A stretch of DNA of 64,000 bases, from positions 82,098 to 146,097 of the forward strand of contig CAZCYO010000004.1 of the NCBI GenBank assembly GCA_964503265.1. Reading direction: 5' to 3'. A model generated the notes under the pieces. It saw only the letters and a list, made by a program, of their open reading frames with translations. It made no database searches and was not told the origin of the DNA. The position numbers were made by a program, and so were the translations under genes. Within the stretch, counting starts at the first letter, position 1; each line of letters starts with the position of its first letter. This stretch comes from an uncultured Gammaproteobacteria bacterium (GTDB lineage: Bacteria; Patescibacteriota; Microgenomatia; Levybacterales; UBA12049). Shown here piece after piece: positions 1 through 64,000 of this stretch.

Positions 1-256
1 TTAAACGAAAACATTCATACCCATGGAAGTCTGTACTATCCAAAAGAACTAACGAAAAAAGTTACAGGAAAAGATCTCGACCCGAAGTATTTTATCGAGT
101 ATCTGAAAGAGAAGTACACAAAACTTTATTCCCTGTAGCTGTCATTCCTGCGAAGGCAGGAATGACAAATGTTTTGTAGAGGCAGGCGTCCGACCCTCAA
201 CTCTCTCTCATATGATAGGCAGAGTAATGAAGGAAATTGTGGATGAAGATGCACGT

Positions 257-832
257 TTACTTTTCGTTTTTTGCTACCTGTCGTTTTATAAATAAATATC
301 CAGCAAAGATAATAACCACCGGTATGACCATAAACAGTGCAAATGTATGATGTGCATTAAATAACACGAGTGCACGTGGCCCGACTTTTCTTCCAAGTGA
401 AAGATAAAAAAGAATCCACGGGATCACAGAGATACATGAACTAATAAAAAATTTCCAGTATGGTATCTCAGATATCCCAGCAAAAATAACTGTGGGAATA
501 CGAAGTCCAGGGATATGACGAGCGACGATAATGGCCCAAATTCCATATTTTTTGAAAAGACCTTCCATTGCATCTAATTCTTTTTTAGAGATATGAATAT
601 ATTTTCCGATCTTTAAAATGATCTTCTCACCATACCTACTTGCAAGAGCATATAATATCGTCGTTCCCAGCATCACAGCGGTAAATAATAATAAAAAAGC
701 TAGGAAGTACGGTATGTGTCCCTTTGATACATGATATCCAAAAAGCAAAATCACGAAATCACCTGGAACGAAAAGCTCAATTCCAGCTTCTTCGATAAAG
801 AGGAGGAGTAACGGCAAAAGATAGAGACTCAC
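257..832 (-). CDS. DedA/SNARE-associated (TVP38/TMEM64) family membrane protein
   Basis: Multi-TM 191-aa ORF. It carries a DedA-like core (…GDFVILLFGY…, …ARHIPGLRIPTVIFAGISEIPYWKFF…) typical of the DedA/TVP38 family. Confidence 0.55.
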   Translation of the reverse strand: MSLYLLPLLLLFIEEAGIELFVPGDFVILLFGYHVSKGHIPYFLAFLLLFTAVMLGTTILYALASRYGEKIILKIGKYIHISKKELDAMEGLFKKYGIWAIIVARHIPGLRIPTVIFAGISEIPYWKFFISSCISVIPWILFYLSLGRKVGPRALVLFNAHHTFALFMVIPVVIIFAGYLFIKRQVAKNEK

Positions 833-863
833 CTTCGTATCATAGCAGAAAGCACCATTCGAG

Positions 864-1400
864 CTAGTAACGCTTCAACAGTACATCAAGCGCATCACTA
901 TTTTCTTTTTGTTCAATAATTTCTTTGGCACGCGTAATACTCATCCATTTCGCATCATAAAATTCTCGCTGTTCATAAACAAACGGTATTTCTTCTTCAA
1001 AAAATACTGCATACCAAATACTATAGTGTCTACGGCATGCTCTACCTGGACTGAACACATCGTGAACTGACAGGAAAAACGGTTCACTAATTTGATCACG
1101 TGAAAGTTCTATACCCAACTCTTCACGAGATTCTTGCATAACAGTTGCAATAGGACTGTCGTGTTCTGGTTCTATGTGTCCACCCGGCGCGATCCATGAA
1201 TTTGCTTTTTTGTGATGACCGAGAAATACGTTCGCTTTACTACGAATAAATGGAATCATGTAGACACAAAAATGTGAAACAGGGTCTTCACTCCGAAGCA
1301 CATTTCCAGCTGTAACACGAGTTAGAAAATCTGTTTTCACACGAGCTTCAATAGGAAAAGGAAGAGAAATAAGTGAGGCTAACTGTAAGGCAATAGTCAT
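864..1400 (-). CDS. NUDIX hydrolase
   Basis: Nudix box GX5EX7REUXEEXGU is recognisable: GGHIEPEHDSPIATVMQESREELGIE. Confidence 0.65.
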   Translation of the reverse strand: MTIALQLASLISLPFPIEARVKTDFLTRVTAGNVLRSEDPVSHFCVYMIPFIRSKANVFLGHHKKANSWIAPGGHIEPEHDSPIATVMQESREELGIELSRDQISEPFFLSVHDVFSPGRACRRHYSIWYAVFFEEEIPFVYEQREFYDAKWMSITRAKEIIEQKENSDALDVLLKRY

Positions 1401-1409
1401 GATACCTAA

Positions 1410-2360
1410 TTATAGCTCTCTAGTAGAGAAAAGTGTTCTCGAAGGAGCAATTTGCTGTTTAGCTAGATGTGGGTCCACTGAAAAAAGCGAGTCAGGAGCC
1501 ATCTGATTTCGAACGAGCTGAATACCACAGGTAAGAAGTCTCGCATCCATACCAGGCGTATTATGCCATGCTGTTATCATTTTTTGTTTTTTTAGTTCTT
1601 CAAATCCAGGCAAAAAATACAATCGTTTTGCCCTATCTTCACTTTTTACTCGAGTAATCGTTTGTGCGACTAGCATACCACCATCATGACTAAGAACATC
1701 CCACATCTGTTGGAGTATATATCCATGGACGTTGGGATTTTCAGTAATATACTGTAGTCCACCATCTGCTGCCGACATAACCAGACTAAATCCAGTATGT
1801 ATTTCTTGTTGGCGCATTACTTCCTGCACTCTTCCCCACGTTGACGGAAGTAACACGTCCCCTTCAACCATATGAATATTCTTTGCTGCATCATCTTCTT
1901 TTTGTTCAGAAGATCTTCCGTCATACATCCCTACTGCAATTCCAGGTGCTACGAGTGACCGAATTGCAGAGGGATCGGCACCCACGTCAAGCACATATGG
2001 TGTTATCCCTTTTTTTCGACGTTGCTCAACAAACCGCTGCAAGGTTAACTCAGGAAGTCCTAACTCATCATCATACTGAAACGCCTTTCGACCATAATGC
2101 TTCCATTGAGATTTGTGTTCTTGGGAAAATCTCATTTCTTCTTCACGCCCACGCACGTTTTCTCTGACTTGCTGAAGCATCTTACTGACACCTGGCGCAC
2201 CTTGTTCTATGTGAATCATTTGAGCGAATAATACTGCTATTTGGATCGAATGTAAAGATACAAAGCCATAAGACTTGACGAGTAGACTTAATGTTGAAAT
2301 ACTTACACTATGGAAAAAGAAATATCCCCTATAACAGCTATCGCTACAGAGAATAACCAA
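1410..2360 (-). CDS. Hypothetical protein, possible class I SAM-dependent methyltransferase fold
   Basis: The ORF carries a motif-I-like stretch (ITPYVLDVGADPSA) followed by acidic-loop motifs. The true start is probably an internal Met (about 2216), because the annotated N-terminus overlaps the divergent gene that starts at 2310. Confidence 0.3.
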   Translation of the reverse strand: MVILCSDSCYRGYFFFHSVSISTLSLLVKSYGFVSLHSIQIAVLFAQMIHIEQGAPGVSKMLQQVRENVRGREEEMRFSQEHKSQWKHYGRKAFQYDDELGLPELTLQRFVEQRRKKGITPYVLDVGADPSAIRSLVAPGIAVGMYDGRSSEQKEDDAAKNIHMVEGDVLLPSTWGRVQEVMRQQEIHTGFSLVMSAADGGLQYITENPNVHGYILQQMWDVLSHDGGMLVAQTITRVKSEDRAKRLYFLPGFEELKKQKMITAWHNTPGMDARLLTCGIQLVRNQMAPDSLFSVDPHLAKQQIAPSRTLFSTREL

Positions 2361-3296
2361 CCAGAATTATTCATATATGGTTCGTTTGGAAAAAGGATTC
2401 TTGCCCTTATTATCGATGGACTGATTATCTTCTTTGCGACAGGATTGCTCAGTATTCTCATTAGCCTTATTAGTAACGGCCATGATATAACAAGCCAGAC
2501 GATTCATATAGTTCTTCAATTAGCTCTCTATATCATGGCACCGATTTATATGGTGTATTTTCTCTATCACTACGGTGCGACCCCAGGGAAAATGGCGCTT
2601 CATTTAAAAGTAATAAGCACATCACCTGATAAACCTTCTGTCGGAAGACTCATCCTCCGTGAAGTTATTGGGAAATTTTTATCACGATTTTTTGGCGATG
2701 TCGGATTTCTCTGGGCACTATTTGATGAGAAACGACAGACATGGCACGATCACATTGCGTCCACAGTGGTCATCAATACAAAAGCAGTCACAAAAGACGA
2801 ATACGACGCGTGGCTTGCAAAACAAAAAAGCTATCTCCCTCATGTTCTTCTTACAACAGCAATTTTCCCACTGCTCGCAGGACTTGCGGTATACGGACTA
2901 TCACGGACACCGCTTACCCCATTTCTTATGACCTACTTTAAGGATGTAAACACTATCATTATGATCATTCTTATCTTTTGTATCACATCATCATTTATCC
3001 ATACATTAACATCGATATTACTGTTTAATAAACAAACCTATTCTCCATTTCTGAAAGGAACACCAATGAAAGTTGGTGTAGGAGTATATATCGGAATGCA
3101 AATAGCGACATTTCTAGCAATTGTTCTTATTAGCATTTATGGCGTTGTGTTATATACGAAGAATCCATATATTTTGCCAGTGCAACCTCAAATGATAACG
3201 CCGACCGATACCTATTTTAACTTTGAACAAGACACATCGCCTCGCATGATGAATAAGATTAAACCAACCTCCTCTCCTAACATAAAATCGACCTAA
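2310..3296 (+). CDS. RDD family membrane protein
   Basis: RDD-domain hallmarks: the N-terminal TM segments, YHYGATPGKMALHLKV, and EKRQTWHDHIASTVVI. There is an extra C-terminal TM region. Confidence 0.55.
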   Translation: MEKEISPITAIATENNQPELFIYGSFGKRILALIIDGLIIFFATGLLSILISLISNGHDITSQTIHIVLQLALYIMAPIYMVYFLYHYGATPGKMALHLKVISTSPDKPSVGRLILREVIGKFLSRFFGDVGFLWALFDEKRQTWHDHIASTVVINTKAVTKDEYDAWLAKQKSYLPHVLLTTAIFPLLAGLAVYGLSRTPLTPFLMTYFKDVNTIIMIILIFCITSSFIHTLTSILLFNKQTYSPFLKGTPMKVGVGVYIGMQIATFLAIVLISIYGVVLYTKNPYILPVQPQMITPTDTYFNFEQDTSPRMMNKIKPTSSPNIKST

Positions 3297-3317
3297 ATAA
3301 AGGCGTATAATAGAGAA

Positions 3318-4193
3318 GTGAAAAAAATCATCTTCCTAAGCGTTTTGTTTATTACTCTTTTTTTCCCAGCGAAACTATTTGCACATGCAGAAGAATCTGC
3401 TTTTGTAACCGTCAATGGTGAACTCGCGCAAACTAATCCCTACTATCAAGGGACATCGAGTATCAACGTTCCCCAAGATATTCTTAAAACACAGTTTCTC
3501 CCCCAGGAACAAATCACGTTTGCCATTGATTCATCAAAGCTCTCCATTCCCCAATCGATTATTTCACAAGGAGAATTTACGTGGCTATTTTTTGAGGGAG
3601 AAAATTTTCTTTCCCAAATTGGAGAAGTTGAAAAAGGAACAACTATTACACACACGTTTACTAAACCAGGCTCATATCTTGTGAATGTGTATTTTACATA
3701 CGAAAATGATCCACAACTATTTGATACTATCCAACTTAATGTCCTTCCATATAAAGGATATGTCTCACCATCAGCCCACGTAAACATTAATCAAGTTGAG
3801 AACACGGTATATTATCTATCTAACCCGAATGTCGATCCAAAGAATTCTGTACTATCTTCTTTTTGGGATTTAGGGGATGGAACTATTATAAAAGGAACAA
3901 ATCAATCACTTCCTCACACATATGAGGTAAGTAGCTTTGTAACATACGTGTACCACCGGGTCATTGATGAAAATAATCTCAGCACCGATGTTGGATTCCA
4001 GGTACAAGGAATTAATGGTAAGATTTCATTTGTTCCTTTTCCAAATGACACGACTACCCCATTTACGCTCTCTATCACAAAAGCACCATATACATTTATT
4101 CCAGACAGTATTCTCGTATGGAGTGTTTCACTAGGTATCGTTCTCCTCCTTATCTTTATCTTTCTGAAATATAAAATTCGTGTTGTTCGATAA
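3318..4193 (+). CDS. Secreted PKD-domain protein with C-terminal TM anchor
   Basis: It has a signal peptide (…KLFA/HAEE) and a PKD-like motif (FWDLGDGTIIKGTNQSLPHTYE). A C-terminal hydrophobic helix is followed by a basic tail (KYKIRVVR). Confidence 0.5.
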   Translation: MKKIIFLSVLFITLFFPAKLFAHAEESAFVTVNGELAQTNPYYQGTSSINVPQDILKTQFLPQEQITFAIDSSKLSIPQSIISQGEFTWLFFEGENFLSQIGEVEKGTTITHTFTKPGSYLVNVYFTYENDPQLFDTIQLNVLPYKGYVSPSAHVNINQVENTVYYLSNPNVDPKNSVLSSFWDLGDGTIIKGTNQSLPHTYEVSSFVTYVYHRVIDENNLSTDVGFQVQGINGKISFVPFPNDTTTPFTLSITKAPYTFIPDSILVWSVSLGIVLLLIFIFLKYKIRVVR

Positions 4194-4201
4194 TATGCGA
4201 A

Positions 4202-4235
4202 AAAGGAGACGAAAGGTACGTCTCCTTTTATTTAA
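4202..4235. terminator. Bidirectional rho-independent terminator between convergent genes
   Basis: Hairpin aaggagacg-aaaggta-cgtctcctt. It has a T-run on the + strand and an A-run on the - strand. It lies between the stop at 4193 and the stop of the minus-strand gene at 4256. Confidence 0.5.
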
Positions 4236-4255
4236 AGTACTATATTAATTCTTCT

Positions 4256-4903
4256 CTACACTCTTTTCCGCAACTGTATTCCAATTGAGAGAACAGATAA
4301 TACAAGTGCTAGCATAGTTAATGATTGCCATGCTCGATCTGTATGAATTTCGTTTTTTTGTGTTGTAACAACTGCTGCTGCATTTGCTAAGTCGTTAATA
4401 ACTTTCGTCGTTGAGTAAGGCATAACTTTTTCACTGTCTGAATCAGTTGGTTCCTGATCCCATGACACGACATCTCCATTCTGATACGTTTGGTATGCTT
4501 TCCAAATGAGTGTACTTTCAGACGCTGGAACTTGAGCGCTAAAGACGAAATCGTCACGTTGTCCAGGTGGGATAGTTCCACCAGACCAATCGATCTGAGT
4601 AACTTTCGCTGAATCTCCTTCTCCACTTTTCTTAATCGTAATCGTCCATCCTGGTTTCACATTTGGTGAAACATAATTAAGTCCCTCAGGAATAATAAGT
4701 TTCACAAAAACAGTCGGAGTATCTTTTTCATTTGGCACACCCACACTAAATGTTTGAAATGCACCAACACCAACTGATGTAGGTTTTACAACTACGTGAG
4801 CAAATGCTGGAACAAAAGATACGAGTAGTCCAACAACACTTACGACTCCTGTTTGAAAAAATTTTATTAATACGTGTTTCATATTATATCCACCTCCTTT
4901 CAC
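4256..4903 (-). CDS. YcnI-like (DUF1775) secreted copper-associated protein with C-terminal TM anchor
   Basis: A signal peptide ends …PAFA and is followed by an N-terminal His (HVVVKPTSVGVGAFQTFSVGVPNE…LIIPEGL…VKPGWT). This matches the DUF1775/YcnI pattern. There is a C-terminal TM helix plus an RKRV tail. Confidence 0.5.
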   Translation of the reverse strand: MKGGGYNMKHVLIKFFQTGVVSVVGLLVSFVPAFAHVVVKPTSVGVGAFQTFSVGVPNEKDTPTVFVKLIIPEGLNYVSPNVKPGWTITIKKSGEGDSAKVTQIDWSGGTIPPGQRDDFVFSAQVPASESTLIWKAYQTYQNGDVVSWDQEPTDSDSEKVMPYSTTKVINDLANAAAVVTTQKNEIHTDRAWQSLTMLALVLSVLSIGIQLRKRV

Positions 4904-4968
4904 TACTTGTCATTCTGAACCAAGTAAATAACCTTTACAAGATCATTCGATACATATCGATCAGAACA

Positions 4969-5511
4969 CTACACTTTTTTTGTAACGGATTTCTTATTGT
5001 GTCTTTTTTCTCTCATCACAAGCCATATTAATATGATAAATCCTATCACAAATATCCCGTAATGCACGATATGATAGATTATTGTTGCACCAAGAGATGT
5101 CGTTTGACGTGGTGAAGCACTTTCCCTGTCTACTCTTACTACATATGATAACGTGAATGGATTAAAACGGTGGCTTATCGAAGCACCAGTAACACGTATT
5201 GTATAAACCCCTCTCTCAGGAAATACAAAGGTAACTACTGGAGTTGTGTTAAGTGTGGTTTTATATATCGTATTAGCATTTGAATCAATAGCTACTGTAC
5301 ATATGCAATCAGCAAGTGAGAATATATGGGAAGTATCTTTAAATTCAAAGAAAAACGAACTATCTTCTTTTGCAACTGGATCATCATCAGGATCTACATG
5401 AAGGACTGCACCAATCGTTCCATCTGCTTGCAGCACATGCGCTAATACGGGCATGGTAACAAATATCCAACTAAACGCAATTATGAGAAATATTACTACA
5501 AAATGTTTCAT
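4969..5511 (-). CDS. Secreted hypothetical protein with N-terminal His after signal cleavage and C-terminal TM anchor
   Basis: Signal peptide …PVLA, then HVLQADGTIGAVLHVDPDDDP. A C-terminal TM is followed by a basic tail. It is co-located with the YcnI-like gene. Confidence 0.4.
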   Translation of the reverse strand: MKHFVVIFLIIAFSWIFVTMPVLAHVLQADGTIGAVLHVDPDDDPVAKEDSSFFFEFKDTSHIFSLADCICTVAIDSNANTIYKTTLNTTPVVTFVFPERGVYTIRVTGASISHRFNPFTLSYVVRVDRESASPRQTTSLGATIIYHIVHYGIFVIGFIILIWLVMREKRHNKKSVTKKV

Positions 5512-5538
5512 TCCAGATGTAATGTAAAATCCATACTG

Positions 5539-7104
5539 TTACTTGTCAACTTTCACCGTAAAATCAGCGAGTATAAGTGTACCATCAGGATTGAATTGTG
5601 CAAAGACTCGGTACGTCCCAGCTGTAAACGGACCATAGATACCAATGGGTAAAAAATCTACAACCGGCCCCCCAGTTGCTGTTTCAGGCAGAATAGTCAG
5701 GTTACTTGGATGCACATGCATATAGCTATAATCTTCTTTTCGAATCATAACAAGATGTCCCAGTGCGCCCAGATATGGTGTTATATTCGTTACAGACTTT
5801 TTCGTTTTCGTATCAGTAAGTGTGAATGAAATTGTTTGCTGCCCGACAGACATCAAACGAGCACTGAGTTTTCCGTGTGTATTAATAGCAATAGTGTATG
5901 GACCCACCTCTTTCGTTTGTGCTGTATCTTCTTTTGCACTAACTAGTTGCTCATCGCCAGTAACAGATATGGTAAATCCTATTTGCTGTTCAATTCCTCC
6001 ATATGGCTGAAAATCCAAATACATATGATAGATGCCACTGTGAGGAAATTGTGTTGTGATAGTAAATCCATTATCTTGTTGTGTTGGGTGAACATGAGAA
6101 AAATAACGAAGACTACTATCAACAATCACGAGATGTGCTATTTTTGTATATACCGTTTTAAATGCTCCAACGGGATTTCCGGTTGCAGCGTTAAAGACAC
6201 TAAAGACAAGTACGGTATCCTCGTTAGGATTAATTTGATCTGGCTTTGATAGACTGACAGTATATCGAAGAGAACGATCACCATCTAACCCAGGAATTGT
6301 ACTCGATGATTGTGGATTTTGTGATTGAGCTTCTTGTGCCAGTCTAATATGCGCTGAGTGAATTCCAAATGACACGTGTCCGTTCTGGACAGAATACATT
6401 GGATTAATAACAAACAGTAATACAAAAAGTAAACTACCAAGGGTTATCGAAGTTATAAGTCCAAGTTGAATTCCAAATCCATATGACTCTTTAAGAAAGA
6501 AATCCATCCGTTTTGCATTAAGGAACAGCAGAAATGAGACGGCCAAAAATAACACTTCAGATGGTATCCCAGATACGTCAGTAAAGTGCGTTCCTAGCAT
6601 CAATACGTGAATAAGTACAAATACACCTCCCACATATGTCAGCCGGTGCAGCAATTTCCAGTTAGTAAAGCCCAGTGTGCGAACAGCCAAATCAACAGAA
6701 GTCAGCGTAAGGATAACTAAGATACTAAGACTGATGCACCCAAGCAGTAAGGCAATTACGTACGAGTTACTTAAGTACGCAATTCCAGAAAACCCCTTGA
6801 GTTGCTCAAAAAATGTCACATACGTATGGAGTATTGCAAAATAACATGAAGATACACCAATCGCTCGTCGCATATGCTTCCATATCTCGCCGCCACTAAC
6901 GCGTGGGAATTGATAGAAAAATGGGCCAATCAGTAAAGAAATATAGAGATACATTATACTTGCCAGTCCACACAACTGTTCAAAGCGAATATTTTGTAAT
7001 ATACCAACTGGAATATAGAAGTAGGAATATAGTGCAAACAGGAGAGACAAAAGTACACTACTTATCAGAACATACAAGCGACTGTTACGAAAAAGCCCAG
7101 ACAT
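5539..7104 (-). CDS. Membrane protein: ferric-reductase-like TM domain fused to two extracytoplasmic Ig-like HxHP-motif domains
   Basis: The N-terminal half has 6 TM segments with conserved His residues (AILHTYVTFF; WKLLHRLTYVGGVFVLIHVLMLG), resembling the YedZ/MsrQ ferric reductase domain. The C-terminal half has two similar domains, each ending in a (L/I)xHL(V/I)h…SY(F/M)(S/H)VHP motif. Confidence 0.45.
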   Translation of the reverse strand: MSGLFRNSRLYVLISSVLLSLLFALYSYFYIPVGILQNIRFEQLCGLASIMYLYISLLIGPFFYQFPRVSGGEIWKHMRRAIGVSSCYFAILHTYVTFFEQLKGFSGIAYLSNSYVIALLLGCISLSILVILTLTSVDLAVRTLGFTNWKLLHRLTYVGGVFVLIHVLMLGTHFTDVSGIPSEVLFLAVSFLLFLNAKRMDFFLKESYGFGIQLGLITSITLGSLLFVLLFVINPMYSVQNGHVSFGIHSAHIRLAQEAQSQNPQSSSTIPGLDGDRSLRYTVSLSKPDQINPNEDTVLVFSVFNAATGNPVGAFKTVYTKIAHLVIVDSSLRYFSHVHPTQQDNGFTITTQFPHSGIYHMYLDFQPYGGIEQQIGFTISVTGDEQLVSAKEDTAQTKEVGPYTIAINTHGKLSARLMSVGQQTISFTLTDTKTKKSVTNITPYLGALGHLVMIRKEDYSYMHVHPSNLTILPETATGGPVVDFLPIGIYGPFTAGTYRVFAQFNPDGTLILADFTVKVDK

Positions 7105-7138
7105 GGAGCTATTATACTCTACTGATATGAGATACTAA

Positions 7139-7804
7139 TCACACTGCTCGGGGGTGGTTATATGGCAAAAGGAATAAACTACCAAGTAATCCAAAAGATA
7201 GTCCTAACAGACCTCCTCCAATCACATCCGTTGCCCAATGTTCACCTAAATAAACACGCGAGATTACCATAATAGCTGTATATCCACATAGCAGCGCCGT
7301 AATTATCGTTTTCCAAAGAATTGATAATCTGGGAGAATTCCAAACCACAACCAGGATGAGTGAAAGAAGAAACATCGTTCGTCCACTGTGTCCTGATGGA
7401 TATGAAAAATCTGCACTAACATAAAATTGCGGCATATCGACAGGATGGACAGTTCTAAGCATAAACTGTGGTGGTGGTGGATGATTAACAAAATATTTTC
7501 CAAATATTTCAATTAAGTGAAATATACCAAATAATCCAAAAGAAATAATTCCAAGTAGCTTTCGCTGAAAGATGAGAAATAATACGAGCACGATAACCAT
7601 CACTTCAAAATTCCCAAAAAGACTAAAGAGTGAAAAAAGGTCATCTACCCTTCTTGACAGAAAGTCTTGCAGACGTACGGTGGTATTAAAATCAAATTGG
7701 GTGAGCTTATCTTTATGAACGAGGTAAGAGAAAAGAAGAAAAGAGAAAAATGCTAGAGTACTTGTTAAAAAGATAATGATCCGCTCCTTTGTAACAAAGT
7801 TCAT
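7139..7804 (-). CDS. PAP2-family phosphatase (undecaprenyl-/phosphatidic-acid phosphatase-like)
   Basis: PAP2 signature motifs are present: SYPSGHS and SRVYLGEHWATDV. It is a multi-TM protein. Confidence 0.65.
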   Translation of the reverse strand: MNFVTKERIIIFLTSTLAFFSFLLFSYLVHKDKLTQFDFNTTVRLQDFLSRRVDDLFSLFSLFGNFEVMVIVLVLFLIFQRKLLGIISFGLFGIFHLIEIFGKYFVNHPPPPQFMLRTVHPVDMPQFYVSADFSYPSGHSGRTMFLLSLILVVVWNSPRLSILWKTIITALLCGYTAIMVISRVYLGEHWATDVIGGGLLGLSFGLLGSLFLLPYNHPRAV

Positions 7805-7871
7805 TATACGTATCTTATCACGAACAAAACAATCAAGAAATAACGAAACGAAAGACGATACGTTCTAAACG

Positions 7872-8765
7872 CTATATTTTGAGGCTTTTGAGGTATTCAC
7901 GGAAATGTTCGCCTACTTCACCATGGTCCATACCAAATTCAACGACTGTTTTTAAATATTCAAGCTTATTTCCTGTATCATAATATCGTCCACCTTTAAT
8001 TTCTGCTGCTAGCACATGTTTTTTATCTTCGATCATCAGTTTTAGTGCATCATTATAGTAAAGCTCTTTTCCATCTTCAAGAGTTTCGTTTGCTCGATCG
8101 AGATAGTCAAAAATATCCGGATTAAATACAAACCCACTCACATTGGCAAGATCTGAAGGAGCGTTATCTTTCCCAGGTTTCTCAACGATCGATTCTACAT
8201 CAATAATCCCATCTCGCAGTTCCTGGCCCGCTGCAAATCCATATCGATCATAATCTTCTGGTTTGGTCGCTTTAATACTTGCGAGTACTGGCCAACCAAA
8301 TTCTTCATACACTTCAATAAGTTGTTTAAAGCGAGACTGTGGTTCTGCTTTAATAAAATCATCGCTCCACGTATAAATAAATGGTTCGTCTCCGATAATT
8401 TGCCGAACATTCAGTAGTGGGGTCCCATTTCCATATGGTCCTTTTTGCCTTACATAGACAAAATTAGCCATATTTCCGACAGCTTCTGTGAGTTCAATAA
8501 GTGGTTTTTTCTTTTCCCCACCCATTCGGAGATTTTCGATAAGTTCAAGTGAAGGACGATCGAAATGATCCTCGATCGAACGTTTGTGGTATCCAGTCAC
8601 GATAATGATATCTTCAATACCAGCATCAACTAATTCCTCGACAATGTACTGGATGATAGGCTTATCGACAACTGGAAGCATTTCCTTCGGCATAGCCTTG
8701 GTTTGTGGGAGAAATCGAGTGCCAAATCCGGCAGCTGGAATGACTGCTTTTCTAATTTTCTTCAT
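7872..8765 (-). CDS. galU: UTP--glucose-1-phosphate uridylyltransferase
   Basis: The N-terminus KAVIPAAGFGTRFLPQTKAMPKEMLPVVDKPIIQYIVEE is a classic GalU signature, and the 297-aa length fits. Confidence 0.85.
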   Translation of the reverse strand: MKKIRKAVIPAAGFGTRFLPQTKAMPKEMLPVVDKPIIQYIVEELVDAGIEDIIIVTGYHKRSIEDHFDRPSLELIENLRMGGEKKKPLIELTEAVGNMANFVYVRQKGPYGNGTPLLNVRQIIGDEPFIYTWSDDFIKAEPQSRFKQLIEVYEEFGWPVLASIKATKPEDYDRYGFAAGQELRDGIIDVESIVEKPGKDNAPSDLANVSGFVFNPDIFDYLDRANETLEDGKELYYNDALKLMIEDKKHVLAAEIKGGRYYDTGNKLEYLKTVVEFGMDHGEVGEHFREYLKSLKI

Positions 8766-8864
8766 GAATAACGCAATTATATAAGAAGAGCTTTCTGATT
8801 TGCAATATGTTTACAAAAATCTTGCATTGTCTACGGACGATCTGGTTTAATAATACTACGTACC

Positions 8865-11765
8865 ATGGATAATCCACAGGCTGATTTACATACTAGTGAG
8901 AATGAAGAAAAAATTGTTTTGGCTAAACCTCCTATTCCAACTCGTTTTGGAACCATAAAAGAAAAAGTTACATCTCTATCAAAAAATAGATCTCTCCAGC
9001 TTGGTCTGGGTTTATTACTTGTTGCAACTGTTCCATTTACGATCCTTCAAAGCTTTAAACAACAAGATATTCAACAACATGCTGCAGCTACTACTGGATA
9101 CGATATGGCAACTTGGAAACTTCCAGAATTTACAACACTTGAACAGCTTGAGACCGAACTAAGCAAATCTGTAGATGGTGGACAGTATCCAATTGGACTT
9201 GATGATTATCTTAAATGTCCGGTAGCAGCACCCTATCATGATACCAGTAACCCTGGAAGAACAAGCGATTGTGACCAAAAAGGTGTTATTTGGGGAAATC
9301 CGGCTATCCCTCCAGGAACGCTTAACCAAGAAGAGGCTCATTGTAAGGCAAATCAATATGCTGGTGGACCTAACGGAGGGGGGGCATGTGAAAATGACAC
9401 AACCCCAAATGATCCATGGTATTTTTTCGGAACTGTCGGAGATAGTACGAGCACAAATGATATTTTCTACACTGTTGGTCAAGCGAATTATGAGGCAAGG
9501 CTTGCAGGAAGTTGTATTTTTAGATCAGCTCATTGCCGAGATCGTGGATGTATGTATTATGCAGTTGATGGCCCAGATGATACATGGGCCGGAGGATGGC
9601 ATTATCAGAGAAGTAAAGATAGTGCATGTTGGGGCATAAGTACATGGTCTTGTGCCCGAAGTGGCTGGTCACGTGCGATGGGATGGGCCCAAACACGATG
9701 GAGACAGTATGCTGAAAAGAAGACTCCAGGCTGGTCATCTGGAAAACCTTTCACCGTATTTCCAGATCGACGGTGTATCTTATCACTCGCCGTCATGGAA
9801 GTTCGATCTGAATGTAAACGAGCTGAAAATGGTGAATGTGGTGAAGGTAGTGATAAAAACGTCGCAAATGTAGGGTTTTTCCTTGACCCTACCACCCCCC
9901 GTTCTGCTGGAGGGTCTTCAAAGGCTGTTGCGTTAGTTATGCAAACCGCAGCATCAGATAAATCATCGTGTGAAAAGACCGATACACATTTTACTGATTT
10001 AACCCCAGGTGATAGTTGTCTAGAAAAAGCAGTCACAGCACTTAGCACTTCGACAGGCACCTCTCCTGCGTGTACGGCTCGTGGCTATGGTGGGGGTATA
10101 TTCGCACCTGCCAACCCAGTAACTCGCGAAGAATTCCTCGCGTTTATCACGAGATATCATGTCTATGTAGCAAAGGACTGGAAATATATCGATGTCTCAA
10201 GTACGACAGATCTTCCTGATAGTAAGCTTTACTCTGATGTCCCCAGAAACCACCCCCAAGCACTTAACATTTACACAGCAGCGCTGAAAGGATTTACTGA
10301 TACAGACGTTGGGAAAGAGTATAAACCAGCCGACCCATGGAACTGGAAATGGAGTGCAAGCAGTGGCATTGACAAAGTTGACAAGGCAGCACAGGCTTCT
10401 ATAACGAGAGGTGAGGTCGTTGTCGGGCTATATAACTATGGTATTGGGAAGCAACAACTTACAGGTGTAGCATGTAATGCTGTGGCAGCGACTGCAGAAA
10501 AACCACCTGCTCCATTTACAGAAGGTGTCGACCAAGAGGATGAAGCTAAAGCTGCTGCCCGAAGAGCAGTATGTGGAAAAAATGATAGTAATCCGACGAC
10601 AGAATCGTCTCTTCTCAATGGATTTATTGTCAGCGCCCCAACAGTTACTGCTTTTAACGATAGAATCTTACTTTTCGCCAAAGGCAAAGAAAATAAACTA
10701 TATATGCGAACATTTGGTGTTAGTAAAGGAAGAATTACCGATTTAGCAAGTAGTCCTTGGATTGATTTAGGAAAAACAGTAAATAATACTCCAATAACAG
10801 CCTATACCAACACGTCAAAAACACTCTTTGTAATCGTAACAGGTGCGGATGGGAAACTATATTCACGCTCAACCAAAACAGGTACTACGCTTTCTGACTG
10901 GAGTGACTGGACCAACTCTATTCCTGAAGGATATATTCCTGGAAAGGCAGATACGGACGGTATTGCTGTTCTTGACCAATTTACATATAGCTTTACCAAA
11001 GGAATTGGAGATTCTGTGCCAAATAATGTATGTCTTTCTTTCATTGCTGCTCCTGGATTTGTGAGTGGTGGATCAGGAGCAGTCCCAGGAGGTGGAGGAA
11101 GTCAGCCAGCAACTCCCGCACCAAAAGTACCGACGATTACACCGGCTAATCCGTCAACGACATATGTTATCGGCGGTGCATACTATGAAGTTCCTCCATT
11201 CCCAGATGATCTTACATTCTACGCAAAACCAATTCCACCTACGACCTTTACTCCTGATCCAGTAAAAGCAAAAGGACAAGTGTTTCAGTTTCTCAAAGTT
11301 CCAGCCGGAACATATCGAATATATGCAGAGACAGTGCCAAACTTTTTGCAAACATTGCCTCCTACCACAAACGATGTAAATACGAATTATAGCTATGTTG
11401 TAACTGCAGGTCCTGGTTGCACGATAAGTCCTAAGCGTGAGAAGAACGGAGACAAAACAGAATGTGTTTCTAGTGAAAATCCATCCGGGCTTGTGTTCGA
11501 ATTCGACCCAGCAAATACTGATCCAGCTTCTGCCTTTAATTCATGTGTTAATACCTGTCAAAATGACGGTGATGGAGTAAAGACAAGGGATTACTGTGAA
11601 ACAGTTATTTGTAAAGACAAATTACCTCAATCCTCACTTGCACAGCGAACCGCCGAAAACCAGCCTAATTTACTTCAGCAAATGGGATCAGGCGTAGTGG
11701 GTCTCGTTACAACTGTTGTTACAGCTGCTGGTGACGTATTCCACGCAGTAAACCCATTTGACTAA
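8865..11765 (+). CDS. Large cell-surface protein: N-terminal TM anchor with KQQDIQQHAA motif, Cys-rich domain, SLH-like module
   Basis: TM helix followed by the conserved motif FKQQDIQQHAA. There is a Cys-rich region of ~250 aa. An SLH-like segment reads ARGYGGGIFAPANPVTREEFLAFITRYH. Confidence 0.5.
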   Translation: MDNPQADLHTSENEEKIVLAKPPIPTRFGTIKEKVTSLSKNRSLQLGLGLLLVATVPFTILQSFKQQDIQQHAAATTGYDMATWKLPEFTTLEQLETELSKSVDGGQYPIGLDDYLKCPVAAPYHDTSNPGRTSDCDQKGVIWGNPAIPPGTLNQEEAHCKANQYAGGPNGGGACENDTTPNDPWYFFGTVGDSTSTNDIFYTVGQANYEARLAGSCIFRSAHCRDRGCMYYAVDGPDDTWAGGWHYQRSKDSACWGISTWSCARSGWSRAMGWAQTRWRQYAEKKTPGWSSGKPFTVFPDRRCILSLAVMEVRSECKRAENGECGEGSDKNVANVGFFLDPTTPRSAGGSSKAVALVMQTAASDKSSCEKTDTHFTDLTPGDSCLEKAVTALSTSTGTSPACTARGYGGGIFAPANPVTREEFLAFITRYHVYVAKDWKYIDVSSTTDLPDSKLYSDVPRNHPQALNIYTAALKGFTDTDVGKEYKPADPWNWKWSASSGIDKVDKAAQASITRGEVVVGLYNYGIGKQQLTGVACNAVAATAEKPPAPFTEGVDQEDEAKAAARRAVCGKNDSNPTTESSLLNGFIVSAPTVTAFNDRILLFAKGKENKLYMRTFGVSKGRITDLASSPWIDLGKTVNNTPITAYTNTSKTLFVIVTGADGKLYSRSTKTGTTLSDWSDWTNSIPEGYIPGKADTDGIAVLDQFTYSFTKGIGDSVPNNVCLSFIAAPGFVSGGSGAVPGGGGSQPATPAPKVPTITPANPSTTYVIGGAYYEVPPFPDDLTFYAKPIPPTTFTPDPVKAKGQVFQFLKVPAGTYRIYAETVPNFLQTLPPTTNDVNTNYSYVVTAGPGCTISPKREKNGDKTECVSSENPSGLVFEFDPANTDPASAFNSCVNTCQNDGDGVKTRDYCETVICKDKLPQSSLAQRTAENQPNLLQQMGSGVVGLVTTVVTAAGDVFHAVNPFD

Positions 11766-11781
11766 CGAGTCACCCTTCCCC

Positions 11782-11810
11782 TTTACACTCAGTCTCCTAT
11801 CTGATAAAAT
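11782..11810 (+). promoter_or_regulatory. Putative sigma70-type promoter of secE-nusG-rplKA
   Basis: TTTACA (11782-11787), a 17-nt spacer, then TAAAAT (11805-11810), directly upstream of secE. Confidence 0.35.
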
Positions 11811-11847
11811 GTGACACAGCTCAAATTTGTATTTGGGTTACTTGCTA

Positions 11848-12029
11848 TGACGAGCCCTATAACGTTTTTACGAGAGACTTACGATGAACTCCGAAAGGTT
11901 ATATGGCCAACTCGTAATGAAATCATCCGTCTTACAGCAATAGTCGTGATTATTAGCGTCGCTGTCGGAATATACATTGGAGGACTCGATTTCGCACTCG
12001 TTAAAGCAGTCGAATATATCATTAAATAA
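11848..12029 (+). CDS. secE: Preprotein translocase subunit SecE
   Basis: The sequence …RKVIWPTRNEIIRLTAIVVIISVAVGIYIGGLDFALVKAVEYI is a SecE TM helix. The start is taken at ATG 11848; the ORF track extends to a GTG at 11811, so the start is uncertain. Confidence 0.7.
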
Positions 12030-12032
12030 ACA

Positions 12033-12678
12033 TATGTCAGACCAAAATCAAACAGATCAAACCATTGTTGAACCTACAGAAGAAGTCACAGTTGATGAAA
12101 CTGCGGGTGTCGTTGAAAAGACTGACGTGCTTGAAAAAGCACCTATCGACTCTTCGGCTGGCAAATGGTACATCATCCACACCTATGCAGGACATGAGAA
12201 TAAAGTAGCACGATCTCTTAAACAGCGTGTTGAAGCTAATGGATTTGAAAGTAGAATCTTCGATATTATCGTTCCTGTTCGTAAAACAATTAAAGTCGCA
12301 CAAGGTAAAAAAGAAGAAGTTGAAGAAAAGATTTTCCCAGGATACGTTCTCGTTAAGATGATCCTTGATGACGAATCATGGTTACTCACACGCAGTACTC
12401 AGGGTGTAACAGCCTTCATCGGTGCTGGTAACAAACCAACCCCTATCTCAGAAAAAGAAGTAGAAGCTATTCAGAAGTTCATGAAAATGGAAGAACCACT
12501 CTATAAAGCTGCATTCTCTGTGGGTGAAGCAGTTAAAATTACCGATGGGCCATTTGCTGAATTCTTAGGAACAATCGATAACATTGATGAAGGACACGGA
12601 AAACTTCGTGTACTCGTTTCAATCTTCGGTCGAGAAACACCAGTGGAACTTGATTTCCTTCAGGTTAAAAAGATATAA
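12033..12678 (+). CDS. nusG: Transcription termination/antitermination factor NusG (with acidic N-terminal extension)
   Basis: NGN domain (KWYIIHTYAGHENKVARSLKQRV…VPVRKT) and KOW region (KIFPGYVLVKM…GEAVKITDGPFAEFLGTI). The start is taken at the ATG after the secE stop. The track ORF begins further upstream, overlapping secE. Confidence 0.8.
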
Positions 12679-12698
12679 TCAGCAAACTCTAAAAAACT

Positions 12699-13118
12699 AT
12701 GGCTAAAAAGATCAAAACACTCATTAAACTTAATATCCCAGCAGGATCAGCAACACCAGCACCACCTGTCGGACCAGCACTTGGTCAACACGGACTTCCT
12801 ATTATGGAATTCGTTAAAGCATATAATGATCGAACTGCGGATCAAAAAGGAAACATCTTACCAGTCGTTATTACCGTCTACGAAGATCGTACATTTACGT
12901 TCATTACGAAAAAACCACCTGTTGCAGAGATGATCAAAAAAATGATCGGACGAGGCGGAAGTGGTCGACCTAACAAAGAAAAAGTTGGAAAACTTACCAT
13001 GGATCAAGCAAAAGAAATAGCAACAGCAAAACTTGAAGATTTAAATACAGATGATGTCGACATGGCAGCAAGAATTGTCATGGGAACGGCACGAAGTATG
13101 GGAGTGGAGATAAAATAA
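12699..13118 (+). CDS. rplK: 50S ribosomal protein L11
   Basis: [32 protein letters not shown]… is the canonical L11 sequence. Confidence 0.9.
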
Positions 13119-13119
13119 T

Positions 13120-13917
13120 ATGGGGAAAATTAGAGTAAAATCATTTGGAGATACAGAAGCTGAAGCTAAAGACGCAAAGCTCACACAAAAACGTGCTGAT
13201 GCTAAGGCTGCTAAAAAACTAGAACAAACTGCAGGAGAAGCTCCTGAAGCTATGTCTCACGTTGTTGAAGAAAGTGCAACGAAAGAAAAAAAACAAAAAT
13301 ATGCAGTTACCTCTAAAAACCAGAAACACAAATCACCAAAATACCAAGACGCAGCTAAGCTAGTTGAAAAAAGTAAAACATATAAAGTAAAAGACGCACT
13401 CGAACTCCTCCCAAAACTTACTGTCGCAACATTTGATGAAACTGTTGAATTACACATTAATACCACAGCTACAGGAATCGTTGGGAATATGGTACTTCCT
13501 CATGGAACAGGAAAACAAACCAAAGTAGCTATCGCAACAGATGAAATCATCGCTGAAATTGAAAAAGGTATTATCAATTTTGACGTTTTAATCGCTGAAC
13601 CAATGATGATGGCAAAACTCGCTAAAGTAGCTCGAATTTTAGGTCCTCGTGGACTCATGCCAAATCCTAAAAATGGTACTGTTACTCCAAAACCAGAAGA
13701 AGCTGCAAAGAAATTTGAAGGTGGACAAATTAACTTTAAAACAGAATCGAAGTTTCCACTTCTCCACTTAACAGTTGGAAAAGTTTCTTTCGGTGCAGAT
13801 AAACTCCAGGATAACATCAAAGTTGCAATTCAAAGTGTCCAAACAAAAAATATTAAAAATGTTACTCTCAAATCAACTATGTCCCCAGGCATGAAAATTG
13901 ATACCGCTTCTCTCTAA
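13120..13917 (+). CDS. rplA: 50S ribosomal protein L1 (with ~65-aa Lys/Ala-rich N-terminal extension)
   Basis: L1 core (…FDETVELHINT…LPHGTGK…LGPRGLMPNPKNGTV…GKVSFG…). A GGAG-type RBS precedes ATG 13120. An alternative internal start near 13252 is possible. Confidence 0.8.
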   Translation: MGKIRVKSFGDTEAEAKDAKLTQKRADAKAAKKLEQTAGEAPEAMSHVVEESATKEKKQKYAVTSKNQKHKSPKYQDAAKLVEKSKTYKVKDALELLPKLTVATFDETVELHINTTATGIVGNMVLPHGTGKQTKVAIATDEIIAEIEKGIINFDVLIAEPMMMAKLAKVARILGPRGLMPNPKNGTVTPKPEEAAKKFEGGQINFKTESKFPLLHLTVGKVSFGADKLQDNIKVAIQSVQTKNIKNVTLKSTMSPGMKIDTASL

Positions 13918-13965
13918 AAAATCTCCCTTGACAACAATTCATTAAATAACGCACACTAACACTGT

Positions 13966-14937
13966 ATGCGATTTCTTAGTAAATTTCATCCTAAGTTTTT
14001 ATCTCTCATCGTAACTGGTTTTGTGGTTTTAGGACTACCACTTATGGTATTCGTGTCCAGTCAAAAACAAGATAATAGACAACACGCATCAGCTGCGTGT
14101 GTTCCCACTCCTGCTACTCTAACAGCATATACTCCTACTACTTCCTGTGGAACAGATCTCTTTCGATATGTAAAATTTGGTTGTTCAAATGGATACAGTG
14201 GTAGTTTAGGCAGTGATACAAGCTGCAAATCAACAGCAGAATGGAAAAACTATGCATATGAAGAATGTACTAAACAAACTGTCTGTGTTGAACCTACACC
14301 AATAAATTATTGTCCGACTGTAACTGCGAGTACGATATTCGGTGGAAAATCATGCGGAACGAATTTATATGATAGTGTTTCCTATACCTGTAGTGACGGG
14401 TATAAAGGCTATTTTGGAGGCGATACGAGTTGCAAAACCTGGGAGACATGGATTGGGTATGCTCAAAAAGATTGTGCGAGTAGAACAGTATGTAGCTACC
14501 CAACTGCAATGCCAACTCCAATTTCAACGACAATGCCATACCCGACCTCCCTGCCAACCACGATGCCATACCCTACGACTGTCATGACACCAAAACCTAC
14601 ACTCGCTATGCTAACGGGCACATGGATGAAGGCTACACCGTATTCAGCGAAAATCACAGTAAAAGCTGGTGTTTATACGCCTATAAAAGCATTTACTATC
14701 CAGAACGTTTCGGGAAAACCTTCGTTCTGGGCAACAGCCTCGTTAAGTTTGGATAAGCCAGAAAGTTCTCGATTTATTATTATTGATGGTGCTTCACTTT
14801 TTATAAGTACAACTGGTGTTCCAGTAAATATTAAAGCGACAAGCTCTGCAACAGCTGGAGTCTACAGTGGATTTGTAAGTATAAAAAATAGCTACGAACA
14901 GATAACTCTCCCCGTTGAAGTGATAGTGACAAAATAA
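13966..14937 (+). CDS. Secreted protein with TM anchor, KQDNRQHAS motif and two tandem Cys-rich ~75-aa repeats
   Basis: N-terminal TM plus SQKQDNRQHASAA. The tandem repeats are CGTDLFRYVKFGCSNGYSGSLGSDTSCKS…C…C and CGTNLYDSVSYTCSDGYKGYFGGDTSCKT…C…C. A Pro/Thr linker follows. Confidence 0.45.
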   Translation: MRFLSKFHPKFLSLIVTGFVVLGLPLMVFVSSQKQDNRQHASAACVPTPATLTAYTPTTSCGTDLFRYVKFGCSNGYSGSLGSDTSCKSTAEWKNYAYEECTKQTVCVEPTPINYCPTVTASTIFGGKSCGTNLYDSVSYTCSDGYKGYFGGDTSCKTWETWIGYAQKDCASRTVCSYPTAMPTPISTTMPYPTSLPTTMPYPTTVMTPKPTLAMLTGTWMKATPYSAKITVKAGVYTPIKAFTIQNVSGKPSFWATASLSLDKPESSRFIIIDGASLFISTTGVPVNIKATSSATAGVYSGFVSIKNSYEQITLPVEVIVTK

Positions 14938-15029
14938 TAATTCTCCTTTTAAACTTGTACTGATGTTTACTTAATGGGAAATAAGCCACCATCATTGACT
15001 CTTTAAGCCTAATTCTTTACGCTAGAGAT

Positions 15030-17093
15030 ATGTACGTATTAATGAGTAATAAAAGACGATTATTAACCATAATAGTAATTATATTCCTCATTCTGTCACT
15101 CCCAACAATTATGTATGTCATTAGCACCCGACAAGATATCCGCCAACGAGCTTCGGAGAACGTTTCACTTAATCCAGCATTTGGAAAAACCTGTGAAGTG
15201 AATGATATTGACACATTAATATCTTGTTTTGGGAGATTATATTATGGAAACGACCAAGTGGACGTCATTAAGTTCACGGCTATGGTTAACTGTAATGAAT
15301 TAGATAATTGCGAGGTGTCAATACCAAGTATCCGTCGCCCAGTGCTCATATATGGAGATCCGGGAACAGAAGTAGGGATAAAAAGCACAGGTACCAATAG
15401 CTTACACGTTTTTAGTATCACAAATTCTGATAATGTTGATATTAAAAATATTCAGATAATCGGAAATGGTGAGCCCTGTCCAGAAAATAGATCCTGTTCC
15501 AACGGGTTGACCATCGGAGATTCAACTAATATACGAATCGATAATGTCACGGTCAGAAATGCTAAAAGAGGAATAGGTGTGTATTATTCGGACAAGGTTA
15601 CTATTACGAATAGTACTATCACGAATAATGATCAAGAAGGGATTCATGTCCATTCAGCAACAGATACTAATTTGCTCACTCCAACTTCTGGAACAGTATT
15701 TATTGAAAATAATATCATTTCTGATAACAGGAGATATGGCATATTTATTGAAGGCATCTACCCGAGCATTTCTCCAAGTCACATTTCAGGAAACATATTA
15801 GATCATAACCATACAAAAACATATCCAGGATATTGTATATCAGATACACTAACCGCATGTGGGGGTGGCCAAATTACGATCAAAAACTATACTTCGAATA
15901 TCGTTATCGAGAATAACATCATTCGAAATGGAAGTCTTACAACAAGTATTCTCGATACAGGTGTTTCAGGAATTGAATTAGGAAATCGTACTATTCAAAA
16001 TATACAAATACGTTCAAATGATATTCACGATAATAGCTTTTGGGGAATCAGCTCCTATGAAAATACCGACAACATGACAAATAATACAATCCAAGATAAT
16101 CGTATTTATAATAATGCTAAAGGTACACTCTTACCCTCATTCTCCCAACAAGCCAATAACTGTACGACATCCTCATGCCCGGCACCAACTATCACTGGGA
16201 CTATCTCGCCAACTACAAATTTCACTTCCATTAACGCTACTGGTCAATGTCAAACAACCATTTCCTGGTCAACAAACGCTTCTACAGCAAGTATTTATAG
16301 AGAAGAAAATCTTCTTTCAAATACAACAACAGGCTCTCAATTATTGTCAACAATTCCACCAGGAAAAACACGCTTTGATCTCCTATCGGGAACCATTGAT
16401 AAATCTCGGCTCGCAAGTACTGTCGTATACTGTTTTGCAAGCCCTTCAGTAGTAGCTTCAAATGCGCCTTCAAATTCACCAACTCAGGTACCACTACCAA
16501 CAGTCACGCCGACAGTAACACAACCTCTCCCAACACCTACGCTTATTCAAACACTCACACCTGCTAAAGGAACATTTTCACTTTCTGTCATCCTTCATGG
16601 TATTGGAAATAACGGAGACAATACAAATAAAACAGGAGGAAACCTTACACCTCGAACTACAACTCGAACTGTTTCTGTTGAGTTAACTAATACAGAAGGA
16701 TCTGTACTTCCAGCGTTTCCTTCACAAATCACCTACCAATCAGCTACTCAAAAGTTCGTTGGGGAAGCGAGAATTCCTCAGACTATTCCTAATGGTACAT
16801 ATTCCATACGAATAAAAAGCTCTGGATATCTATCTTCACGCATATCAGGATTCGTTACTATCACCGATAATACAGTGCTCACGTTACCAGTGACTACACT
16901 AACCGTAGGAGACACATTTGTGGATAATAAACTCGACATTTTGGATTTTAATATCATTATGACATGCTGGATCACTTCAGAAGTCTGCTCTCCAGAACAA
17001 AAAATACTTTCAGATCTAGACGATGATGGAAATGTCACCGCTATAGATGACAACCTTTTTATTCGAGAAATAACGATTCAACGTGGTTATTAA
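15030..17093 (+). CDS. Surface protein: TM anchor + RQDIRQRAS motif, right-handed parallel beta-helix (PbH1) repeats, dockerin-like C-terminus
   Basis: Repeated NxxIxNNxI(x)G beta-helix rungs (…VDIKNIQIIGNG…IRIDNVTVRNAKRGIGV…ITNSTITNNDQEGIHV…). The C-terminus, LDILDFNII…DLDDDGNVTAIDDNLFIRE, resembles two dockerin Ca-binding repeats. Confidence 0.55.
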   Translation: MYVLMSNKRRLLTIIVIIFLILSLPTIMYVISTRQDIRQRASENVSLNPAFGKTCEVNDIDTLISCFGRLYYGNDQVDVIKFTAMVNCNELDNCEVSIPSIRRPVLIYGDPGTEVGIKSTGTNSLHVFSITNSDNVDIKNIQIIGNGEPCPENRSCSNGLTIGDSTNIRIDNVTVRNAKRGIGVYYSDKVTITNSTITNNDQEGIHVHSATDTNLLTPTSGTVFIENNIISDNRRYGIFIEGIYPSISPSHISGNILDHNHTKTYPGYCISDTLTACGGGQITIKNYTSNIVIENNIIRNGSLTTSILDTGVSGIELGNRTIQNIQIRSNDIHDNSFWGISSYENTDNMTNNTIQDNRIYNNAKGTLLPSFSQQANNCTTSSCPAPTITGTISPTTNFTSINATGQCQTTISWSTNASTASIYREENLLSNTTTGSQLLSTIPPGKTRFDLLSGTIDKSRLASTVVYCFASPSVVASNAPSNSPTQVPLPTVTPTVTQPLPTPTLIQTLTPAKGTFSLSVILHGIGNNGDNTNKTGGNLTPRTTTRTVSVELTNTEGSVLPAFPSQITYQSATQKFVGEARIPQTIPNGTYSIRIKSSGYLSSRISGFVTITDNTVLTLPVTTLTVGDTFVDNKLDILDFNIIMTCWITSEVCSPEQKILSDLDDDGNVTAIDDNLFIREITIQRGY

Positions 17094-17108
17094 CATGTTT
17101 ATGCTGGT

Positions 17109-20100
17109 GTGATATACTCCACGCATAAACTTATGGGGCTTAAGAATATTTTAGTACGTGCCTTTGCTTTCGTGCTTCTAACACTGGGTATCGTTACTGC
17201 TGCCGCAACTCCTGCACACGCAGCACCTCCTCAAGACTTTCAGACACAGCTTCTTGTTGGTTCAGGATTATCTAATACTACCGGGTTTGGAATCGCACCT
17301 GATGGGAGAATTTTTATCTTACAGAGAACAGGAGAAGTAAAAGTCTATAAAAATGGCGCCCTCCTGCCTCAACCCTTTACTACCTTCTCAACCGTGATCA
17401 CTGGAGATCGAGGACTCATAGGGATCGCATTTGATCCAGACTTCTTAACCAATCACTATGTGTATTTTTATTTGACTGGGTCTGATCAATATAACCGAGT
17501 TATCAGACTCGACGCACGAAATGATACAGCAGTTGGTGATCAAATCATTATCTTCCAAACATCAACACCTTCTGAACTTCTTCACGTCGGAGGAACAATC
17601 CAGTTTGGTCCTGATGGAAAGTTATATATCGCAGTCGGCGACAATGGCTATGGCCCAAATGCGCAAGATCTAGGCAATCCTCATGGGAAAATTCTTAGAA
17701 TTAATAAAGATGGAAGTACACCAGGAGACAATCCATTCGTGAATATAGAGGGTGTCGACCCCCAAATTTACGCATATGGACTGAGAAATCCCTTCAGGTT
17801 TCAATTCGATGAAGTTAGCGGCAGAATGTATGAGGGAGATGTCGGAGCTGCAGACTGGGAAGAAATAAATACCATTACTCCGGGTGGAAATTATGGGTGG
17901 CCAGCAGCTGAGGGAAATTGCACAGATTGTCCATATAGTAATCCTATTTTTACCTATAACCATGCAAACCAAAGTTCATCAATAACAGGTGGCCCTGTCT
18001 ATCACAAATCCCTTTTCCCTTCAGAATACCAAAATAATCTCTTTTTTGGCGACTATGCTCGAGGATTTATAAGAAGATTGCAATTTGACGACTCTGGAAA
18101 CGTTCTTGGAGATTATGACTTTGACATGAATGCGGGAAGTGTCGTAGATTTAAAAGTCGGAAACGATGGAGGATTATATTATATAACCTATTTCCCATCT
18201 CGTCTCTATAAAATTACATACTCGACAGGGAACCATTCGCCTATTCCCAATGCAGATGTCGATACTATGAAAGGAATAAGTCCCCTAACTACTCACTTCA
18301 CGAGTAGTGGGACATATGACCCAGATAACGACCCACTCTCCTATTTCTGGAATTTTGGTGATGGAACGAGCAGTTCTGAGGCAAATCCTACAAAAATATA
18401 CACAAAAAACGGTAACTACATAGTCACACTAACTGTAAGAGATAGTAATAATTTATCTAATCAATCTATTCCACTTGTTATTCAGGTTGGACTACCACCA
18501 GCAGTTATTATTGGGAGCCCCAAAGAAGGAGCTACATATCATGCAGGAGACACCATAGCATATACAGCATTTGCAAGTGATGGTGCAGGATTTGACCTTG
18601 GCGATGAAAGCATCTCAACTCAGGTACTTCTTCATCATGATACTCACGCTCATCCTTTCTATGGACCAATAACAGGAAGATCTCATGAATTTACTATCCC
18701 TATAAATGGTGAGCCGTCAGCGAACACTTGGTATGAGATTATTATCACAGCAACTGATGCAAACGGTCTTACAAACACAAAATCTGTCACTATTTTTCCT
18801 ATTAAATCAACCTTCCATTTTACGACCGTTCCAGCCGGAATTTCTCTTAAAATTGACGGCCAGCCATTTGCAACTCCTAAAAACATTCAGGGTGTTTCAG
18901 GTTACCAGCGTGAAATAGAAGCATATTCCCAAGACACAAATGGCCACTCTTACCAATTTAGCCATTGGTCAAATAATGGACCTGCCAGACAAACAATCAC
19001 AACAACTGATCAAGATACAAATTTTATTGCGTACTTTACAGACATAGGTTCAATCGATACTCCAGCCAGTAACCTCCAAGCAGCAGTCCAAGCAAACAAC
19101 GTCACTCTTTCATGGAACCAAAGTAGTGGAATATATATGAATCTTGATGCATCAGATAGTGATCATATTCAAGTGTATACAAATGCTGATTATACAGGAA
19201 CAAACGTTCTTGATGGTGGTGTGGGTGGTGGCATAACATCATGGACAATCCCAATTAATAATTCTGGTACATATAATTCTCTTCAGCCTGGAAGAACATA
19301 TTACGCTCGTGTGTATAGCTGGAATGCACCGTGTAATTGTGCCAATGGGACGACTACATCATTCACCACTTCAGGAACTGCAACAAATGGAGACAAGCCA
19401 CCAACCAATCTTTCTATTACTGGACAAACAAATCAAATAGTCCTTAATTGGTCACCAAGTACTGGAATATATACCAATCGTGATGGTAGTGACCATGATC
19501 ATATTCAGGTCTACTCTAATCCAAACTTTACGGGGACAAACGTGCTCGATGGTGGTGTCGGTGGTGGCATAACATCATGGTCTATCCCAATTAATACCAC
19601 GGGCAGTTATAACTCTGTTCAGCCTGGCAAAACATACTATGCACATATTTACAGCTTTAATGCACCGTGTAATTGTAGTAATGACACAAGAGGTAGCTTT
19701 ACTGTTCCTCAAGCAACTGGAGGGACTGGAGAAAAACCTGCAACGAACCTACAAGTAGCAGTTCAAGAATCAAGCGTTATCCTTTCATGGAACCAAAGTA
19801 GTGGAATATATATGAATCGTGATGCCTCAGATAGTGATCATATTCAGGTGTATACGAACCCTGATTATACAGGAACGAAAGTTCTTGATGGTGGTGTGGG
19901 TGGTGGAAATACTTCATGGACTATTCCTATTAACGATTCAGGTTCATATAATTCTGTTCAACGTGGTAAGACATACTATGCTCGTGTGTATAGCTGGAAC
20001 GCCAGTTGTAACTGCAGCGATGGAACAACGACGAGCTTTACTGTGACTGGAACTACTAATGATCATGGAGCGAGTAATCTCCAAGCTCTTAGCTCAACCA

Positions 20101-20381
20101 GTCAAGTCACTCTTTCCTGGTTACAAAGTTCAGGGATATACATGAATCGTGACGCCTCAGATAGTGATCATATTCAAGTGTATACGAACCCTGATTATAC
20201 AGGAACGAAAGTTCTTGATGGTGGTGTGGGTGGTGGAAATACTTCATGGACTATCCCTATTACTAACTCAGGCGTATATAATTCACTAAATTCTGGAACC
20301 ACCTACTATGCTCGCGTTTATAGCTGGAATGCACCATGCAACTGTAGTACGGGCACTGCAATTAGCTTCATAACCCCATAG
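17109..20381 (+). CDS. Secreted multi-domain protein: PQQ-type soluble sugar dehydrogenase-like beta-propeller + PKD domain + four FN3-like tandem repeats
   Basis: Signal peptide (…PAHA/AP). The glucose/sorbosone dehydrogenase family motif is HVGGTIQFGPDGKLYIAVGDNG. The PKD motif is FWNFGDGTSS. There are four ~110-aa repeats (…LSWNQSSGIYMNRDASDSDHIQVY…LDGGVGGG…YYARVYSWNAPCNCS…). Confidence 0.6.
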   Translation: MIYSTHKLMGLKNILVRAFAFVLLTLGIVTAAATPAHAAPPQDFQTQLLVGSGLSNTTGFGIAPDGRIFILQRTGEVKVYKNGALLPQPFTTFSTVITGDRGLIGIAFDPDFLTNHYVYFYLTGSDQYNRVIRLDARNDTAVGDQIIIFQTSTPSELLHVGGTIQFGPDGKLYIAVGDNGYGPNAQDLGNPHGKILRINKDGSTPGDNPFVNIEGVDPQIYAYGLRNPFRFQFDEVSGRMYEGDVGAADWEEINTITPGGNYGWPAAEGNCTDCPYSNPIFTYNHANQSSSITGGPVYHKSLFPSEYQNNLFFGDYARGFIRRLQFDDSGNVLGDYDFDMNAGSVVDLKVGNDGGLYYITYFPSRLYKITYSTGNHSPIPNADVDTMKGISPLTTHFTSSGTYDPDNDPLSYFWNFGDGTSSSEANPTKIYTKNGNYIVTLTVRDSNNLSNQSIPLVIQVGLPPAVIIGSPKEGATYHAGDTIAYTAFASDGAGFDLGDESISTQVLLHHDTHAHPFYGPITGRSHEFTIPINGEPSANTWYEIIITATDANGLTNTKSVTIFPIKSTFHFTTVPAGISLKIDGQPFATPKNIQGVSGYQREIEAYSQDTNGHSYQFSHWSNNGPARQTITTTDQDTNFIAYFTDIGSIDTPASNLQAAVQANNVTLSWNQSSGIYMNLDASDSDHIQVYTNADYTGTNVLDGGVGGGITSWTIPINNSGTYNSLQPGRTYYARVYSWNAPCNCANGTTTSFTTSGTATNGDKPPTNLSITGQTNQIVLNWSPSTGIYTNRDGSDHDHIQVYSNPNFTGTNVLDGGVGGGITSWSIPINTTGSYNSVQPGKTYYAHIYSFNAPCNCSNDTRGSFTVPQATGGTGEKPATNLQVAVQESSVILSWNQSSGIYMNRDASDSDHIQVYTNPDYTGTKVLDGGVGGGNTSWTIPINDSGSYNSVQRGKTYYARVYSWNASCNCSDGTTTSFTVTGTTNDHGASNLQALSSTSQVTLSWLQSSGIYMNRDASDSDHIQVYTNPDYTGTKVLDGGVGGGNTSWTIPITNSGVYNSLNSGTTYYARVYSWNAPCNCSTGTAISFITP
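19064..20378 (+). repeat. Four near-identical ~330-bp tandem coding repeats (FN3-like modules)
   Basis: Long identical DNA stretches recur, e.g. caagtgtatacgaaccctgattatacaggaacgaaagttcttgatggtggtgtgggtggtggaaatacttcatggactat at ~19841 and ~20171. Confidence 0.7.
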
Positions 20382-20503
20382 GAGATACCTTTTCTCTTCA
20401 CATAGCTAACAGATAGCAAAGAGAAGAAGGTATACAACTCTTTATATGCATTATTGCTTCTTCTCTTGACATTTTAATTTGGCTTTCTCTATGCTATAAA
20501 GAG

Positions 20504-23257
20504 ATGAATTTTATTGTTGAAAGATTAAGCCAATTACTAAGATCAGTTACAAATAAAAAATCACTGACGATTCTTTCTGTCGCACTTGTTCTCATCGCAC
20601 TTCCTCTAACAGTCTACATAGGCCAACAACGACAAGATATCAGACAGCGAGCTTCTGGTGGACCACTTGGATATGCACCAGCTGGTACATGTAGCGATCA
20701 GTCATTTTCAGATCTCACTACAGCTCAAGGCACGGTGACAGATCTTGCACTGGCTGCATCTTGTCTGAATCAATCAGTCTATAACTATTGTGTCGTTCGT
20801 GGATTTGGAGATAATACCTTCCGACCAAATGATAACCTCACCCGAGCAGAATTTGTGGCCTTTATCGTGAGATATCATGGAAATATATTTCCGGCAGGAC
20901 ATCCTCAGCGCTGGGATCTTATGACAACAGCTGAAATAGATAGTCTTCCCGTATTTCCAAATAAAATCACGAATGCAACAACAGGCAAGGAACAATTTCG
21001 CCTCTTAGACATCCCTTCTAGCTACCCGCTTGCACGAGAAATCTATACATCACAGAAATATGGATTTATTAAAGGCTATCAGGATGGCACCTTTCAACCA
21101 AGTGTTACTTGGAATTTTGGCTTTCATGGAATAACCCGAAATGATCAAGGCATTGATCCTAATTATAATGACTCATTTAATAATCCCTATAATTTCGCAG
21201 CTGAGTCCGGTCAAATAAAGCGTGGAGAATTTATAAGTCAGCTTTACCAATACGGGAAAGACCCAGTTCGCGCAATAAACGGACAAATCCAATTAGCAGC
21301 ATGTTTCCAGCCGACAGCTGTACCACCGACAGCGACATCAGTTCCTGTCACACCAACCAATCCTCCAACATCAAGCGGTGGAACAGTAACACAAAATGCT
21401 AGTTGCTCTAATACACTATCTGACGTACCCACATCACTCAACCAAGCCATGGGATGCTACCATAACACGACAGCAAGTGGCTACTGCATCGTTCGAGGAA
21501 ACGGCACGACACTTGGTCCAAATGATAACTTATCCAGAGCTGAGTATGTAGCATTTATCGTTAGATACCATAACCAAGTTTTCCCTGTCGGAAATGCCAA
21601 TCACTGGGACCTCATCACTAGAGCTGAATACGATGCACTTGATGGAACAACAGGTAAAAAGAAATTTCCAGACGTAAATCCAGACACATACTCACTCTGG
21701 CAAGAAATTTATACATCACAGAAATATGGATTTGTTGTCGGACAGCTCGATGGTAACTTCTATCCAAACGATCTCTGGACATTTGGTTTCCATGGAATTA
21801 CCAGAAACGATCAGTGGCCAGCTGGAACAGGATATGATTTTAATACGGCTGGGAATTCTATTAGTAGAGGAACATTTATCCAGCAGCTTTTTGATTATGG
21901 TAAAACCAAAGCACAACTCACCGCCTGCTTCCCAGTCTCTACCACCTATATGATTTCAGGTGTCGTTAGTGGAGTAACCGCAGCGACAAATATGGTATGG
22001 AATGTTCCAAATGGTGCATTACCTCCAGTTCCATTCCAAACAGATGCATCAGGAAATTATGCAATTCGAGATCTGAGCGCTGGTACATATTTAGTATCTG
22101 TTGTCTCACCAAGTGGAAAGACAGCAACCCCTCTATCGTATACAGTTAAAGTGGGAGATGGCTGTACTGTTACACCAGCTGGTGAGAGTTCCTGTGGAGC
22201 AGATGGTAATGCAAGTAAGGTAAACTTCTCTGTTACCCAAACACCTCCAGTGGTAACACTCACCGCTCCAGCGAACTTAAGACCTTCTGGATCAATTACC
22301 GAAGGTCAAACTACAGTACAGTGGGATGCCGTTATTGGTGCAGATTCTTATGAATATTCACTTTTGGATCAGACGCTTAACACTAATTTACCAGGTTGTG
22401 TAGTAAAAGGTGGTACAAATAACGATACTGGATGCGTACTCACATTCCCAGCCACCCAACAGAGTTATAATTTTCTGGCGGGACATACGTATCGCATAGG
22501 TGTAAGCGCCATAACGACTTCTTCATCAGGTGTTATCGCACGTGGGCCTGAATCTTCAGTAATAATTACTGCCGCAGCAGCCGTCAGTCAAACACCATCA
22601 ACATCTCCTACGCAAGCTCGTATCAACCTTGAGGTAATCTTTAGACAACATGGTATTGGACTAGCAGCAGATAATGCTAACCCAAATGCAACACCATTAG
22701 TAGTTAGTGGAACCATCATGCCGTTCCCAACACCGGTAGACCTCTTTAGAAATAGAGCTGTGACTGTCTACCTTTCGACAGGAACATCTCTTAATGACGG
22801 AACGCCACAGTATGAATATCAAAAAACTGGAACAGCATTGTACTCACCTGATAACAGTGGGTTTTATAAAGGAGTTATTGATCTAGGAACAGATGTTCCA
22901 GCAGGACAATATATTGTGGCAGTAAGAACAAGTAATTCTCTTTCTCAACAGGCTACAGGATTTGTAACAATTACACCTACAAACACCGTGATTGTTAACT
23001 TTCCGGCCCTTGTTTCAGGAAATGTTTATGACTCAACAATCGATAATACTACTCCCACCAACGATAACCAACTCGACATTCTCGATTACAATGCAATTAT
23101 GGATAACTGGCTGAATCCAGATCTATGCACTACCAGTAATAACCAGACTGTTTGTAACACCATTCGAACACGAGCCGACCTCAATGCAGATGGAGTAGTC
23201 GATGTACTTGACTATAATCTCTTTATCCGAGAACTCAGTGTTCAACGAGGAAGATAA
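20504..23257 (+). CDS. Surface protein: TM anchor + QRQDIRQRAS motif, multiple SLH-like modules, Ig-like region, dockerin-like C-terminus
   Basis: SLH-like segments (…VVRGFGDNTFRPNDNLTRAEFVAFIVRYH…; …GFIKGYQDGTFQP…; …CIVRGNGTTLGPNDNLSRAEYVAFIVRYH…; …GFVVGQLDGNFYP…). The C-terminus, LDILDYNAIM…DLNADGVVDVLDYNLFIRE, is dockerin-like. Confidence 0.55.
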   Translation: MNFIVERLSQLLRSVTNKKSLTILSVALVLIALPLTVYIGQQRQDIRQRASGGPLGYAPAGTCSDQSFSDLTTAQGTVTDLALAASCLNQSVYNYCVVRGFGDNTFRPNDNLTRAEFVAFIVRYHGNIFPAGHPQRWDLMTTAEIDSLPVFPNKITNATTGKEQFRLLDIPSSYPLAREIYTSQKYGFIKGYQDGTFQPSVTWNFGFHGITRNDQGIDPNYNDSFNNPYNFAAESGQIKRGEFISQLYQYGKDPVRAINGQIQLAACFQPTAVPPTATSVPVTPTNPPTSSGGTVTQNASCSNTLSDVPTSLNQAMGCYHNTTASGYCIVRGNGTTLGPNDNLSRAEYVAFIVRYHNQVFPVGNANHWDLITRAEYDALDGTTGKKKFPDVNPDTYSLWQEIYTSQKYGFVVGQLDGNFYPNDLWTFGFHGITRNDQWPAGTGYDFNTAGNSISRGTFIQQLFDYGKTKAQLTACFPVSTTYMISGVVSGVTAATNMVWNVPNGALPPVPFQTDASGNYAIRDLSAGTYLVSVVSPSGKTATPLSYTVKVGDGCTVTPAGESSCGADGNASKVNFSVTQTPPVVTLTAPANLRPSGSITEGQTTVQWDAVIGADSYEYSLLDQTLNTNLPGCVVKGGTNNDTGCVLTFPATQQSYNFLAGHTYRIGVSAITTSSSGVIARGPESSVIITAAAAVSQTPSTSPTQARINLEVIFRQHGIGLAADNANPNATPLVVSGTIMPFPTPVDLFRNRAVTVYLSTGTSLNDGTPQYEYQKTGTALYSPDNSGFYKGVIDLGTDVPAGQYIVAVRTSNSLSQQATGFVTITPTNTVIVNFPALVSGNVYDSTIDNTTPTNDNQLDILDYNAIMDNWLNPDLCTTSNNQTVCNTIRTRADLNADGVVDVLDYNLFIRELSVQRGR

Positions 23258-23327
23258 TTGCTGTGCTTGACAAAAAAATCACTCTGTGTTTAAATCTCAA
23301 TTAAGGTTGTACGACCTATAAATTAAA

Positions 23328-26300
23328 ATGAAGCACACAAAGCGGCCAGATAGTCGCTTTTTTTTCAAGCTGTTCAGTAAATATAGTAAAAACTATAATG
23401 AACATGTGATTTGGGAAAATCCGTTTAAAACGCGGAGAATTGTAACGAGACTTTTCCTCCTCTCTCTCCCCGTCCTCCTCTTCACCCTCTATCACGTTTA
23501 CACCCTAGTAACAAATGCAGCAGTCAACACGTCATACGATGTAGTTGTCGTCGGAGGTGGAACAGGTGGAGTGAGTGCGGCTATTCAAGCCGCTCGCCAA
23601 GGTGTTCGAGTCGGCCTGATCGAGTCGACCGACTGGCTAGGCGGACAAGCAGCTGCAGCAGGAGTTTCGAACATGGATGAGGGCGCTAACGAGCGCTCTT
23701 CTGGTATATATAGCGAGTTTGTGAATAGAGTCGCATCAAAATATGGCGGAGCACAGTATATTCATAAATGCTATTTTGGGGGTAATAATATTTGTCCTGA
23801 ACCACACGTCGTGAGACAAGTACTTGAAGAAATGGTCGCTGGTACTGGAAGAATTGATGTTTATTATCGCCACAGCGTGACATCGGTACTCAAGTCAGGA
23901 AATATCGTGACGGGTGTGACAACTCACTCTTCTGTCGATAACGCAAACAATCAGTTTGGAGCAAAAGTTATAATTGATGCGACTGAATATGGTGATCTCC
24001 TTCCAAAAGCTGGTATTGCCTATAGAATCGGCAGTCAAAATTCAGGAAGTATCAATACTGCTGCCTGTATACAAGATATAACCTATACAGCAGTCGTTAA
24101 ACGATATGATGGAGGTATCCCCTCATACCTTCAGATCACCACAGCACCACCTGGATACAACAGTACAATTGAGTCAAGATTCTCAGAGATGGTGACAAGT
24201 AGTGGTGCACGAGATAATGGAAATGCTCCATATTACTGGAGCTGGATTCACCATAATGCATATCGTGGAATGGCAGATTCTACTCGCCCGTCCACTACAG
24301 ATGCTGGATCTGGCGCAGCTTCTATCACAAAAACAGGTATTAACTTCGCCAATGACTATCCAGCTGAAAAGCCATATAACAATACTGCTGGCAATACAAC
24401 ACTTTCAGTTCGGTATATCGAAGATACAGCATATCGTAAACAAGCTGACTGTGATGCTAAATTAAAAACAATTCAATTCATTTACTACATGCAAAAAAGT
24501 GGACAAAACTGGTCAGTAGCTGATGATGAAGGATTTGATACATCATATAATCAATCAGAAAATTCATGTAGTAATATCCCCACAGCGTTTAAAGAAATCG
24601 AAAAGCGCCTCCCAGTTATGCCATATGTTAGGGAATCACGACGGATGATTGGAGTAACGACATATACATCATCACAGCTTCGTGCTCAAAAACAGTCAAA
24701 TCGACTAGACGGAAGTTCTGTTAAAGCGGTAAATTTCTCAAATAGTATCGCTATTGGTGGATACGATGATGACTTACATAACTGTAATGATGCATCGACT
24801 CTAGATAGTAGTATTGATTTGATCTCAGATAAAGGCATGGGCGGTGGGACCTTTCAAATACCTCTTGAAGCACTCATCCCACAAAGTGTCGATGGCTTTA
24901 TCGCAGCTGAAAAAAATATATCCCAATCCCGACTCGTTAATGGAGCGACTCGTCTCCAGCCAATCACAATGCTAACTGGTCAAGCAGCCGGAGCACTCGG
25001 AGCAATCTCTGCACAATCAAATAGACAGCCACGAACAATTAAACCAATTGAAGTACAGCTCGCACTCGCAAATGCAAAAAGCTACCTCGCACTCGCGCAG
25101 TTTAATGATGTTACTCCAGGAAACGCATATTTTGCCGGCGTACAAATAGCATCTTTATATAACGTTTTTTATGGTGATGGATCAGGAAATTTTAACACTT
25201 CAGGAGTACTTACACGTGGAACTGGTGCTATACTCTTAACTCGACTACTCAATATTCCGACTAATGGCACAGAAGATGATGCGATTACTCAAATCAGACT
25301 TCGTGGATATACAACTGCTTCTTCTAATGCCGCATATAATCCCGGAAACACACTCATCAAAGGCGATCTTGCCGTGTTACTTGCTCGCGCTCTTGGGCAA
25401 AGCCCCGGATCAGTAGATGGGGCACTTTCCTCTCTTTCGTCCCTTGGAATTCCTGTTGAATGTACGAATAGTGGCTGTGCTGGGGATTCAGTCACACGTG
25501 GAATATTTGCAAACGCTGCTGCTTATTCACTTAAATACATTCAAAACGGTATCACGCCAACTACCCCAATCCCTCAAGGAAACCCTGCATCAAATCTCCA
25601 AGTAAACACACAGCCAACCCAAGTATCACTGAGTTGGTCTTCAAGTAGTGGAATATATGCAAATACTAATGCATCAGACGGAGACCATATCCAAATTTAT
25701 TCAAACTCGAACTTTACCGGGACTAGGGTATTAGATGGCGGTGTTGGCGATGGCACACAGAGCTGGACAATCCCAGTCAACAATTCTGGTGAATATAATT
25801 CGGTTCAACCAGGCAAAACGTATTATGCTCGAATCTATACCTTTAATGCACCGTGTAATTGTAGTGATGGAGTAATGGGCAGCTTTACTGTTCCAAACGC
25901 ACCCATTATAGGTGAGGTTGCACAACCAGCATCAGACCTAAGTATTTCTGCACAAGCAGCCCAAATCTCACTGACATGGACTGCAAGTAGTGGGAAATAC
26001 ACGAACACTAACGCAAATGATAATGACCATATCCAAGTCTATTCTAATCCCAACTTTACTGGAACAAAAGTTCTTGATGGTGGTGTCGGTGGTGGCACAC
26101 AGAGCTGGACAATCCCAGTCAACAATTCTGGCGCATATAATTCTGTTCAACCGGGCAAAACGTATTATGCTCGGATTTATAGCTTTAATGCTCCCTGTAA
26201 TTGTAGTGACGGAACCACTGGCTCATTTACTGTTCCAGGAAATTCTCCAACAACTGACAAACCAGCATCAAATCTATCAATCAATGCACAAAGTTCACAA

Positions 26301-27245
26301 GTAAGTATATCCTGGTCTCCAAGTACAGGCAGTTATACCAACAGAGATTTCAGCGATAACGATCATATCCAGATTTATTCTAACTCGAACTTTACGGGAA
26401 CGAAAATACTTGATGGCGGTGTGGGTGGAGGTACAACATCATGGAATATTCCAGTGAATACTTCTGGTTCATATAATTCTGTCAAACCAGGCCTAACATA
26501 TTACGCTCGCATCTACAGTTTCAACGCTCCTTGTAACTGTAGTAACGGAACAAATGGCTCCTTTACCGTACCTGGCACAAATGGTGGAAGTGGTGACTCT
26601 CCTGCCACCAATCTTCAAGCAGGAGTACAGTCCTCTCAAGTTACTTTATCCTGGTCACAAAGCAAAGGAGTATATATGAATCGTGATACTTCAGACAGTG
26701 ACCATATCCAAGTCTACTCGAATTCGAATTTTACCGGGACGAAAGTTCTTGATGGTGGTGTCGGTGGTGGCACACAGAGCTGGACAATCCCAGTCAACAA
26801 TTCTGGCGCATATAATTCTGTTCAACCGGGCAAAACGTATTATGCTCGGATTTATAGCTTTAATGCTCCCTGTAATTGTAGTGACGGAACAACGACGAGC
26901 TTTACAGTAAACGGCACAACGAACGATCATGCTGCAAGTAATCTTCAAGCGGCAGTGCAATCGAACCAAGTCGTTTTAAGCTGGGCACAAAGTAGTGGTA
27001 CGTATATGAATCGTGACACATCAGATAGTGATCATATTCAGGTATATACAAATCCTGACTTCAGTGGCACAAAAGTATTAGATGGTGGTGTGGGTGGTGG
27101 AACGCAAAGCTGGTCAATTCCTATTACTAACTCAGGTACATACAATTCACTTAACTCGGGAACGACGTACTACGCTCGGATTTATAGCTTTAATGCTCCT
27201 TGTAACTGCAGTAGTGGTACCACTACAAGCTTCAGGACCCCCTAA
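23328..27245 (+). CDS. Surface FAD-dependent oxidoreductase-domain protein (PF12831-like) fused to five FN3-like tandem repeats
   Basis: N-terminal TM, then the FAD Rossmann motif DVVVVGGGTGGVSAAIQAARQGVRVGLIESTDWLGGQ. Five ~110-aa repeats follow, homologous to those in the 17109 gene. Confidence 0.6.
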   Translation: MKHTKRPDSRFFFKLFSKYSKNYNEHVIWENPFKTRRIVTRLFLLSLPVLLFTLYHVYTLVTNAAVNTSYDVVVVGGGTGGVSAAIQAARQGVRVGLIESTDWLGGQAAAAGVSNMDEGANERSSGIYSEFVNRVASKYGGAQYIHKCYFGGNNICPEPHVVRQVLEEMVAGTGRIDVYYRHSVTSVLKSGNIVTGVTTHSSVDNANNQFGAKVIIDATEYGDLLPKAGIAYRIGSQNSGSINTAACIQDITYTAVVKRYDGGIPSYLQITTAPPGYNSTIESRFSEMVTSSGARDNGNAPYYWSWIHHNAYRGMADSTRPSTTDAGSGAASITKTGINFANDYPAEKPYNNTAGNTTLSVRYIEDTAYRKQADCDAKLKTIQFIYYMQKSGQNWSVADDEGFDTSYNQSENSCSNIPTAFKEIEKRLPVMPYVRESRRMIGVTTYTSSQLRAQKQSNRLDGSSVKAVNFSNSIAIGGYDDDLHNCNDASTLDSSIDLISDKGMGGGTFQIPLEALIPQSVDGFIAAEKNISQSRLVNGATRLQPITMLTGQAAGALGAISAQSNRQPRTIKPIEVQLALANAKSYLALAQFNDVTPGNAYFAGVQIASLYNVFYGDGSGNFNTSGVLTRGTGAILLTRLLNIPTNGTEDDAITQIRLRGYTTASSNAAYNPGNTLIKGDLAVLLARALGQSPGSVDGALSSLSSLGIPVECTNSGCAGDSVTRGIFANAAAYSLKYIQNGITPTTPIPQGNPASNLQVNTQPTQVSLSWSSSSGIYANTNASDGDHIQIYSNSNFTGTRVLDGGVGDGTQSWTIPVNNSGEYNSVQPGKTYYARIYTFNAPCNCSDGVMGSFTVPNAPIIGEVAQPASDLSISAQAAQISLTWTASSGKYTNTNANDNDHIQVYSNPNFTGTKVLDGGVGGGTQSWTIPVNNSGAYNSVQPGKTYYARIYSFNAPCNCSDGTTGSFTVPGNSPTTDKPASNLSINAQSSQVSISWSPSTGSYTNRDFSDNDHIQIYSNSNFTGTKILDGGVGGGTTSWNIPVNTSGSYNSVKPGLTYYARIYSFNAPCNCSNGTNGSFTVPGTNGGSGDSPATNLQAGVQSSQVTLSWSQSKGVYMNRDTSDSDHIQVYSNSNFTGTKVLDGGVGGGTQSWTIPVNNSGAYNSVQPGKTYYARIYSFNAPCNCSDGTTTSFTVNGTTNDHAASNLQAAVQSNQVVLSWAQSSGTYMNRDTSDSDHIQVYTNPDFSGTKVLDGGVGGGTQSWSIPITNSGTYNSLNSGTTYYARIYSFNAPCNCSSGTTTSFRTP
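25582..27242 (+). repeat. Five tandem ~330-bp coding repeats, with a ~150-bp perfect duplicate at ~26071 and ~26741
   Basis: Identical segments ttcttgatggtggtgtcggtggtggcacacagagctggacaatcccagtcaacaattctggcgcatataattctgttcaaccgggcaaaacgtattatgctcggatttatagctttaatgctccctgtaattgtagtgacggaac occur twice. These account for the spurious antisense ORFs in the track. Confidence 0.7.
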
Positions 27246-27260
27246 TAATAGCGCATACTG

Positions 27261-30200
27261 TATGAAAAAACATATTCACCACAGATTTCAATTTGCTCAT
27301 CTTTTGGTAAATTCGTTGTTATCGATAAAAAGGTTCCCCATAAAAAAAAATCACCACTATACACTCTGGGAAAATCCATTTACTTATAAAAAAATTGTTC
27401 GCACACTTTCTCTGTTTATCCTCCCTATACTTATTTTTACTGGCTACCATACATTCACTACACATAGTCTTGCTGATAGTTCTCGTTCATTTGATGTTGT
27501 TGTTGTAGGTGGTGGGACTGGTGGTGTAAGTGCTGCTATCCAAGCAGCTCGTAATGGTGCAAGCGTTGCTATTGTCGAAGAAACGGACTGGATCGGAGGA
27601 CAAATGACTGCTGGTGGAGTCGGAACACTTGATGAAGGAATGGACTGGTCGACAAACCCAGCAACAGGATACGAAAGAAACTCTGGTATCTATAAAGAAT
27701 TTCTTGATCAAATAACGGCAAAATACGGTGGTATCCAAAACTTACATAAATGTTACTATGGAAATTTTGCAATTTGTTTTGAACCAAAAGTAGGTCAAGA
27801 CGTACTTAGTAGTATGCTTTCAAACGCTGGCGTTCAGGTCTTTACTCGTGAGAAAGTAACAAGTGCATTGAAATCTGGAACTACTGTAACCGGGATTGTT
27901 GCACATAATACACTGACCAATAGTACTGATCAATTTAACGCAAAAGTTGTCATCGATGCAACTGAATATGGTGATGTGATTCCACTCACCGGCGCTGCTT
28001 ATCGAGCCGGAAAATCAACTTCAAGCGCACTTGATCTCAACGCCCCAATTCAAGATATAACCTACAAGTTAGTGATGAAACGATATGACACAGGTATTCC
28101 AGCAAACTTAAAGATAACCCAGGAACCACCTAACTATCAAGCCGTTAAACCGCTCTTTGCGGGGTATCTCTCCCAATCAGCACCAATTAGAGACTGGGGT
28201 GATGGAGTCACAAGTCCCTATACAAATCCGCGGTCTTGGGTACAGTACATTGCATATCGCGGAATAGCTGACTCTAGTCATCCATCATCACTCACAGTAG
28301 GTTCATTTGCTGATGCAGCAGCGCTCACAAAATCAGGAATTAATCTCGCCAATGACTATCCAGCAACAGTAAGATTTTTAGAAGATCCAGCGAACCGTAC
28401 ACAAGTCACCTGCGAAGCAAAGTTACGAACGATTCAAATGCTTTATTACATCCAGCAGGAAATGGCACAAAACTGGTCTGTCGACACAGATGAGGGATTC
28501 GATACATCGTATAACCAAACCCAAAACAACTGTGCAAACATCCCCGCAGCCTTTAAAGAAATCGAAAAACGTATGCCACTGATTCCCTACGTTCGAGAAA
28601 GTCGACGAATAATTGGCGTTTCAACGATAACAAGTGCATCGATGAGAGCACAAAAAACAATCAATAGAAGTGATTCTGCAGCAGTAAATGCAGTTGATGA
28701 TCAGACGTCTATCGCACTTGGTGGATATACAACTGACCTTCACTGTATGAACGGTAATCCTTGTACACAAGACCAATTTGATAGCAGTATTGATAGTATT
28801 TCAGATATGCTTCCTGACACACATTCACTCTTTCAAGTTCCACTTGGCGCACTTATTCCACAAACAATTGATGGATTTATCGCAGCTGAGAAGAACATTT
28901 CCCAAGGGCGCATTCCAGCCGGTGCAACAAGACTGCAACCCATAACGATTCTAACAGGACAGGCCGCCGGAGCACTCGCAGCAATTGCTGCTAAATCAAA
29001 TAGACAACCACGAACAGTCACCGCGCTTGAAGTACAGCAAGTATTACTCGCAGCAAATGATCCGCTGACACTCTATAAATTTAACGATGCACCTCAGGGA
29101 GGCGCATTCTGGCAGTCAATTCATATAGCATCACTCTATGGCATTATGACTGGCAATGGTGGGAATTTTAATACTCCAGACACACTCGACCGAGGAACAG
29201 CTGCTATCATTCTGACTCGGTTATTTAACATCACAACAAACGGCACTACAGAAGATGCAATCACTCAGCTTCGAAATAGAGGTATTTCTAAAGCAACGTC
29301 TAATACAGACTTCGCCGCACAAAATCCACTCTTAAAAGGCCAGCTTGCCTTATTTATCGCGAGAGGACTTGGGAAAAATCCTGCTGACGCAACTGCTGCA
29401 TTTACGTGGACTGTCAGTCAAGGTATTTCTGTTGGATGTCAAAGTAGTGCGTGTGAGCAGGAAAGTGTCAGTCGTGGACAAATGGCTGAAACAGTGACAA
29501 CTTCCCTTCCTTTTATCGGCAGTGCTGTCACTCCAGTGACACTTCCTCCACCGACACAAGTACAACCAACTCCCACAACTATCCCGACAACGACAGCAAA
29601 TGATCCAATTGGTAATATGGACGGCATTAGTACAACAGGACAAGTAACTGGTTGGGGTTGTGATGTTGACGCAACAAATCATACAACAGATATTCACTTT
29701 TATGCGGATGGCGGTGGATTCGGAACCTTTCTGGGAGTGATAACGGCTAAGCAAACAGGCGAAGCCGCACTCGCTCCATTTTGTGCAGAATCGACTTCCC
29801 ATCGATTTACATTTGATCTTCCGACAACGGTTAAAGATGGCAAACCACATAACATATATGCTTACGCAATTGGCGTCGGTGGAGGCGCTGCATATAAACT
29901 ACTTTCAAATGCACCAAGATACTTCCAAAACGGTGGAAATGCTATTCCAAGTAACACAAGTCCTCAGTTAACCGGCTGGCAAGACTATGTTACACCGACT
30001 GGCGATTTGGTTGGGTGGGCCTGTGATAAAGCAAATAACAGTTCACCTGTTAGAATTGATATTTATATCGACGGTGGCGGATTTGGTCAGTTCATCGGCT
30101 CAACAACTGCTGATAAACAAGGTGATGACTCTGCTACGCTAGTCGGACTCTGTGGTGGCGGAAATGGAAACAGACGATACATTTTCCCTCTTCCAGATTC

Positions 30201-30663
30201 AATGAGAAATACCGGCAATCATACCATCTACACCTATGCAATTAGCGCTGGAGATGTAACACACATCCTCATTCCAAATTCAGGGCAAGCTTTTTCACTT
30301 GGGAATAAAGATCCATATGGCTTTCCTGACTATGTTGATACCACCGGACGAGCACTCGGGTGGGTTTGTGACCCAGATGATTTTAACCAAGCAGTCACCG
30401 TTCATTTCTACCTCGACGGCCCAGTTGGGCAAGGAACGTTTATCGGGCAAGCTACTGCGAGTATTCCAGATGAGAAAGCAGTTGGCTACTTCTGTGGTGG
30501 AGTAAATGCACATCGTTTCGCTTGGACACTCCCAGAAAGCGCGCTCACTGGATCACATCAACTTTATGTATATGGCAGTAATATTGGAACTGGAAATACA
30601 CAGCTCCTTGGTGGAGGCCCTATTTCAACAACTGATCGTAAGCAAGCCCCAGCGGGACTATAA
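27261..30663 (+). CDS. Surface FAD-dependent oxidoreductase-domain protein (paralogue 2) with three C-terminal ~120-aa GW(G/A/V)CD repeats
   Basis: The start is taken at MKKHIHH… after the upstream stop; the track ORF 27082 overlaps the previous gene. It has the same TM + DVVVVGGGTGGVSAAIQAAR…WIGGQ domain as 23328. The C-terminal repeats are GWGCDVDATNH…FYADGGGFGTF…, GWACDKANNS…IYIDGGGFGQF…, GWVCDPDDFNQ…FYLDGPVGQGTF…. Confidence 0.6.
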
Positions 30664-30709
30664 ATAGTAAATAAAGCTTGACAAATAAAGACAATTTTCT
30701 CATGATAGA

Positions 30710-33616
30710 GTGAGCGCGATAACCTATATTAGCATGATTGATAGACATACGTTTAAACATCTTCCAGCACTAGTAAAAAAAGCTAAATATTATCCATTCG
30801 TTACACGCCATAAAAAATCTAGTTTATTTATCCTCCTTCTCCTAGTAACTATTCTTCCGATAAGTATTCTCTTCTCACTTCAACGAACAAGAATTTCAAG
30901 TAATGCAAACAGTACGCTCTCGTACGATATCGTCATCGTTGGCGGTGGAACTGGTGGTGTGAGTGCTGCAATTCAAGCTGCCAGACAAGGAACACGTGTC
31001 GCTATCGTTGAACCAACTGATTGGCTAGGTGGACAAATGAGTGCTGCTGGCGTATCCACTATGGATGAAGGATACAGTCGATCTGGTGTAATCATTGAAA
31101 GAAGTTCAGGAATTTATCGTGAATTTACCCAAAAAGTAATTAGTAAATATAATGGACTCGCATATATGCATAAATGTTATTGGGCCGCTGATTCACTTTG
31201 TATTGAACCAAGTGTCGCGAAAAATGTATTAGGAGAAATGGTAACGAGTACCGGTAATATTGATATCTATTACCGAACGAAAGTTACGCAAGTCCAGAAG
31301 ACTGGTAATACAATAACTGGTGTGCTGACTCACTCAACTGCCTCAAACGATGATAATATTCTTGAGGCAAAAATTGTAATCGACGCAACAGAATATGGAG
31401 ATGTTATACCATTAACAGGAGCTGATTATCGTCTTGGCAAATATGTCGCAAGTAGTGGTATTAACGAAAGCGTCTTAAATACATGTATGCAGGACATTAC
31501 CTATCCTGCGACAATTAAACGCTACGATAATGGCATTCCAGCAAATTTACAGATTACACAAGAGCCACCTAACTACCAAGCTGCACGATCACTCTTTATA
31601 CAAGATGTCTCTAAATCTACAGCGCCGGGAGTATCTGATAATCCTCCCTGGTCTTTCACCCAGTTTTTAGGGTACAGAGGCATACCAGATAAATCTCGAC
31701 CGTCTACATCAACACCCACGACAGTCGCAGGACTACAAAGCATTACAAAGACAGGGATAAATGTATCAGGAAATGACATCGCTGAGTCCCTTCGATTTAT
31801 CCAAGATACTACTTTTAGACAAAACCAAAGTTGCGAAGCAAAATTGCGAACGATTCAATATATTTATTACATTCAAAAAGAACTAAACCAACCATGGTCA
31901 GTCGCAGATGATGAGGGGTTTGATACGCTATATAACACTACAGATAACAACTGCACGAATATTCCAGCTGCATTTAAAGAAATTGAGAAGCGCTTACCAC
32001 TTGCACCATACGTTCGAGAAAGCAGGCGCATTATTGGACTAACTACATTAACCTCATATCAGATTCAAGCACAAAAAGACTCTGACCATAAAACAGTCGC
32101 ATCTGTTAAGCCAACTTCATTTGAAAATAGTATCGCCGTTGGTGGATATAATATGGATTTACATAATTGTAATACCTCATCTACCATCGATCCATCAATT
32201 GATAGCACAGGCAGTGTGAATGGTAATCATGAAAAGTTCCAAGTTCCCCTTGAATCACTCATTCCAGCCTCAATTGATGGTTTTTTAGTTGCAGAGAAAA
32301 ATATATCTCAAAGTAGAATAGCAAACGGTGCAACCAGACTTCAGCCAATTACGATGTTGACTGGACAGGCTGCCGGAGCGCTTGCTGCAATTTCCGTTAA
32401 AACTAACCGTCAACCACGTTCTGTTGTCCCAATTGAAGTACAGAGTATTCTTCTTGATGGGAAAGCGCCAATTTCCCTCTATGACACAGTCGATGTAACA
32501 CCAGATAACACTCGCTGGAAAGCAATCCAGATCATCTCTAACTATAATATTATGGTAGGCTATGGTGATGGGAGGTTTGGTCCAGATGACGCAATGACTC
32601 GTGGAACAATGGCGATTGTGTTAACCCGTCTCCTGCAAATCCCAACAGATAATACACCTCTTGATGCATACAATAAATTAAAAGAGAAAGGCATTACCAC
32701 TGCTGCATCATACACAGAATTTGGACCAAATAGTCAGCTCTTAAAAGGTGAACTAGCACTTTTCATAGCCAGAAGCTTAAATCAATTCCCAGCAGATGGA
32801 CCTGAAGCCATAACATACCTACAAACACTCGGGATTACGCTCGGTTGCAATGGAGCAACTCCTTCATCATGCAACACTCAAACAAGTAGTAGAGCTGACA
32901 TGGCAGAAGCAGTATCTGCTACATTAATCTATATCAAAATTAATAAAGGAACTGGAGAAATCACACCACAACCGACACAAGTCGTTAGTACTCCAGTTCC
33001 CACAACAATCAGTATCAGTCCAACTACAGAACCAACAACAGCTATCGCTTGCCCAACTGAGATTCAAGGATTTTATGATGTCCCATCAGACTACCAACCT
33101 GCAACGAAATGTTTTAATGAACGCTATTGTATCGTTCGTGGATTTTCAGCACACATGCTTGGACCTGATGACATCTTAACTCGTGCTCAGTATGTGGCAT
33201 TTATCTTACGATATCACGATCAAATTGTCGGAGACTGGTCGCTTATGGGTCAAAATGAAGTAAACGCATTACCTAAATATCCTAATAAAATAACAAATCT
33301 AGAAACTGGTAAACAACAATTTCTCTTTTCTGATGTCGATCCATCAAATTCACTTGCGCGCGAAATCTATACCTCACAAAAATATGGATTCATCCAAGGA
33401 TACCAAGATGGAACATTTCTCCCTGATGAACAGTGGTATTTTGGTTTCCACGGCGTAACGCGAAATGACGAATGGCCACTTGGATCACCGTATACATTCA
33501 CTCAAGTAGGGGATCGTGTAAAACGAATCGACTTTCTACGAGGTCTTTATACCTATGGTAAGTATCACAATACGCTTCCTGCCTGTAATGATCTTCCAAC
33601 TATCCAATATCCGTAG
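30710..33616 (+). CDS. Surface FAD-dependent oxidoreductase-domain protein (paralogue 3) with C-terminal SLH-like modules
   Basis: TM + DIVIVGGGTGGVSAAIQAARQGTRVAIVEPTDWLGGQ. The C-terminus has CIVRGFSAHMLGPDDILTRAQYVAFILRYH and GFIQGYQDGTFLP (SLH-like), homologous to the C-terminal part of 20504. Confidence 0.6.
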   Translation: MSAITYISMIDRHTFKHLPALVKKAKYYPFVTRHKKSSLFILLLLVTILPISILFSLQRTRISSNANSTLSYDIVIVGGGTGGVSAAIQAARQGTRVAIVEPTDWLGGQMSAAGVSTMDEGYSRSGVIIERSSGIYREFTQKVISKYNGLAYMHKCYWAADSLCIEPSVAKNVLGEMVTSTGNIDIYYRTKVTQVQKTGNTITGVLTHSTASNDDNILEAKIVIDATEYGDVIPLTGADYRLGKYVASSGINESVLNTCMQDITYPATIKRYDNGIPANLQITQEPPNYQAARSLFIQDVSKSTAPGVSDNPPWSFTQFLGYRGIPDKSRPSTSTPTTVAGLQSITKTGINVSGNDIAESLRFIQDTTFRQNQSCEAKLRTIQYIYYIQKELNQPWSVADDEGFDTLYNTTDNNCTNIPAAFKEIEKRLPLAPYVRESRRIIGLTTLTSYQIQAQKDSDHKTVASVKPTSFENSIAVGGYNMDLHNCNTSSTIDPSIDSTGSVNGNHEKFQVPLESLIPASIDGFLVAEKNISQSRIANGATRLQPITMLTGQAAGALAAISVKTNRQPRSVVPIEVQSILLDGKAPISLYDTVDVTPDNTRWKAIQIISNYNIMVGYGDGRFGPDDAMTRGTMAIVLTRLLQIPTDNTPLDAYNKLKEKGITTAASYTEFGPNSQLLKGELALFIARSLNQFPADGPEAITYLQTLGITLGCNGATPSSCNTQTSSRADMAEAVSATLIYIKINKGTGEITPQPTQVVSTPVPTTISISPTTEPTTAIACPTEIQGFYDVPSDYQPATKCFNERYCIVRGFSAHMLGPDDILTRAQYVAFILRYHDQIVGDWSLMGQNEVNALPKYPNKITNLETGKQQFLFSDVDPSNSLAREIYTSQKYGFIQGYQDGTFLPDEQWYFGFHGVTRNDEWPLGSPYTFTQVGDRVKRIDFLRGLYTYGKYHNTLPACNDLPTIQYP

Positions 33617-34655
33617 GTTCTAAGGAACACTCATTCTCATATCTGCTGATTTCATATGTGACGCACATATAGCAGTTCCATCTAGCCTTAAGTATATCTC
33701 CCTTTACGTATGGTGCTACTTTTAGTACAAGTGAAGAGTAATAATTACAATAAATAAATTACAAGTACATATCGGGATCTAAAATTCCGCTGAATCTAGC
33801 GTAACTAATGATACTAACGTTTGTCAATTCTCATTAGGCCCAAATAATCCATGTCGCAGAATGTTATATTTTTCATGAAAAGTTATGTTACATTAACATT
33901 TTTTTATGTTTCTGGTTTTATAGATTGCTGCTATTTTACAAACCATATTCGATTACTCATCTCTATACATATCAGTAATCCAAAATCGCTATTTATATTC
34001 TGCGACATGAGAATATGAGGCATCTTGGGGAAGTCAGAGTAGGCTATTTACACAGAGAGTCTTTCGTTATTGCTATTTTTAATATGTAAAATCATCATTC
34101 ACCACTTAATTCGTCTTCATGTATCGTTTTTAAGGCATGATGCATTGAGATATGGTTAAATTTATCTACGTACTTGGTCATCTATCCTTGCTTTCGTTAT
34201 TTCTAGGGCATTTGGTGACGTCGACGTTTTTCAGGCACAGTTTCGCAATAAACTATGGCTATAAATAGCGCCGAACATAATTAATGCTCAGAAATGCACT
34301 GTGTGAAAATTGCGAACATTAAATGTGTCCAGAGTAAAACTAGACATTTCACGTTACTGCATATACGAGATGTGTTATATGTTCAGAAATTACCAGATGT
34401 AAAAAGTATTCCGCACAAAAAAACATTTTTTCTAGAAGCGACTTCTCCGATTTTATATTTAATTTTTCACACGCCTTTCATTACGCGTTTTGTGCGTCTA
34501 GGAGAAAGAAAAGGAGAAATTTAGGCACAAGAAAATCCCAGAGTACTCCCCTCTCAAAGTTATCCACATTTCCCTGTGAATAACATTTAAGATATAGTAT
34601 TATTAGGCTCGCCATCCCTGTTGCTTTCGAAAAGCAAGCATACAGCTTCGCACGC

Positions 34656-34685
34656 TTGACTCTTCCCCGCACTCTCTGCTATACT
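34656..34685 (+). promoter_or_regulatory. Putative sigma70-type promoter for rplJ-rplL
   Basis: TTGACT (34656-34661), an 18-nt spacer, then TATACT (34680-34685). Confidence 0.5.
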
Positions 34686-34691
34686 CTCTTC

Positions 34692-34941
34692 ATTCCAAAG
34701 ACAGTAACTCTTGGTTTAAACCAAGCTAAGCTGAATAATCAGAGTTACCGAGGGGCACAAATTAGTTACCGGTTATTAGTTATACGTTATTAGACAAAAT
34801 GTACGTCCAATATTCATTACTAATCACCAATAACCACATATGGCACCTCGAAAGGGTGTCTTTTTTGTTTTAGCTTTGCTAAAACAACCCCTAACGGAGC
34901 CTGAAGGGCGAAGTGGGGTAAAACTATTAAGGAGTTTACCT
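34692..34941 (+). promoter_or_regulatory. Long 5' leader of rplJ (candidate L10(L12)4 autoregulatory leader)
   Basis: ~250-nt untranslated region between the promoter and the rplJ ATG, with RBS aaggag at 34929-34934. L10 leaders are a known autoregulatory element in bacteria. Its structure was not verified here. Confidence 0.4.
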
Positions 34942-35490
34942 ATGAACAATACATCTGAACCAAAAGTAAGTGCTAATAAAGCGAAAAAAGAAGTAATTAT
35001 CGCAGAAATGACCGATATGGTCACTCGTAGTAAAGGGATGGTCTTTACGAACTACACAGGGCTTACGCATCAACAACTAGAAACGATTAAGCGCGCTGTT
35101 AAGAAGCTAGACGGGAATTACGTCGCTGTTAAGAATACACTTCTTCTACGAGCACTTGGTGACGTTACACTCTCAGATGATGATAAGAAAAAGTTTGAAA
35201 ATCCTACAGCTGCTCTCTTCATGTATAACGATGTAGTGGAACCGTTAAAAGTTCTTTCAAAGATGATGAAAGAAACTGAAAAACCTACGATCAAACTTGG
35301 TATTTTCGAAAGCATTGCAGTATCAGATAAAGATGTTCTGAGAATCTCAACACTTCCATCAAAAGACGTACTTCGAGCACAGCTACTTGGTCAAATGATG
35401 TCACCAATCCAAGGACTACATCGAGCATTATCATGGAACATGCAAAAATTTGTAATGACACTGAGTGCTATTGCGAGCAAAAAAGCATAA
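34942..35490 (+). CDS. rplJ: 50S ribosomal protein L10
   Basis: MNNTSEPKVSANKAKKEVIIAEMTDMVTRSKGMVFTNYTGLTHQQLETIKRAV… with an AAGGAG RBS. The track ORF begins further upstream, at 34840, in the leader. Confidence 0.85.
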   Translation: MNNTSEPKVSANKAKKEVIIAEMTDMVTRSKGMVFTNYTGLTHQQLETIKRAVKKLDGNYVAVKNTLLLRALGDVTLSDDDKKKFENPTAALFMYNDVVEPLKVLSKMMKETEKPTIKLGIFESIAVSDKDVLRISTLPSKDVLRAQLLGQMMSPIQGLHRALSWNMQKFVMTLSAIASKKA

Positions 35491-35607
35491 ATCCGAAGCA
35501 CGAAATTCGAAGTTCGAAACAATTGAGAATAACAAAAATTCAAAATAGTTTCGTGTTTCGAAATTCGATTTTCGAACTTACATTTGAAGGGAGGTGAAAC
35601 GAACGTT

Positions 35608-36000
35608 ATGGCAAAAATAAATAAAGAAGATTTAATGAGTGCAATTGAGGAAATGTCCGTACTCGAACTTTCAGACTTAGTGAAAGCTCTTGAGGAGAAA
35701 TTCGGAGTTTCTGCAGCAGCTACAATGATGGCAGCAGCACCAGCAGCAGCTGGAGCAGCAGACGCTGGAGAAGCAGCAGAAGAACAGACAGTATTCAACG
35801 TCGTTCTCACCTCAGCTGGAGCTCAGAAGATTGCTGTTATTAAAGCAATCCGAGAACTCGTCCCAACACTTGGACTTAAGGAAGCTAAAGACCTCGCTGA
35901 CACAGCTCCAAAAGAGATCATGTCTCAGGTTAACAAAGCAACCGCAGAAGAAGCTAAAGCAAAACTTACCGCTGCTGGTGGTACAGTCGAGTTAAAGTAA
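35608..36000 (+). CDS. rplL: 50S ribosomal protein L7/L12
   Basis: [38 protein letters not shown]…Ala/Glu hinge…KEAKDLAD…[17 protein letters not shown] ggaggtg. Confidence 0.9.
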
Positions 36001-36061
36001 CACCTCTGTCATCCTGAACTTGATTCAGGATCCAGATTCGTTAGTACGCGTCTTCACAGAA

Positions 36062-36093
36062 AAAGCATTCGCCAGCTGGCGAATGCTTTTTTA
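36062..36093 (+). terminator. Rho-independent terminator after rplL
   Basis: aaaagcattcgccagctggcgaatgctttttt: a GC-rich 9-bp stem followed by a T-run. Confidence 0.6.
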
Positions 36094-36141
36094 ATGGAAA
36101 TGATCTTGCTTTACTCTCTAAAATCCGCTTAGATAAATTGT

Positions 36142-38046
36142 ATGGCATTTGAAGATAGTGGAAGTGGAGCTTCTGTCCCAAGAACTGATCTCTTAACGGT
36201 TAAATCCGAAGAAGATAGACTTGAAAGTGATGCAGCTGACGTACTGAATGCATTACGAGCACAAGTAACTTCTCCCCTTTTTGACGAACGACAAGGAAAG
36301 ATAATAAAAAGAACGATGGATTCTCTGTATCCACTAGTAAATATCACTGCTCAATTAGGTAACGAACGACATACACGTCAGTTGTCAGAAGATGATATTG
36401 TCCGAAATAGCGAAGCTGCATTAGGAATGGACTTCCTTATTGAAGATAAGCTCGCGTTATTAGATGACCAAATTAAAAAGGCTGGTATTATTGGAGGGAA
36501 AGCAGCCACCTACGTTCCAGTTGTAAGACGGCTATCTTCATTACGTGTAGGCATACCAATTAATGGCGTAACACTTAATGATTTAGTGGTTAACCCAGAT
36601 GCAGTTGAGCCTGAGAACTTATTAGAAGTAATGATAGAACTTGGTCAAAGTGTCGGAAGAAAGCAGACTGAAGCAATGGCTCAAAAACATGCTGCTACCT
36701 ATACAGACTACCTTCAATTTCCCGCCAATTCGAAAATAGCTGCATCACTTTCTCTTGCAGGGTTTCTCGTGGCTGGAATATTAACTGATGACACCATTCG
36801 ACGCCTCCCTATTCCTCGTCAATATGCAGAAGAGGCGGGTAAAAAATTAAAGCAATTATATACAGGGACAAAAGCCGTTCAAGAAAGAGGACTACAAATG
36901 ATGCTTACAGGAGATTCGGATTCTGCGAAAAGAATGAGAGCCACATTGCTTACGAATATAGATACCTTAACTGGTTATGAGTTTATGCAGGCTCTTGGTA
37001 TAAGAAGGCATTCTGATATGCAGGGAATTATTCGCCAACTTGACGATTTACCCAAAGACGATTTTACAACGGCTTTAGAAGCAAGAATATTTTCTGAAGT
37101 AGAAGCACTCAATCCTACTGTGGTTTTTTCGACAGAAGATGCGCTTGATTTAGTAGGAGAAGGATCAGGTCCTAAATCCACTATTTCTCTTGAGCAAGCA
37201 GCAAATGCAGCTTCTAAAAGAATAAAAAATAAAGTTTCAATAGACCCTGCTGCACTTACATGGGGAAACGCTCCTCAGCCTGAAGAGATTATTGTTGAAT
37301 CGGGTAGTAACAGAACAAATGGGAGAATTCTGTCTGTTGGCTACGTTTATGCTGATACTGATATTGAAGGTGAACAAGAAGTATTATACTGCGACTACTT
37401 GCTTGATAAAAAAACTTTTGACTGGTCACTGCTCACCTCTCCTACATCTGAGAAGGGTGCACCGATTGCAGCTCATTTTTCCTCGCTGACTGCTCAAGTA
37501 CTTGATCTAGCAGCGCAACCGAAAGCGACAAGACAAACAGAAGTAGCTCCTGAACCAGCGAAAAAATATTTCGCAGAGGTTACTCCCGATCGAGCAGAAA
37601 AAATTAGAGAGCAAAAAATAAGACCCAGAGTCGAAGCCACAAATGCACAGCTTACAAAAGATACTGAGTTTAAACCTTCTGGTCTGCGTTATGAAGTAGC
37701 TCTACCAGATTTATCTGATGACACTGCGAGAAGAAATTTTGAAGACACTATTTTAGCAAATGTGAAACCACAAGATATACCTGCTGTACTTGAATATTTT
37801 GATAAAATCAATAAAGGTGAAATAAACCCTTCAATTGCTGCACTAACAAGTGTTAAAACGAATAATGGCGAACAAGTATTTAAAGACAAGCTCTATACTC
37901 CAAATGGAAGACTTCGTATTTTACATACTATAGCAACAGGAGAAAACGCTAAGCCAGGAGTTATTCGCCTCGTTCCAGGAATAGTGCGATATAGAAATGA
38001 TGTATCTTATGGAAAACGGGGAAGAAAACAGTTAAGAGAGATGTAA
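36142..38046 (+). CDS. Hypothetical 634-aa soluble acidic protein (orphan, occupies the position where rpoB normally follows rplL)
   Basis: Long ORF with no TM segments and no recognisable catalytic motif. It is slightly higher in GC than its surroundings. Confidence 0.45.
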   Translation: MAFEDSGSGASVPRTDLLTVKSEEDRLESDAADVLNALRAQVTSPLFDERQGKIIKRTMDSLYPLVNITAQLGNERHTRQLSEDDIVRNSEAALGMDFLIEDKLALLDDQIKKAGIIGGKAATYVPVVRRLSSLRVGIPINGVTLNDLVVNPDAVEPENLLEVMIELGQSVGRKQTEAMAQKHAATYTDYLQFPANSKIAASLSLAGFLVAGILTDDTIRRLPIPRQYAEEAGKKLKQLYTGTKAVQERGLQMMLTGDSDSAKRMRATLLTNIDTLTGYEFMQALGIRRHSDMQGIIRQLDDLPKDDFTTALEARIFSEVEALNPTVVFSTEDALDLVGEGSGPKSTISLEQAANAASKRIKNKVSIDPAALTWGNAPQPEEIIVESGSNRTNGRILSVGYVYADTDIEGEQEVLYCDYLLDKKTFDWSLLTSPTSEKGAPIAAHFSSLTAQVLDLAAQPKATRQTEVAPEPAKKYFAEVTPDRAEKIREQKIRPRVEATNAQLTKDTEFKPSGLRYEVALPDLSDDTARRNFEDTILANVKPQDIPAVLEYFDKINKGEINPSIAALTSVKTNNGEQVFKDKLYTPNGRLRILHTIATGENAKPGVIRLVPGIVRYRNDVSYGKRGRKQLREM

Positions 38047-38047
38047 G

Positions 38048-38296
38048 TTACTCGCTTTTCTGTTGGATACCTAGAAGCCAGAGGACGGCTTCTTTTTTGT
38101 AGCGGCGGTCGCCACGACTGTTGATGCGAATGGCTGGAAGCTTACCCCGTTTCCCCCATCTCTTAATAGTTAATGGTGACACTCGGAGCACTTCTGCAAC
38201 CTCGCGAACGGTTAATAGATCTGGTAAGTCTTGTATTGATATCTTTTGATCAGCCATAGCCTTGGGACTAGATATTAGTTGTCTATAAGGTAACAA
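38048..38296 (-). CDS. Helix-turn-helix DNA-binding protein, excisionase/MerR-like (HTH_17) family
   Basis: LLTVREVAEVLRVSPLTIKRWGKRGKLPAIRINSRGDRRYKKEAV matches the excisionase-family HTH pattern. It is a paralogue of the 53827 gene. Confidence 0.55.
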   Translation of the reverse strand: MLPYRQLISSPKAMADQKISIQDLPDLLTVREVAEVLRVSPLTIKRWGKRGKLPAIRINSRGDRRYKKEAVLWLLGIQQKSE

Positions 38297-38859
38297 AGTG
38301 GAACAAAGTTGTCAATGAGGAAAACGTATTTCTTCTCGTTTTTGAGAGAAGAAAGCGAATTTTTAATTTGAAATTTTACATTTTTAATCAAATCTACTTA
38401 TGTTACTTTTTAAACTTTGATTTCAAATTTCAAATTAGAAATTGAATAGTAAGGAAAGGTGTGTTTCCGGGAGACAGATCGGTTGGTGGCGTTTAAATGG
38501 GGCGCAATTCGCCCCACAAATACGTCAGTGGCGAAGCCACTTTCCAAATCCGTCTCCCGGTTACGCTTCCCCTAGGTGGGGCTACTTACAGTCTTCGCAT
38601 CTGATTGATCAGGCTCGCCAGGTTGAGGAACCGTCCGCTCCAAGATAGGCACAGGACCCGGGTCGAAGTCTTCGTGATAGGGTCCATCATGGAACCCTGG
38701 AAGATCTCGAACGGTCATACGCTTAGCTGACACAGCGTCAACCAGTTGCTGTTGAGCACGAGCTGGCCGGTTGGTATCCATAGCATCCTCCATCCGTGAT
38801 GACGTGGGACTTCGTTGTCCCGACGTGCCACATCTCTGTGGCGAAGATCAGATCAGAGG

Positions 38860-39285
38860 CTACTTGATGACCTGCCATGGCCGATCTGGCACTGGCATGA
38901 TCACCGGCAGGTGTTGCCGGGGGTCCGTCAAGCTGCGAATAACAGGCGCTGGGAATTCTCCCAACGGTCGCCTGGGAACAGACGTGAACGAAACGGCAGC
39001 ACTTGGTCCGACAGGGCTTCCCCCACCGTCAAAGGCCTGAATGTGCCCTTCTTTGCCGTCAATAACCAGCAGGTACTCACCTGAATCAGGAATTTCGACT
39101 GTTGCGACAGTCGTACTCCCGATAAGGTAATCAACCCGCCTCACACTCGAGATAACACGGCGGACCACAAGGTCATGTGGACTTTTCCGAACCGGAAGTA
39201 CCACAATGCCCCGAGCTTCAACCGACCGTGTCTGTCCTTCAGATTGAAGTGTGCGCACTACAAGTGCGCATACGACAGTATCCAT
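38860..39285 (-). CDS. Hypothetical protein (GC-rich island), 142 aa
   Basis: Start chosen at MDTVVCALV…, preceded by a GGAGGA RBS. The track ORF is longer. It shares a …LLVIDGK… core with the upstream gene. Confidence 0.3.
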   Translation of the reverse strand: MDTVVCALVVRTLQSEGQTRSVEARGIVVLPVRKSPHDLVVRRVISSVRRVDYLIGSTTVATVEIPDSGEYLLVIDGKEGHIQAFDGGGSPVGPSAAVSFTSVPRRPLGEFPAPVIRSLTDPRQHLPVIMPVPDRPWQVIK

Positions 39286-39367
39286 GATTCCTCCAGATAT
39301 ATGAACATTCAATTGGAGACACCATTGTCTCCTCAAGTCACAGCATCGTGAAGAAGTGGACACTACA

Positions 39368-39951
39368 CTAGGGAACGATGATCGGGAATGCCAATGCCTG
39401 GACTGGGGGCTGAGCGCCCTCGAGATACAGCCAGTACATATCATCCCCATCTTCGGACTCTTCGTAGATGACGCCGATCTCCTGATCGGTGTCGCCGTCG
39501 GTGATGATGAGATCTTCGAGATCTCCCAAGACATGGTAGTGCGGATCGAAATTGATCCTCGTCTGCAGAAGAGCACGCCGGGCGCGCCGTTCCTGACCTT
39601 GGGCCTTGTTGCGCTTTTCGCGCTTCTTCAAATTCTGGTGGGTACCAACCGTGAGCTTGCGACTCACAGATTCCCCGTCCTCCGGCGTGAAGATCACAGT
39701 GATATTCACCGGACCACTCATCGGAATGGGAATAGGCGTCGCCACCCGATGGTTAGACCGAGGGTCAACCATGTCATCGAAGAAGGTCTTCCCGTCGATC
39801 ACGACGAGGGCGTTAGACGGCACACGTGCGGCATTCCGCAGGAGGAGAAAGTGGTTATGGCCATTGTTGTTAGCCACGATACCACAGACACCATTCTGGG
39901 ACGTCCGAACTTCGACCGGCTTGTTGCCACGAAGAACAACAACATACATGA
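39368..39951 (-). CDS. Hypothetical protein (GC-rich island), 194 aa with basic linker and acidic C-terminus
   Basis: Start chosen at MYVVVLRGNKPVEV…, preceded by a GGAGGG RBS. Overlapping ORFs in other frames reflect the high GC content. Confidence 0.35.
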
Positions 39952-40420
39952 GATATTCCCTCCAGAGTAGTCGTGAGGCGCAACTGCGCCTCTTCCGATG
40001 CCACCATGTGCGAGAAATAGATCGTAAGTCTCCTTTCACTAATTGTGTTGTTTAACTGGTGGCTAAAGAGAAAGAAACACCATTTCCTCCCCCATAGCCA
40101 CCAGTCATAATAAATATAAGTAGTAACGTTGCATGAGTAAAAAGAGAGAGAGATTTGTTCGATAACGCATTTGCTATCGAAAAATGATTCCACCTATTCT
40201 GCTCAATACACCGTTAAAGCGTATTGTTAAGGTACAAAAAAAGATACAAAACTGTATCTGTAAGGATATTGTAAGAAATAAGCACGAAGATGTCAACTAT
40301 AGGTTTACTGATGAGGCTGAGAGAAGGTTGTTAGATAGAAGATAGGAGGTAAAAGATAGAAAGGAATACCGCTTATTTACTCCTAGAGCTAACTACCCTC
40401 TACTAACTGCTAGCTACTGA

Positions 40421-41272
40421 TTACTGACTGCTATTTTGTCCGAGTATTACGGTAATCTCTGTATCTGGCTGTGCGACTTCACCTGCTGGAAGTGTTGCGA
40501 CTTTTCCACCAAGTTCTTTTGCTATTTGTTCTGCAGCTGCTTTATGTGCTGTAGATGACGGAATAACGAGTGTCTGAGCATAATCACTTTTTACAGCATT
40601 ATCTTTGACTGTTACTTGTACAAATGGTAGCTTCCCAATAAGTGATGTCTCAATCTTTTTTGTCAGTCCCACGACTGTCGTTCCATTCAGAAGCCCTACT
40701 CGAACAATCGCTGGTGTTGGAGTAGCTGTCGTTTTTGCACCTGCGACTTGTGCGTTTGGCACTCCTGCCTCCCCTGTTATGTTAATCGGTCCAACTTCAA
40801 TAATTTTATTTGATGATGGTCGATACAAAATCGCTTTTTTTGCGTTGGTGTAGATAAGTACTTTGTCTCCATTTTGTGCATTTGCAAAAAATTGCTGACC
40901 TACTAGCTTTGACTTATCCGAAACAGTTGCAAGCGTCGGCGCTTCACCTGTTGGAAGAAGGAGTAATTTTCCGACAGCTGTTGTTACAGATTTTACTTGT
41001 TCCTCTGCAGCAATGGTTGGATCTTTTGCTCGTTGTTGAGCAGACTGGTATTGGTTATAGAAATAATACGCAGGAAGACTTGCCAACATAAGTAATATCA
41101 CGATTATAACGCCTACAATCGCAAGTGATTTAGGGGAAAGCATAGAGAGTCTCTTCGTCACATGTGTCATTTCTACTGGAGAGGTATGCGATTCAATCTT
41201 TACATCATCTTCACCATCAGTAGTCATATGTTCCTGAGATGTTTTTTTTATCCGTAAGTTTTTAAGCCCCAT
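40421..41272 (-). CDS. Membrane-anchored LytR_C (cell-envelope-related) domain protein
   Basis: Single TM, then a C-terminal segment IVRVGLLNGTTVVGLTKKIETSLIGKLPFVQV…TEITVILGQN matching the LytR C-terminal domain pattern. Confidence 0.5.
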   Translation of the reverse strand: MGLKNLRIKKTSQEHMTTDGEDDVKIESHTSPVEMTHVTKRLSMLSPKSLAIVGVIIVILLMLASLPAYYFYNQYQSAQQRAKDPTIAAEEQVKSVTTAVGKLLLLPTGEAPTLATVSDKSKLVGQQFFANAQNGDKVLIYTNAKKAILYRPSSNKIIEVGPINITGEAGVPNAQVAGAKTTATPTPAIVRVGLLNGTTVVGLTKKIETSLIGKLPFVQVTVKDNAVKSDYAQTLVIPSSTAHKAAAEQIAKELGGKVATLPAGEVAQPDTEITVILGQNSSQ

Positions 41273-41344
41273 ACATCTATATTAGCTGTTTTTTTTCTCC
41301 TCCGTCAAGGTGCACACATGTAATCAGTATGCTACGATACTACT

Positions 41345-43681
41345 ATGCCCAAACTTAGAAAAAATAGTATATATATTGTTCTTATTCTCCTTTTCCTCAC
41401 GCAAAGCACCCTCATCTCTTTTGCTCAAACGAGTGTAACTAAAAATACCTCTGTAAGCCTAACCGTTCAACTTCGTGACCAAGATGTTCCAATTTCAATT
41501 TCTCGAGTGTCAGATAACCAAACAGCCGAAGAAGACGAACTCGTTACCTACCAAATCACTTATGGTTCCCTCTTATCTTTTGCTGTGCCACTTACAATTG
41601 AGGCCTCCTGGGCTGATGCAAGTATTAATGGGTCGCTCGTTAATCTCGCTGACTACGTAAACGGCTCAGGAACAGACGCATATAATGGGACACCAGCTGT
41701 AGTAGACACTGTAAACCGTGTCGTATCATGGTCTATCCCCTCAATCCCAGCAAATACAACAAATCAAATCGTTTCTTTTACACTTCGCATGAACTCGAAT
41801 TATACAGGTGACTCAACGGTATCATTTGCTGTAAGCGCAGGTGCGAATAGTAGTGGTGCTACGATAACACCAATTAGCATTATACAATATTATCACCATA
41901 CACAACCCACTACTCCTTCAACCACCAATACTCCTACACCTGCAAGATCTATACCAACTCCCACACCAACAAAACCCCCCGTTGTTAATACGATTTCGTC
42001 AATAGATATTGATACAATATCCTCAAATTCAGCGGTTGCACACGTACTTCTTGCTACCCCTGCAAAACTCACGATTAGATATGGCACCTCTCCTAGCAGC
42101 ATGCTCAAAAATATAAAAGTTTCAGAACTAGTAACTGATTATTCGATAGAATTTCCTGATTTAATTCCCAAAACTCAATATTATTTCTCAATTTTAGCTA
42201 CAACATCGACAGGAACGACATCCTCTGACATCTACACATTTACCACAGCCAAAGGGAGTACGAGTTCTTTTGTAAATCTTACCTCGCTTATTATTACGGC
42301 AAATAATACCATTATCTCATCAGACCCTTTAAGCTTAGAAAAAACACTAAGTGGGGGGAATCAAATCCCTGCGACTGTTATTACGATCAATACTCCATTT
42401 GAATTTCGCTTTGCAGTTTCTGATAGCGAAAAGATCCGAAAAATTGAAGCGCTAGTTCGACAACACAAAAAGGTGCTTGGTATTAATAGTTATTCTCCAA
42501 GTAACACCACAGATGCTAGTTCAGATTCTGTCGAAATAGTTGAAATTTCACATGGTGTTTATAGTGGAAGACTCAAGGCGAAACTGGAGCCTGGTAACTA
42601 TGTGATTTATGCACGTATCACCGACGTTGCTGGTAACATAACAGAACAAGCACTCTCAAGAATGACAATCGTTAACCCGCTCACTATTCTTGACGAAGGG
42701 TCAAAGAATCCTATTGAAAATGCCCGTGTACTCTTTTTTAGAAAAAATCCTCGATCGAATAACTACACACTCCTGTCAGATCAATCTATTGCAACGAAGA
42801 ATCCTGTTTTTTCAAATCCAGATGGAACGATCTCAACAAATCTTATTCAAGGAGACTATAAAATTCAAGTCTCAGCAACTGGATATAAACAACAGGAAAA
42901 TTATTTTACCATCTCGACGACTAGTGAGTCTCAATACCCAACTATCTATTTAAAAAAAGATGCGTATTCAGTTATTAGTACTGTTCAATTTTACTCGGAA
43001 GTCACCGGAGATTTTTTCTCTTCATTTATGACATTTGTTACAACGCTTGGAGTTTCAAATCGGTTATTTAAATTACTATCTCTCGTATCACTCTGTTTTT
43101 TCATTATCGTGACGTTACTTAGTTTTTGTACTCGTTATCATATTCCTGTATCGGCAATCCCTGCATATTTCTTCTCACTGCTTCATTGGCACAGACGAAA
43201 AAACACTCTACGAATGCTTTCAGGAGTTGTCAAAGATGAAGCAAGCGGAGAATTTCCTGTTAATCATGCAATTATTTATTTACTTGATCGAAAACGTAAG
43301 CGAATACTCCTTCATACCCAAACAAATAATCTCGGCATGTTCACGATAACGCTTCCCCCGGCTCCTTCGTACCTTCTATTGATTAAAAAACGCCATTATA
43401 TATCTCTTGAATATATCGTCACTTCACGTGAAGACATTCAGATATACCTCGAAAAGGATCCACGTGCAACAAATCAAATCGTAGCGACAATCAAGTTATT
43501 CTTTCAAAACTTACTCGGACTTTGTTTTGAGATATTATTATTCCTCTCGTTAGTCTTTGAAGCTATTTTTATGGTGAGTTTAGGAGTAGTCACAGTAGCA
43601 CCCTATCTATTCCTCAGTATCGCAAACCTTGTGTTATGGTTATTATTTGTTAAAAACCAACGGTCAATTTACTCTATTTAA
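41345..43681 (+). CDS. Large membrane protein: signal peptide, ~550-aa extracytoplasmic region, C-terminal multi-TM domain
   Basis: N-terminal signal, Thr/Pro-rich linker, Ig/CarboxypepD_reg-like beta-rich segments, then several C-terminal hydrophobic helices. Confidence 0.45.
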   Translation: MPKLRKNSIYIVLILLFLTQSTLISFAQTSVTKNTSVSLTVQLRDQDVPISISRVSDNQTAEEDELVTYQITYGSLLSFAVPLTIEASWADASINGSLVNLADYVNGSGTDAYNGTPAVVDTVNRVVSWSIPSIPANTTNQIVSFTLRMNSNYTGDSTVSFAVSAGANSSGATITPISIIQYYHHTQPTTPSTTNTPTPARSIPTPTPTKPPVVNTISSIDIDTISSNSAVAHVLLATPAKLTIRYGTSPSSMLKNIKVSELVTDYSIEFPDLIPKTQYYFSILATTSTGTTSSDIYTFTTAKGSTSSFVNLTSLIITANNTIISSDPLSLEKTLSGGNQIPATVITINTPFEFRFAVSDSEKIRKIEALVRQHKKVLGINSYSPSNTTDASSDSVEIVEISHGVYSGRLKAKLEPGNYVIYARITDVAGNITEQALSRMTIVNPLTILDEGSKNPIENARVLFFRKNPRSNNYTLLSDQSIATKNPVFSNPDGTISTNLIQGDYKIQVSATGYKQQENYFTISTTSESQYPTIYLKKDAYSVISTVQFYSEVTGDFFSSFMTFVTTLGVSNRLFKLLSLVSLCFFIIVTLLSFCTRYHIPVSAIPAYFFSLLHWHRRKNTLRMLSGVVKDEASGEFPVNHAIIYLLDRKRKRILLHTQTNNLGMFTITLPPAPSYLLLIKKRHYISLEYIVTSREDIQIYLEKDPRATNQIVATIKLFFQNLLGLCFEILLFLSLVFEAIFMVSLGVVTVAPYLFLSIANLVLWLLFVKNQRSIYSI

Positions 43682-44675
43682 TCTTCTTAATACGATGCTC
43701 CACTTCAGTATACACAGCATGTGATATCTTTTGGATAAGCTTAGCTTGTTTCATTGCATCATAACCGCGTGTCATCACACAAATCAAATATGGCTTATTT
43801 GGATAATATACAATTCCACAGTTATGCAGTTGGTTAATTCCCGATGGAAGCTCTCGCTCGCCATATTTATGAGCGATCACAACACCTTTGGGAAGACCCG
43901 AAACAAGTCCTTTGGTAAATTCTGTAGCACGAAGTACTTCAAGCGCTTTCTCAGAATACTCACGACTTAAGTATGACGCGTTATACAGCACACGAAAAAA
44001 CGAAGCATACTGTTTAACTGACAGAAAATCCTCTGCTGTTGTTGCATTTGGCACCGTAATATCTAAGTCTGCTGATACTTTATCGATTAAGCTACCATCA
44101 ATATGCTGTTCAAGCACAGTTAACGCACCATTATCTGATTTCTCTATCATTCTCTCTATTAAATCTTGCACAGCATACGACTTCCCTTTTTCAAGTGAAG
44201 ATGTTGAGAAAATTTGCTGAAGCTCAGGCGTACTTCCCGTAAATGGCACCTTTGTAGGAAGAATCGATGGATCTTTTTCTGCTGCCTTATAATACGCCAT
44301 CATCACCGGGAGTTTCAGTAAACTCGCTGGTGCAAAATCTTCATCAGCATCGATACCAAATGTCGGCCCGTTATTAAGATCACGGAAATAAATAGATACA
44401 TCAGTGACATAGCCAGCCGCCTTTTCATTCGCAATCGTATCCTGCAACCTGCCTTTTAATGACCCGAATTCTTTTTGGTTAAGGAGGACATCCCCTTCTT
44501 CACAGTCCAGAAGTGGGTTAATTAAACTATATCCCCCAGAGCGCATCTGTTTTTCATTAGAAGAAGAGTCCTGCGATACAGGATCATTTCGAGGCACCAT
44601 AAACCACGTCGTACCGCTACCAAGCACAAAACAAAGAACACTTAAAATAATAGTTGTACGCACACTCATATGCAA
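43674..44675 (-). CDS. Class A beta-lactamase-like / D,D-peptidase-family serine hydrolase
   Basis: S-x-x-K (PASLLK) and SDN (EKSDNGAL) motifs, plus a downstream KYGE motif. N-terminal signal/TM. Confidence 0.5.
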   Translation of the reverse strand: MHMSVRTTIILSVLCFVLGSGTTWFMVPRNDPVSQDSSSNEKQMRSGGYSLINPLLDCEEGDVLLNQKEFGSLKGRLQDTIANEKAAGYVTDVSIYFRDLNNGPTFGIDADEDFAPASLLKLPVMMAYYKAAEKDPSILPTKVPFTGSTPELQQIFSTSSLEKGKSYAVQDLIERMIEKSDNGALTVLEQHIDGSLIDKVSADLDITVPNATTAEDFLSVKQYASFFRVLYNASYLSREYSEKALEVLRATEFTKGLVSGLPKGVVIAHKYGERELPSGINQLHNCGIVYYPNKPYLICVMTRGYDAMKQAKLIQKISHAVYTEVEHRIKKIK

Positions 44676-45155
44676 TTCTGCGTGATGTTACTGTATGTTA
44701 CTTTCTTTAAACATACAAGCACATCAGCTATTTTGCAATACCTGTTTTATACAGAAAGACTACTCTTTCTTTCACAATCTATTATTTACTTCGCACTTAC
44801 CCTCTATTTTTCTCTTACTTTTAATAACTAAACCAAAGATGTCGCCCGTTAGCTTGCTTCTAACCGACTTCCCTCGTCTAGGCTAACTTTTTCGTAAATA
44901 GAGTGCAAGCTTGAATCCGTTACCCTTGTGGATTCTCTGTCCAGCTTGGCCTCATCAAAGAACATATATATTTCGTGGCGATGAATACTTACTTTCAAAT
45001 AACTACGAACCGTTTCCGAAGGTAAAGAAGTATTCTTCTTAAAGACCTATGCCTACTCTGTAATCCACTTTTCTATGGCAATTGTGCGTTATAGACGAGT
45101 GCTACTTGTACTAATGGCTCCCTCATTCTTTGCCAGATATGATGAACTAATTCTT

Positions 45156-48100
45156 TCATGGATTATCACCTCCTTTCACGACGCTGTCTGTTGCTGTAGG
45201 TATTTTTCCATTTATAACCTGCATCGCACTCCATGAGAATTGCAATGGCTCTTTTACTTCTCGATCAATAACGATTGTAAATCCTTTCGTCGTTCGTCGA
45301 CTAATAACATATTTACTCATATGGCTGAGTACATCTTGTTCATACGTATCTTGACACTCATCGATAGAGTCATCTTTAGAACACATACCATTTTTTATTT
45401 GTTCCTTTATCTCATCTTCAGTAAGACGATCAACCGTAACTGAGATATTAATAAGAGGTACTGTTTCAAATTCTTTAGAGAATGTAACAGTCGCTGTTTT
45501 CTTTCCTTTTTCAATCGTGATCACACCAGCTGAGTCTTTCGGAAATGTTACTTGATCACTAAAGGATACTTTTCCTTTAAAGAATACGTCGCCAAAGAAG
45601 TTTGATATCCCTGTAACGATAATATTATGTGCTGTAATGCTATCAATAACAGTTAGTACACCTTCAACGAGTGAGTTACCTTTAACACGCATATCAGCTG
45701 AGATACTTGCCAGCCCATCAACTTGCAGACTTGTTAGTGTATATACAGTTGCTGGTCCAGTAGATGACAGGATATTTTGTTTAGTTAGAATATCAGCACT
45801 TGGAGTTGCAGTAATTTTATCTTGTGCAGACAGCACAGCAGAACTCGTCGCATCTGCTTTTTTCTTAAATGCATTTACCGCGTCATCGAGTGACGAAATC
45901 TTGTTTGTTAAGATCTCAAGTCCTTCAATAGAGTCTGCTTTAATTCTTCGAGCAAAAATCGTATCTGCGATAATAGTTGGAGTAATAATCTCAAACGCAG
46001 CACTGAGTCTATCGGTAAAGATTTCAGATTGAACCCCTGTACTAGCATTTTTTGCTTTTAGTTCTTTTAAGAATGAAAGAATATTAAGTTGTGGCTGTGT
46101 GATAACAGGTGCAGTATGACTAAACTGAATCGATGGATCTGAAAGGCCAGCATCCGTGTGGGCACTTGCAACATTAAGTCCCATACTTGAAGGTGTGACA
46201 TCTGTCACATACCCACTATTTTTCATGAGAACGTCAATTGCACTGCCTTGATAGTCTGTGAGATTAACGAACATCATAACTACTCCACAGCTTGTAGTTG
46301 GATTAATTCCAAGTGCTTCTTGCGGACACATTGAAGTTGTATTGAGGTCTTCGAGTGCTTTTCCAAGAGAACGACCACTGGTCGTTGCTTTCATTGCATA
46401 GCCTCTAATTGAAGCGGAGGTAAGGACGTCACCTGCATGAATTGGCCCATTTTCTGTGCTAACTTTGACAGGAACACGTCCAACAAGTGCGATTGGGTAT
46501 GAATTCTCCGTATATGCACCCGCTACAAAACCTGGATCGGTTGAAACAACGCCTAAGATAGTGTTTTGGTATTGTGCTGTTGAACGTTTTACGCTTTTAT
46601 TATCTGTTGAATCAATTTGAACGACTTCGCCTTTTTGCAGAACGTCTTTTGAAGTGTAATTCTCTGCCAAATCAGCCCCTCCTGCATAGAATCCTCCCTG
46701 TTGACCTGCATAGACAGCTCCATATTTATTAACTCTAAACGCATTGACACCGTCATTCTTTAGTGTTAAGAAGTCATATGAATTATTTACTTTATATTCA
46801 AAAACTGTTGGCTGTGAGATAACTTGTGCTGGGAATGCTGAAGTAGCAAGTGAAACATCTTGATTTATGCCATCATATCCAAGGAATCTTCGAGAAAAAT
46901 TAACCTGCACCTGTATCCATTTATCTCCATTACTCGCACCAATTGAGTCACCAGATCGTGAGACACTTCGATAAGAGGCACTGTAGAGTGCGTCTCGAGT
47001 CGGTGCAGTTCTGACTTGAAAGTCTACAAAATCATCGTTTGTTTTTTTCCAAGAAATTGTTGAATCAGTTGTCAGAGTTGTAGCGTATATTTGACCTGAG
47101 AGATATTGTCCATCAGGATACCACCCTGCATCATATAAGTTAACAATGTTACTTCCAGTATGTCCTCCTGCGAGAATTACCCATTTCCCATCAGGACGCT
47201 GAAATGTGACTGAGCCTGCACCTTGAACAAGTATTCCTGGTGTACCAGTGTAATCAATCATGCTAGGTCCAGCAACAGTCGTTCCTATCCCAGCACCCAC
47301 ACCAAACGTCCCTCCCCAAGGCAGATAGATATTTGTCCCGTTTCCATTGATCGTCTGTGTCTGACCTCTGGTAATTAAGAATGTGCCATCTGCTCGTGGA
47401 ATAACGATTGATCCACGCCCGACAGCTGTTGTGAGCGTTGGACCAGCGATATTAGTATTAGACCATGGGTTAATTATTGAAGTAGCAGTTGACTGTGCAC
47501 CAGTCGTACCCCCAGCAGCAGCGACAGTAACCCAGTATCCATCCTGACGCTGAAAAGCGTAAGATCCACATCCATGAGCTCCAGTAAGAGCAGGGCCGGC
47601 TGTGAATTGTTTTGCAACAGCATCGTACATCATAGATGTTGTATTTCCTGTGGCAAATGGGGCAAATCCGACGAACACACGATATGTATCAGCTAGCTGA
47701 CCAGCAAGTGGGATAGCCCATGATCCACAGTTAACAGCAGTAGATGTCGTCGGACCAGTAGAAAGTGTCGAGCCAGCAGGTTTTTTTACATCAGCAAAAG
47801 GATTAAATAGTGTAGTCGTTGTTAATCCTCCACCATGAACGATGGTGTACGTGCCGTCTTTATTAAGAATTGCTTGCGCACCGTAGCCTGCAACCCCTGA
47901 AAGATTTGGTCCCTGGACGAATTGAGAACCTGATGCTGCATTTGGATCATAAATATTCGTTGTCGCAGTTTGTCCCCCCATAACAAGGAGGAATTTACCA
48001 CTAGGAAGCTTTAGCGCAAACGCGCCTGAGCCTGCACCTGTAGTCGGAATATTTCCAGCACCAGACTGGGCAGTAAATTGTGAGGATGCTGGATCGTAGA

Positions 48101-51100
48101 GCGACATATTCGCCGATCCAGAAGCAATAATCGAAATCAATCCACCTGGTCTTTGAATGACTAATGTGCCATCACCTGTTGGTGTTAAAAGTGGTGGATG
48201 AGAACCAATTGAGCCCAAATAGAATCCACCATTTGTACTAATTTGTGTTGGACCAGAAACTTTCCCCCACGGTAACGTTAATCGATCACTCATCGCTTGG
48301 ACACGGGTTAGCGCAGATGAAGATGCCTCCAGTGGATCAGATGCACCCATAGAACTATTCCAATCAAACTGATTACGAACTAAGACAGTAGAGTTGTCAA
48401 TTTTATAATCGTAAAGGGTTGGATCCTGGTAATCTCGGATAAATGTTGTTTTACCATTCCCCATCCACGCACCTCGCTCATCATACAGCTGTTGAGGCAG
48501 TGGACGTGTAAAATTAACGGTAACCCGAACCCATGTATTTCCTTGGCTCGCTTGTATCAAATCCCCGTTGCGTCTAATTGGAATTGATGTGGCAGTCGAA
48601 AGACCTCCTTGGGAAGATGCAGTCTGTACATTTATCTCAAGCCCTGTTTGCGGAAGATCACCCGTTAATGTTGCACTTGATGTACCACTAAATCGCGCTT
48701 CAGCTCCTGCTGTGAACCATATGGTACTATCTGGAGAAAGATTTGTTGTATTTATGTCTTCTGAAACATAACTTCCCCGCATTACTAATTGCGAATCGAA
48801 TTTATTAGTAGTCGTACTTCCTCCGACTATGACTCTCCATGTCCCATCATATTCCTGAATACTATGCGCCCCTGCACCTTGTGTGGAGGTAGATGATGCA
48901 TGAGTTGAATATGTATTTGTGGTTGCATCATAGATATAGACATCAGTCGTACCTGATCCTCGAAAGATTATATATCGTTTATCTTGCATGCGAATTGCAT
49001 GTGCCCCATCAGCCAATGCCGCTGCTGGACCCACATTCTGGCAATTTCCCATCGTATTTGTAGCAGGATCATATTCTACAGACCTCCCCAGTTTTGAAAG
49101 AATAAGATATCGCCCGCTTGGGAGTTGCAGCGCGACAGATCCACCACCGTTTATCTCACAGTTTGTTGGTAATAAGGGACCTGTAGTAAAGCTTCCGATC
49201 GATGCAGCTCCATCAAATGGATTATATAACTGGGTATTGGCTGATGCACCACCTGCCACAATAAGCGCGGTTCCATCTGGACGAGGAAGGACCAATGAAC
49301 CAGCACCCCAGGTAGTCGATCCTGCGGTTGGTCCAGCAACCCAGGTATTGGCAATAACATTATAGATACGAGAAGTTCCAGCAGTGCCTCCATGAACAAG
49401 CAAGTACTGTCCGTTTTGACGTCTATATAAGTTCGTTCCTGCACCATTTAACCCAGTAGCTGTCGGACCAGCTACGGTTGGAACGTTATCCATAGGATCA
49501 ACGATAGACGTCGTTGCAACTGAATTTCCGTGTACAACGAGATATTTTCCATCTGGGCGTGGAATTGCCAAAGATCCAGCACCAGCAGCGGCACTTAACA
49601 CATTTGGTGACGCCGTAAATGTTTCTGCTTTTGAATCATAGATATACATGGTCGTCGTAGCTCCACCACGGATAACTAAATATTTTCCATCAGGTCGAGA
49701 AATTGAATTTGCGCCTGCACCAATTGCAGCTGGAACTGCTGGCTGAGAACCGGTCGTAATTGTGCCATTGCCTGAAACAGAACCAATCGATAAAGCCATA
49801 TCCCCACCAGAGTTATCAAGATTTGTCAAAACAGCACTTGTCGCATTGGCAGTTCGTTGAAAGTCTGAATCAGTAGTATTATTACCGGATGTCGTCTTTA
49901 CAATATCATTTGATCCAGTACGATCGATCGTCACACCACCAGCGATAGAGTTGATGTTTATTGCACCAGTATTTGCGACCGTGAATCTACTCACTCCACT
50001 TGATGATGCCGTCAATACATCTCCAAGTCCAAATTGGTTTACCGAGAGTCCAGCAAACGAGGTGTTAGCAGAGATTGATGCTGTCGCACGTGTTCCGGAC
50101 TGCGTAATGACAAATTCAGCTGAATTAGAAGATGTTCCACCGATCGCAAAATCAAGTGACTGATTTGCGTTATATAATAGTCCATTAACGATATCGAATT
50201 TATCAACAAGCTGTGTTCCACTACAAGAACCCCATGAAGGAGCAGATGACGCACCATTTGATATAAGACACGCACCAGTATTCGTCGTTGTTGCGGCACT
50301 AAGTACACCAGACGCACCTGTGTATAAGACGCTGTTATTATTTGAAGCAATTGCAGGAAGATTTATCGCCTGGCCTGATCTTCCAAGTGTAAGTGTTGTC
50401 GCCGTACTAGCACCAATTTTTAATGTCGTTCCCGTTAATGTATCAATATCTGATGTCTGACCACCCGCGAGAGAAAGCATTCCGCCATTTCCTATAACGA
50501 ATTTCGTAGCGGCGCCAGCCGATGCTGTAAAGATATCAGCACTCGTATTCTGGACCAGCGTCATAAGCGAATTTCCCGTTGTCGTTCCCCTGATATCAAG
50601 GAGACTATTCACTGTCGTTGTCCCGATACCAACATTTCCATTTGCCGCAATTCTCATACGCTCATTTGCAGAAAGTGTCCCACCTGTATGGAATAATATG
50701 TTTTTTCCAGCAGTCTGTGTCCCTACAGCTAAATTCCCACCATTTGTATACAGATATCCGTCCCGTGGACCAACGATAGTAAAGGCTGCATCACTATATC
50801 CAGAGCTGTTAATACCAAAATCAATATAATTTGTTGTATCTGTTCCGTCATTTGCAGTCGCGATAAAATCAGATGATGCTGAAGTTCCAGAGTTTCGATT
50901 TTGAACATTTACTTGAGCATAGCTATTAACATTTCCTGCAAAGTGAGCAATTGTTGAGGAATAGACATTTCCACCCGAGATCGCTCCTGCCACATCAGTT
51001 CCGGCAACTATCGTTCCGCCACCTTGGATCACAAATCGTGGAGTTCCAGAAGAAGAGGCAGTAAAAATATCCGCAGCTGCATTACGCTGATCGACTATAA

Positions 51101-53585
51101 GAGACGCATTCCCGCCTCGCGTATCATTAAGATGAAGGAGTGAGGTTGGATCTGTTGTGGTTCCAATTCCTACCCCTCCTGCAGTTGGATTATAATAAAT
51201 ACTGCTTCCACTCGTCGTCCATTGCGAAGCGGCTCCACAACCACTACACGATCCAACAGTTATTGCACCCGTAAATCGTGCTGTTCCGGTAACATCCAGA
51301 TTATATGCTGAAGGCACACTTTGTCCGATACCGACGTTACCTGATCGATCTATAACAAATTTCGTCGTCGCTGCTGCTGATGCAGTAAATAGGTCTCCTG
51401 TCCCTGTATTTTGAACGACAGTCAACGCAGCATTTCCAGTGGTAGTACCATTTATATAGAGCGTACTTGCAGGAAGTGTCGTTCCAATTCCGATATTTCC
51501 GTTATTCTGAATGGTAAATTTACTTAGTCCCGATGAAGACGCGGTAAAAATATCTCCCGTAATCGTTAGCTGATCTGCTGTGAATAATGCATTTCCTGTC
51601 GTCGTCCCTCGTAGATGAAGCAGTGAGCTAACAGTACTTGTCCCAATCCCCACATTTCCATTATTCTCAATTCTCATTTTCTCAACACCACCCGGAGAAA
51701 AAGTAAATCTTCCACTTCCATTAGATGCCAGCGCCATATCTGTATTTGTAAACGTATTAAATCCAGTCGCTCCAAAGACATAGTTTCCCGACTGGAAATA
51801 ATTATTCGCTTGAATGATATTACTACCAAGAATATCCCCAACAACGGAAAGCTTCACGCTAGGAAGACTCGTCCCAATCCCGACATTCCCATCGTTACGA
51901 ATAGTAAAGCGCGACGTCGCTCCGGCTGAGGCTGTAAAAATATCTGCTGTTCCATTTTGGACTAAACTCATGAGCGAATTACTTGTAATTGTTGATCCAC
52001 GTACATCAAGCAGACTATTTATAGTAGTGGTTCCAATTCCTACATTTCCGTTTGCTTGTATAGCAAATCTGCTCGTACTATTCTGTAATACATTAAGTAA
52101 TCTCCCTACGTTACTACTTCCTGCATTAATTGAAACATAATCACCTGTACTACTCGTTATATACGAGCTAGATCCACCGACTCCGAAGTTATACATCCCG
52201 CCAGAATTATTATTCCCAGAATTTCCAAATGTGACAGCACCAGCACCGGTTATATCTAAGACCTCTCCTGTCTGATTTGAAATATTCATAATTGGAGTTG
52301 AAGCATCAGGGATTACGATTGCAAGCCTTCGAGAAGGAATAGAACTACCAATTCCCAAATTTCCACTATTATTGAAAACAAATTTTGTCACTCCTGAAGC
52401 TGAACCTGTCAAAATATCTGGAGTGTTCGTGCCTCGTTGGTCGATCAGAAGTGCAGCACTCCCCCCCACTTTACCGTAAACATGGAGATCAGTAACTGGC
52501 GATGTTGTACCAATCCCTACTCCGCCTGTCGTGTAGTAAAGATTATTCCCGGCAGTGGTCCATTGCGACGAAGCTCCACATCCACTACATGATGCGACAG
52601 TAATAGCTCCAGTAAATCGGGCTGTTCCTGTCACATCTAGATTAAACGAACTAGTAAGCGTCGTGCCAATTCCCACATTCCCTGAGTTTCCGATAACAAA
52701 CTTTGGCAAACCTGAGGCAGAAGCTGCAAATATGTCATTGGCACTTGCTCCACGCTGATCAAATATTGCCAAGGCATTTCCTCCTTGGTTTCCGCCATAC
52801 ACATGGAGAAAAGAAGCAGGACTAGTCGTACCCAAACCTATTAATCCTGTTCCATTAGGAACAAGCGAAAAATCCTCGTTCGTACCCGTCGTTATATCTG
52901 TGGTTGCACCAGTAAATGTAAGCCCTGTACTTCCGATGATTTTATTAGTCAACGTCTGACTAGTTGTCGTATCAAGGAGGTTAACTGTTCCAGTAGTTGG
53001 AGCGACGAGCGAGGTAGTTCCTGAAGTCGTAATTGTTAAGTCATTTCCAGCAGTTGTCGTGAATGCTCCACCGAATGATATTGTCTTTCCATTTGGGATC
53101 TTGAGTGTTCCAGAGGTTGACGCATTACCACTCTCATCTTGTACGGTCAGTCCAGCTACTTTTTCAGAGTTAAAGGCAAATGGCACAGATGCCATTCTAA
53201 TTCGAGGCGTCATCTCAGCATCAGCTCCTACTTTTATGCCTAAATAGATACCATCCCAGTTAAAGTTGAAGTTTGCAGGAATTGGCGTACTGGAACCGAG
53301 TGCTACTCGGAAAATACCATCGACTGTTGTGACCGATTGAGTCTCAGACCACATGGTTGTTCCACTACTTGAGCGATCGTACAAAGCAAAAACGACTGAG
53401 TATGTCGAGTCAGCGACATTAAGTCCAGCGTTATCAACGAGCTTCCCTTGGAAGTTTATCGTGCGGTTAATGCCGGTTGCAGCATACACTGACTGAGAAA
53501 AACTGATACCCAAGACAATCACTGTGATAACAGCTATTGCGAAAGCAACTTGTAACTTTGTAAAATATGTTAGAACGTATTTCAT
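45156..53585 (-). CDS. Giant (2809 aa) secreted repeat protein with GNVGIGTT-type repeats and Kelch-like beta-propeller blades
   Basis: Signal peptide. There are more than 15 repeats of …F.I.N.GNVGIGTT.P…L.V.G…. The central region has repeated G.G..L..P.G..L..GG…Y(N/D)P blades. The C-terminal globular region is GFYAGGADLAENYTSKD…. Confidence 0.7.
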   Translation of the reverse strand: MKYVLTYFTKLQVAFAIAVITVIVLGISFSQSVYAATGINRTINFQGKLVDNAGLNVADSTYSVVFALYDRSSSGTTMWSETQSVTTVDGIFRVALGSSTPIPANFNFNWDGIYLGIKVGADAEMTPRIRMASVPFAFNSEKVAGLTVQDESGNASTSGTLKIPNGKTISFGGAFTTTAGNDLTITTSGTTSLVAPTTGTVNLLDTTTSQTLTNKIIGSTGLTFTGATTDITTGTNEDFSLVPNGTGLIGLGTTSPASFLHVYGGNQGGNALAIFDQRGASANDIFAASASGLPKFVIGNSGNVGIGTTLTSSFNLDVTGTARFTGAITVASCSGCGASSQWTTAGNNLYYTTGGVGIGTTSPVTDLHVYGKVGGSAALLIDQRGTNTPDILTGSASGVTKFVFNNSGNLGIGSSIPSRRLAIVIPDASTPIMNISNQTGEVLDITGAGAVTFGNSGNNNSGGMYNFGVGGSSSYITSSTGDYVSINAGSSNVGRLLNVLQNSTSRFAIQANGNVGIGTTTINSLLDVRGSTITSNSLMSLVQNGTADIFTASAGATSRFTIRNDGNVGIGTSLPSVKLSVVGDILGSNIIQANNYFQSGNYVFGATGFNTFTNTDMALASNGSGRFTFSPGGVEKMRIENNGNVGIGTSTVSSLLHLRGTTTGNALFTADQLTITGDIFTASSSGLSKFTIQNNGNIGIGTTLPASTLYINGTTTGNAALTVVQNTGTGDLFTASAAATTKFVIDRSGNVGIGQSVPSAYNLDVTGTARFTGAITVGSCSGCGAASQWTTSGSSIYYNPTAGGVGIGTTTDPTSLLHLNDTRGGNASLIVDQRNAAADIFTASSSGTPRFVIQGGGTIVAGTDVAGAISGGNVYSSTIAHFAGNVNSYAQVNVQNRNSGTSASSDFIATANDGTDTTNYIDFGINSSGYSDAAFTIVGPRDGYLYTNGGNLAVGTQTAGKNILFHTGGTLSANERMRIAANGNVGIGTTTVNSLLDIRGTTTGNSLMTLVQNTSADIFTASAGAATKFVIGNGGMLSLAGGQTSDIDTLTGTTLKIGASTATTLTLGRSGQAINLPAIASNNNSVLYTGASGVLSAATTTNTGACLISNGASSAPSWGSCSGTQLVDKFDIVNGLLYNANQSLDFAIGGTSSNSAEFVITQSGTRATASISANTSFAGLSVNQFGLGDVLTASSSGVSRFTVANTGAININSIAGGVTIDRTGSNDIVKTTSGNNTTDSDFQRTANATSAVLTNLDNSGGDMALSIGSVSGNGTITTGSQPAVPAAIGAGANSISRPDGKYLVIRGGATTTMYIYDSKAETFTASPNVLSAAAGAGSLAIPRPDGKYLVVHGNSVATTSIVDPMDNVPTVAGPTATGLNGAGTNLYRRQNGQYLLVHGGTAGTSRIYNVIANTWVAGPTAGSTTWGAGSLVLPRPDGTALIVAGGASANTQLYNPFDGAASIGSFTTGPLLPTNCEINGGGSVALQLPSGRYLILSKLGRSVEYDPATNTMGNCQNVGPAAALADGAHAIRMQDKRYIIFRGSGTTDVYIYDATTNTYSTHASSTSTQGAGAHSIQEYDGTWRVIVGGSTTTNKFDSQLVMRGSYVSEDINTTNLSPDSTIWFTAGAEARFSGTSSATLTGDLPQTGLEINVQTASSQGGLSTATSIPIRRNGDLIQASQGNTWVRVTVNFTRPLPQQLYDERGAWMGNGKTTFIRDYQDPTLYDYKIDNSTVLVRNQFDWNSSMGASDPLEASSSALTRVQAMSDRLTLPWGKVSGPTQISTNGGFYLGSIGSHPPLLTPTGDGTLVIQRPGGLISIIASGSANMSLYDPASSQFTAQSGAGNIPTTGAGSGAFALKLPSGKFLLVMGGQTATTNIYDPNAASGSQFVQGPNLSGVAGYGAQAILNKDGTYTIVHGGGLTTTTLFNPFADVKKPAGSTLSTGPTTSTAVNCGSWAIPLAGQLADTYRVFVGFAPFATGNTTSMMYDAVAKQFTAGPALTGAHGCGSYAFQRQDGYWVTVAAAGGTTGAQSTATSIINPWSNTNIAGPTLTTAVGRGSIVIPRADGTFLITRGQTQTINGNGTNIYLPWGGTFGVGAGIGTTVAGPSMIDYTGTPGILVQGAGSVTFQRPDGKWVILAGGHTGSNIVNLYDAGWYPDGQYLSGQIYATTLTTDSTISWKKTNDDFVDFQVRTAPTRDALYSASYRSVSRSGDSIGASNGDKWIQVQVNFSRRFLGYDGINQDVSLATSAFPAQVISQPTVFEYKVNNSYDFLTLKNDGVNAFRVNKYGAVYAGQQGGFYAGGADLAENYTSKDVLQKGEVVQIDSTDNKSVKRSTAQYQNTILGVVSTDPGFVAGAYTENSYPIALVGRVPVKVSTENGPIHAGDVLTSASIRGYAMKATTSGRSLGKALEDLNTTSMCPQEALGINPTTSCGVVMMFVNLTDYQGSAIDVLMKNSGYVTDVTPSSMGLNVASAHTDAGLSDPSIQFSHTAPVITQPQLNILSFLKELKAKNASTGVQSEIFTDRLSAAFEIITPTIIADTIFARRIKADSIEGLEILTNKISSLDDAVNAFKKKADATSSAVLSAQDKITATPSADILTKQNILSSTGPATVYTLTSLQVDGLASISADMRVKGNSLVEGVLTVIDSITAHNIIVTGISNFFGDVFFKGKVSFSDQVTFPKDSAGVITIEKGKKTATVTFSKEFETVPLINISVTVDRLTEDEIKEQIKNGMCSKDDSIDECQDTYEQDVLSHMSKYVISRRTTKGFTIVIDREVKEPLQFSWSAMQVINGKIPTATDSVVKGGDNP

Positions 53586-53652
53586 ATATTAATAAGCAAC
53601 GGGCTTATTAATTTAAGATTAGTGCGAAGATGAGGTCAATTTTTCACAAAAT

Positions 53653-53690
53653 TTGCATATAATTATATTATATTGCATAATATTGCATAT
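53653..53690. promoter_or_regulatory. Three direct TTGCATA(T/A) repeats in the divergent promoter region
   Basis: ttgcatat (53653), ttgcataa (53673), ttgcatat (53683). They lie between the giant gene (minus strand) and the HTH gene (plus strand). Confidence 0.3.
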
Positions 53691-53826
53691 ACACTTTTTC
53701 ACACAATTCTTACATATATCATGAGATTGTCTCATCGCTGATTTGTTACATTGCTCAGAATGTAAGAAAAAAATGTTTGTTTATTTCGGTGAGAACATGA
53801 AACAAAAGATCAACTAATAAGACGAT

Positions 53827-54117
53827 ATGGAAAATTTATTTAATGTTAACCAAGCAGCATTTATTTTAAAAGTTCACCCCTTAACGGTAAGACGTTATAT
53901 TAAAGAAGGAAAATTAAAAGCAGTCCGCGCTGGTGGCAGTGTCCGCATTAAAGAGTCAGATCTGCAAGCATTTAATAAAGAGTTTACTCCATATCAACAT
54001 AGCGAGCCAAAATCCCCATTTAGAGTGTTGAAAAATCCGACGTCCAAACAATTCAGCATTGATGATCCGTTTTTACGATTAAAAGGAAGAGGAGCAAGTC
54101 TTCATTTAAGTAGCTAA
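53827..54117 (+). CDS. Helix-turn-helix DNA-binding protein, excisionase/MerR-like (HTH_17) family
   Basis: FNVNQAAFILKVHPLTVRRYIKEGKLKAVRAGGSVRIKESDL is the same HTH pattern as 38048. Confidence 0.55.
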   Translation: MENLFNVNQAAFILKVHPLTVRRYIKEGKLKAVRAGGSVRIKESDLQAFNKEFTPYQHSEPKSPFRVLKNPTSKQFSIDDPFLRLKGRGASLHLSS

Positions 54118-54170
54118 TGTTCCCTTCTCTATAATCGTTTAGATTTAATCTATAAGATAATTCATAACCT

Positions 54171-54596
54171 ATGACGAAAACAGGAAAAAAGGTATTTCTC
54201 TCAGCAGATGTTTTTTTTGCATTTATTGATAGAGCTCATACAAAACACGAGCAAGCATCTGCATACATGCGATATTTTGCCCAGGAAGAGTATTTTCTCT
54301 TTACTGATGTTGTCAGTCTTAATCTCGTCTATGAGCAGATCTATAAAGATATCAGTACATCACTAGCAAAAGACTTTATAAAAACGATTTCGCTAAGCAA
54401 CATCAATATTATCTTTCCTGATGAAAGTGAATTAAAGGCGACGTATAAAACACTGCTTCTTTCTAACTCAACAGAAATCACATTTTTAAAAGCGCTTATT
54501 TCAGTCCTTGCCGAAAAAAGAAGTATTGGTCAAATATGTACCTTTGAATATTTACATCCATTATTTGGCATTTCAATTTTTTACTTACCACTATGA
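54171..54596 (+). CDS. Hypothetical protein, possible PIN-like domain
   Basis: The N-terminus VFLSADVFFAFIDRAHT… resembles the PIN first strand (hhLDTnVhh). Acidic residues are spaced like a PIN fold. The match is weak. Confidence 0.3.
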   Translation: MTKTGKKVFLSADVFFAFIDRAHTKHEQASAYMRYFAQEEYFLFTDVVSLNLVYEQIYKDISTSLAKDFIKTISLSNINIIFPDESELKATYKTLLLSNSTEITFLKALISVLAEKRSIGQICTFEYLHPLFGISIFYLPL

Positions 54597-55681
54597 AAAA
54601 TCCGAAATTCGAATTTACATACTGCACCAGAAAGCTTTCTTTATTTATAGTAATATCTATTTTGATAGCATCATTTCCCACATCTGTATTCGCTGGTCCT
54701 ACTAGTACGAATTATGAGTTAAAAAGTTATGGCTTTGGAGCTGGTGGAGATAGCATGAGCTCAAGTAACTTTAAAGCCAATGGAACAGCTGGCGAGGTGG
54801 AGTTTGGTCAGCTATCATCCGCTTCATATAAAGTAAATAGCGGGCTCACCTTCACGATGCTTGCAAATGAACCTCCTGCTCCAACATTTACTAACCCAGG
54901 AAGTAACTACGACCGGTTAAAGATTGTTATTGCGACAGGAAGTAATGCTTCAGATGCGACATATGCCGTGGCTATTAGTACAGACAATTTCGCAAGTGAC
55001 ACACGGTATGTTCAAAGTGATTTCACTCCGGGAAGTACGCTTGGAACGAGCAGCTTTATGACATATAGCACGTGGGGCAGCGGGAGTGGTGTCTATATCA
55101 CAGGGCTTCTTTCTAATACAACCTACTATGTAAAGGTAAAATCTCGAAAAGGAAATTATACGGAAACTGGATTCGGACCTGTTAGCAGCGCAGCAACGTC
55201 CCTTCCTTCCTTAACGTTTGGACTTGACTCTGCTACGGTCATATTCTCAAATCTTAATTCCGGAAACAGCTATACTGATAGTTCCAAAACATCAGTTCTC
55301 ACAACCTCGACTAATGCATATAACGGCTATGTCATCAACGCTCGAGTCACTGGACCACTTACTTCACCGAGTGACACGATCGCTAATTATGCCAGCTCAA
55401 ACGCAAGCCCAACGACATGGTCTGGAAATGGGTTTGGGTATACGACAGATGATAGTAATCTAACTGGTGGAACAGCAGATCGATTTACAAATGGTGGTCC
55501 TAAATTTGCAGGATTCACGACATCCTCTCCCGGAGACCCTGTCGCAGATCATGCAGGCCCAGTGACCTCGGCTATATCAAATGAGCAATTTACCGTATCA
55601 TATAGGGTCACTTCAGCTTCGACAAATCATGCGGGAAATTATACGACGACAGTATTATATATAGTGGTGCCAACATATTAA
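54593..55681 (+). CDS. Secreted WxL-like (CscB/C-like) surface protein, module 1
   Basis: Signal peptide. The C-terminal domain has …TSTNAYNGYVINARVTG… and the terminal GNYTTTVLYIVVPTY, resembling the two WxL motifs with W/L replaced. It is translationally coupled to the next gene (stop 55681, start 55684). Confidence 0.5.
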   Translation: MKNPKFEFTYCTRKLSLFIVISILIASFPTSVFAGPTSTNYELKSYGFGAGGDSMSSSNFKANGTAGEVEFGQLSSASYKVNSGLTFTMLANEPPAPTFTNPGSNYDRLKIVIATGSNASDATYAVAISTDNFASDTRYVQSDFTPGSTLGTSSFMTYSTWGSGSGVYITGLLSNTTYYVKVKSRKGNYTETGFGPVSSAATSLPSLTFGLDSATVIFSNLNSGNSYTDSSKTSVLTTSTNAYNGYVINARVTGPLTSPSDTIANYASSNASPTTWSGNGFGYTTDDSNLTGGTADRFTNGGPKFAGFTTSSPGDPVADHAGPVTSAISNEQFTVSYRVTSASTNHAGNYTTTVLYIVVPTY

Positions 55682-55683
55682 CT

Positions 55684-56667
55684 ATGAAAATTCAGAATTC
55701 AGAATTCAAAAGTCAAAATCACAGAGTAAAAGGTAAAACTTTTTCATTTTTACTTGTGCTTTTGACTTTTTACTTTTTATTTCTCACCTCTTATTCACCC
55801 ACTGCCCATGCTGCACCAACTCCTCAAGTAATCGATAAAGTTATCCGCATCTCCCCTGTTATCGTGCATCTCAACTTATCACCTGACAAGACCACTACGT
55901 ACGACATGACCATCGAGAATCTTCTCTCAATACCTCTCCCCGTCAAAGCACTCTATAGCGACTTTGACACAACAGCTGAAGACGGTGGGTATGTGTTAAC
56001 AGATAGAAATACTAATTCATTGTTATCGTGGGTGGGGCTTGATAACGAAGAATGGACACTAGCACCTAAAGCCAAACAAAAAATAACATTAACCATCAAA
56101 ACACCTCAAAAGATATCTATAGGTGGCTACTATGGACTTCTTTTCTTTCAACCACTTGTGCCTCAAATAAGTAACCAGACTGCTGTAACTGCAAGAGTCG
56201 GAGTGCTTATGCTTGGAGATATCGGGATTGGTTCTCGAACCGAACACCCAGGAGAGATTATGTCATTTGACCTTCCATTTATTTCACAACAATCGACAAT
56301 GCCCTTTCTCCTTCGAGTCAAAAATACTTCCATGAACTTTTTCACAGCAAAACCAATTCTCAAGATTAAACCACTCATTGGAGAAGTAAAGACACAATTT
56401 ATAGAAGAGAAGCTTATTTTTCCCTCTAAAATCCGCAGATGGCAAAGTGACATTATGCTTGAGCACATAGGAATTGGCATATATACCGTTACCATGCAGG
56501 TTTCAACAGGAAATGGACATATCATAGAGTCCACGCGAACTCTGATTATTTTTCCTTGGGTTCCGGTGCTTTCAATTTCCCTCCTTACAATCATTATTAT
56601 TTGGTCCCTTAAGAATAAACGCCGTCTTAAAAAAGCTGTCGTTGCCCTTATTTCTAAAGAAGATTGA
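55684..56667 (+). CDS. CscA-like (DUF916/DUF3324-like) surface protein with C-terminal TM anchor and basic tail, module 1
   Basis: Signal/TM, ~260-aa beta-rich ectodomain, C-terminal TM (VLSISLLTIIIIWSL) followed by KNKRRLKK. Confidence 0.5.
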   Translation: MKIQNSEFKSQNHRVKGKTFSFLLVLLTFYFLFLTSYSPTAHAAPTPQVIDKVIRISPVIVHLNLSPDKTTTYDMTIENLLSIPLPVKALYSDFDTTAEDGGYVLTDRNTNSLLSWVGLDNEEWTLAPKAKQKITLTIKTPQKISIGGYYGLLFFQPLVPQISNQTAVTARVGVLMLGDIGIGSRTEHPGEIMSFDLPFISQQSTMPFLLRVKNTSMNFFTAKPILKIKPLIGEVKTQFIEEKLIFPSKIRRWQSDIMLEHIGIGIYTVTMQVSTGNGHIIESTRTLIIFPWVPVLSISLLTIIIIWSLKNKRRLKKAVVALISKED

Positions 56668-56724
56668 TTCTACGTCAGAATGATATCTTGACAACTATCT
56701 GAACAATTCCCTAATCTTATATGT

Positions 56725-57855
56725 ATGACTGCCTATTTTTATCGTTATAGTAAATATGTAAAAGTATTTCCGCTCGTTGCATTACTTGTTTTATCATTAG
56801 TCCTTCCTCCTTTTAGTCGAATTTTTGTGGGTAGCGCACAAAGTGCACTCACCTCAACAAAGCTTCAAATAAATAATTCTCAGGCTAGTGCAACAAATGT
56901 AACATATCAATTTTATTTCACCACATCAGTAAGTACTTCGATTAAACAAATCGGAATTAAAGTTTGTACCACTCCTGGTGCATATGGTGATGCTTGTACT
57001 GTACCAACTGCATTTAGTTCGGGAACTCCAACTCTTGCGTCTGATAATCTTGCTGGGACCGGAAGAACGACATCTGATCCAAATTCTTCAGGTGAAAAAT
57101 TTCGAATTGTTGTTACCACTCCTGCATCTCAAGTAACTCAAGGTGTGATTCTCACCTTTACTGGAGTAACTAACTCATCTACAGCTAATTCGCCCTTTTA
57201 TGTCCGAATGAATACGTATTCAGATACAGGAACATCTGTTATCGATTACGGACAGGCTGTCGCTGCGACACTCGACACTTCATCAATTGCTGTTACTGCA
57301 ACAGTTGATCCTAATTTAACATTTGCACTTGCTGGAGTTTCATCAGCAGGAAGTGTTAACAGCTCGACGACAAATATTACAACAACCGCATCAACAATTC
57401 CTTTTGGTACCATGGCAGTTGGTACTCCTAAGATTGGCGCAACTGATGTAACCATTACGACGAATGCAGGAAGTGGATATACAGTCACTGCGTCTCATTC
57501 TGGAACACTTACGACGTCCGCACCGCTTATCTCAGGGTCTAACGATATTGACGCATTTTCAGGAACTAACGCATCCCCAGCGACATGGTCAGCACCAGGT
57601 GGAAGTACAGCGAACACAAATACTGGGTATTTTGGTTACACAACAGAATCATCAAGTCTTTGTACAGGAACTGCTGGAAGATTCGGAAGTAACAAATGGG
57701 CAGGTTCTACGACAAATGGACAAGAAGTCATCTGTTCAGCCACAGGAGTCAGTGCACAAACAACACGTCTGGGTTGGCAGGCTGAAGTTAATGCCATTCA
57801 ACCAGCTGGAACATATACAGGAACTGTTATTCTCATCGCTACACCGACATATTAA
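56725..57855 (+). CDS. Secreted WxL-like (CscB/C-like) surface protein, module 2
   Basis: …STIPFGTMAVGTPKIGATDVTITTNAGSGYTVTASHSG… (compare the enterococcal WxL 'TNAGW.LTV'). The terminal motif is GTYTGTVILIATPTY. Confidence 0.5.
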   Translation: MTAYFYRYSKYVKVFPLVALLVLSLVLPPFSRIFVGSAQSALTSTKLQINNSQASATNVTYQFYFTTSVSTSIKQIGIKVCTTPGAYGDACTVPTAFSSGTPTLASDNLAGTGRTTSDPNSSGEKFRIVVTTPASQVTQGVILTFTGVTNSSTANSPFYVRMNTYSDTGTSVIDYGQAVAATLDTSSIAVTATVDPNLTFALAGVSSAGSVNSSTTNITTTASTIPFGTMAVGTPKIGATDVTITTNAGSGYTVTASHSGTLTTSAPLISGSNDIDAFSGTNASPATWSAPGGSTANTNTGYFGYTTESSSLCTGTAGRFGSNKWAGSTTNGQEVICSATGVSAQTTRLGWQAEVNAIQPAGTYTGTVILIATPTY

Positions 57856-57857
57856 TC

Positions 57858-58793
57858 ATGAATAGCCTCTTGTCTCATACAACGCTCCTACTACGGTCGA
57901 AAAGGATTTCTTATGGAATTATCAGCGTTTTGTTACTTCTCGCTGTATATAAAAGTAACTTCATTACCCAAGGCCAAGTGGCGAGTCAGTCACTTGAAGT
58001 CTCCCCTCCCACACAGGAGATAACTGTCGATCCTGGCAAAACAATTACGGTAAAAGCAAAACTACGTAATAACACACCTCGCAGCCTTCCTATCACAGCT
58101 AAAATAGAAGACTTCACCGCACAGGGAGAAGAAGGCCAAGTAGAATTAAGTAGTTCAAGTAAATGGAGTGTTTCTAAGTGGGCGACGATATCTCCTTCTA
58201 CTTTTAAAATCGCTGGTGGAGAAGAACAAGAAGTAACAGCAACAATCACTATTCCAAAAGAGGCAGCAGGAGGCAGATATGGCTCATTTGTATTTGGAGT
58301 TGATACTGAAAAAACGCCAAATGCAGCAAGTGTCTCACAACAAATTGCTTCACTTTTTTTACTCAGGATCTCAGGTAAAGTTGATGAGGTATTACGACTT
58401 GATTCATTTAGTGCGCCAAACTTCCAAGAATTTGGCCCAGTTCCCTTCTCTCTTACCTTTGCAAACACAGGAAATGTTCACGTGAAGCCATTCGGGCTCA
58501 TCAGTGTCACAGATATGTTTGGACGAAAGACAGCAGATATTGTCGTTAAAGGATCTAATATTTTTCCAGAAGCAAGTCGTGTAATAACATCAAGTCTTCA
58601 TAACAAATTCTTATTTGGTCAATATCATGCAACTGCAGTTATGTACTATGGAGAAGCTAATCAATCGCTCGTGGCAACAACAAGCTTTATCGTATTCCCA
58701 GTCAGAATTGTGGCTGGTGTACTTATTCTCATTATTATTTTCTTACTTCTGAGAAAGCGTTTAGCGCGAGCGTTTAAAGCATTAACTCGTTAA
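57858..58793 (+). CDS. CscA-like surface protein with C-terminal TM anchor, module 2
   Basis: Paralogue of 55684 and 60412 (…FGPVPFSLTFANTGNVHVKPFGLISVTDMFGRK…). C-terminal TM plus LRKRLARAFKALTR. Confidence 0.5.
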   Translation: MNSLLSHTTLLLRSKRISYGIISVLLLLAVYKSNFITQGQVASQSLEVSPPTQEITVDPGKTITVKAKLRNNTPRSLPITAKIEDFTAQGEEGQVELSSSSKWSVSKWATISPSTFKIAGGEEQEVTATITIPKEAAGGRYGSFVFGVDTEKTPNAASVSQQIASLFLLRISGKVDEVLRLDSFSAPNFQEFGPVPFSLTFANTGNVHVKPFGLISVTDMFGRKTADIVVKGSNIFPEASRVITSSLHNKFLFGQYHATAVMYYGEANQSLVATTSFIVFPVRIVAGVLILIIIFLLLRKRLARAFKALTR

Positions 58794-58794
58794 T

Positions 58795-59229
58795 ATGAAG
58801 CTGAGAAGAAGCATTCTGTATCTGTTTCTTTTTTTGTGTGGTTTTTTGACTCATGCACTCCTTTTCCCAGATTTTCTGGCAAATGGTATTGTATTTCAAC
58901 CAGATGCGGTTTTCTCAAATCTAGGATCAGCAGATAAAGCCTCTTCGCAACCAGTCACTCAAGCGACTCATGAAAATGTCATCTCGTTTGATGGCACAAA
59001 ATTTAATAGATCAAATATTACGATCCCACTTACCGATTATATAAGCATTAGAAATGAAAGTACTGAGACACAGATGCACCTCACTTCGGACAATCCAGAG
59101 TTATCTACCCCTCGTGGCTACGCATATAAAGAGCAGGTGCGTACGAGACTTGATAAAGAGGGACAGTTTCATGTGCTTGAGAAGAATGGATCAGGCGCAC
59201 GATTAACTATCACCGTAAAAAAGAAATAG
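58795..59229 (+). CDS. Small membrane-anchored hypothetical protein within the Csc-like array
   Basis: 144 aa with an N-terminal hydrophobic helix. It is coupled to the upstream gene (stop 58793, start 58795). Confidence 0.4.
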   Translation: MKLRRSILYLFLFLCGFLTHALLFPDFLANGIVFQPDAVFSNLGSADKASSQPVTQATHENVISFDGTKFNRSNITIPLTDYISIRNESTETQMHLTSDNPELSTPRGYAYKEQVRTRLDKEGQFHVLEKNGSGARLTITVKKK

Positions 59230-59311
59230 AAGTACATTATTCTTTTGCATCGTACCTCATCCATAGTCTTGACAGCAATCACCTAAATATGACAAGCTTG
59301 ATGTATCTGCC

Positions 59312-60409
59312 ATGAAAAAATTACGTACTTCAAATAAACAATTGACACGCCGCCTAGGAACGCTGGGGCTTATCGGACTCATGATATTTGCAAGTATATT
59401 TAGTTACAGTAGCAAGAAGGCAGAAGCCGCACTTCTTTCCGCAGCTTCAGTTCAAATGAGTGATTCCCGTCCGAGTGGGACAAGCGTTACCTATACAGGC
59501 ACATTTACTTTTCCTGGTACAACCTCAATCAAGTGTATTGATATTATCTTTGGAAGTACTGCAGCGAATATTACTACGACACCCAATCCTGCAACCACTG
59601 CTCCAACAAGCATGACAACAACTTCAGCAGCAAAAGTTTCAGTGTCAGGAGGCGGATTAACGAATGGTAACTGGACACTATATAATTCAACCAATGGTAT
59701 TCTCCAATATGAATATTCGACAGGTAGTTCAACTACCGCTACTGCAGTCACCATCACCACAAGCGGCATTACGAATACAAGTAGTGGAACATTTTATGCG
59801 CAGGTCGCTACGTACTCTTCGTTATCAGGCAATACATGCTCGACACTTGTAGACACAAGTAATGTCATGGCATTAACAACTGTTGCAGGAGTCACAGCAT
59901 CTGTTAGTGTCGATCCAACAGTGTCATTCTCAGTCGCGAACTATGGAAGTGCAGTAAACAGTTCTGGTGACACGTCTCCAGTAACAACAACTTCTAGTAC
60001 TATTCCTTTTGGAACTGTCGCTGCTGGATCAACTTCATGGGGTTCACAGACATTAACGACTTCAACAAACGGTGCCAATGGATATACGCTCTATATTCGA
60101 GATACACAGTCACTCACAAACTCTAATTTAGATACGATTCGAAATCAATCAGGAACTGTTGGATCTCCAGCTTCGTTTGATGGGTCATCATCACAATCTT
60201 CATTTGGCTTTACAACTGACAGTAGTACTGTTTCCATGGGGTCGAATCAATGGGCAGGATTAACGACCTCAAACGTATCAATTCATACTCGAACTTCAGC
60301 TCAAAATGCGGATGCAATTCACGTACAATACAAAGCACAAATTAGTAATACTCAGCCTCCTGGAACCTATTCATCGGTTGTGATATACACTGTTGCACCT
60401 TCATACTAA
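59312..60409 (+). CDS. Secreted WxL-like (CscB/C-like) surface protein, module 3
   Basis: …SSTIPFGTVAAGSTSWGSQTLTTSTNGANGYTLYIRDTQS…. Terminal motif GTYSSVVIYTVAPSY. Confidence 0.5.
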   Translation: MKKLRTSNKQLTRRLGTLGLIGLMIFASIFSYSSKKAEAALLSAASVQMSDSRPSGTSVTYTGTFTFPGTTSIKCIDIIFGSTAANITTTPNPATTAPTSMTTTSAAKVSVSGGGLTNGNWTLYNSTNGILQYEYSTGSSTTATAVTITTSGITNTSSGTFYAQVATYSSLSGNTCSTLVDTSNVMALTTVAGVTASVSVDPTVSFSVANYGSAVNSSGDTSPVTTTSSTIPFGTVAAGSTSWGSQTLTTSTNGANGYTLYIRDTQSLTNSNLDTIRNQSGTVGSPASFDGSSSQSSFGFTTDSSTVSMGSNQWAGLTTSNVSIHTRTSAQNADAIHVQYKAQISNTQPPGTYSSVVIYTVAPSY

Positions 60410-60411
60410 GC

Positions 60412-61323
60412 ATGAAAAAACGATCTATTGTACTGAGTATAGTGTTCTCGCTACTGTTAGGTGTGGTTTTTTATGCCAAACTCCACGCACAGAAATCAAT
60501 TCCAGGACTCGTCGTCCATCCATCAAATCTAGAAATTGCACTCTCCCCTTCTGAATCAATCACGAAAGAAGTATATGTTGAGAATCAAAGCGAAAAAGCT
60601 ATCCAAATCTCAGCAACCTCTCGAAACTTCTCAGCCAGTGGAGAAGAAGGATCTGTCGAGTTCACCGATGAAACATCATCATTTTCTTTGGCTTCTTGGA
60701 TTAAATCAATACCAAAAACTGCCACAATTGCGCCTAAATCTTCTCAGAAATTTATCATAACGATTACTGCGCCTAAAAATGCTGAACCTGGTGGACATTT
60801 CGCCTCAGTTATCTTTGGCACACTTCCAGGAAAAGTAGCTGGTGGAACTGGAGCAGCGATTTCTCAAGAAGTCGCATCCCTCATCCTTGCGAGGGTTCCA
60901 GGAGATGTGAAAGAAGACGCAGCAGTTGAATCATTTGATACGGATAAACCATTTTATGAATTTGGGCCAGTGACATTTGATACACGTGTTTTAAATAAAG
61001 GACGAGTACATATAAAACCTGCTGGTGAAATTCTCATTACTGACATGTTTGGTCGCAAGATTTCAGTGCCTTTTAACAGTAATAACGTGCTTCCAAACGC
61101 AATTCGACGCATGGACACGACATGGAAAACACCATTTCTGATCGGTAAATATTCAGCGAAATTAATCGTCAGTTATGGTAGTAAAAATCAGAATCTGTAT
61201 GCTTCAACTGAATTTTACGCATTTCCAGTTCGATATGGCGCAATTGCACTCGTCGTCCTAGTACTCTTCTTCCTCATGCGACGAAGACTTGGAAAAGCAC
61301 TTAAAGCACTTATCAAGGGCTAA
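60412..61323 (+). CDS. CscA-like surface protein with C-terminal TM anchor, module 3
   Basis: …FGPVTFDTRVLNKGRVHIKPAGEILITDMFGRK… is paralogous to 57858. C-terminal TM plus MRRRLGKALKALIKG. Confidence 0.5.
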   Translation: MKKRSIVLSIVFSLLLGVVFYAKLHAQKSIPGLVVHPSNLEIALSPSESITKEVYVENQSEKAIQISATSRNFSASGEEGSVEFTDETSSFSLASWIKSIPKTATIAPKSSQKFIITITAPKNAEPGGHFASVIFGTLPGKVAGGTGAAISQEVASLILARVPGDVKEDAAVESFDTDKPFYEFGPVTFDTRVLNKGRVHIKPAGEILITDMFGRKISVPFNSNNVLPNAIRRMDTTWKTPFLIGKYSAKLIVSYGSKNQNLYASTEFYAFPVRYGAIALVVLVLFFLMRRRLGKALKALIKG

Positions 61324-61615
61324 GTACTAGCGCGAACAAACACATCCTATAACTTTACTTTTGCCTTTAGCTTCAATATAATCAGTAGATCTTTTATCTC
61401 GCTATACGCTTTTGCTGTAGTTGTGAGGTAAAATATCTTACTTTCTGTTTTCACAGAATAATCTCTTTTGGCACGTTAATAAATGAATCAGTGAAAAAAA
61501 CTCGCTCTTACTCGAGCAAGGTAGCAGGAAGAAAAGAATTTCTTTTTTCTTTCGACTGTCTTGCTTGGGCGGGGCGAGATATGAATGGTGAATTCCCTAT
61601 TCTACGGGAGGTCAC

Positions 61616-61835
61616 AATGAACTCAGACGAACAGCGGACCAACACAAATCTCGATGACGGATTCGTTCTCGCGACTGTCCATTCCAGCTGTTGTCTCAGG
61701 ATTGCCGAATTCGATCTCTCTATCTTGCGGCGCGTCTGCTCAGGCTGTGGCAAGGCGCTGGAAAACAGCGACCTGCTCACTGAAGAGCAGGCTGCTCAGC
61801 AGGCTGTTGAACTCGCCACGCTCGTCGCGGACTAG
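61616..61835 (+). CDS. Small Cys-containing (zinc-ribbon-like) hypothetical protein in GC-rich cassette
   Basis: RBS gggagg 8 nt upstream. MNSDEQRT…SSCC…CSGCGKAL…. The start is chosen internal to track ORF 61491. Confidence 0.3.
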
Positions 61836-61909
61836 TCTCACAGCAACTAATTGACCGATGGGAGAGATCGCCCGCCCACTCTCCCACTCTCTTTCGGAAA
61901 GGCCTGCCT

Positions 61910-62158
61910 ATGCACATATTACTTGCACCATGCAAACCTGATGAATTCAGGAATGCATATAAATGCCCTCTAGTAACATGCATCGAGGGCTGGTTCGAAG
62001 TCAAGCCATGGGCAGTTTCTCAGATGCAACAGATCGCTTCAGAAGCTACAACCGCAGGACATGTAGTCGTTTTCGAGCCCTTTCTCGGGCAAGACTACTA
62101 TCGTCTCTGCGTGTGGAAGCTGCATCGTAAGTCATCGACAAAACTCACCCTGATGTAG
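61910..62158 (+). CDS. Small hypothetical protein in GC-rich cassette
   Basis: 82-aa ORF, same strand as its neighbours. Weak RBS. Confidence 0.2.
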   Translation: MHILLAPCKPDEFRNAYKCPLVTCIEGWFEVKPWAVSQMQQIASEATTAGHVVVFEPFLGQDYYRLCVWKLHRKSSTKLTLM

Positions 62159-62172
62159 ATGAAGGAGGAATC

Positions 62173-62424
62173 ATGTCCGTAACAACAGTTGCCCAGACAT
62201 CCTTCGACAAATTCAAGCCACACCCGACTATGACTGGGGTTTACACCTCTGTCAATCTCAACCCAGAGCAGGTTCAAACAGCTAATCGCAGGAACCTGAC
62301 CATCGTCGCGATAAGTCAATTCCAGCACTGCGTGATCTGGGAAGGCCTCGACAGGGCCGCAGCGCTCGGTATGCACGAGATCTTGACGTTCGAGCAACGT
62401 AAGCGAGAACGAGAGATCATCTAA
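62173..62424 (+). CDS. Small hypothetical protein in GC-rich cassette
   Basis: Strong RBS gaaggagg 5 nt upstream of the ATG. 83 aa. Confidence 0.3.
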   Translation: MSVTTVAQTSFDKFKPHPTMTGVYTSVNLNPEQVQTANRRNLTIVAISQFQHCVIWEGLDRAAALGMHEILTFEQRKREREII

Positions 62425-62613
62425 CTGATTCACTAGCACCAATCCAAGAGAGAGGCGCTGCGAAGAGAAGAACATATTTCCGTTTGGAAACAATTTTGAG
62501 CCACAATGGCGTGACTCACAAATTTCCAAACGCTGTTCTTTCTCTTCCAGCGCCTTTTCGCGTTTAAGTGAGATACTAACAATTTAGCATCTCTTACTTT
62601 TAACTTTTAACTT

Positions 62614-64000
62614 TTAACTAGTCTCATTCCTCCGTCTATTATCACCAGCTGCATGAAGACCATGCTGAATGTTATTTCTCGCCCATTCGTAAATATTATG
62701 TTCATCAAGAAACGAGATCATTTGTTTGATGCGTTCTTTCTTTTCAACAAGCGGCATCTCAAGTGCTTTTTTAATTGCGTGAGAGACTTCTTCAATATCA
62801 TAAGGATTGACTATGATTGATGCTGTTAGATCAAGTGCTGAGCCAGCAAATTGTGACAGGATAAGCATTCCAGGATTTTCTGCGGTCGATGATGCTATGA
62901 CAAACTCTTTAGAAACGAGGTTCATTCCATCATCAAGTGGCGTCACCAAACACGCTGCAGCTTTATTATAAAAGTTAACGATGTCATCCCTTGAAAACGT
63001 CTGATAAATCATTTGTAACGGCTTCCAGACCTTCGTAGCATACTTTTTATTGATATTCTCAGCCAATGTTTCAACTTGTTTTCTAAGAACTTTATATGAA
63101 GGTATTTTCTCTCGTGATGGAGACATAATTCCTAGATAGATTACTTTCTCAATAAATTCCGGATTGTTCGCAAAAAAGGCGTCAAGCGCTTGTAAGCGAT
63201 AGAGTAATCCCTTTGTGTAATCAAGCCTGTCAATACCTAGTAGAACTTGGTATGTTTCAAAATATTGCGTGAAGGGGTCGGCCGTACTTCCCTGCTCTTC
63301 TTGTGTAACTTCAGGGATATCTAATACCTGTCTGATTATGTCTACTAAATAGGTTTGCTTTGGCTGTGGCGTCACGAGCTTTTTGATAACATCGGTATCA
63401 ACACCCATCGGTTGGCTCTCGACCAAGAGTGCATTCTCGTCAAAGTAAACAAGCCCCCGATCACGATCAATACGCGCTTCCATTTCTTGAGCTACGGTAT
63501 CGAGAAAGTTTCTAACTTGATAGTTTCGATGGAAGGCTAAGTAGTCACAGGAAAGAAGGCTCCAGAGAATATCTTTCTTATATGGCATGATTCGAAACGT
63601 CTCCCACGTCGGCCATGGAATATGCCAAAAATATGAAACGACTACATCTTTTTGCTTGCCGAGAAAGGTTGGGACAAGTGACAATTGATAATCATTGATC
63701 CACACGAACGTTTTACCGACGATTTCTTCCTGGATCGCCTCAGCAAACCGCCGATTTACAGCCTGGTAACCTTCATACCATTCTTGGCGAAATATCGGAC
63801 GTTCAAATGTCGTATGACACAGTGGCCACAGCGTTTGATTTGAGAATCCGAAATAATACTCATCAATCTCCTGTTCACTAAAAAAGAGCCGCTTTAATGT
63901 ATAGTCTCCGTCTACTGTCTCTATCTTCACTTTTCCCTGCTCGTTTACTACCTGTTGATCGCCAGATGTTTTACCTCGGGCGATATATGTAGCATTCGTC
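62614..64000 (-). CDS. otsA: Alpha,alpha-trehalose-phosphate synthase (GT20), 5'-partial at window edge
   Basis: NQTLWPLCH, WINDYQLSLVP, FWHIPWP and the …GMNLVSKEF…SQFAGSA… motifs are canonical OtsA. The reading frame stays open past nt 64000. Confidence 0.85.
   Translation of the reverse strand, partial: TNATYIARGKTSGDQQVVNEQGKVKIETVDGDYTLKRLFFSEQEIDEYYFGFSNQTLWPLCHTTFERPIFRQEWYEGYQAVNRRFAEAIQEEIVGKTFVWINDYQLSLVPTFLGKQKDVVVSYFWHIPWPTWETFRIMPYKKDILWSLLSCDYLAFHRNYQVRNFLDTVAQEMEARIDRDRGLVYFDENALLVESQPMGVDTDVIKKLVTPQPKQTYLVDIIRQVLDIPEVTQEEQGSTADPFTQYFETYQVLLGIDRLDYTKGLLYRLQALDAFFANNPEFIEKVIYLGIMSPSREKIPSYKVLRKQVETLAENINKKYATKVWKPLQMIYQTFSRDDIVNFYNKAAACLVTPLDDGMNLVSKEFVIASSTAENPGMLILSQFAGSALDLTASIIVNPYDIEEVSHAIKKALEMPLVEKKERIKQMISFLDEHNIYEWARNNIQHGLHAAGDNRRRNETS

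Follow-up and report, generated by a model that had tools for sequence, protein, structure and literature searches.

The cluster analysed here most likely encodes a surface system for copper binding and reduction, in a combination of parts that has not been described before. It lies in the window, the whole 64-kb stretch of DNA under study, which comes from an uncultured CPR bacterium without respiration, and is a four-gene unit. Three of the genes, proposed in the original prediction as a co-oriented minus-strand group at 4256-7104, were all recovered as ORFs at this position and on this strand. They encode a YcnI/DUF1775 protein (208 aa, 4256-4882), protein B (180 aa, 4969-5511) and protein C (521 aa, 5539-7104). 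The fourth gene, which the prediction had missed, encodes a PKD protein of 291 aa on the plus strand (3318-4193) and is convergent with the others here. The literature held no prior account of an FRD–YtkA-like fusion, of the cluster in Patescibacteria or of the related actinobacterial gene.

The order C–B–YcnI is kept across 80 related loci, mostly from Patescibacteria, and C–B–YcnI(–PKD) synteny was seen in ≈ 60 genomes. This conservation supports the earlier proposal that the three proteins are a functional unit. B, YcnI and the PKD protein were the sole recurrent partners of C in a neighbourhood census. The PKD gene adjoins the cluster in 37 to 39 loci, and in two proteins (P0217 and P0241) it is fused to C, giving a PKD–FRD–HxHPx2 polypeptide. 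Two further neighbours in the window were rejected as members: the PAP2 gene (7139-7804) adjoins C in only 2 of 84 loci and the RDD gene (2310-3296) in only 1 of 84.

The YcnI-like protein had been identified correctly. It scored 93.4 bits against DUF1775 (PF07987, cutoff 25) in a profile search and matched the crystallised YcnI of B. subtilis (PDB 7me6, E 1.8e-16). The latter binds Cu(II) by a monohistidine brace consisting of the N-terminal His27, Glu50 and Trp137 (PMC8424229). All three residues are kept in the window, where H36, E59 and W148 (215-aa ORF numbering) align with them and the His falls on residue 1 of the mature B. subtilis chain. The Ala-His junction, the Glu and the Trp are conserved in 52 to 53 of 53 CPR YcnI neighbours, the Ala at −1 being invariant. 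We corrected the start of the gene from that of the 4256-4903 ORF to the ATG at 4882, which is preceded by a AAAGGAGGTG ribosome-binding site; the gene call agrees. The protein has a signal peptide and a hydrophobic C-terminal segment (191-209), a membrane anchor as in Gram-positive YcnI. Such an anchor is present in 49 of 52 CPR YcnI neighbours.

Protein B is predicted to consist of a signal peptide, a beta-sandwich and a C-terminal transmembrane (TM) anchor, and reads ...PVLA↓HVLQADGTIGAVLHVDPDDDP at the predicted signal-peptide junction. Residues A24, H25, H38, P41, D43, P45, C69 and C71 were invariant in 27 homologues. Its candidate ligands are the predicted mature N-terminal His25, H38, D43 and the C69-x-C71 pair (His1, H14, D19 and CxC of the mature chain). 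The best compact fold matches of the modelled structure were the copper proteins CrdA, PmoD and CopC. Searches of the PDB with B, by phmmer and by profile, gave no match and found no PmoD. Nor is B a CopC by sequence: no Pfam CopC match and no sequence-profile match was obtained, and the His1/Asp/His Cu(II) site was not found. The HxHP domains of C likewise have no detectable sequence homology to CopC, PcoC or H. pylori CrdA (no Pfam CopC match, and an empty PDB profile search), and the ligand sets differ: the HxHP domains carry His3, CopC uses His1/Asp/His, in some cases together with a Met-rich loop, and CrdA relies on such a loop alone. B shares with PmoD/AmoD the order of signal peptide, beta-sandwich with two invariant Cys and C-terminal TM helix, an architecture described for PmoD (PMC6189053). 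The Cx7MxH...C motif, which PmoD/AmoD of methane and ammonia oxidisers need for a CuA-like site, is absent from B, which has C-x-C and the N-terminal His, and no relationship at the sequence level was detected. A diverged copy of an HxHP domain as the origin of B was ruled out by hhalign (probability 17% and 0.8%).

The PKD protein comprises a signal peptide, a conserved N-domain, two PKD domains (PKD_4, 34.6 bits with cutoff 27; PKD, 29.9 bits with cutoff 23.5) and a C-terminal TM anchor. Its junction reads LFA↓HAEES, with His23 as the predicted mature N terminus, and an Ala-His junction followed by G-x-PPFFKING recurs in ≈ 37 of 40 copies. Signal-peptide cleavage would thus free an N-terminal His in each of the three proteins, at AFA↓H in YcnI, VLA↓H in B and LFA↓H in the PKD protein. 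We place the cleavage sites there on three grounds: the −3/−1 rule, Ala-His junctions that do not vary within a family, and the way the protein aligns with mature YcnI. NCBIfam contained no family for any of the three proteins.

Protein C belongs to a family of 76 proteins. Residues 1-235 (6400-7104) form its YedZ/MsrQ/STEAP-type 6-TM core plus TM7, for which a haem domain of this kind had been proposed; this was borne out by a Ferric_reduct match of 37.1 bits (cutoff 28) and by intact electron-transfer residues. The topology had to be revised: the model (AF2, pLDDT 83.4) suggests seven TM helices instead of six, the additional helix following the 6-TM core and placing the C terminus outside. 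In the single-haem clade of YedZ, MsrQ and STEAP, the first haem His of TM3 is replaced by Arg and three His remain (PMC3591440). C has the same arrangement, with the spacings R80-x12-H93 and H153-x12-H166. Among 29 aligned homologues, H93 and H166 were invariant, R79 and R80 were at least 90% conserved, and H153 was present in 26. The closest solved folds to the model were the metalloreductases STEAP4 and STEAP1, again in line with the single-haem clade. The flavin pocket of MsrQ is made up of Arg77, Arg78, Trp147 and His151 (PMC12525009), and R79, R80, W149 and H153 of C match these residues with identical spacing. H93 and H166 are thus the predicted outer haem ligands, and R79/R80/W149/H153 the predicted cytoplasmic flavin pocket. 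Compared with its relatives, C lacks the N-terminal NADPH oxidoreductase domain of STEAP2-4 and the MsrP partner of E. coli MsrQ. Unusually for the STEAP1-4/MsrQ group, it has the domains presumed to bind the substrate fused on at the C terminus, on the extracytoplasmic side, behind the seventh TM helix.

The fused part begins with a low-confidence linker (residues 236-279, 6268-6399) containing a conserved G-I-H-x-x-H, in which H249 is invariant and H252 at least 90% conserved. The equivalent linker is rich in Met and His in homologues that lack the FRD. HxHP domain 1, a beta-sandwich, follows at residues 280-385 (5950-6267), and domain 2 at residues 395-521 (5542-5922). The motif H-x12-H-x-H-P occurs once in each, and both His triads were invariant in the 29 aligned homologues, as expected from the claim of two extracytoplasmic domains with a conserved HxHP motif. 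Invariant residues are H324, H337, H339, P340, Y359, Y362, E372 and Q373 in domain 1, and G449, H450, H463 and H465 in domain 2, where P466 is near-invariant. The two domains are duplicates: hhalign aligned them with their triads in register (97.5% probability, E 8e-12). Two motifs per protein were found in 73/76, 122/134 and 120/120 family members, with a chance expectation of 0.005. Models of the domains suggest a CopC/CrdA-like fold, and no copper enzyme was matched in the fold search. The YtkA/CopC-like label therefore held at the level of the predicted fold and of sub-threshold scores, and not by profile: YtkA (PF13115) matched domain 1 with 21 to 22.2 bits (cutoff 25.9) and gave no match to domain 2. 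A precomputed PF13115 match exists in a few homologues (P0027, P0073 and P0370). We treat the HxHP domains as distantly related to YtkA and not as members of that family. The tandem module (HxHPx2) defines a large family of ≈ 2,900 clusters at 50% identity, annotated as 'hypothetical' in every source.

On sequence evidence, the link of the cluster to copper is well supported. Actinobacteria carry the arrangement csoR–copZ–[HxHPx2]–copA in 13 of 14 loci. Among CPR loci, csoR/copZ/copA genes lie beside the cluster in three (L047, L012 and L048), the first reading copA–dsbD2/cupredoxin–copZ–csoR–PKD–C–B–YcnI, and copA is directly upstream in two more (L070 and L025). L002 has Cu/Zn-SOD and cupredoxin genes beside the cluster, and SOD genes are near it in several loci. 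In other proteins the HxHPx2 module is fused to Cupredoxin_1, HMBD or true YtkA domains. The original prediction had left the metal as copper or iron. Copper is favoured by the neighbourhoods, the fusions and the YcnI site; iron is unlikely, because copper genes recur beside the cluster and iron transporters (FTR1/EfeU/Feo-type genes) do not in the neighbourhood census. Neither a dedicated copper importer (CopD or CcoA) nor the CopD-like polytopic YcnJ and the YcnK regulator of a ycnKJI-type operon recurred in the neighbourhoods. Most CPR loci, that of the window included, have no efflux gene nearby; the 64-kb window contains no copA or csoR, and no cuproprotein gene adjoins the cluster. Fur-ZIP genes stand directly upstream in 6 to 8 CPR loci and could indicate another metal, which would speak against a copper relay.

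On balance, we consider it somewhat probable that the cluster forms a copper relay that is tethered to the cytoplasmic membrane on its outer side and powered by a transmembrane cupric reductase. The anchored YcnI, B and PKD proteins, each with its N-terminal His free after removal of the signal peptide, would capture Cu(II), YcnI through the known monohistidine brace and the other two presumably through analogous N-terminal-His sites. C would act as a flavocytochrome b of the MsrQ/STEAP type, which cytoplasmic reducing equivalents would enter at the flavin pocket. Electrons would pass to a single haem near the outer face (H93, H166) and from there to copper on the linker HxxH and the two tandem His3 domains. 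Formation of Cu(I) would free the metal from N/O-type Cu(II) sites, and an importer or exported cuproproteins might then receive the Cu(I). The relay builds on synteny, gene content, conserved residues, predicted folds and association with copper genes; from these we infer that the signal peptides are cleaved, which metal occupies the B, PKD and HxHP sites, that haem and flavin are bound, which way electrons flow and what takes up the Cu(I). Synthesis of haem or quinones is not known from CPR bacteria, and this counts against the relay. Single steps of it have precedents: YcnI exchanges Cu(II) with the CopC domain of YcnJ, in a study whose authors explicitly left the reduction step open (PMC12362106), STEAP and Fre1/Fre2 reduce Cu(II) (PMC3591440), and CrpH has been put forward as a haem cupric reductase of bacteria (PMC13038864).

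We lean towards copper supply over copper tolerance. Tolerance is a serious rival, since the HxHPx2 module sits in actinobacterial CsoR–CopZ–CopA copper-efflux operons; of the electron-transfer-coupled metal acquisition proposed earlier, the copper link stands and acquisition itself is not established. In a defence against excess copper, which we judge unlikely but worth serious attention, HxHPx2 would be an outside acceptor or buffer for Cu(I) exported by CopA. YcnI, B and the PKD protein would sequester Cu(II) at the surface, and the FRD core would only set the redox state of the sink or take electrons from Cu(I). Such a role is consistent with the position of the module between copZ and copA and downstream of csoR in the actinobacterial loci, with the five CPR loci that have efflux genes next to the cluster, with the nearest fold, CrdA, being a copper-resistance determinant, and with the Met-rich linkers of the FRD-less forms, typical of Cu(I) sites. 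It fits poorly with the work of YcnI in copper acquisition in B. subtilis and with all characterised YedZ/STEAP/FRE domains sending electrons outwards, that is, reducing their substrates; oxidation of Cu(I) through haem b would be thermodynamically unfavourable. The Fur-ZIP neighbours also resemble uptake genes, and an efflux gene is missing near most CPR clusters and near that of the window. The csoR–copZ–copA context of the module suggests that copper excess induces it, and generating extracellular Cu(I), as in the relay, would seem counter-productive under such conditions.

Copper sites with three His ligands that receive electrons from a transfer cofactor are characteristic of enzymes. The His3 sites of C could accordingly be type-2-like copper centres, fed by haem and flavin, that reduce superoxide, O2, nitrite or peroxide outside the cell, with the N-terminal-His proteins as dedicated chaperones; we regard this as improbable. 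In its favour, Y359/Y362, E372/Q373 and the triad are strictly invariant, a constraint beyond what chaperones generally require. Cupredoxin fusions of the module and the SOD genes near several of the clusters point the same way, and CPR bacteria have no respiratory oxidases and need defences at the surface. Against these points, the actinobacterial forms that have neither FRD nor cupredoxin, and hence no electron supply, still keep their triads. In addition, the fold matched no copper enzyme, and the tandem duplication and operon context resemble those of metallochaperones.

Reductive uptake of iron or another divalent metal, with C as a ferric reductase, Fe or Zn on the HxHP domains and ZIP importing under Fur or Zur, is more doubtful still. 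The upstream Fur-ZIP pairs would suit it, but ZIP is present in only 8 of 67 CPR loci, no iron transporter recurs, and YcnI is a Cu(II)-specific binder whose site is intact in every locus. Genes for CopA, CsoR, CopZ, cupredoxin and Cu/Zn-SOD recur instead, and the fusion partners are cupredoxin and HMBD. Finally, it is very hard to credit C as an MsrQ-like electron donor that, in the manner of MsrPQ, serves another extracytoplasmic enzyme of repair or redox chemistry and has the copper proteins as mere neighbours. Its best NCBIfam match is indeed MsrQ and the haem and FMN residues are kept, but the score (NF003831, 36.3 bits) is far below the equivalog cutoff of 130; a match to MamZ was far below threshold too. 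In the neighbourhood census the recurrent partners were B, YcnI and PKD alone, with no MsrP molybdoenzyme and no other soluble redox protein among them, and the core carries the HxHP domains as a covalent fusion.

The proposed copper relay has a close parallel, in its parts, in YcnI and YcnJ (CopC–CopD–YtkA) of B. subtilis. Both systems have an anchored DUF1775 protein with a His/Glu/Trp Cu(II) site, a second beta-sandwich partner with an N-terminal His (in B. subtilis the CopC domain, in the window B and PKD) and a polytopic membrane protein whose outer face bears YtkA-like Ig domains, and all parts are extracytoplasmic and tethered. They differ in the membrane core, which is CopD in B. subtilis and a YedZ/STEAP-type haem domain here, in B not being a CopC by sequence, in the missing YcnK regulator and in the Ig domains, which here form a distinct unnamed tandem family. 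Also unlike B. subtilis, the host contains no haem-copper oxidases that would need copper (PMC7507113). The bacterial cupric reductase candidates CcoG and CrpH (PepSY_TM) and yeast Fre1/Fre2 share a proposed task with the relay, namely to reduce Cu(II) at the external side of the membrane by way of haem or a cluster and so feed copper trafficking. However, these systems serve haem-copper oxidases, CcoG (a 4Fe-4S protein) and CrpH (a two-haem PepSY_TM protein) have folds unrelated to C, and Fre1/Fre2 carry an NADPH/FAD domain of their own.

The mechanism and site of Cu(II) reduction in bacterial copper trafficking are an open question, as stated by the authors of the YcnI/YcnJ study (PMC12362106). 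A STEAP/MsrQ-type electron conduit that is joined covalently to putative copper-binding domains, and tied to YcnI by conserved gene order, would make this step testable on one polypeptide. The occurrence of HxHPx2 in csoR–copZ–copA operons of cultured Micromonospora, Actinoplanes and Amycolatopsis makes the module tractable without CPR culture. B and the PKD N-domain represent two more unnamed families with a predicted N-terminal His, extending the candidate histidine-brace-type copper binders. Conservation of a predicted haem/flavin electron-transfer protein across Patescibacteria, which lack electron transport chains, raises the question of where the haem comes from and what the copper is used for. 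If the His3 sites were catalytic, bacteria without respiration would own a stand-alone surface copper oxidoreductase that might reduce, for instance, superoxide, oxygen or nitrite.

A promoter scan gave nothing above shuffle expectation, and no operon start was assigned; an Rfam scan of the window found no riboswitch and no RNA gene. As read from the sequence, the convergent YcnI and PKD genes are separated by a bidirectional intrinsic-terminator hairpin at 4200-4233, AAAAA-GGAGACG-aaaggta-CGTCTCC-TTTTATTT.

The three minus-strand ORFs of the original prediction were confirmed: C (5539-7104), a 521-aa membrane protein, is followed after 27 bp by B (4969-5511, 180 aa) and then by a 215-aa DUF1775 protein, YcnI (ORF 4256-4903). 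The true start of ycnI is the ATG at 4882, ≈ 86 bp downstream of B; AAAGGAGGTG lies just ahead of it and the public gene call concurs. A bidirectional hairpin terminator (4200-4233) lies between the YcnI stop and a convergent gene encoding a PKD protein (3318-4193, plus strand). Using a scan of species-representative genomes and contig look-ups, we assembled 84 loci. B was found immediately 3′ of C in 61 to 64 of them and YcnI next after B in 52 to 54; the three genes were always on the same strand, and many absences were due to truncated contigs. The PKD protein adjoins the cluster in 37 to 39 loci, including the window. In ≈ 37 of 40 PKD copies, Ala/His-G-x-PPFFKING follows the signal peptide (LFA/HAEES in the window; the slash marks the predicted mature N-terminus), and in two proteins (P0217 and P0241) the N-terminal-His PKD module and the ferric-reductase domain (FRD) with its two outer HxHP domains (HxHPx2 module) form one polypeptide. 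Thus, the unit is conserved and the PKD protein is its fourth member, a partner overlooked in the three-gene prediction. The other window neighbours, PAP2 and RDD, were not conserved across loci and were rejected as members.

The hosts are overwhelmingly Patescibacteria (CPR): Curtiss-, Levyi-, Davies-, Woese- and Woykebacteria and Saccharimonadales. Roughly one in two cluster-bearing records (among L008 to L059) are titled 'uncultured Gammaproteobacteria', have chromosomes of only 1-1.6 Mb and carry clusters 40-49% identical to copies from Microgenomates-labelled MAGs. We regard these titles as unreliable; the taxonomy seems to have been assigned by default or wrongly. Ten or so CPR loci (L006, L009, L010, L012, L014, L015, L026, L045, L048 and L059) have a gene between B and YcnI for a ≈ 130-aa membrane protein that is rich in His and in which a CC(A/L)P ... 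SPPP motif is conserved; in other genomes this motif occurs as a C-terminal extension of B (P0090, P0093, P0097 and P0099). The His-rich protein, which matches no Pfam family and is absent from the window, may be a fifth, optional component, possibly with a thiol-based Cu(I) site. In eight CPR loci (L020, L036, L049 and five more), a gene for nickel superoxide dismutase, likewise an N-terminal-His metalloprotein (HCDIPCG hook; PF09055, 132 bits), lies ≈ 4 kb away, together with one for an S26-type peptidase.

The predicted Ferric_reduct domain of C scored 37.1 bits, above the threshold of 28. C has 76 close homologues; in the alignment, H93, H166, R79/R80 (≥ 90%) and W149 (≥ 90%) of the membrane part are invariant or nearly so, H153 is present in 26 of 29 aligned sequences, and the linker carries an invariant H249 and a ≥ 90% conserved H252. 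Seven helices are predicted both by hydropathy and by an AF2 model (pLDDT 83.4); with the N-terminus on the inner side, the C-terminal domains should face the exterior. The YedZ/STEAP clade is defined by replacement of the first TM3 haem His by Arg, with the three other His retained (PMC3591440); C carries R80-x12-H93 and H153-x12-H166. MsrQ ligates its haem through His91 and His164 and forms its FMN pocket from Arg77, Arg78, Trp147 and His151 (PMC12525009); the spacing of R79, R80, H93, W149, H153 and H166 in C is identical. The family profile matched STEAP2 (E = 2.8e-5) and STEAP1 by sequence. C was rejected as an MsrQ orthologue (36 bits, where the equivalog requires 130; no recurrent MsrP-like neighbour). 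We infer that C holds a single haem b on the outer side and a single flavin on the inner side. So arranged, C could accept electrons from a soluble flavin reductase with no need for quinones, which matters because Patescibacteria are essentially without respiratory chains; an oxygen reductase of any kind was present in three of 492 SAGs (PMC7507113).

In the outer part of C, H324, H337, H339 and P340 of domain 1 are invariant or nearly so, as are H450, H463 and H465 (invariant) and P466 (≥ 90%) of domain 2, and hhalign identifies the two domains as duplicates (97.5%, E = 8e-12). Exactly two H-x12-H-x-H-P motifs were present in 73 of 76 CPR, 122 of 134 broad-family and 120 of 120 actinobacterial members, with the spacing constant at 12; shuffled sequences gave 0.005 matches per protein. 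The YtkA/CopC-like identity predicted for these domains survived by sequence only as a sub-threshold YtkA match (22.2 bits; cutoff 25.9), with no CopC membership, and Foldseek retrieved only generic tandem Ig/FN3 folds. B has 27 homologues (invariant A24, H25, H38, P41, D43, P45, C69 and C71), no family in Pfam or NCBIfam and no kinship to the HxHP domains by hhalign. It shares with PmoD a signal peptide, a beta-sandwich with two invariant Cys and a C-terminal helix (PMC6189053) but lacks PmoD's metal motif. Sequence searches placed neither B nor the HxHP domains in CopC, PmoD or YtkA. CrdA is a copper-resistance protein of the CopC/PcoC type (PMC9182242).

YcnI scored 93.4 bits against DUF1775 (Pfam cutoff 25), as predicted, and matched the crystallised Bacillus subtilis YcnI (E = 2e-16). 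The copper site of the latter, N-terminal His27 (amine and imidazole), Glu50 and Trp137 (PMC8424229), aligns with H36, E59 and W148. These residues are kept in all 52 to 53 alignable CPR neighbours, always with Ala at −1, and 49 of 52 have a C-terminal anchor, which firmly supports assignment to the YcnI family. The window protein is predicted to lose its signal peptide and to bind copper.

Copper is indicated by the gene neighbourhoods. In 13 of 14 loci from Actinobacteria (Actinophytocola, Actinoplanes, Pseudonocardia and others), where the HxHPx2 protein stands alone with an N-terminal anchor, the same strand carries csoR and/or copZ directly upstream and/or copA directly downstream; the L072 gene runs into the start of one for a P1B-ATPase that has two HMA domains. 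One CPR locus (L047) reads copA-dsbD2/cupredoxin-copZ-csoR-PKD-C-B-YcnI, two (L025 and L070) have copA directly upstream, and in L002 Cu/Zn-SOD and cupredoxin adjoin the cluster. The module is also fused to Cupredoxin_1, HMBD heavy-metal-binding and above-threshold YtkA domains, and FRD-less CPR forms have Met/His-rich stretches (MAGMNMAGMMMGG, HTQMQMSEVMQNMPGM) where fused forms have G-I-H-x-x-H. What speaks against copper alone is that six to eight CPR loci (L013, L016, L018, L029, L043 and L060; also L002 and L058) carry genes for a Fur-family regulator and a ZIP transporter directly upstream of C, mostly co-directional with it and sometimes overlapping it. ZIP could import the system's product, or the pair could reflect co-regulation with zinc or iron uptake. 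No recurrent iron transporter was found in the neighbourhoods. The original prediction was right about copper and electron transfer and wrong to give iron the same weight; the 'acquisition' role it suggested is a candidate one.

The nearest paradigm is B. subtilis YcnI with YcnJ (CopC-CopD-YtkA), in which YcnI and the CopC domain exchange Cu(II); for that system the reduction step is expressly left open (PMC12362106, PMC13344008). The CPR cluster keeps the same extracytoplasmic layout, with a membrane-anchored YcnI, additional beta-sandwich proteins of the N-terminal-His type and a polytopic protein that bears YtkA-like domains, and has a STEAP/MsrQ-type electron conduit in place of the CopD core. 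We therefore propose a capture-reduction mechanism: the N-terminal-His proteins would capture Cu(II) and pass it to the His3 domains of C, where electrons passing from flavin through haem to the copper would reduce it, and Cu(I) would be released to an importer or to exported cuproproteins. The analysis shows which components are present, how they are conserved and ordered, their folds and their associations; the chemistry is inferred at every step. The main rival is copper tolerance, in which the HxHPx2 module would accept copper from CopA on the outside; the setting in CsoR operons favours it, but all known FRD domains reduce outwards and the role of YcnI is acquisition. By analogy with CopC, the module may serve both supply and tolerance, differing by lineage. 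Supply of haem-copper oxidases cannot be the role in the window host, since Patescibacteria lack these enzymes.

Exhaustive search with the HxHPx2 region yielded 2,949 clusters (50% identity) at E ≤ 1e-3 and 1,256 at E ≤ 1e-10. All 1,331 actinobacterial relatives bear the source names 'hypothetical protein' or 'secreted protein', and our literature searches found neither the module nor the CPR cluster described, nor any fusion of an FRD to copper-binding domains. The cluster combines components of known types into a new variant. Its central module constitutes a large family that has no name and can be studied in cultured actinomycetes. In L072 (Actinophytocola glycyrrhizae), a divergent gene for a SIP/FAD_binding_9 siderophore-interacting FAD-binding reductase (8749-9798, minus strand) adjoins the HxHPx2-copA operon, a possible soluble electron donor where the HxHPx2 protein lacks the FRD core.

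Elsewhere in the window, ≈ 1.8 kb (38300-40100) has a GC content of 0.48-0.54 (genome ≈ 0.40). Both strands hold nothing but short ORFs that overlap, and Rfam gave no credible match. The stretch adjoins an excisionase-type helix-turn-helix gene (38048-38296, minus strand) and may be a mobile-element remnant or encode a large non-coding RNA. A 323-aa secreted protein (13966-14937, plus strand) with two Cys-rich repeats scored 31.1 bits, above the Pfam whole-protein threshold of 26.4 for APP_Cu_bd, the amyloid-precursor copper-binding domain, with no single stretch passing; this would be an unusual domain in a bacterium. The 687-aa protein at 15030-17093 (plus strand), which combines a right-handed beta-helix/NosD-like region with a C-terminal dockerin, belongs to a series of secreted surface proteins of very large size encoded between window positions 8.8 and 34 kb.

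Follow-up and report, generated by a model that had tools for sequence, protein, structure and literature searches.

Bacteria of the CPR/Patescibacteria are uncultivated and host-dependent, and attachment is presumed to depend on the proteins of their surface, whose sorting has, to our knowledge, hardly been described. Long or unusually conserved N-terminal signals can commit cargo to one peptidase or export route; examples are the cognate signals of paralogous signal peptidases, such as SipW with TasA/TapA (TIGR04088), and the extended signal regions ESPR (PF13018) and KxYKxGKxW (TIGR03715). The N-terminal module described here is unlike them: it has no match to these models, and both the taxa and the motif positions differ.

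The module is like the LPXTG/sortase, PEP-CTERM/exosortase, PGF-CTERM/archaeosortase and GlyGly-CTERM/rhombosortase systems in combining a motif, a transmembrane helix and a basic cluster, with the motif at the outer membrane face and many unrelated cargoes per genome in one lineage. It is unlike these tripartite C-terminal signals in being their N-terminal mirror image, and no cognate enzyme was found in the loci searched. The analogy with sortase, exosortase and rhombosortase signals drawn in the initial annotation holds for topology only. In a sortase-type acyl-enzyme transpeptidation it is the leader, and not the cargo, that would be kept, so the chemistry cannot be the same.

The YSIRK/GxxS motif (PF04650) is found in the N-terminal Sec signal of a subset of Gram-positive surface proteins and is thought to direct special trafficking, not export itself (PMC5962339, PMC10865820). 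The module likewise is found on part of the surface proteins only, in genomes that also use ordinary signal peptides, but its conservation peaks in the outer helix half and over the next 10 residues, whereas the YSIRK motif is located in the n-region and early h-region. There is no sequence similarity or Pfam match between the two, and the lineage here is CPR. The YSIRK cargo is anchored by LPXTG and sortase, while the module cargo has no LPXTG (0/152) and about 40-50% of it has dockerin. The Bacteroidetes Q-rule (PMC5837995, PMC10653852) is, like the module, a lineage-specific sequence rule with Gln at the boundary of signal peptide and mature protein. The Q-rule, however, concerns a single Gln at +1 after unconserved signal peptides in most substrates of signal peptidase I, and the module is a conserved stretch of 50 residues in a subset of exported proteins.

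The four leaders of the window and their family

The window is the whole stretch of DNA that was analysed, with a length of 64 kb. Four genes in it start with a basic n-region and a 21-residue apolar helix with (L/V)P, followed by QD(I/N)(R/Q)Q(R/H)A, and all four N-termini read as the initial annotation had quoted them. These genes, their modules and two other window proteins are listed below (the arrow in a peptide is a cleavage site).

8865..11765, plus strand: gene 1, 966 aa; cargo with an SLH-like segment and a Cys-rich region (ORF, Pfam SLH, module HMM 39.8 bits)
8982..9086, plus strand: module of gene 1, residues 40-74; motif QDIQQHA at 9063-9083
13966..14937, plus strand: gene 2, 323 aa; Cys-rich cargo (module HMM 44.7 bits)
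13987..14091, plus strand: module of gene 2, residues 8-42; motif QDNRQHA at 14068-14088
15030..17093, plus strand: gene 3, 687 aa; cargo with a right-handed beta-helix, an Ig-like domain and a C-terminal dockerin (module HMM 41.6 bits)
15051..15158, plus strand: module of gene 3, residues 8-43; motif QDIRQRA at 15132-15152
20504..23257, plus strand: gene 4, 917 aa; cargo with two SLH-containing repeats, CarboxypepD_reg-like and Ig-like domains and a C-terminal dockerin (module HMM 58.4 bits)
20507..20659, plus strand: full leader of gene 4; motif at 20633-20653 (AlphaFold2 model, regex, module HMM)
Peptide representing the module as a candidate signal peptidase I substrate: PLTVFIAQKQQEIRQRASEP
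17109..20381, plus strand: GSDH/PKD secreted protein, contrast case in the same gene cluster; ordinary short signal peptide ..AAATPAHA↓APPQ (site judged by eye), without module
30710..33616, plus strand: FAD_oxidored and SLH protein, possible degenerate relative of the module, not counted as member (5.5 bits against the module HMM)

The relaxed regular expression Q[DEQN].[RQKH]Q[RHKQ]A had exactly four matches when all six frames of the 64 kb were translated (9063, 14068, 15132 and 20633), and each of them is in a long plus-strand ORF just past the N-terminal hydrophobic helix. First-order Markov simulations of the window gave a mean of 0.05 matches and a maximum of 1. The four modules align gap-free from the K/R of the n-region to the Ala. 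The spacing from Pro to motif, earlier put at 8-10 residues, is tighter, with Pro exactly 10 residues before the Q of QD in 4/4 genes.

The family HMM has 36 positions and scored the four genes at 40-58 bits, against 6 bits for the next-best window ORF and <=6 bits elsewhere in the window. The leader makes the surface and secreted proteome of a single CPR lineage recognisable, and offers curators a domain model which is at present absent from Pfam and NCBIfam. The mature domains had been called unrelated. This is right for gene 13966, which had no match to the other three, but not for two of the pairs: 8865 and 20504 have a common SLH-containing region of ~190 aa with 27-31% identity, and 15030 and 20504 have a common C-terminal Ig-like and dockerin region of ~215 aa with 29% identity.

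An exhaustive HMMER search among 1.84 billion proteins found 1,638 cluster representatives (clusters at 50% identity) at E<=1e-3, and 62 at <=1e-10. The match was N-terminal in all of the best 150 of the 1,638 representatives. With these 150 and four proteins obtained earlier, the strict regular expression found the motif in 151/154, and one of the three misses is an L1 ribosomal protein taken for another purpose. The module was at ORF residues 1-66 in 152/152 module ORFs from 85 loci. Other searches found less: a full-length search with gene 20504 gave 7 proteins, a contig scan with one highly specific peptide pattern gave two loci, one word-indexed search with a short N-terminal alignment gave only 8 short fragments, another such search gave no match, and neither did an exact look-up of one protein at the window edge. 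With two loci from the contig scan, the sampling of taxonomic range and of module counts per genome is thin. No confirmed match was obtained in the viral-contig scan. Judged from the profile matches, the four window N-termini are a divergent local sample of a large family.

Metagenome matches were mostly from groundwater. Levybacteria is the label of the named records L003, P0008 and P0013; L002 goes under Saccharimonadales though it is syntenic with L003. The module is restricted to one lineage, Levybacteria-like Microgenomates (CPR/Patescibacteria), an assignment which rests on few named records.

The leader is about 50 residues long, with the family consensus ...[SK]RT-LGILxLLIVAA(V/I)PLTV(F/I/Y)(I/V)(A/S)-Q(Q/K)QQ(E/D)IRQRA-(S/A)(E/G). 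It has three parts: a conserved cytoplasmic n-region, which is a short helix ending in [S/K]-[R/K]-T (with [S/K]-[R/K] at -26/-25); an apolar helix, with near-invariant AA(V/I)PLTV in the outer half; and a polar helical extension of 10-12 residues, Q(Q/K)QQ(E/D)IRQRA(S/A)(E/G). In the logo Q0, Q+4 and A+6 never vary, while R+3 is kept in 146/151 and P-10 in 140/151. Beyond +8 the information content drops from above 2 bits to below 0.7 bit. The apolar stretch has a median of 21 residues (interquartile range 21-21), and the register is gap-free throughout. The two flanks differ in net charge, with +2.7 N-terminally and +0.7 C-terminally. A basic n-region before a hydrophobic core, together with this N-in bias, is what is expected of a Sec signal peptide.

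AlphaFold2 modelled the leader of gene 4 as a helix at residues 2-13, predicted cytoplasmic, and one continuous helix at 18-52 over the apolar segment and QQRQDIRQRAS (pLDDT 93-95 over residues 21-40). The helix ends at RQRAS-G and predicted disorder follows. Standard predictors would likely label the module proteins as membrane rather than secreted, as we expect.

No Pfam model covered the module when full proteins and module-only sequences were searched down to E<=10, and no sorting- or signal-domain model of NCBIfam matched it consistently. Heimdall-CTERM was matched by 2/22 members at E about 0.007, which we read as compositional. Literature searches with strings and keywords gave no description of the motif. 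The initial annotation did not recognise the motif as a described signal, and in these databases and the searchable literature that is borne out: the module is apparently an undescribed, strongly conserved export or sorting tag.

Cargoes and neighbouring genes

The cargo domains include dockerin, cohesin, Laminin_G_3, VWA, CBM, subtilase, SLH and beta-helix. Dockerin_1 was found in 39/93 representatives, and overall about 40-50% of the members end in dockerin. The two window dockerins (15030 and 20504) scored 19.1 and 18.0 bits with Pfam Dockerin_1, below the gathering cut-off of 22.9. The module was used by 78/94 dockerin-type proteins in the loci, a count that is biased, like the other association counts, by the picking of loci via the module. 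Some dockerin proteins carry ordinary signal peptides instead, so the dockerin route can do without the module. The module is a class apart from such ordinary signals: the same window and loci also encode short signal peptides that end in xxA↓ (window examples are FPTSVFA↓G, VPAFA↓H and MPVLA↓H).

A cohesin protein of ~200 aa with an N-terminal anchor was located within 600 nt of a module gene in 27/30 cases. Pfam Cohesin was above the gathering threshold in 3/6 adjacent anchored proteins tested, with 39.6-42.4 bits. Dockerin on the cargo and an anchored cohesin next door is the gene arrangement of cellulosome-like cohesin-dockerin surface display, in which binding is putative here. This gene association points to a compact display system of this kind in Levybacteria-like bacteria.

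Besides the anchored cohesin, the recurrent neighbours in the 85 loci were a dNTP-metabolism block (dCTP deaminase, Tmk, ThyA, DHFR and GlyA). The initial annotation had proposed to test for co-occurrence of the module with a particular peptidase or transferase, and we did not find such a cognate enzyme in the window, the left flank or the 85 related loci. Pfam annotation of 35 window proteins showed no signal peptidase, sortase or rhomboid, and the only peptidase-type match was a weak sub-threshold Peptidase_S11 on a beta-lactamase-family protein at 43674-44675. The left flank had an M32 peptidase and an S8 peptidase with no link to the module. When 951 genes from the 85 loci (847 kb) were clustered, no membrane peptidase family was enriched near module genes. 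Signature regular expressions over the loci detected no sortase; they did pick up an RDD-signal peptidase I fusion, a single case confined to one locus.

Readings of the leader

The reading we prefer, and to which we give about an even chance, is that the four N-termini are a lineage-specific export leader, that is, a specialised Sec-type signal peptide or signal-anchor for many surface and secreted proteins, probably cleaved. From the charge bias and the uniformly extracellular cargo domains, the basic n-region and apolar helix would insert N-in/C-out via Sec. The conserved helix and polar extension may then be recognised by a membrane factor, either a housekeeping or paralogous type I signal peptidase or a trafficking factor, and the leader would be cut, probably at the putative site (S/T/Q)-(R/K/H)-A↓(S/A). 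Once released, the cargo would stay attached to the cell either through SLH domains or through its C-terminal dockerin, which would bind the membrane-anchored cohesin of the neighbouring gene. For this last step the gene association is observed, and the binding is suggested by the established function of these domain families.

At the putative site P1 is the invariant Ala and P1' is S/A, while P3 is Gln, with S/T only in divergent variants. These variants, found in related loci (TRSKA-A, LRSRA-A, PRSRA-T and LRTRA-L), agree in their P3 residue with the -3/-1 rule that type I signal peptidase follows. The Ala and its neighbours resemble a site for this peptidase, so a new sortase-like system seems no more likely than a specialised signal peptide of the Sec type. 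Several features speak against cleavage. A Gln at P3 is not usual in type I signal peptidase substrates, and two Arg just outside the membrane are atypical for Sec substrates. Canonical sites of this peptidase follow a helix breaker where the apolar stretch ends, and the putative site is 10 residues past the apolar segment and within the predicted helix.

Some of these features would suit a permanent type II signal-anchor that is never cleaved, a serious rival which is possible but on balance unlikely. The 21-residue helix would be the tether, and the polar helix a juxtamembrane stalk or a site of interaction or oligomerisation, for example with a membrane platform or the anchored cohesin nearby. 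At an invariant 21 residues the apolar segment is as long as a transmembrane helix, unlike a typical h-region; the AlphaFold2 helix is uninterrupted through the motif with no helix breaker ahead of the putative site, where Gln at P3 is poor for signal peptidase I; and the residue-specific conservation within the membrane (AAxPLTV) suggests a lasting protein-protein contact. However, the neighbouring cohesins show what a simple anchor looks like here, which is a plain non-conserved helix and then a long linker. Pro/Thr-rich linkers are often present directly after the motif, as for a wall-spanning spacer, but in several cohesin-type members the folded domain begins only ~5 residues past the Ala, and Cys-rich peptides are frequent among the cargoes, with only ~45 residues past the leader. 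The dockerin of ~40-50% of the members and the SLH of some are retention devices usual on released proteins.

It is rather doubtful that the module is a tag for dedicated membrane machinery unique to these CPR bacteria, an N-terminal mirror image of sortase, exosortase or rhombosortase which would process a regulon-sized set of surface proteins at RQRA and either route these to the envelope or attach them there. The dedicated sorting signal proposed in the initial annotation is itself partly supported: a discrete conserved unit that serves diverse cargoes, several per genome, in one lineage and alongside ordinary signal peptides bears the hallmarks of one; what does not match is the lack of a cognate enzyme in the loci. 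If a dedicated enzyme exists, the sorting-signal paradigm would be extended to the N-terminus, and this would be the first tripartite sorting signal known to work from there. Phylogenetic profiling that starts from the module could lead to the factor which processes or traffics these proteins.

We think it improbable that the leader is an ordinary Sec signal peptide which signal peptidase I cuts 10 residues upstream, at ..PLTV(F/I/Y)(I/V)(A/S)↓Q, leaving Q(Q/K)QQ(E/D)IRQRA(S/A)(E/G) as a mature N-terminal tag, probably with pyroglutamate. The would-be -1 residue is A or S in 133/151 and +1 is Gln in 132/151, but -3 is F or Y in 57% of the members, which signal peptidase I disfavours. Pro at -7 and the c-region P-x-T-V-F-I-A resemble ordinary window signal peptides, and the h-region ahead of Pro would then be of typical length (~14 residues); a polar c-region is absent, however, and the strong conservation of the h-region is left unexplained. 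The Q-rule is a precedent in Bacteroidetes (PMC5837995, PMC10653852), but the ordinary signal peptides of the window do not follow it, with Q at +1 in only 2 of about 9 by inspection.

A type IV pilin-like (class III), lipoprotein or Tat signal is very improbable, even though the conserved N-terminal hydrophobic helix is long and has a conserved Pro, and CPR bacteria are rich in type IV pili (PMC6744442), which counts for the pilin-like reading. The module has no G↓F-T-L-I-E, no Glu at +5 in the logo and no N_methyl model match; it has no lipobox Cys, with any Cys between -24 and +8 in only 1/112 modules; and it has a single R/K at -25 (S-R-T-L) without twin-arginine or a TIGR01409-type match. 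A known signal-peptide class, which would have explained the motif, can be set aside for the Tat, lipoprotein, pilin, YSIRK and LPXTG classes. LPXTG was found in 0/152 module ORFs and 0 representatives, and exosortase, archaeosortase and rhombosortase signals are C-terminal while the module is found at the N-terminus only. A SecM/MifM-like ribosome-arrest peptide was rejected by reasoning: the motif abuts the helix, so the helix would still be in the exit tunnel when the motif is decoded. The likeness of (V/I)PLTV in the N-terminal helix to [LIV]PxT is superficial only, and it is inside the membrane segment.

Protein-level selection and possible relatives

In 108 distinct module DNAs, identity was 0.72 at codon positions 1+2 and 0.40 at position 3, and at the invariant residues every synonymous codon is in use, including both Arg codon families. 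The four module DNAs of the window have 67% mean column identity, and their Arg, Ile and Ala codons differ. The module is thus a discrete unit under purifying selection at the protein level, and 140 mature parts fell into 111 architecture clusters. An RNA- or DNA-level element was ruled out by the third-position divergence and the full use of synonymous codons. Recent duplication of a 5' segment with DNA-level identity, the other explanation named at the outset, is refuted because the module DNA is divergent and its synonymous sites are scrambled. We therefore give next to no credence to the shared leader as a historical accident without dedicated function, whether by recent shuffling of a 5' segment among paralogues or as a nucleotide-level element: the four genes are within 12 kb on one strand and other loci also have clusters of module genes, with as many as 6 in 20 kb, but the divergent DNA, the codon-position identities, the 1,638 clusters and the 111 architecture clusters already refute it.

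By inspection, the N-terminal anchor of the 30710 protein has LP and then S-N-A 16 residues on, in the same register as the module. Its paralogues 23328 and 27082 show the same pattern, with T-N-A and S-L-A.

Conservation of the N-terminal module

The module is a discrete, lineage-restricted N-terminal segment of about 50 residues under purifying selection. It has a basic n-region, an apolar helix with (L/V)P and a QDIRQRA-like polar motif. In the window it is carried by four ORFs, named by their start coordinates, and their N-termini all read as the initial annotation had quoted them:

8865-11765, + strand, module gene 8865
13966-14937, + strand, module gene 13966
15030-17093, + strand, module gene 15030
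20504-23257, + strand, module gene 20504

Over the six-frame translation of the 64 kb, a relaxed regular expression for the polar motif gave exactly four matches, all directly C-terminal to an N-terminal hydrophobic helix, while first-order Markov simulations of the window gave a mean of 0.05 matches by chance. The four modules could be aligned gaplessly, starting at the basic n-region residue and ending at the Ala, with Pro constantly 10 residues ahead of the QD glutamine (4/4). Their DNA was divergent (mean column identity 67%) and the codons of the conserved Arg, Ile and Ala differed, so the recent duplication of a 5' segment, which the initial annotation had named as one of two explanations that would undo its reading, is ruled out. 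The mature domains, described there as unrelated, were so for 13966 against the other three; 8865 and 20504 have an SLH-containing region in common, and 15030 and 20504 a C-terminal Ig-like and dockerin region.

A logo was made from 151 sequences and numbered from Q0, the Q of QD/QE, with minus towards the N-terminus. Met was usually 42-43 residues ahead of Q0, and the n-region, ..(F/L)(K/R)(K/R)..F(I/V)xSPxH[S/K][R/K]T, was moderately conserved. The apolar stretch that follows had exactly 21 residues (interquartile range 21-21), including A-12 (124/151), P-10 (140/151), L-9 (131/151), T-8 (138/151) and V-7 (125/151), and was followed by (A/S)-4 and Q-3 (132/151). In the polar motif Q0, Q+4 and A+6 were invariant (151/151 each), R+3 was present in 146/151 and R+5 in 134/151, and the other positions were (E/D)+1, I+2, (S/A)+7 and (E/G)+8; past the motif the information content was below 0.7 bit. 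For the first 100 residues of gene 20504, AlphaFold2 with an alignment of 34 sequences predicted two helices: a short one (2-13) and a continuous one (18-52) that covers the apolar segment and the motif, ends at RQRAS-G and is followed by disorder. Among 108 distinct module DNAs all synonymous codons were used at the invariant residues, including AGR and CGN for Arg, and identity was 0.72 at codon positions 1+2 versus 0.40 at position 3; therefore selection acts on the peptide.

Distribution, cargoes and cohesin neighbours

The four window modules were combined with seven database fragments into a profile, and an exhaustive search of 1.84 billion representative proteins with it gave 1,638 matches at E<=1e-3, of which 62 had E<=1e-10. 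The match was N-terminal in all of the best 150 of the 1,638. The strict motif was passed by 151 of 154 proteins (these best 150 and four others); one of the three misses was the L1 ribosomal protein, which was in the set for another purpose. A single genome scan, with a narrow pattern, found six module genes in a 19-kb stretch of a Levybacteria contig (L003) and one in a related MAG (L002). More than 600 metagenome stretches matched the pattern, in at least 79 loci, mostly from aquifer and groundwater projects to judge by the contig names; at least three contigs with the module were 490-725 kb long.

With a local HMM, 152 module ORFs were identified in 85 loci (847 kb). The module was N-terminal in all 152, which were all co-directional with the seed gene and clustered, up to six per 20 kb. 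The window copies were rather divergent members (40-58 bits), and the best non-module window ORF reached only 6 bits. The taxonomy comes from a few named records: L003, P0008 and P0013 are labelled Levybacteria, and L002 is labelled Saccharimonadales, yet it is syntenic with L003. Many module loci (L002-L084, e.g. L004 390-6149, L002 1104-7427) adjoin a conserved deoxynucleotide-metabolism block (dCTP deaminase, often in two copies, thymidylate kinase, ThyA or ThyX, DHFR, GlyA), which hints at a single orthologous region of the chromosome in these genomes.

The module sits on many extracellular cargoes. Clustering of 140 mature parts at 60% mutual coverage gave 111 clusters, most of which were nonetheless linked through a C-terminal piece in common. 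Among 93 cargo representatives, Pfam detected Dockerin_1 in 39, and further DUF1554, Laminin_G_3, cohesin, SdrD_B, VWA, subtilase, CBM60, glycosyl hydrolase and others. Many members have only 90-100 aa, the leader and then about 45 residues of Cys-rich peptide. No LPXTG-type C-terminal signal was found in module members. The same genomes also use ordinary short signal peptides ending xxA| (sites judged by eye), in the window (17109, 3318, 4256, 4969, 41345, 45156, 54593, 55684, 60412) and in related loci.

Genetically, the module goes together with a cohesin-dockerin pair. It was present on 78 of 94 dockerin-type proteins in the loci, a count that is biased because the loci were chosen through the module. 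The commonest non-housekeeping neighbour, seen in 30 loci, is about 200 aa long and has a plain N-terminal helix followed by a linker and a cohesin domain. In 27 of the 30 its gene is no more than 600 nt from one with the module, mostly directly downstream; three of six such proteins tested matched Pfam Cohesin, with 39.6-42.4 bits. Cohesin and dockerin proteins of these loci would presumably bind each other.

Relation to known signals and possible processing

No Pfam or NCBIfam model covers the N-termini of the four window proteins, and none matched 22 module-only sequences even at E<=10, where scattered matches were compositional. The module lacks what defines Tat, lipoprotein, type IV pilin, YSIRK and LPXTG signals. 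Text searches of the literature with motif strings, and with CPR, Levybacteria or Patescibacteria plus signal terms, found nothing on the motif. Taken together, within Pfam/NCBIfam and the searchable literature, a known signal class, the other explanation that the initial annotation had set against its reading, does not account for the module. YSIRK/GxxS (PMC5962339) and similar specialised Sec signal peptides are its closest functional analogues.

The net charge flanking the apolar helix (+2.7 N-terminally, +0.7 C-terminally) and the extracellular cargo domains point to insertion N-in/C-out through Sec, and the conserved helix and polar extension may be recognised by some membrane factor. We favour cleavage of the leader after the invariant Ala, since P1 is Ala and P1' is S/A, and conservation and predicted structure both stop there. 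In divergent variants P3 is S or T (TRSKA|A, LRSRA|A, PRSRA|T, LRTRA|L), in keeping with the -3/-1 rule for type I signal peptidase, and tiny Cys-rich, dockerin or SLH cargoes make most sense as released proteins. Against this site, Gln at P3 is unusual, the site lies 10 residues past the apolar stretch within a predicted helix, and two Arg would be on the outer side of the membrane. That the module is a permanent anchor is less likely, yet a rival to be taken seriously. Cleavage upstream at (A/S)|Q, leaving a Gln-rich tag, for which the Q-rule (PMC5837995) offers a comparison, is improbable.

The initial annotation had proposed a dedicated sorting signal, and this is supported in part. The module is indeed discrete, selected and placed on many cargoes beside ordinary signal peptides, and its significance is larger than was visible from the window sequence; cleavage after Ala is our reading, and neither the window nor its left flank nor the 85 loci yielded a cognate peptidase or transferase. 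The likeness to sortase-like systems is topological only. That the module marks truly new N-terminal sorting machinery seems doubtful to us.

Downstream of a module gene, at a distance of 4.7 kb, one related locus (L062 14765-15751) encodes a 328-aa fusion of an RDD-family membrane domain and a type I signal peptidase domain (SMEPT ... GDNRETSLDSR). The RDD protein of the window (2310-3296) is without the peptidase part.

Genomic setting of the window genes

The window comes from a CPR/Patescibacteria genome, with GC of about 40%. Its ribosomal genes and large flavoprotein genes are:

11811-13917, secE-nusG-rplK-rplA
13120-13917, rplA, island border
23328-27245, FAD_oxidored (PF12831) paralogue
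27082-30663, FAD_oxidored paralogue, true start probably near residue 61
30710-33616, FAD_oxidored paralogue
34840-35490, rplJ, island border
34840-36000, rplJ-rplL

An island of about 21 kb (13966-33616) interrupts the rplKA-rplJL cluster, which is normally contiguous. It holds seven surface-protein genes: three with the module, one with an ordinary signal peptide and the three FAD oxidoreductases. Metagenomic contig L081, whose NusG is 87% identical, has the same arrangement, with module genes between rplA and rplJ in a 6.6-kb island (6689-13110).

Judging by their N-terminal membrane helix and their fn3 or SLH domains, the three FAD_oxidored paralogues appear to be extracellular flavoproteins. 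Their anchors show LP and then (T/S)-x-A 16 residues on, in the same register as the module, and scored about 5 bits or less with the module HMM. A LytR_C-domain protein (40421-41272, - strand) has an anchor, ..ASLPAYYFYNQYQSAQQRAKD, of loose likeness; its Pro-to-Ala spacing is off by one, it scored 6.4 bits, and it is probably not a member.

Immediately past rplL, in the position expected for rpoB, is a 634-aa ORF (36142-38046) with no Pfam match. A 1.55-kb block (38480-40030) has GC of 52-59% against about 40% for the genome, and overlapping ORFs on both strands, none convincing. The block had no Pfam match, no tRNA, no Rfam family even at E<=1 (only chance miRNA matches) and no homologue in the 85 related loci. 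The folding-energy z-score of 38480-39470 was -5.6 (+ strand) and -5.2 (- strand) against 20 dinucleotide shuffles. The block is possibly a large structured non-coding RNA, or else inserted foreign DNA.

Follow-up and report, generated by a model that had tools for sequence, protein, structure and literature searches.

Organization of the locus

The DNA analysed here, referred to below as the window, is 64 kb long and carries a rplKA–rplJL ribosomal protein cluster whose two halves are separated by about 21 kb, made up of seven genes and a non-coding spacer. The order secE-nusG-rplK-rplA, seven genes, rplJ-rplL, which had been described in an earlier note on this DNA, is borne out by Pfam matches and by the open reading frames. 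The seven ORFs (i1 to i7; 323–1305 aa) are all co-oriented on the + strand and occupy positions 13966–33616. The features of the locus are the following (L numbers designate the loci compared):

8865–11765, +: up966, exported protein of 966 aa that includes an SLH-like region, directly 5′ of secE
11811–12029, +: secE (Pfam SecE, E = 1.6e-18; concordant with the L001 gene call)
12034–12678, +: nusG (Pfam NusG, E = 3.7e-28, plus KOW)
12699–13118, +: rplK, L11 (Pfam Ribosomal_L11_N and Ribosomal_L11)
13120–13917, +: rplA, L1, extended N-terminally (Pfam Ribosomal_L1, E = 6e-31)
13966–14937, +: i1, exported Cys-rich protein of 323 aa (N-terminal helix, QDNRQHA motif, weak APP_Cu_bd match)
15030–17093, +: i2, right-handed beta-helix protein, exported and ending in a dockerin-like tail (Pfam Beta_helix, 1.3e-14; NosD)
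17109–20381, +: i3, exported PQQ-type sugar dehydrogenase with PKD and four 112-aa repeats (Pfam GSDH, 4.7e-60; PKD)
20504–23257, +: i4, exported protein, SLH-anchored and likewise dockerin-like at its C-terminus (SLH, four stretches, 6.4e-21)
23328–27245, +: i5, exported flavoprotein (PF12831) carrying five repeats of 112 aa (FAD_oxidored, 7.5e-78)
27262–30663, +: i6, exported PF12831 flavoprotein (FAD_oxidored, 9.3e-79), an extra paralog between the i5 and i7 orthologs
30710–33616, +: i7, exported flavoprotein (PF12831) whose C-terminus carries SLH domains (FAD_oxidored, 4.7e-86; SLH, 4.3e-19)
33617–34655: AT-rich non-coding spacer of ~1 kb (GC 0.35) with conserved blocks
34656–34685, +: rplJ promoter-like site (TTGACT, 18 nt, TG-TATACT; 10/12 matches, extended -10)
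34677–34941, +: rplJ leader, a diverged L10 leader (Rfam RF00557; hairpin and U-tract; AAGGAG Shine-Dalgarno motif)
34942–35490, +: rplJ, L10, start corrected (Pfam Ribosomal_L10, residues 12–108)
35584–36000, +: rplL, L7/L12 (Pfam Ribosomal_L12_N and Ribosomal_L12)
36060–36091: bidirectional intrinsic terminator, a perfect 32-nt palindrome (16+16 nt) with A5 and U6 flanks
36142–38046, +: o634, cytoplasmic ORFan of 634 aa, located where relatives carry other genes after rplL

The left border of the variable slot is the rplA stop codon (13917), and hairpin and folding scans detected no terminator-like hairpin 3′ of rplA. The rplJ start is most likely 34942, rather than 34840: L10 homologs are 181–182 aa long and the AAGGAG motif lies just 5′ of 34942. 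For rplL, translation probably begins at the ATG at position 35608, the alignment with the L172 ortholog beginning at residue 9. The strong terminator announced after rplL is confirmed (folding, −25.1 kcal/mol, z = −6.9), as is the orphan nature of o634, which had no match in Pfam, PHROG or PDB and matched only itself among 1.84 billion representatives; its product lacks an N-terminal helix. The position after rplL is occupied by a GH39 gene in L172 and by a convergent giant gene in L175. It is also correct that rpoB is not downstream of rplL, a search across the whole 64-kb window yielding no rpoB- or rpoC-like sequence. The premise that the rplL–rpoBC linkage is near-universal does not hold: rpoB follows rplL in 12 of 66 control loci outside the CPR and in none of eight clade loci, and we infer that the lack of rpoBC at this position is lineage-typical. 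On the other side of the locus, the up966 protein exhibits an N-terminal helix, a QQDIQQHA motif and a weak SLH match, resembles the i4 and i7 SLH modules at 27% identity, and shares only 30% identity with its positional counterpart in L085; judging from these alignments, the position upstream of secE appears to be a second variable site.

The segment rplA-i1-i2(-i3) is reproduced in the Logan assembly SRR12487046 and in the ENA assembly ERZ4216102, two assemblies that may share the source reads of the window. Logan also covers i3-i4-i5 and i6-i7-spacer-rplJ-rplL, and ENA covers the spacer, rplJ, rplL and the start of o634, so that all joins are seen in other assemblies except those within the C-terminal repeats of i3 and i5. 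Other assemblers broke at these internal repeats.

Predicted exported proteins of the slot

The seven genes had been described as giant surface-protein genes. An N-terminal hydrophobic signal or anchor is indeed predicted in all seven proteins, and SLH domains are present in i4 and i7, but several of these proteins are enzymes. The i3 protein matches the PDB entries 2ism (1e-37) and 3a9g (1e-35). The dockerin-like tails of i2 and i4 both score 21.4 bits with Dockerin_1, under the cut-off of 22.9 for i2 and just under the Pfam threshold for i4; the C-terminus of i2 is 47% identical to that of the GH16/GH5 protein of L085, and the C-terminus of i4 is 61% identical to a 734-aa protein from the same locus. 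Attachment of the slot proteins to the cell surface would rely on their SLH domains and dockerin-like modules.

Among the three flavoproteins, i5 is 74% identical over its full length to FADb of L172 and i7 is 78% identical to FADc of the same locus. The AlphaFold model of i7 (pLDDT 91) has only generic FAD-superfamily fold matches. No ortholog of i6, whose start is probably 27262, was found between FADb and FADc of L172; i6 shares about 50% identity with i5 and i7, and its top outside match is FAD_987 of L085 (53% overall, 77% C-terminally). The FAD paralogs are about 50% identical to one another and at most 43% identical to proteins beyond the group. Furthermore, a 336-nt repeat is present in nine copies in i3 (19113–20417) and i5 (25635–27281), and the C-terminal 445 aa of i3 are 73% identical to i5. 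The array thus grew in place by duplication and domain shuffling: tandem duplication yielded i5, i6 and i7, and modules were exchanged between i3 and i5 (C-terminal repeats), i4 and i7 (SLH modules), and i2 and i4 (dockerin-like tails).

Transcription signals

In the spacer, ORFs do not exceed 76 aa and gene remnants are absent. Blocks near 33746–33830, 34188–34228 and 34543–34583 are 70–90% identical to L172 and L175, and an inverted pair of DnaA-box-like sequences is located at 34560–34583 (TTATCCACA at 34560 and TTATTCACA, on the minus strand, at 34575). The promoter-like site of rplJ is almost invariant in L172 and L175, hence conserved in three genomes. The earlier note had proposed that rplJ-rplL have their own promoter and a long leader; both are recognizable, the leader being about 250 nt long instead of 1.2 kb. 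The RF00557 match in the window reaches 23.8 bits, below the Rfam threshold of 44 bits, and 63.9 bits in L009, 51.7 in L100, 48.0 in L175, 46.6 in L010 and 41.7 in L172; in the window and these five relatives, it is always located immediately 5′ of rplJ. The attenuator-like hairpin and U-tract at 34842–34860 correspond to a weak fold (−9.6 kcal/mol, z = −1.1). With a conserved sigma-70-type promoter, a L10 leader, a Shine-Dalgarno motif and a strong terminator, rplJL has the features of an autonomous unit, which could be split from rplKA without regulatory cost.

A TTGACA promoter had been attributed to each of the slot genes. This stands for four or five of the seven, with coordinates correct to within 1 nt. 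Perfect TTGACA hexamers precede four genes (13928, 20466, 23267 and 30678), the first being located 38 nt 5′ of i1. The i4 gene is preceded by TTGACA-18-TATGCT-8-ATG (20466–20506) and i2 by TTGACT-17-TACGCT-6-ATG (14995–15032). Of the 32 TTGACA hexamers in the window, seven occur no more than 100 nt 5′ of a start codon, compared to 0.95 expected (P = 6e-5), and four of these seven belong to the island; a TANNNT motif ends 5–9 nt before the start of 12 of 38 genes (P = 1e-4), only two of the 38 having a Shine-Dalgarno motif; a general sigma-70 scan found no enrichment (47 sites vs 49.7 expected). These motifs suggest that most slot genes are transcribed from compact promoters of their own that abut the start codon, producing leaderless or near-leaderless transcripts, and many other genes of the window may have similar promoters. 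Some read-through from rplKA into the slot genes may also occur, because no terminator follows rplA.

The slot in related genomes

The closest L1 matches are from Patescibacteria and Levybacteria MAGs. Among about 23 clade loci, rplA adjoins rplJ in only three (L010, L091 and L100) and is separated from it by 2–7 kb in about 10; in about 10 others, no rplJ is present within the available sequence (up to 10 kb), the relatives being mostly MAG contigs, many of which end before the far side of the slot. In non-CPR controls, rplL is located 0.6–1.1 kb past rplA. The split, which had been considered unusual, is thus the majority state in this clade. The synteny comparison suggested in the earlier note therefore goes partly against the note itself, the interrupted arrangement being found in relatives, with contents that differ between lineages.

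The slot of L085 encodes GH16/GH5, GH10 and FAD oxidoreductases, that of L086 a GH16, that of L089 two S8 proteases, that of L098 a Sulfatase+CBM96 protein and a cohesin+dockerin protein, and that of L006 a GH26+dockerin protein; other clade slots contain unrelated small genes. DNA similarity to L085, L086 and L087 breaks off at 13915–13917, and the rplA-proximal half of the slot is wholly replaced at about 80% L1 identity. The island is not unique to the window in its distal half: L172 (more than 24 contigs) retains the orthologs of i5 and i7, the spacer and rplJL, with 87% identity in L10. The recombination hotspot proposed earlier is supported as regards gene turnover, lineage-specific contents and the end of similarity at the rplA stop codon, but not by any sign of mobile elements.

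Across the clade, N-terminal export helices are predicted in 27 of 41 slot genes, compared to 37 of 134 background genes (P = 1.5e-5), a background that consists mainly of housekeeping genes, from related genomes that are non-independent samples. About half of the window encodes large exported proteins (e.g., up966, w778 and a 2809-aa protein), so this enrichment may merely mirror the makeup of the flexible genome.

Origin and evolution of the slot

Since most relatives have the same gap with other contents, the arrangement corresponds to ordinary, lineage-typical plasticity of gene order, rather than to a unique or mobile island. We favour, with a probability of about 0.62, the view that the boundary where two independent operons meet is permissive, that it underwent repeated gain, loss and rearrangement and that its contents grew in place, without a mobile element or an assembly error. 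In this Levybacteria-like CPR lineage, secE-nusG-rplK-rplA and rplJ-rplL would be two self-sufficient transcription units, and the boundary between them would tolerate insertions, with genes mostly encoding exported enzymes being repeatedly gained, lost and rearranged.

A single ancient rplKA/rplJL split through an ordinary rearrangement in the clade's ancestor, followed by change at the background rate of any intergenic boundary in these rapidly evolving genomes and without any hotspot, the three adjacent genomes being secondary deletions, is possible but considerably less probable. It would account for the predominance of the split state, and the boundaries upstream of secE (up966, 30%) and downstream of rplL (ORFan, GH39 or giant genes) are equally variable. 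On a NJ tree, the three adjacent-state genomes fall in three separate parts, beside slot-bearing sisters, which argues against it; this tree carries no support values, so that several independent events are not firmly separable from one old split with turnover and occasional deletion. The cargo is also non-homologous among most lineages, and the complete exchange next to rplA, at such high L1 identity and with a breakpoint at the stop codon, fits this scenario poorly.

We consider it unlikely that selection has made the slot an expression platform, in which genes for exported enzymes would be preferentially recruited beside ribosomal operons and highly expressed in a growth-coupled manner, through read-through from the strong rplKA promoter or chromosomal position. 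The co-orientation of the seven genes with rplKA, the lack of a terminator after rplA and the enrichment in export helices are in line with this proposal, and the cargo is likewise co-oriented and exported in the window's own subclade, L098 and L006. However, it is opposite-strand or cytoplasmic in L003, L005, L008 and L101, slot genes have promoter-like sites of their own at their start codons, and large exported proteins are abundant in the window anyway.

The acquisition of a genomic island or integrative element between rplA and rplJ is very improbable. The large, accessory-looking block has sharp borders, contents unlike those of relatives and a GC content of 0.40–0.44, slightly above the 0.38 of its flanks. 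This excess sits in codon position 2, reflecting amino-acid composition, and is common to other native surface proteins, whereas the GC3 of the island (0.28–0.32) matches that of the rest of the window (0.22–0.39): the array has a native codon composition. We found no integrase, transposase or other mobility gene, no tRNA and no boundary or flanking direct repeat at the island, which does not support the earlier description of this DNA as accessory. Moreover, the paralogs are closest to one another, paralogs and shared modules also occur outside the island (up966), and the rplJ-proximal half is orthologous and syntenic in relatives. Finally, an assembly or binning chimera joined at about 13.9 or 34.8 kb, a source of error that the earlier note had raised, can practically be dismissed: the contig is metagenome-assembled and its internal repeats broke the contigs of other assemblers, but both junctions recur in Logan and ENA (perhaps from the same reads), relatives recovered from different samples have an exported-enzyme gene after rplA (L085, L086) or the order FAD-SLH-spacer-rplJ (L172), and composition is uniform. 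A permissive boundary between two operons thus remains our preferred reading.

Comparison with known systems

The secE-nusG-rplK-rplA and rplJ-rplL blocks contain the same genes, identically ordered and oriented, as the canonical secE-nusG-rplKAJL-rpoBC locus of E. coli, B. subtilis and Vibrio, which the present locus also resembles in its separate rplKA and rplJL promoters, its L10 leader before rplJ and its terminator/attenuator after rplL. The present locus differs by the 21 kb between rplA and rplJ, the missing rpoBC and the divergence of the L10 leader.

The SLH domains of i4 and i7 and the dockerin-like tails of i2 and i4 recall the SLH/cohesin-dockerin (cellulosome-type) loci of Firmicutes, as do the GH16, GH5, GH10, GH26 and cohesin+dockerin proteins encoded at the equivalent slot in relatives. 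Unlike in these loci, no cohesin or scaffoldin was found in the window, the dockerin matches are slightly sub-threshold, and the enzymes are oxidoreductases instead of glycoside hydrolases.

Plasticity hotspots, as defined in pan-genome studies, are sites flanked by core genes whose accessory content differs among related genomes. The slot shares with them its core flanks, its differing contents and a sharp breakpoint at a gene end. In contrast to such hotspots, it exhibits neither mobile-element traffic nor foreign composition, the neighbouring boundaries are similarly variable, and much of its growth proceeded by in-place duplication and domain shuffling.

Splits between rplKA and rplJL have been recorded in Bradyrhizobium diazoefficiens and Actinomyces israelii (bioRxiv 10.1101/2025.04.14.645983). 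There too, the site occupied by non-ribosomal genes is exactly the rplA–rplJ interval, and neither half of the cluster is lost; in M. tuberculosis, rpoB is displaced as well. Compared to these documented cases, the insertion in the window is larger, the split is clade-wide, and the cargo switches between close relatives and mainly consists of exported enzymes expanded via duplication.

Organization of the split cluster

The contiguity of rplK-rplA-rplJ-rplL is broken in the window by seven genes (i1 to i7), which lie between the rplA stop codon (13917) and the rplJ start (34942), and secE and nusG, both assigned with Pfam, are the immediate upstream neighbours of rplK (11811-12678).

Gene map of the split cluster
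11811-12029, secE (Pfam SecE)
12034-12678, nusG (Pfam NusG)
12699-13118, rplK
13120-13917, rplA, stop codon at 13917
13966-33616, + strand, seven genes i1 to i7 (ORF listing and Pfam scans)
27262, most likely start of i6, immediately past the i5 stop
3' of i7 and 5' of rplJ, AT-rich non-coding spacer of about 1.0-1.2 kb
34942, most likely start of rplJ (AAGGAG Shine-Dalgarno sequence at the ATG; homologs of 181-182 aa)
35608, probable start of rplL
36060-36091, terminator, a perfect 32-nt palindrome (-25.1 kcal/mol, z = -6.9)
3' of this terminator, o634, a gene of 634 aa

The gene map of an earlier note on this DNA agrees with the ORF listing and the Pfam scans, apart from three start coordinates that need correction (rplJ, i6 and rplL). 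The strong terminator that it had placed after rplL is the palindrome listed here, and its description of o634 as an orphan is borne out: the protein has no match in Pfam, PHROGs or PDB, and matches only itself among 1.84 billion representative proteins. In this clade, the ribosomal protein L1 is 260-290 aa long, with a K/E-rich N-terminal extension of about 70 aa or more (orthologs L003-L015); the Pfam L1 match spans residues 139-256 of the 265-aa protein of the window (13120-13917). Rfam at the gathering threshold and ARAGORN gave no match over the whole window, and searches of the spacer for gene remnants, by blastn and by tblastn with every ORF from the relatives or the window, returned only noise.

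The split arrangement is probably not an assembly artefact. The rplA-i1-i2-i3 junction is present both in the Logan assembly of SRR12487046 and in the ENA assembly; the Logan assembly also joins i3-i4-i5 and i6-i7-spacer-rplJ-rplL and covers o634 onward, and the ENA assembly covers rplL into o634. The left (13.9 kb) and right (33.6-34.9 kb) junctions, for which the earlier note had envisaged a misjoin, therefore recur in other assemblies, whose reads may be common to the window. In other assemblers, the sequence breaks only at the palindromic terminator and within the C-terminal repeat modules of i3 and i5, and related genomes from other samples present the same kinds of junction. Among species-representative genomes, the best matches of L1 are Patescibacteria/Levybacteria MAGs (45-55% identity); metagenomic proteins reach 86% identity for L1 and 88% for L10.

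The rplA-rplJ slot in related genomes

In the non-CPR control loci retrieved with the same query, the distance from rplA to rplL is 0.6-1.1 kb, with almost no exceptions. Among the about 23 Levybacteria-like loci with enough sequence downstream to be counted, rplA adjoins rplJ in three (at 128, 335 and 391 bp); in about 10, the two genes are 2-7 kb apart, with rplJL inverted in one of them, and about 10 have no rplJ in the sequence available (up to 10 kb). The split is real and unusual compared with most bacteria, as the earlier note had it, but not within the lineage. In a rough neighbour-joining tree of NusG, L11 and L1, drawn without support values, the three genomes with adjacent rplA and rplJ are scattered among the split ones, a distribution which suggests that the site was opened or closed repeatedly. 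Searches downstream of rplA gave no rplJ/rplL match in L079, L024, L034, L039, L041, L050, L055 and L062 (Dehalococcoidia, Chloroflexi and Uhrbacteria); these gaps may reflect limited tblastn sensitivity, or further lineages with a split cluster.

Content of the slot in other loci
L085 (79% L1 identity), GH16+GH5, GH10, an SLH protein and at least two PF12831 proteins
L086 (86% L1 identity), GH16
L089 (62% L1 identity), two S8 proteases, one with a dockerin
L098, sulfatase+CBM96, a cohesin+dockerin protein and a phosphoesterase
L006, GH26+dockerin
Other loci, small genes, often on the opposite strand: methyltransferase, GT4, GDSL lipase, PaaX/Cas2-like

In L172 (L10 87% identical, more than 24 contigs), three PF12831 genes are followed by a 1.4-kb spacer and then by rplJ-rplL. 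N-terminal export helices are predicted in 27 of 41 slot genes versus 37 of 134 other genes of the same loci (P = 1.5e-5), this background set being composed mostly of housekeeping genes. The lineage-wide tilt toward exported enzymes in the slot is mildly interesting. The recombination hotspot put forward in the earlier note is partly supported, in the form of repeated gene turnover at an operon boundary that tolerates it, with a content that differs per lineage; boundaries near the slot vary between relatives as well.

No rpoB- or rpoC-like sequence was found anywhere in the 64 kb, with a query that finds rpoB at 40% identity in other phyla. The gene follows rplL in none of eight clade loci, and lies within 3 kb of rplL in 12 of 66 non-CPR control loci, many of which belong to Oscillospiraceae. 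The observation that rpoB is not downstream of rplL is thus correct, but the rarity attributed to it is not: this arrangement is typical of the lineage and also common outside it. In many Oscillospiraceae controls (L059, L127, L130 and others, from Faecalibacterium and related genera), a gene of about 592 aa takes the place of rpoB after rplL.

Proteins encoded in the slot

All seven proteins carry an N-terminal hydrophobic signal or anchor, which o634 lacks.

Proteins encoded by i1 to i7
i1, Cys-rich protein of 323 aa
i2, right-handed beta-helix protein
i3, PQQ-type soluble sugar dehydrogenase (PDB 2ism, 1e-37) with a PKD domain and four 112-aa repeats
i4, four SLH stretches (6.4e-21)
i5, i6 and i7, PF12831 FAD-dependent oxidoreductase modules, with additional SLH in i7 (4.7e-21)

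The C-termini of i2 and i4 are dockerin-like, with a Dockerin_1 score of 21.4 bits that falls just under the Pfam cut-off of 22.9; the homologous tail of the L006 protein scores 26.2 bits. No cohesin partner or scaffoldin was matched in any window protein scanned. An AlphaFold model of the i7 catalytic module (pLDDT 91) matched the FAD superfamily only in a generic way (TM-scores of 0.2-0.3), and PDB sequence matches of the PF12831 module are limited to the Rossmann N-terminus. Literature searches on the function of this module, on Levybacteria/Microgenomates with glycoside hydrolases or SLH, and on CPR with dockerin returned nothing relevant. Exported PF12831 flavoproteins fused to SLH domains represent an abundant and uncharacterised cargo family.

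Origin of the gene array

The seven-gene array was built in place, judging from the relationships between its members. The i5, i6 and i7 proteins share about 50% pairwise identity across roughly 740 aa, the C-terminal 445 aa of i3 are 73% identical to those of i5, the SLH region at the i4 N-terminus is 49% identical to that at the i7 C-terminus, the tails of i2 and i4 are related to each other, and a 336-nt unit is present in nine copies. Since PF12831 proteins beyond the genus-level group are at most about 43% identical, the i5/i6/i7 paralogs arose within the lineage. The orthologs of i5 (74%) and i7 (78%) adjoin each other in L172, so that i6 is an extra copy in the window.

The earlier note had instead spoken of accessory DNA; in the sense of an acquired island, this is not supported. 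A foreign origin was rejected on composition, GC3 being 0.28-0.32 inside the island and 0.22-0.39 outside; the slight GC excess of the island is restricted to codon position 2 and is found also in large exported proteins outside it. A mobile element was likewise rejected, without integrases or att repeats: Pfam scans of the seven island proteins and of the flanking genes revealed no integrase, recombinase or transposase, the window contains no tRNA, and the only repeats spanning the island edges are A-rich chance matches of 17-19 nt.

The segment 38048-40050 (38-40 kb) resembles acquired DNA more closely than the flagged island. It has a GC content of 0.51, versus about 0.39 elsewhere, and three minus-strand ORFs of 73, 141 and 193 aa with no Pfam or PHROG match; just past o634 and outside the island lies a small excisionase/MerR-like HTH gene (38048-38257, minus strand; HTH_17, 1.6e-10), the only excisionase-like one. 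Two of the three high-GC ORFs after the HTH gene have GGAGG-type ribosome-binding sites, otherwise rare in the window. The segment is reproduced by a Logan assembly (L176).

Promoters and a candidate sorting motif

A generic sigma-70 scan of the island showed no enrichment (47 sites versus 49.7 expected), and position-specific tests were therefore used instead. A start codon follows within 100 nt for seven of the 32 TTGACA hexamers of the window (0.95 expected, P = 6e-5), and those of i1, i4, i5 and i7 are among the seven. In 12 of 38 window genes, a TANNNT -10-like hexamer ends 5-9 nt ahead of the start codon (P = 1e-4), most often at 6 nt; the secE and nusG starts used in these tests were wrong, which affects 2 of the 38 genes. 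A Shine-Dalgarno sequence is present in only two of the 38 genes, rplA and rplJ. The gene starts thus look leaderless, a putative genome-wide style and no property of the island. Upstream of i2 we found TTGACT-17-TACGCT-6-ATG; the pattern TTGAC[AT]-N17-TACGCT-N6-7-ATG precedes i2 as well as the first gene in the slots of L085 and L086 (14995-15032; L085 8346-8445; L086 1600-1642), and i4 has a compact promoter-like arrangement at 20466-20506. The claim that each island gene has its own promoter stands for most of them (e.g., i1, i2, i4, i5 and i7), not for all. No terminator was found after rplA, so that some read-through into i1 is possible.

In exported proteins, a conserved motif Q-x-Q-D-[IL]-R-Q-[RH]-A-[SA] directly follows the hydrophobic helix at the N-terminus. 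Eight copies were counted in the genus-level group, versus one in six-frame control sequence of 1.7 Mb; the motif may serve as a processing or sorting signal specific to the lineage.

Sites of the motif
9063, up966, an exported 966-aa protein upstream of secE
14068, i1
15132, i2
20633, i4
8490 and 13090 in L085
1744 in L086
869 in L087

At the DNA level, the window is similar to L085 and to L086 through nusG-rplK-rplA, and this similarity ends at the rplA stop codon. That the rplA/rplJ boundary is more than a tolerant gap, namely a dedicated, selected cassette site, at which compact units for exported, surface-tethered enzymes, each with its leaderless promoter and the Q-x-Q-D-I-R-Q-R-A motif, are swapped precisely at the rplA stop codon, seems to us improbable. 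If it were true, the extracellular enzyme repertoire would be placed under the dosage and growth-rate regime of a ribosomal protein locus.

rplJL as a probable autonomous unit

The rplJL pair is predicted to form a complete unit, with its own promoter-like site followed by a probable, diverged L10 leader. The promoter-like site at 34656-34685 reads TTGACT, 18 nt, TG-TATACT and hardly varies among the three closest genomes; the leader start is conserved in relatives. The L10 leader (RF00557) scores 23.8 bits in the window, against a gathering score of 44, and 63.9, 51.7, 48.0, 46.6 and 41.7 bits at the same position in five relatives; a hairpin with a U-tract lies inside the leader (34842-34860), with a weak fold. 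Escherichia coli already has rplKA and rplJL as two distinct operons, and the rplJL pair of Bacillus subtilis is regulated by L10(L12)4 via a leader attenuator. Because the two units are separately regulated in these bacteria, the gap would disturb neither rplKA nor rplJL, and the split would be tolerated since rplJL is self-sufficient.

All three closest genomes have the long AT-rich spacer upstream of rplJ, with a length of at least 0.9-1.4 kb, and three blocks of it are 70-90% identical (33746-33830, 34188-34228 and 34543-34583). In the best-conserved block, some 75 nt 5' of the rplJ -35 box, lies an inverted DnaA-box-like pair, TTATCCACA-N6-TGTGAATAA. A replication origin was rejected: the spacer has just two DnaA-box-like sites and the GC skew shows no turn. 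Over the window such sites are not enriched (25 found versus 20.4 expected).

Other features of the window

Large exported or surface proteins make up about half of the window. At 54593-61323, alternating ORF sizes (362/327, 376/311 and 365/303 aa) suggest three tandem copies of a two-gene module. Its first member is unusually rich in GC at codon position 2 (0.55-0.59), its second has a weak WxLIP_PGBD (WxL-interacting peptidoglycan-binding) match, and two of the three modules are preceded by TTGACA boxes, at a distance of 37-43 nt. On the minus strand, an ORF of 2809 aa (45156-53585) gave hardly any Pfam signal; it is partly similar (34% across about 350 aa) to a protein of 1935 aa that L172 encodes on the minus strand downstream of rplL, itself with a weak Peptidase_S74 match.

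Significance and comparison with known systems

In a large uncultured lineage, a textbook cluster regarded as universally conserved is split as a matter of routine, with the regulatory elements of both halves kept; CPR genomes will therefore be misjudged by annotation or binning checks that use synteny and assume rplKAJL-rpoBC. Flexible exported enzymes (glycoside hydrolases, proteases, sulfatases and SLH/dockerin-anchored flavoproteins) are kept between core operons. CPR bacteria with their small genomes are probably host- or community-dependent, and the slot could steer searches for functions that distinguish closely related CPR populations.

As in SLH/cohesin-dockerin surface enzyme systems, SLH cell-wall anchoring domains are found in i4 and i7; the window differs from cohesin-dockerin systems in that no cohesin was matched in the proteins scanned, a cohesin+dockerin protein being seen only in the relative L098. 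Mycobacterium tuberculosis presumably has a similar split between rplKA and rplJL. A 2025 preprint calls the rplKAJL locus widely conserved, and reports that in Bradyrhizobium diazoefficiens and Actinomyces israelii, other genes stand between rplKA and rplJL (bioRxiv 10.1101/2025.04.14.645983). The locus described here is a large new case of this known gene-order plasticity, and the clade resembles core-gene-flanked plasticity hotspots in having the same core genes around differing content.

Follow-up and report, generated by a model that had tools for sequence, protein, structure and literature searches.

Three tandem, SLH-bearing PF12831 genes encode predicted extracytoplasmic flavoproteins in a variable block between rplA and rplJ of a patescibacterium

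Three neighbouring, co-oriented open reading frames in a 64,000-nt stretch of patescibacterial DNA (hereafter the window) encode paralogous proteins, p1, p2 and p3, in which a basic N-region and a hydrophobic segment precede an FAD-binding head of the PF12831 family, a triplet of SLH modules and a tail that differs from copy to copy. Our best explanation, to which we assign a probability of about 0.5, is that these are Sec-exported, wall-docked flavoenzymes of a variable secretome island between the genes for ribosomal proteins L1 and L10, with substrates that probably derive from polymers. All features discussed below lie on the + strand.

The p1 gene occupies positions 23328..27245 (1305 aa, with five FN3-like repeats as its tail), p2 27262..30663 (1133 aa, three GW.CD repeats) and p3 30710..33616 (968 aa, an extra SLH-like module). 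A preliminary description of this DNA had put the three starts at 23328, 27261 and 30710; the first and last of these hold, but 27261 is one base out of frame. Other gene callers begin p2 at 27082 or 27193, and we favour 27262 because the resulting N-region is homologous to those of p1 and of a 987-aa protein in a sister genome whose L1 is 79% identical. For p3, the GTG at 30710 yields 968 aa and the ATG at 30734, used by other callers, yields 960 aa. Tandem paralogy, as originally proposed, is evident from pairwise BLASTP (49–52% identity over 748–785 aa, E = 0). The shared part had been put at ~550 aa; it in fact extends to about residue 750, because the SLH triplet directly follows the FAD domain in all three proteins, and the complete divergence described downstream of the FAD domain begins only past that point. 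When placed in a neighbour-joining tree with their 120 best database matches, p1–p3 form one clade, and we therefore attribute them to a lineage-specific tandem triplication.

An independent Logan contig carries p2, p3, L10 and L12 together, and a second one carries nusG, L11, L1 and the first surface genes; a 236.9-kb NCBI contig is the longest recorded for L1, for p3 and for the representative of p2's 90%-identity cluster. The locus is not an assembly artefact, and the three-paralogue arrangement is confirmed. The exact 960-aa p3 product (ATG 30734) is also present on an independent contig. Exact database look-up returned no record identical to p1, nor to p3 read from the GTG.

Each ~520-aa head matches the PF12831 model over its whole length (positions 1–415/416), as had been suggested from the letters of the sequence. 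The scores, against a gathering cut-off of 27 bits, are 263.1 bits for p1 (aa 71–579; 23538..25064; E = 7.5e-78), 266.1 bits for p2 (aa 78–595; 27493..29046; E = 9.3e-79) and 290.1 bits for p3 (aa 73–581; 30926..32452; E = 4.7e-86). All three heads contain the dinucleotide-binding Rossmann motif DxVVVGGGTGGVSAAIQAAR...V(A/G)(I/L)(V/I)E, and GxGxxG, the acidic residue ending beta-2 and the DATEYGD strand are all retained. Residues G78, G80, G83, E101, D104 and G107–Q109 (p3 numbering) are conserved at 95% or more, and the internal motifs PYVRESRR and GATRLQPITMLTGQAAG, previously noted as common to the three paralogues, turn out to be near-invariant columns of the whole family. An AF2 model of the p3 head has a pLDDT of 92.7, with secondary structure that agrees with the Rossmann motif. 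Its closest solved folds are flavoenzymes, and all of its structural neighbours are redox flavoenzymes. Together, alignment and model support a genuine FAD-type two-dinucleotide-binding fold. Among 123 aligned sequences sharing only ~40–50% identity, 90 columns are conserved at 95% or more. The paralogues keep nearly all of these, p1 departing at only 5/90, and hence all three are probably active.

Might the heads nonetheless lack redox activity, being lyases, isomerases or hydratases with a structural flavin, or simply binding proteins? We consider this quite unlikely. The cap domain, which makes up half of the head, is without a solved relative, matches to solved structures being confined to the FAD-binding half; when p3, the family profile and a peptide of a C-terminal motif were searched against PDB sequences, only the Rossmann motif and the SLH modules gave matches. 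The problem that Sec export poses for cofactor loading, and the lack of a redox partner encoded nearby, also favour such a reading. Against it, the motifs for dinucleotide binding hardly vary among the 123 sequences aligned out of more than 2,000 secreted relatives, which argues for a bound cofactor, and not one of the structural neighbours falls outside the redox flavoenzymes.

Membership of the head in the fumarate reductase, urocanate reductase and 3-ketosteroid dehydrogenase class was rejected, since PF00890 matches only its first ~40 of 414 positions (32–33 bits). In an hhalign comparison with E. coli FrdA, the family could be aligned over no more than the N-terminal 150 residues, with a probability of 27%. 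FrdA carries the motif GANRLG, which we take to be its substrate-arginine motif; equating this with GATRLQP of the heads is unsupported because the hhalign alignment ends after 150 residues. The periplasmic enzymes UrdA (6t85) and flavocytochrome c3 (1qo8) can be aligned with the head over ~260 residues at 17–18% identity, but the substrate/cap domain of p1–p3 is unrelated to theirs, and p1–p3 contain neither a haem nor an FMN domain; the two enzymes fall outside the family. The head was not found to belong to the GMC (AA3) or VAO (AA7) fold. PF12831 proteins are sometimes labelled 'xanthan lyase'. That identity was dropped for the head, as the xanthan lyase of Paenibacillus alginolyticus is listed as a PL8 enzyme (PMC10881899).

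These comparisons weigh against the idea that p1–p3 are extracellular terminal reductases serving anaerobic respiration or electron transfer, in the manner of urocanate reductase, flavocytochrome c3 or Listeria-type fumarate reductase. Both the FAD_binding_2 match and the FrdA alignment stop short of the rest of the head, and neither within nor near the genes is there an FMN-binding domain, a haem motif, ApbE or a quinone-linked partner. Relatives are, moreover, plentiful in aerobic Acidobacteriota and, to our knowledge, Patescibacteria generally lack respiratory chains. We regard this reading as highly improbable.

Several indicators bear on where the heads reside. Hydropathy and charge scans found in each protein a single N-terminal hydrophobic segment after 8–10 Lys/Arg, and no other membrane-like segment, in line with the N-terminal transmembrane helix previously ascribed to each paralogue. 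In p1 this segment spans aa 38–61 (23439..23510), follows 10 Lys/Arg and could be either a signal anchor or a long signal peptide. Most of the aligned relatives have a short Sec-type signal peptide that ends just before the Rossmann strand. Export by the Tat pathway was rejected: the corresponding residues are TRRIV in p1, YKKIV in p2 and RHKKS in p3, and an RR pattern occurs in only 2/46 relatives. Six Cys residues of the head are conserved at 98–100% among the 123 sequences, and just three sequences deviate, each by the loss of a single pair: Cys259 and Cys487 (p3 numbering) are both lost from p2, and 156 and 164 from two relatives (P0073 and P0037), while p1 keeps all six. As the conserved Cys are lost only pairwise, they most likely form three disulfides, predicted in p3 as 156–164, 259–487 and 375–415, of which p2 would have two. 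The lone N-terminal segment, the downstream SLH and Ig-like fusions, the Sec signals of relatives and the paired Cys loss strongly support the predicted location of the heads outside the membrane, as the preliminary description had it; topology did not place the head in the cytoplasm, nor did HMM searches assign the N-terminal domain to a non-redox fold.

Sec export of an FAD enzyme means that cofactor must be supplied outside the cell. Among the scanned ORFs of the window we saw no gene for a flavin transporter, ApbE or FAD synthesis, and Patescibacteria, as far as we know, usually lack flavin biosynthesis. We infer that FAD would be loaded after export. In six Synergistaceae loci, a homologue is adjoined by ribD and by a lumazine-binding-domain (riboflavin-synthase-type) gene.

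Directly behind the heads lie three consecutive modules of the Sap/SpaA-type three-prong SLH fold. The triplet spans 25101..25553 in p1, 29080..29529 in p2 and 32489..32947 in p3, and the three copies align with one another. Pfam SLH recognizes that of p3 (E = 4.3e-19) and scores that of p2 at 18.7 bits, slightly under the cut-off; the family profile matches Sap SLH with E = 3.7e-19. SLH-like modules had been presented as the distinguishing trait of the third paralogue; they are indeed there, but the triplet occurs in p1 and p2 as well. The TRAE-type Arg is found in modules 1 (TRG) and 3 (TRG or SRA), with Lys in its place in module 2. The triplet is homologous to those of Sap (B. anthracis) and SpaA (P. 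alvei), but differs in being internal, behind an enzyme head, rather than N-terminal, in having extra Cys pairs and in lacking the Arg of the middle motif.

Anchoring of this kind raises the prospect that the heads are self-directed, modifying or remodelling polymers of the envelope they sit in (secondary wall polymer, peptidoglycan or S-layer glycan) instead of external nutrients, with the SLH triplet setting them on their substrate. Family-wide, heads are fused to wall-binding modules, mostly SLH and in some cases PG_binding_1, and the triplet has homologues among modules that bind pyruvylated wall polymer. The conserved Arg, Tyr, Asp and Asn would suit a sugar-acid-type ligand, and genes for penicillin-binding proteins and beta-lactamase-fold proteins lie near a few relatives. 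We nevertheless judge this unlikely. SLH is a generic anchor of many secreted hydrolases and so says nothing about substrate; partners in the island, here and in the sister genome, are of nutrient type (GH10, GH16/GH5, S8 proteases); and the divergence of the three copies, with tails of substrate-binding type that also occur on a xylanase, is easier to reconcile with external substrates.

The tails themselves can be traced to other secreted proteins. The five FN3-like repeats attributed to p1 are present (25584..27242; ~112 aa each), with a weak Pfam fn3 match under the cut-off (E = 4e-5). Together with four in the upstream gene 17109 they make nine copies of a ~336-nt repeat with 63–73% amino acid identity. 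The three GW(G/A/V)CD repeats reported for p2 were likewise found (29584..30660; ~115 aa each); they are predicted Ig/FN3-like beta-sandwich modules with one conserved Cys pair, and the same repeat is fused to a GH10 xylanase in the sister genome and, elsewhere, to GH10, GH26, CBM60, CBM96, CHAP and NlpC/P60 domains. The C-terminal SLH-like module of p3 (33086..33562; Pfam SLH E = 1.3e-8) is 43–49% identical to two modules of gene 20504. The sequences suggest that all these tails are shuffled display modules. In this respect the locus resembles cellulosome-like modular secretomes, in that one kind of tail is found behind catalytic heads of unrelated type: FN3-like repeats occur in both the GSDH-type protein and p1, GW.CD repeats in both p2 and a GH10 protein, and a dockerin-like C-terminus in a beta-helix protein, a 917-aa protein and a GH16+GH5 protein. 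Unlike those systems, no cohesin or scaffoldin was identified here, and anchoring is apparently via SLH modules and membrane segments.

The genes sit in an interval bordered on the left by rplA (L1; 13120..13917; PF00687) and on the right by rplJ (L10; PF00466), whose ORF spans 34840..35490; a stem-loop and T-run at 34842–34860 make a true start farther downstream probable. The first island genes (13966..17093) encode a Cys-rich 323-aa protein and a 687-aa beta-helix (NosD/pectate-lyase-like) protein, the latter with the dockerin-like C-terminus. Gene 17109 (17109..20381) encodes an exported GSDH-type beta-propeller with a PKD domain (PKD_4, E = 3.9e-21) and the four FN3-like repeats. Its PF07995 match (204 bits, E = 4.7e-60) and its repeats agree with the earlier view of a PQQ-type sugar-dehydrogenase-like propeller on the FN3 scaffold of p1, with PQQ binding putative; it scores only 94 bits against NCBIfam TIGR03606 (cut-off 434). 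Gene 20504 (20504..23257) encodes the 917-aa surface protein, which combines two SLH-like modules with a CarboxypepD_reg-like domain and the dockerin-like C-terminus. N-terminal export signals are present in 7/7 proteins encoded by the island. A promoter and terminator scan of the island gave signals no better than shuffled sequence. At the same site, the sister genome has a GH16+GH5 protein, a GH10 protein, an SLH-like protein and two PF12831 proteins, with GW.CD repeats on the GH10 and on one of the PF12831 proteins. The L1/L10 interval is best read as a variable block of secreted-enzyme genes.

The AA3 GMC and AA7 VAO flavo-oxidases and the AA12 PQQ pyranose dehydrogenase of CAZy are secreted redox enzymes that accompany glycoside hydrolases. 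A functional analogy can be drawn with these: a flavoprotein head and a GSDH-type propeller occur here, GH10 and GH16+GH5 in the sister island, and binding-type modules are shared with the sister-island glycoside hydrolases. The carbohydrate link proposed for p1–p3 comes from this gene neighbourhood (GH16+GH5 and GH10 in the sister genome), which is not conserved across phyla. Host-derived substrates would be pure speculation.

More than 2,000 database proteins match the family, with members in Acidobacteriota, Myxococcota, Patescibacteria, Verrucomicrobiota, Planctomycetota, Synergistota and Bacteroidota, and at least 354 relatives occur in species-representative genomes. Most relatives have SLH; in some, a dockerin or PG_binding_1 (PF01471) replaces or joins it. 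The arrangement had been called not commonly described, which holds for the searchable literature but not for databases, where PF12831+SLH proteins of 700–800 aa abound in many phyla. PDB sequence searches and the searchable literature (PF12831, FAD_oxidored, SLH, polysaccharide utilisation) yielded no characterised close relative. Judged by such matches, the architecture is already widespread, and p1–p3 appear to be a lineage-specific variant with triplication and added tails. They share with this secreted subfamily the full-length HMM match, the 90 near-invariant columns, the six Cys and the order of head and SLH, and are 41–50% identical to the top 120 of the >2,000 proteins. They differ in forming three tandem copies in one locus, between rplA and rplJ, in their long basic N-regions where relatives have short signal peptides, and in tails that bring them to 970–1300 aa versus ~700–800 aa.

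Database annotation of secreted PF12831+SLH proteins goes no further than 'FAD-dependent oxidoreductase'.

Across 80 loci of relatives, clustering and three Pfam scans revealed no gene neighbour conserved across phyla, only clade-specific synteny. CAZymes are only occasional neighbours. Scattered ones include TonB-dependent barrels (nine acidobacterial loci), GH97, GH29, GH10, beta-helix proteins and SSF, TRAP and GntP transporters. Beside p1–p3, no electron-transfer partner is encoded. As no such partner would take the electrons away, the simplest acceptor is O2, and the heads could be surface oxidases that generate H2O2 against neighbours or a host cell, or scavengers of O2, like secreted amino-acid and sugar oxidases. 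The proteins are displayed at the surface. Patescibacteria are often episymbionts, a lifestyle that makes contact chemistry plausible. However, free-living Acidobacteriota, Myxococcota and Verrucomicrobiota have the family just as often, and no catalase or peroxidase genes were noticed within the window, so we think this distinctly unlikely.

In the reading we favour, that of wall-docked flavoenzymes acting on polymer-derived substrates, a Microgenomatia/Levyibacteriota-like patescibacterial cell would display p1–p3 on its wall; this placement comes from the resemblance of its L1 to that of Levyibacteriota and of 'PAT' soil bins. The basic N-region and single hydrophobic segment would direct Sec insertion, and the segment would then either stay as an anchor or be cleaved at a small-x-small site ~10 residues before the Rossmann strand. 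The head would fold outside the membrane, stabilised by its disulfides, and bind FAD non-covalently through the classical GxGxxG/Glu dinucleotide site. The SLH triplet would dock the enzyme onto a wall polymer, probably pyruvylated, and the tails may serve as spacers or binding modules, swapped among the many secreted enzymes of the lineage. There, the heads would carry out flavin-dependent oxidation or dehydrogenation, reduction being less likely, of an extracellular substrate that probably derives from a polymer or carbohydrate and is probably anionic or polar. They may cooperate with the other secreted enzymes of the L1/L10 island, and the three diverged copies may provide three specificities or positions.

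A broader proposal is that the secreted, disulfide-stabilised PF12831 head marks out a new class of redox 'auxiliary' enzymes, extracellular and widespread among bacteria, that would acquire FAD once exported by Sec, be held to the wall by SLH and work on polymer-derived substrates beside glycoside hydrolases; this we offer as tentative and, on balance, doubtful. If the heads prove ordinary or inactive, the locus would amount to no more than the expansion, within one lineage, of a common surface protein with poor annotation. If they are active, it points to a large family, spread widely across phyla, of oxidoreductases exported by Sec and anchored to the wall. New secreted oxidases or dehydrogenases might be sought among its members, for which the paired-Cys pattern and high-confidence model allow clear construct design. 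Patescibacteria are regarded as metabolically minimal fermenters, and their extracellular repertoire would be wider than supposed if it included three redox enzymes at the surface and a PQQ-type dehydrogenase-like protein. The question would then arise of how FAD is obtained and loaded outside the cell, and three specialised copies in a ribosomal-operon expression hotspot of a cell presumably unable to make flavins would suggest surface redox chemistry with scavenged cofactor in an ultra-small symbiont.

The genes p1 (23328–27245, 1305 aa), p2 (27262–30663, 1133 aa) and p3 (30710–33616, 968 aa from GTG; ATG 30734 is the start according to other gene callers) are co-oriented; the p2 start of 27261 in the preliminary description is one base out of frame. 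In a Pfam search, each protein matched PF12831 (FAD_oxidored) over the whole model (263–290 bits; E = 7.5e-78, 9.3e-79 and 4.7e-86, respectively), and matches to other flavoprotein families were confined to the first ∼40 residues, the Rossmann motif. Pairwise identity is 49–52% across 748–785 residues, and in a neighbour-joining tree with the 120 top-scoring database hits the three proteins group as a single clade. These data bear out the claim of tandem paralogous FAD-domain genes and show a tandem triplication that is old and took place in this lineage. Because genes of the locus also occur on independent Logan contigs, and because the longest contig on record for ribosomal protein L1, p3 and the representative of p2's cluster is a 236.9-kb NCBI contig, the locus is not an assembly artefact.

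Homology among the paralogues extends to about residue 750, past the end of the FAD domain, since a three-module SLH unit directly follows this head in all three. Divergence had been placed at the end of the FAD domain, which is incorrect, and the SLH assignment to p3, although right for that protein, is not exclusive to it. Beyond the SLH unit the tails differ as originally described. That of p1 carries five FN3-like repeats, 63–73% identical to the four C-terminal repeats of the upstream GSDH-type gene (17109–20381), giving nine DNA copies of ∼336 nt each. The p3 tail has a further SLH-like module that shares 43–49% identity with two modules of the adjacent 917-aa protein (20504–23257), and the p2 tail consists of three ∼115-aa repeats with GW[GAV]CD and a second conserved cysteine.

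This last module (GW.CD; 29584–30660 in p2) had no Pfam match and no PDB sequence match. An AF2 model (pLDDT 83) is an all-β sandwich of Ig/FN3-like type, and a cysteine pair is conserved. Its consensus reads P.G..D...GWA.DPD....V.VHFY.DG.AG...G...AN..R.D.....G...HGF....P...DG.H..YAYAI. Searching 1.84 billion representatives with a profile identified 5878 proteins at E ≤ 1e-3 and 3194 at E ≤ 1e-10 (1–15 copies each; carriers include P0246–P0396), a minority of the hits being to flanking columns that the profile included from four full-length seed proteins. Partner domains in a sample of 71 matched proteins include GH10, GH26, CBM60, CBM96, CHAP, NlpC/P60, GDSL and CAP. GW.CD is an accessory module that is widespread among secreted enzymes and has no name yet; it is not confined to the flavoproteins.

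Four lines of sequence evidence place the head outside the cell, as had been proposed, and we regard this location as solid; the sequences do not indicate the cytoplasmic head that would have contradicted the proposal. First, each paralogue has one hydrophobic segment, near residue 40, that follows a stretch very rich in basic residues (10 Lys/Arg in p1, 8 in p3), and a hydropathy scan found no second membrane-like segment, so that head, SLH unit and Ig-like modules all lie on one side of the membrane. Second, most of the aligned relatives have an ordinary, short Sec-type signal peptide whose end lies a few residues ahead of the Rossmann strand. An RR pattern is seen in just 2 of 46 relatives and is missing from p2 and p3, arguing against Tat export of a pre-folded holoenzyme as the rule. 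Third, six cysteines (p3 numbering) are 98–100% conserved in an alignment of 123 sequences, and the three deviant sequences each lack exactly two: 259 and 487 in p2, 156 and 164 in two database proteins. Loss in pairs is what disulfides predict, and the probable pairing is 156–164, 259–487 and, by elimination, 375–415. Fourth, PG_binding_1 or dockerin domains replace or accompany SLH in some family members. A rival reading is that p1–p3 modify the cell's own wall.

The head has a dinucleotide site of the classical kind that hardly varies (GxGxxG, Glu ending β2, GGQ loop, DATEYGD strand). Ninety alignment columns reach 95% conservation or more in a set of sequences with only ∼40–50% identity, and p1–p3 retain almost all of them, so all three copies look functional. 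Non-redox use of the flavin fold is another rival reading. PDB sequence searches returned nothing past the Rossmann motif of the head, and Foldseek returned only generic flavoproteins with TM < 0.3; hence the cap (substrate) half has no solved relative and the reaction class is not readable from the fold. Generation of H2O2 as the purpose of p1–p3 is a further rival. Least likely is a terminal reductase of a respiratory chain, as p1–p3 lack any haem, FMN or ApbE partner and do not qualify as members of the fumarate-reductase family. A match of 'GATRLQP' to the substrate-arginine motif of fumarate reductases was considered but found no support, the hhalign alignment to E. coli FrdA ending after 150 residues at 27% probability. 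Arg, Tyr, Trp, Asp, Asn and His are abundant among the conserved polar residues; our impression, and only that, is that this set would fit a polar or anionic sugar-like ligand.

L1 places the organism among Levyibacteriota-like Patescibacteria (59–61% identity to named relatives). Here, p1–p3 close a run of seven co-oriented exported-protein genes (13966–33616) between rplA and rplJ: Cys-rich protein, β-helix protein, GSDH-type propeller, SLH-rich 917-aa protein, p1, p2 and p3. The flanks of this gap are conserved in relatives (PAP2, NTP_transferase, SecE, NusG, L11 and L1 on one side, L10 and L12 on the other), and the gap itself (13918–34839; flanks 11977–13917 and 34840–36000) is a variable cargo site in this lineage. 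Among the loci compared (L085, L086/L087, L088, L089), the closest relative (L085, L1 79% identical) carries GH16+GH5, GH10, an SLH-like protein and two PF12831 proteins; a more distant relative has two S8 proteases, another has dockerin proteins and a GH114, and in a Levyibacteriota bin the gap holds three small genes of unknown function. Possibly this site is a hotspot from which secreted proteins are highly expressed. GW.CD repeats occur in the closest relative on the GH10 xylanase and on one PF12831 protein, and a dockerin-like C-terminus is found on its GH16+GH5 protein and, here, on the β-helix and 917-aa proteins. The tails are thus display or binding modules that can be interchanged, and among the hydrolases the flavin head counts as one more catalytic head.

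Across other phyla, no conserved neighbour was found in the relatives' loci. The PF12831 homologue has TonB-dependent barrels nearby in nine acidobacterial loci and, in six Synergistaceae loci, adjoins ribD and a lumazine-binding-domain (riboflavin-synthase-type) gene; GH97, GH29, GH10, β-helix, SSF, TRAP and GntP genes are scattered elsewhere. These neighbourhoods give no more than a faint hint of a carbohydrate connection. The ribD synteny (Synergistaceae/Fretibacterium loci L045–L048, L057, L059, L072 and others) is clade-specific and the sole flavin-related neighbourhood seen.

Several other features of the window were recorded. A motif, Q(R/K)QD(I/N)RQ(R/H)A(S/A), follows the N-terminal hydrophobic segment in several island proteins (13966–14100, 15030–15160, 20504–20660) and in L085 genes at 3959, 8445 and 12967; it may mark a site of signal processing or sorting particular to this lineage. 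The motif is missing from p1–p3, and 'ENPF' in the basic N-region is common to p1, p2 and a 987-aa protein of the sister genome. The first island gene (13966–14937), kept first in independent contigs, encodes a 323-aa exported protein with two Cys-rich ∼70-aa modules and a marginal match to PF12924, the amyloid precursor protein copper-binding domain (31 bits versus a cut-off of 26.4, no single stretch being significant alone). Three genes sit together on the minus strand at 4256–7104: one for a DUF1775 (YcnI-like) protein, an ORF of unknown function, and one for a transmembrane Ferric_reduct protein that has a YtkA-like domain. They form a membrane module of the copper- or electron-transfer type, ∼16 kb upstream of p1–p3; L086 has a DUF1775 gene at the corresponding place. 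The ∼1.6 kb at 38400–40000 has a GC content of 0.49–0.57 versus ∼0.40 elsewhere, only overlapping, implausible ORFs on both strands, no Pfam match, Rfam match or tandem repeats, and a predicted RNA folding z-score close to –4 for each strand (20 shuffles). It adjoins an HTH_17/MerR excisionase-like ORF and a family-less 634-aa ORF (ORFs listed with it: 36142–38046, plus strand; 38048–38296, minus strand), and may represent either what is left of an inserted element or a large RNA of unknown kind. In L088, the one relative locus showing the stretch, the gene between rplL and the LytR_C gene encodes ribose-phosphate pyrophosphokinase (PRPP synthase). Further along are a 2809-aa ORF without a Pfam match (45156–53585, minus strand) and a run of ORFs mostly without family matches (54171–61323), two of which have weak WxL-interacting/peptidoglycan-binding-like hits.

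Under the best-supported reading, p1–p3 are flavoenzymes exported by Sec, stabilised by disulfides and docked through SLH, with tails of modular build; they belong to a variable secretome island and would act on extracellular, probably polymer-derived substrates. Structure, outside location and family membership are solid; FAD loading outside the cell, oxidase/dehydrogenase chemistry and substrate class are what we infer. The preliminary observation is thus confirmed with corrections, and its interpretation is supported in part, for location and family.

A word-indexed database search retrieved 2235 proteins at E ≤ 1e-10, the best 120 of which are mostly 700–800 aa with PF12831 plus SLH, the named ones labelled just 'FAD-dependent oxidoreductase'. 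Two peptide patterns alone yielded 354 relatives in species-representative genomes, spanning Myxococcota, Acidobacteriota, many Patescibacteria lineages, Verrucomicrobiota, Lentisphaerota, Planctomycetota, Synergistota and Bacteroidota, with identities of at most 46% for the best 80. Our literature search found no paper characterising a PF12831 + SLH member. The arrangement was therefore rightly called not commonly described, but it is common in databases. We conclude that p1–p3 are a lineage-specific variant, triplicated and with new tails, of a common uncharacterised family, and their interest lies chiefly in the whole family being unexplored and in the matter of cofactor supply in a Patescibacteria cell.
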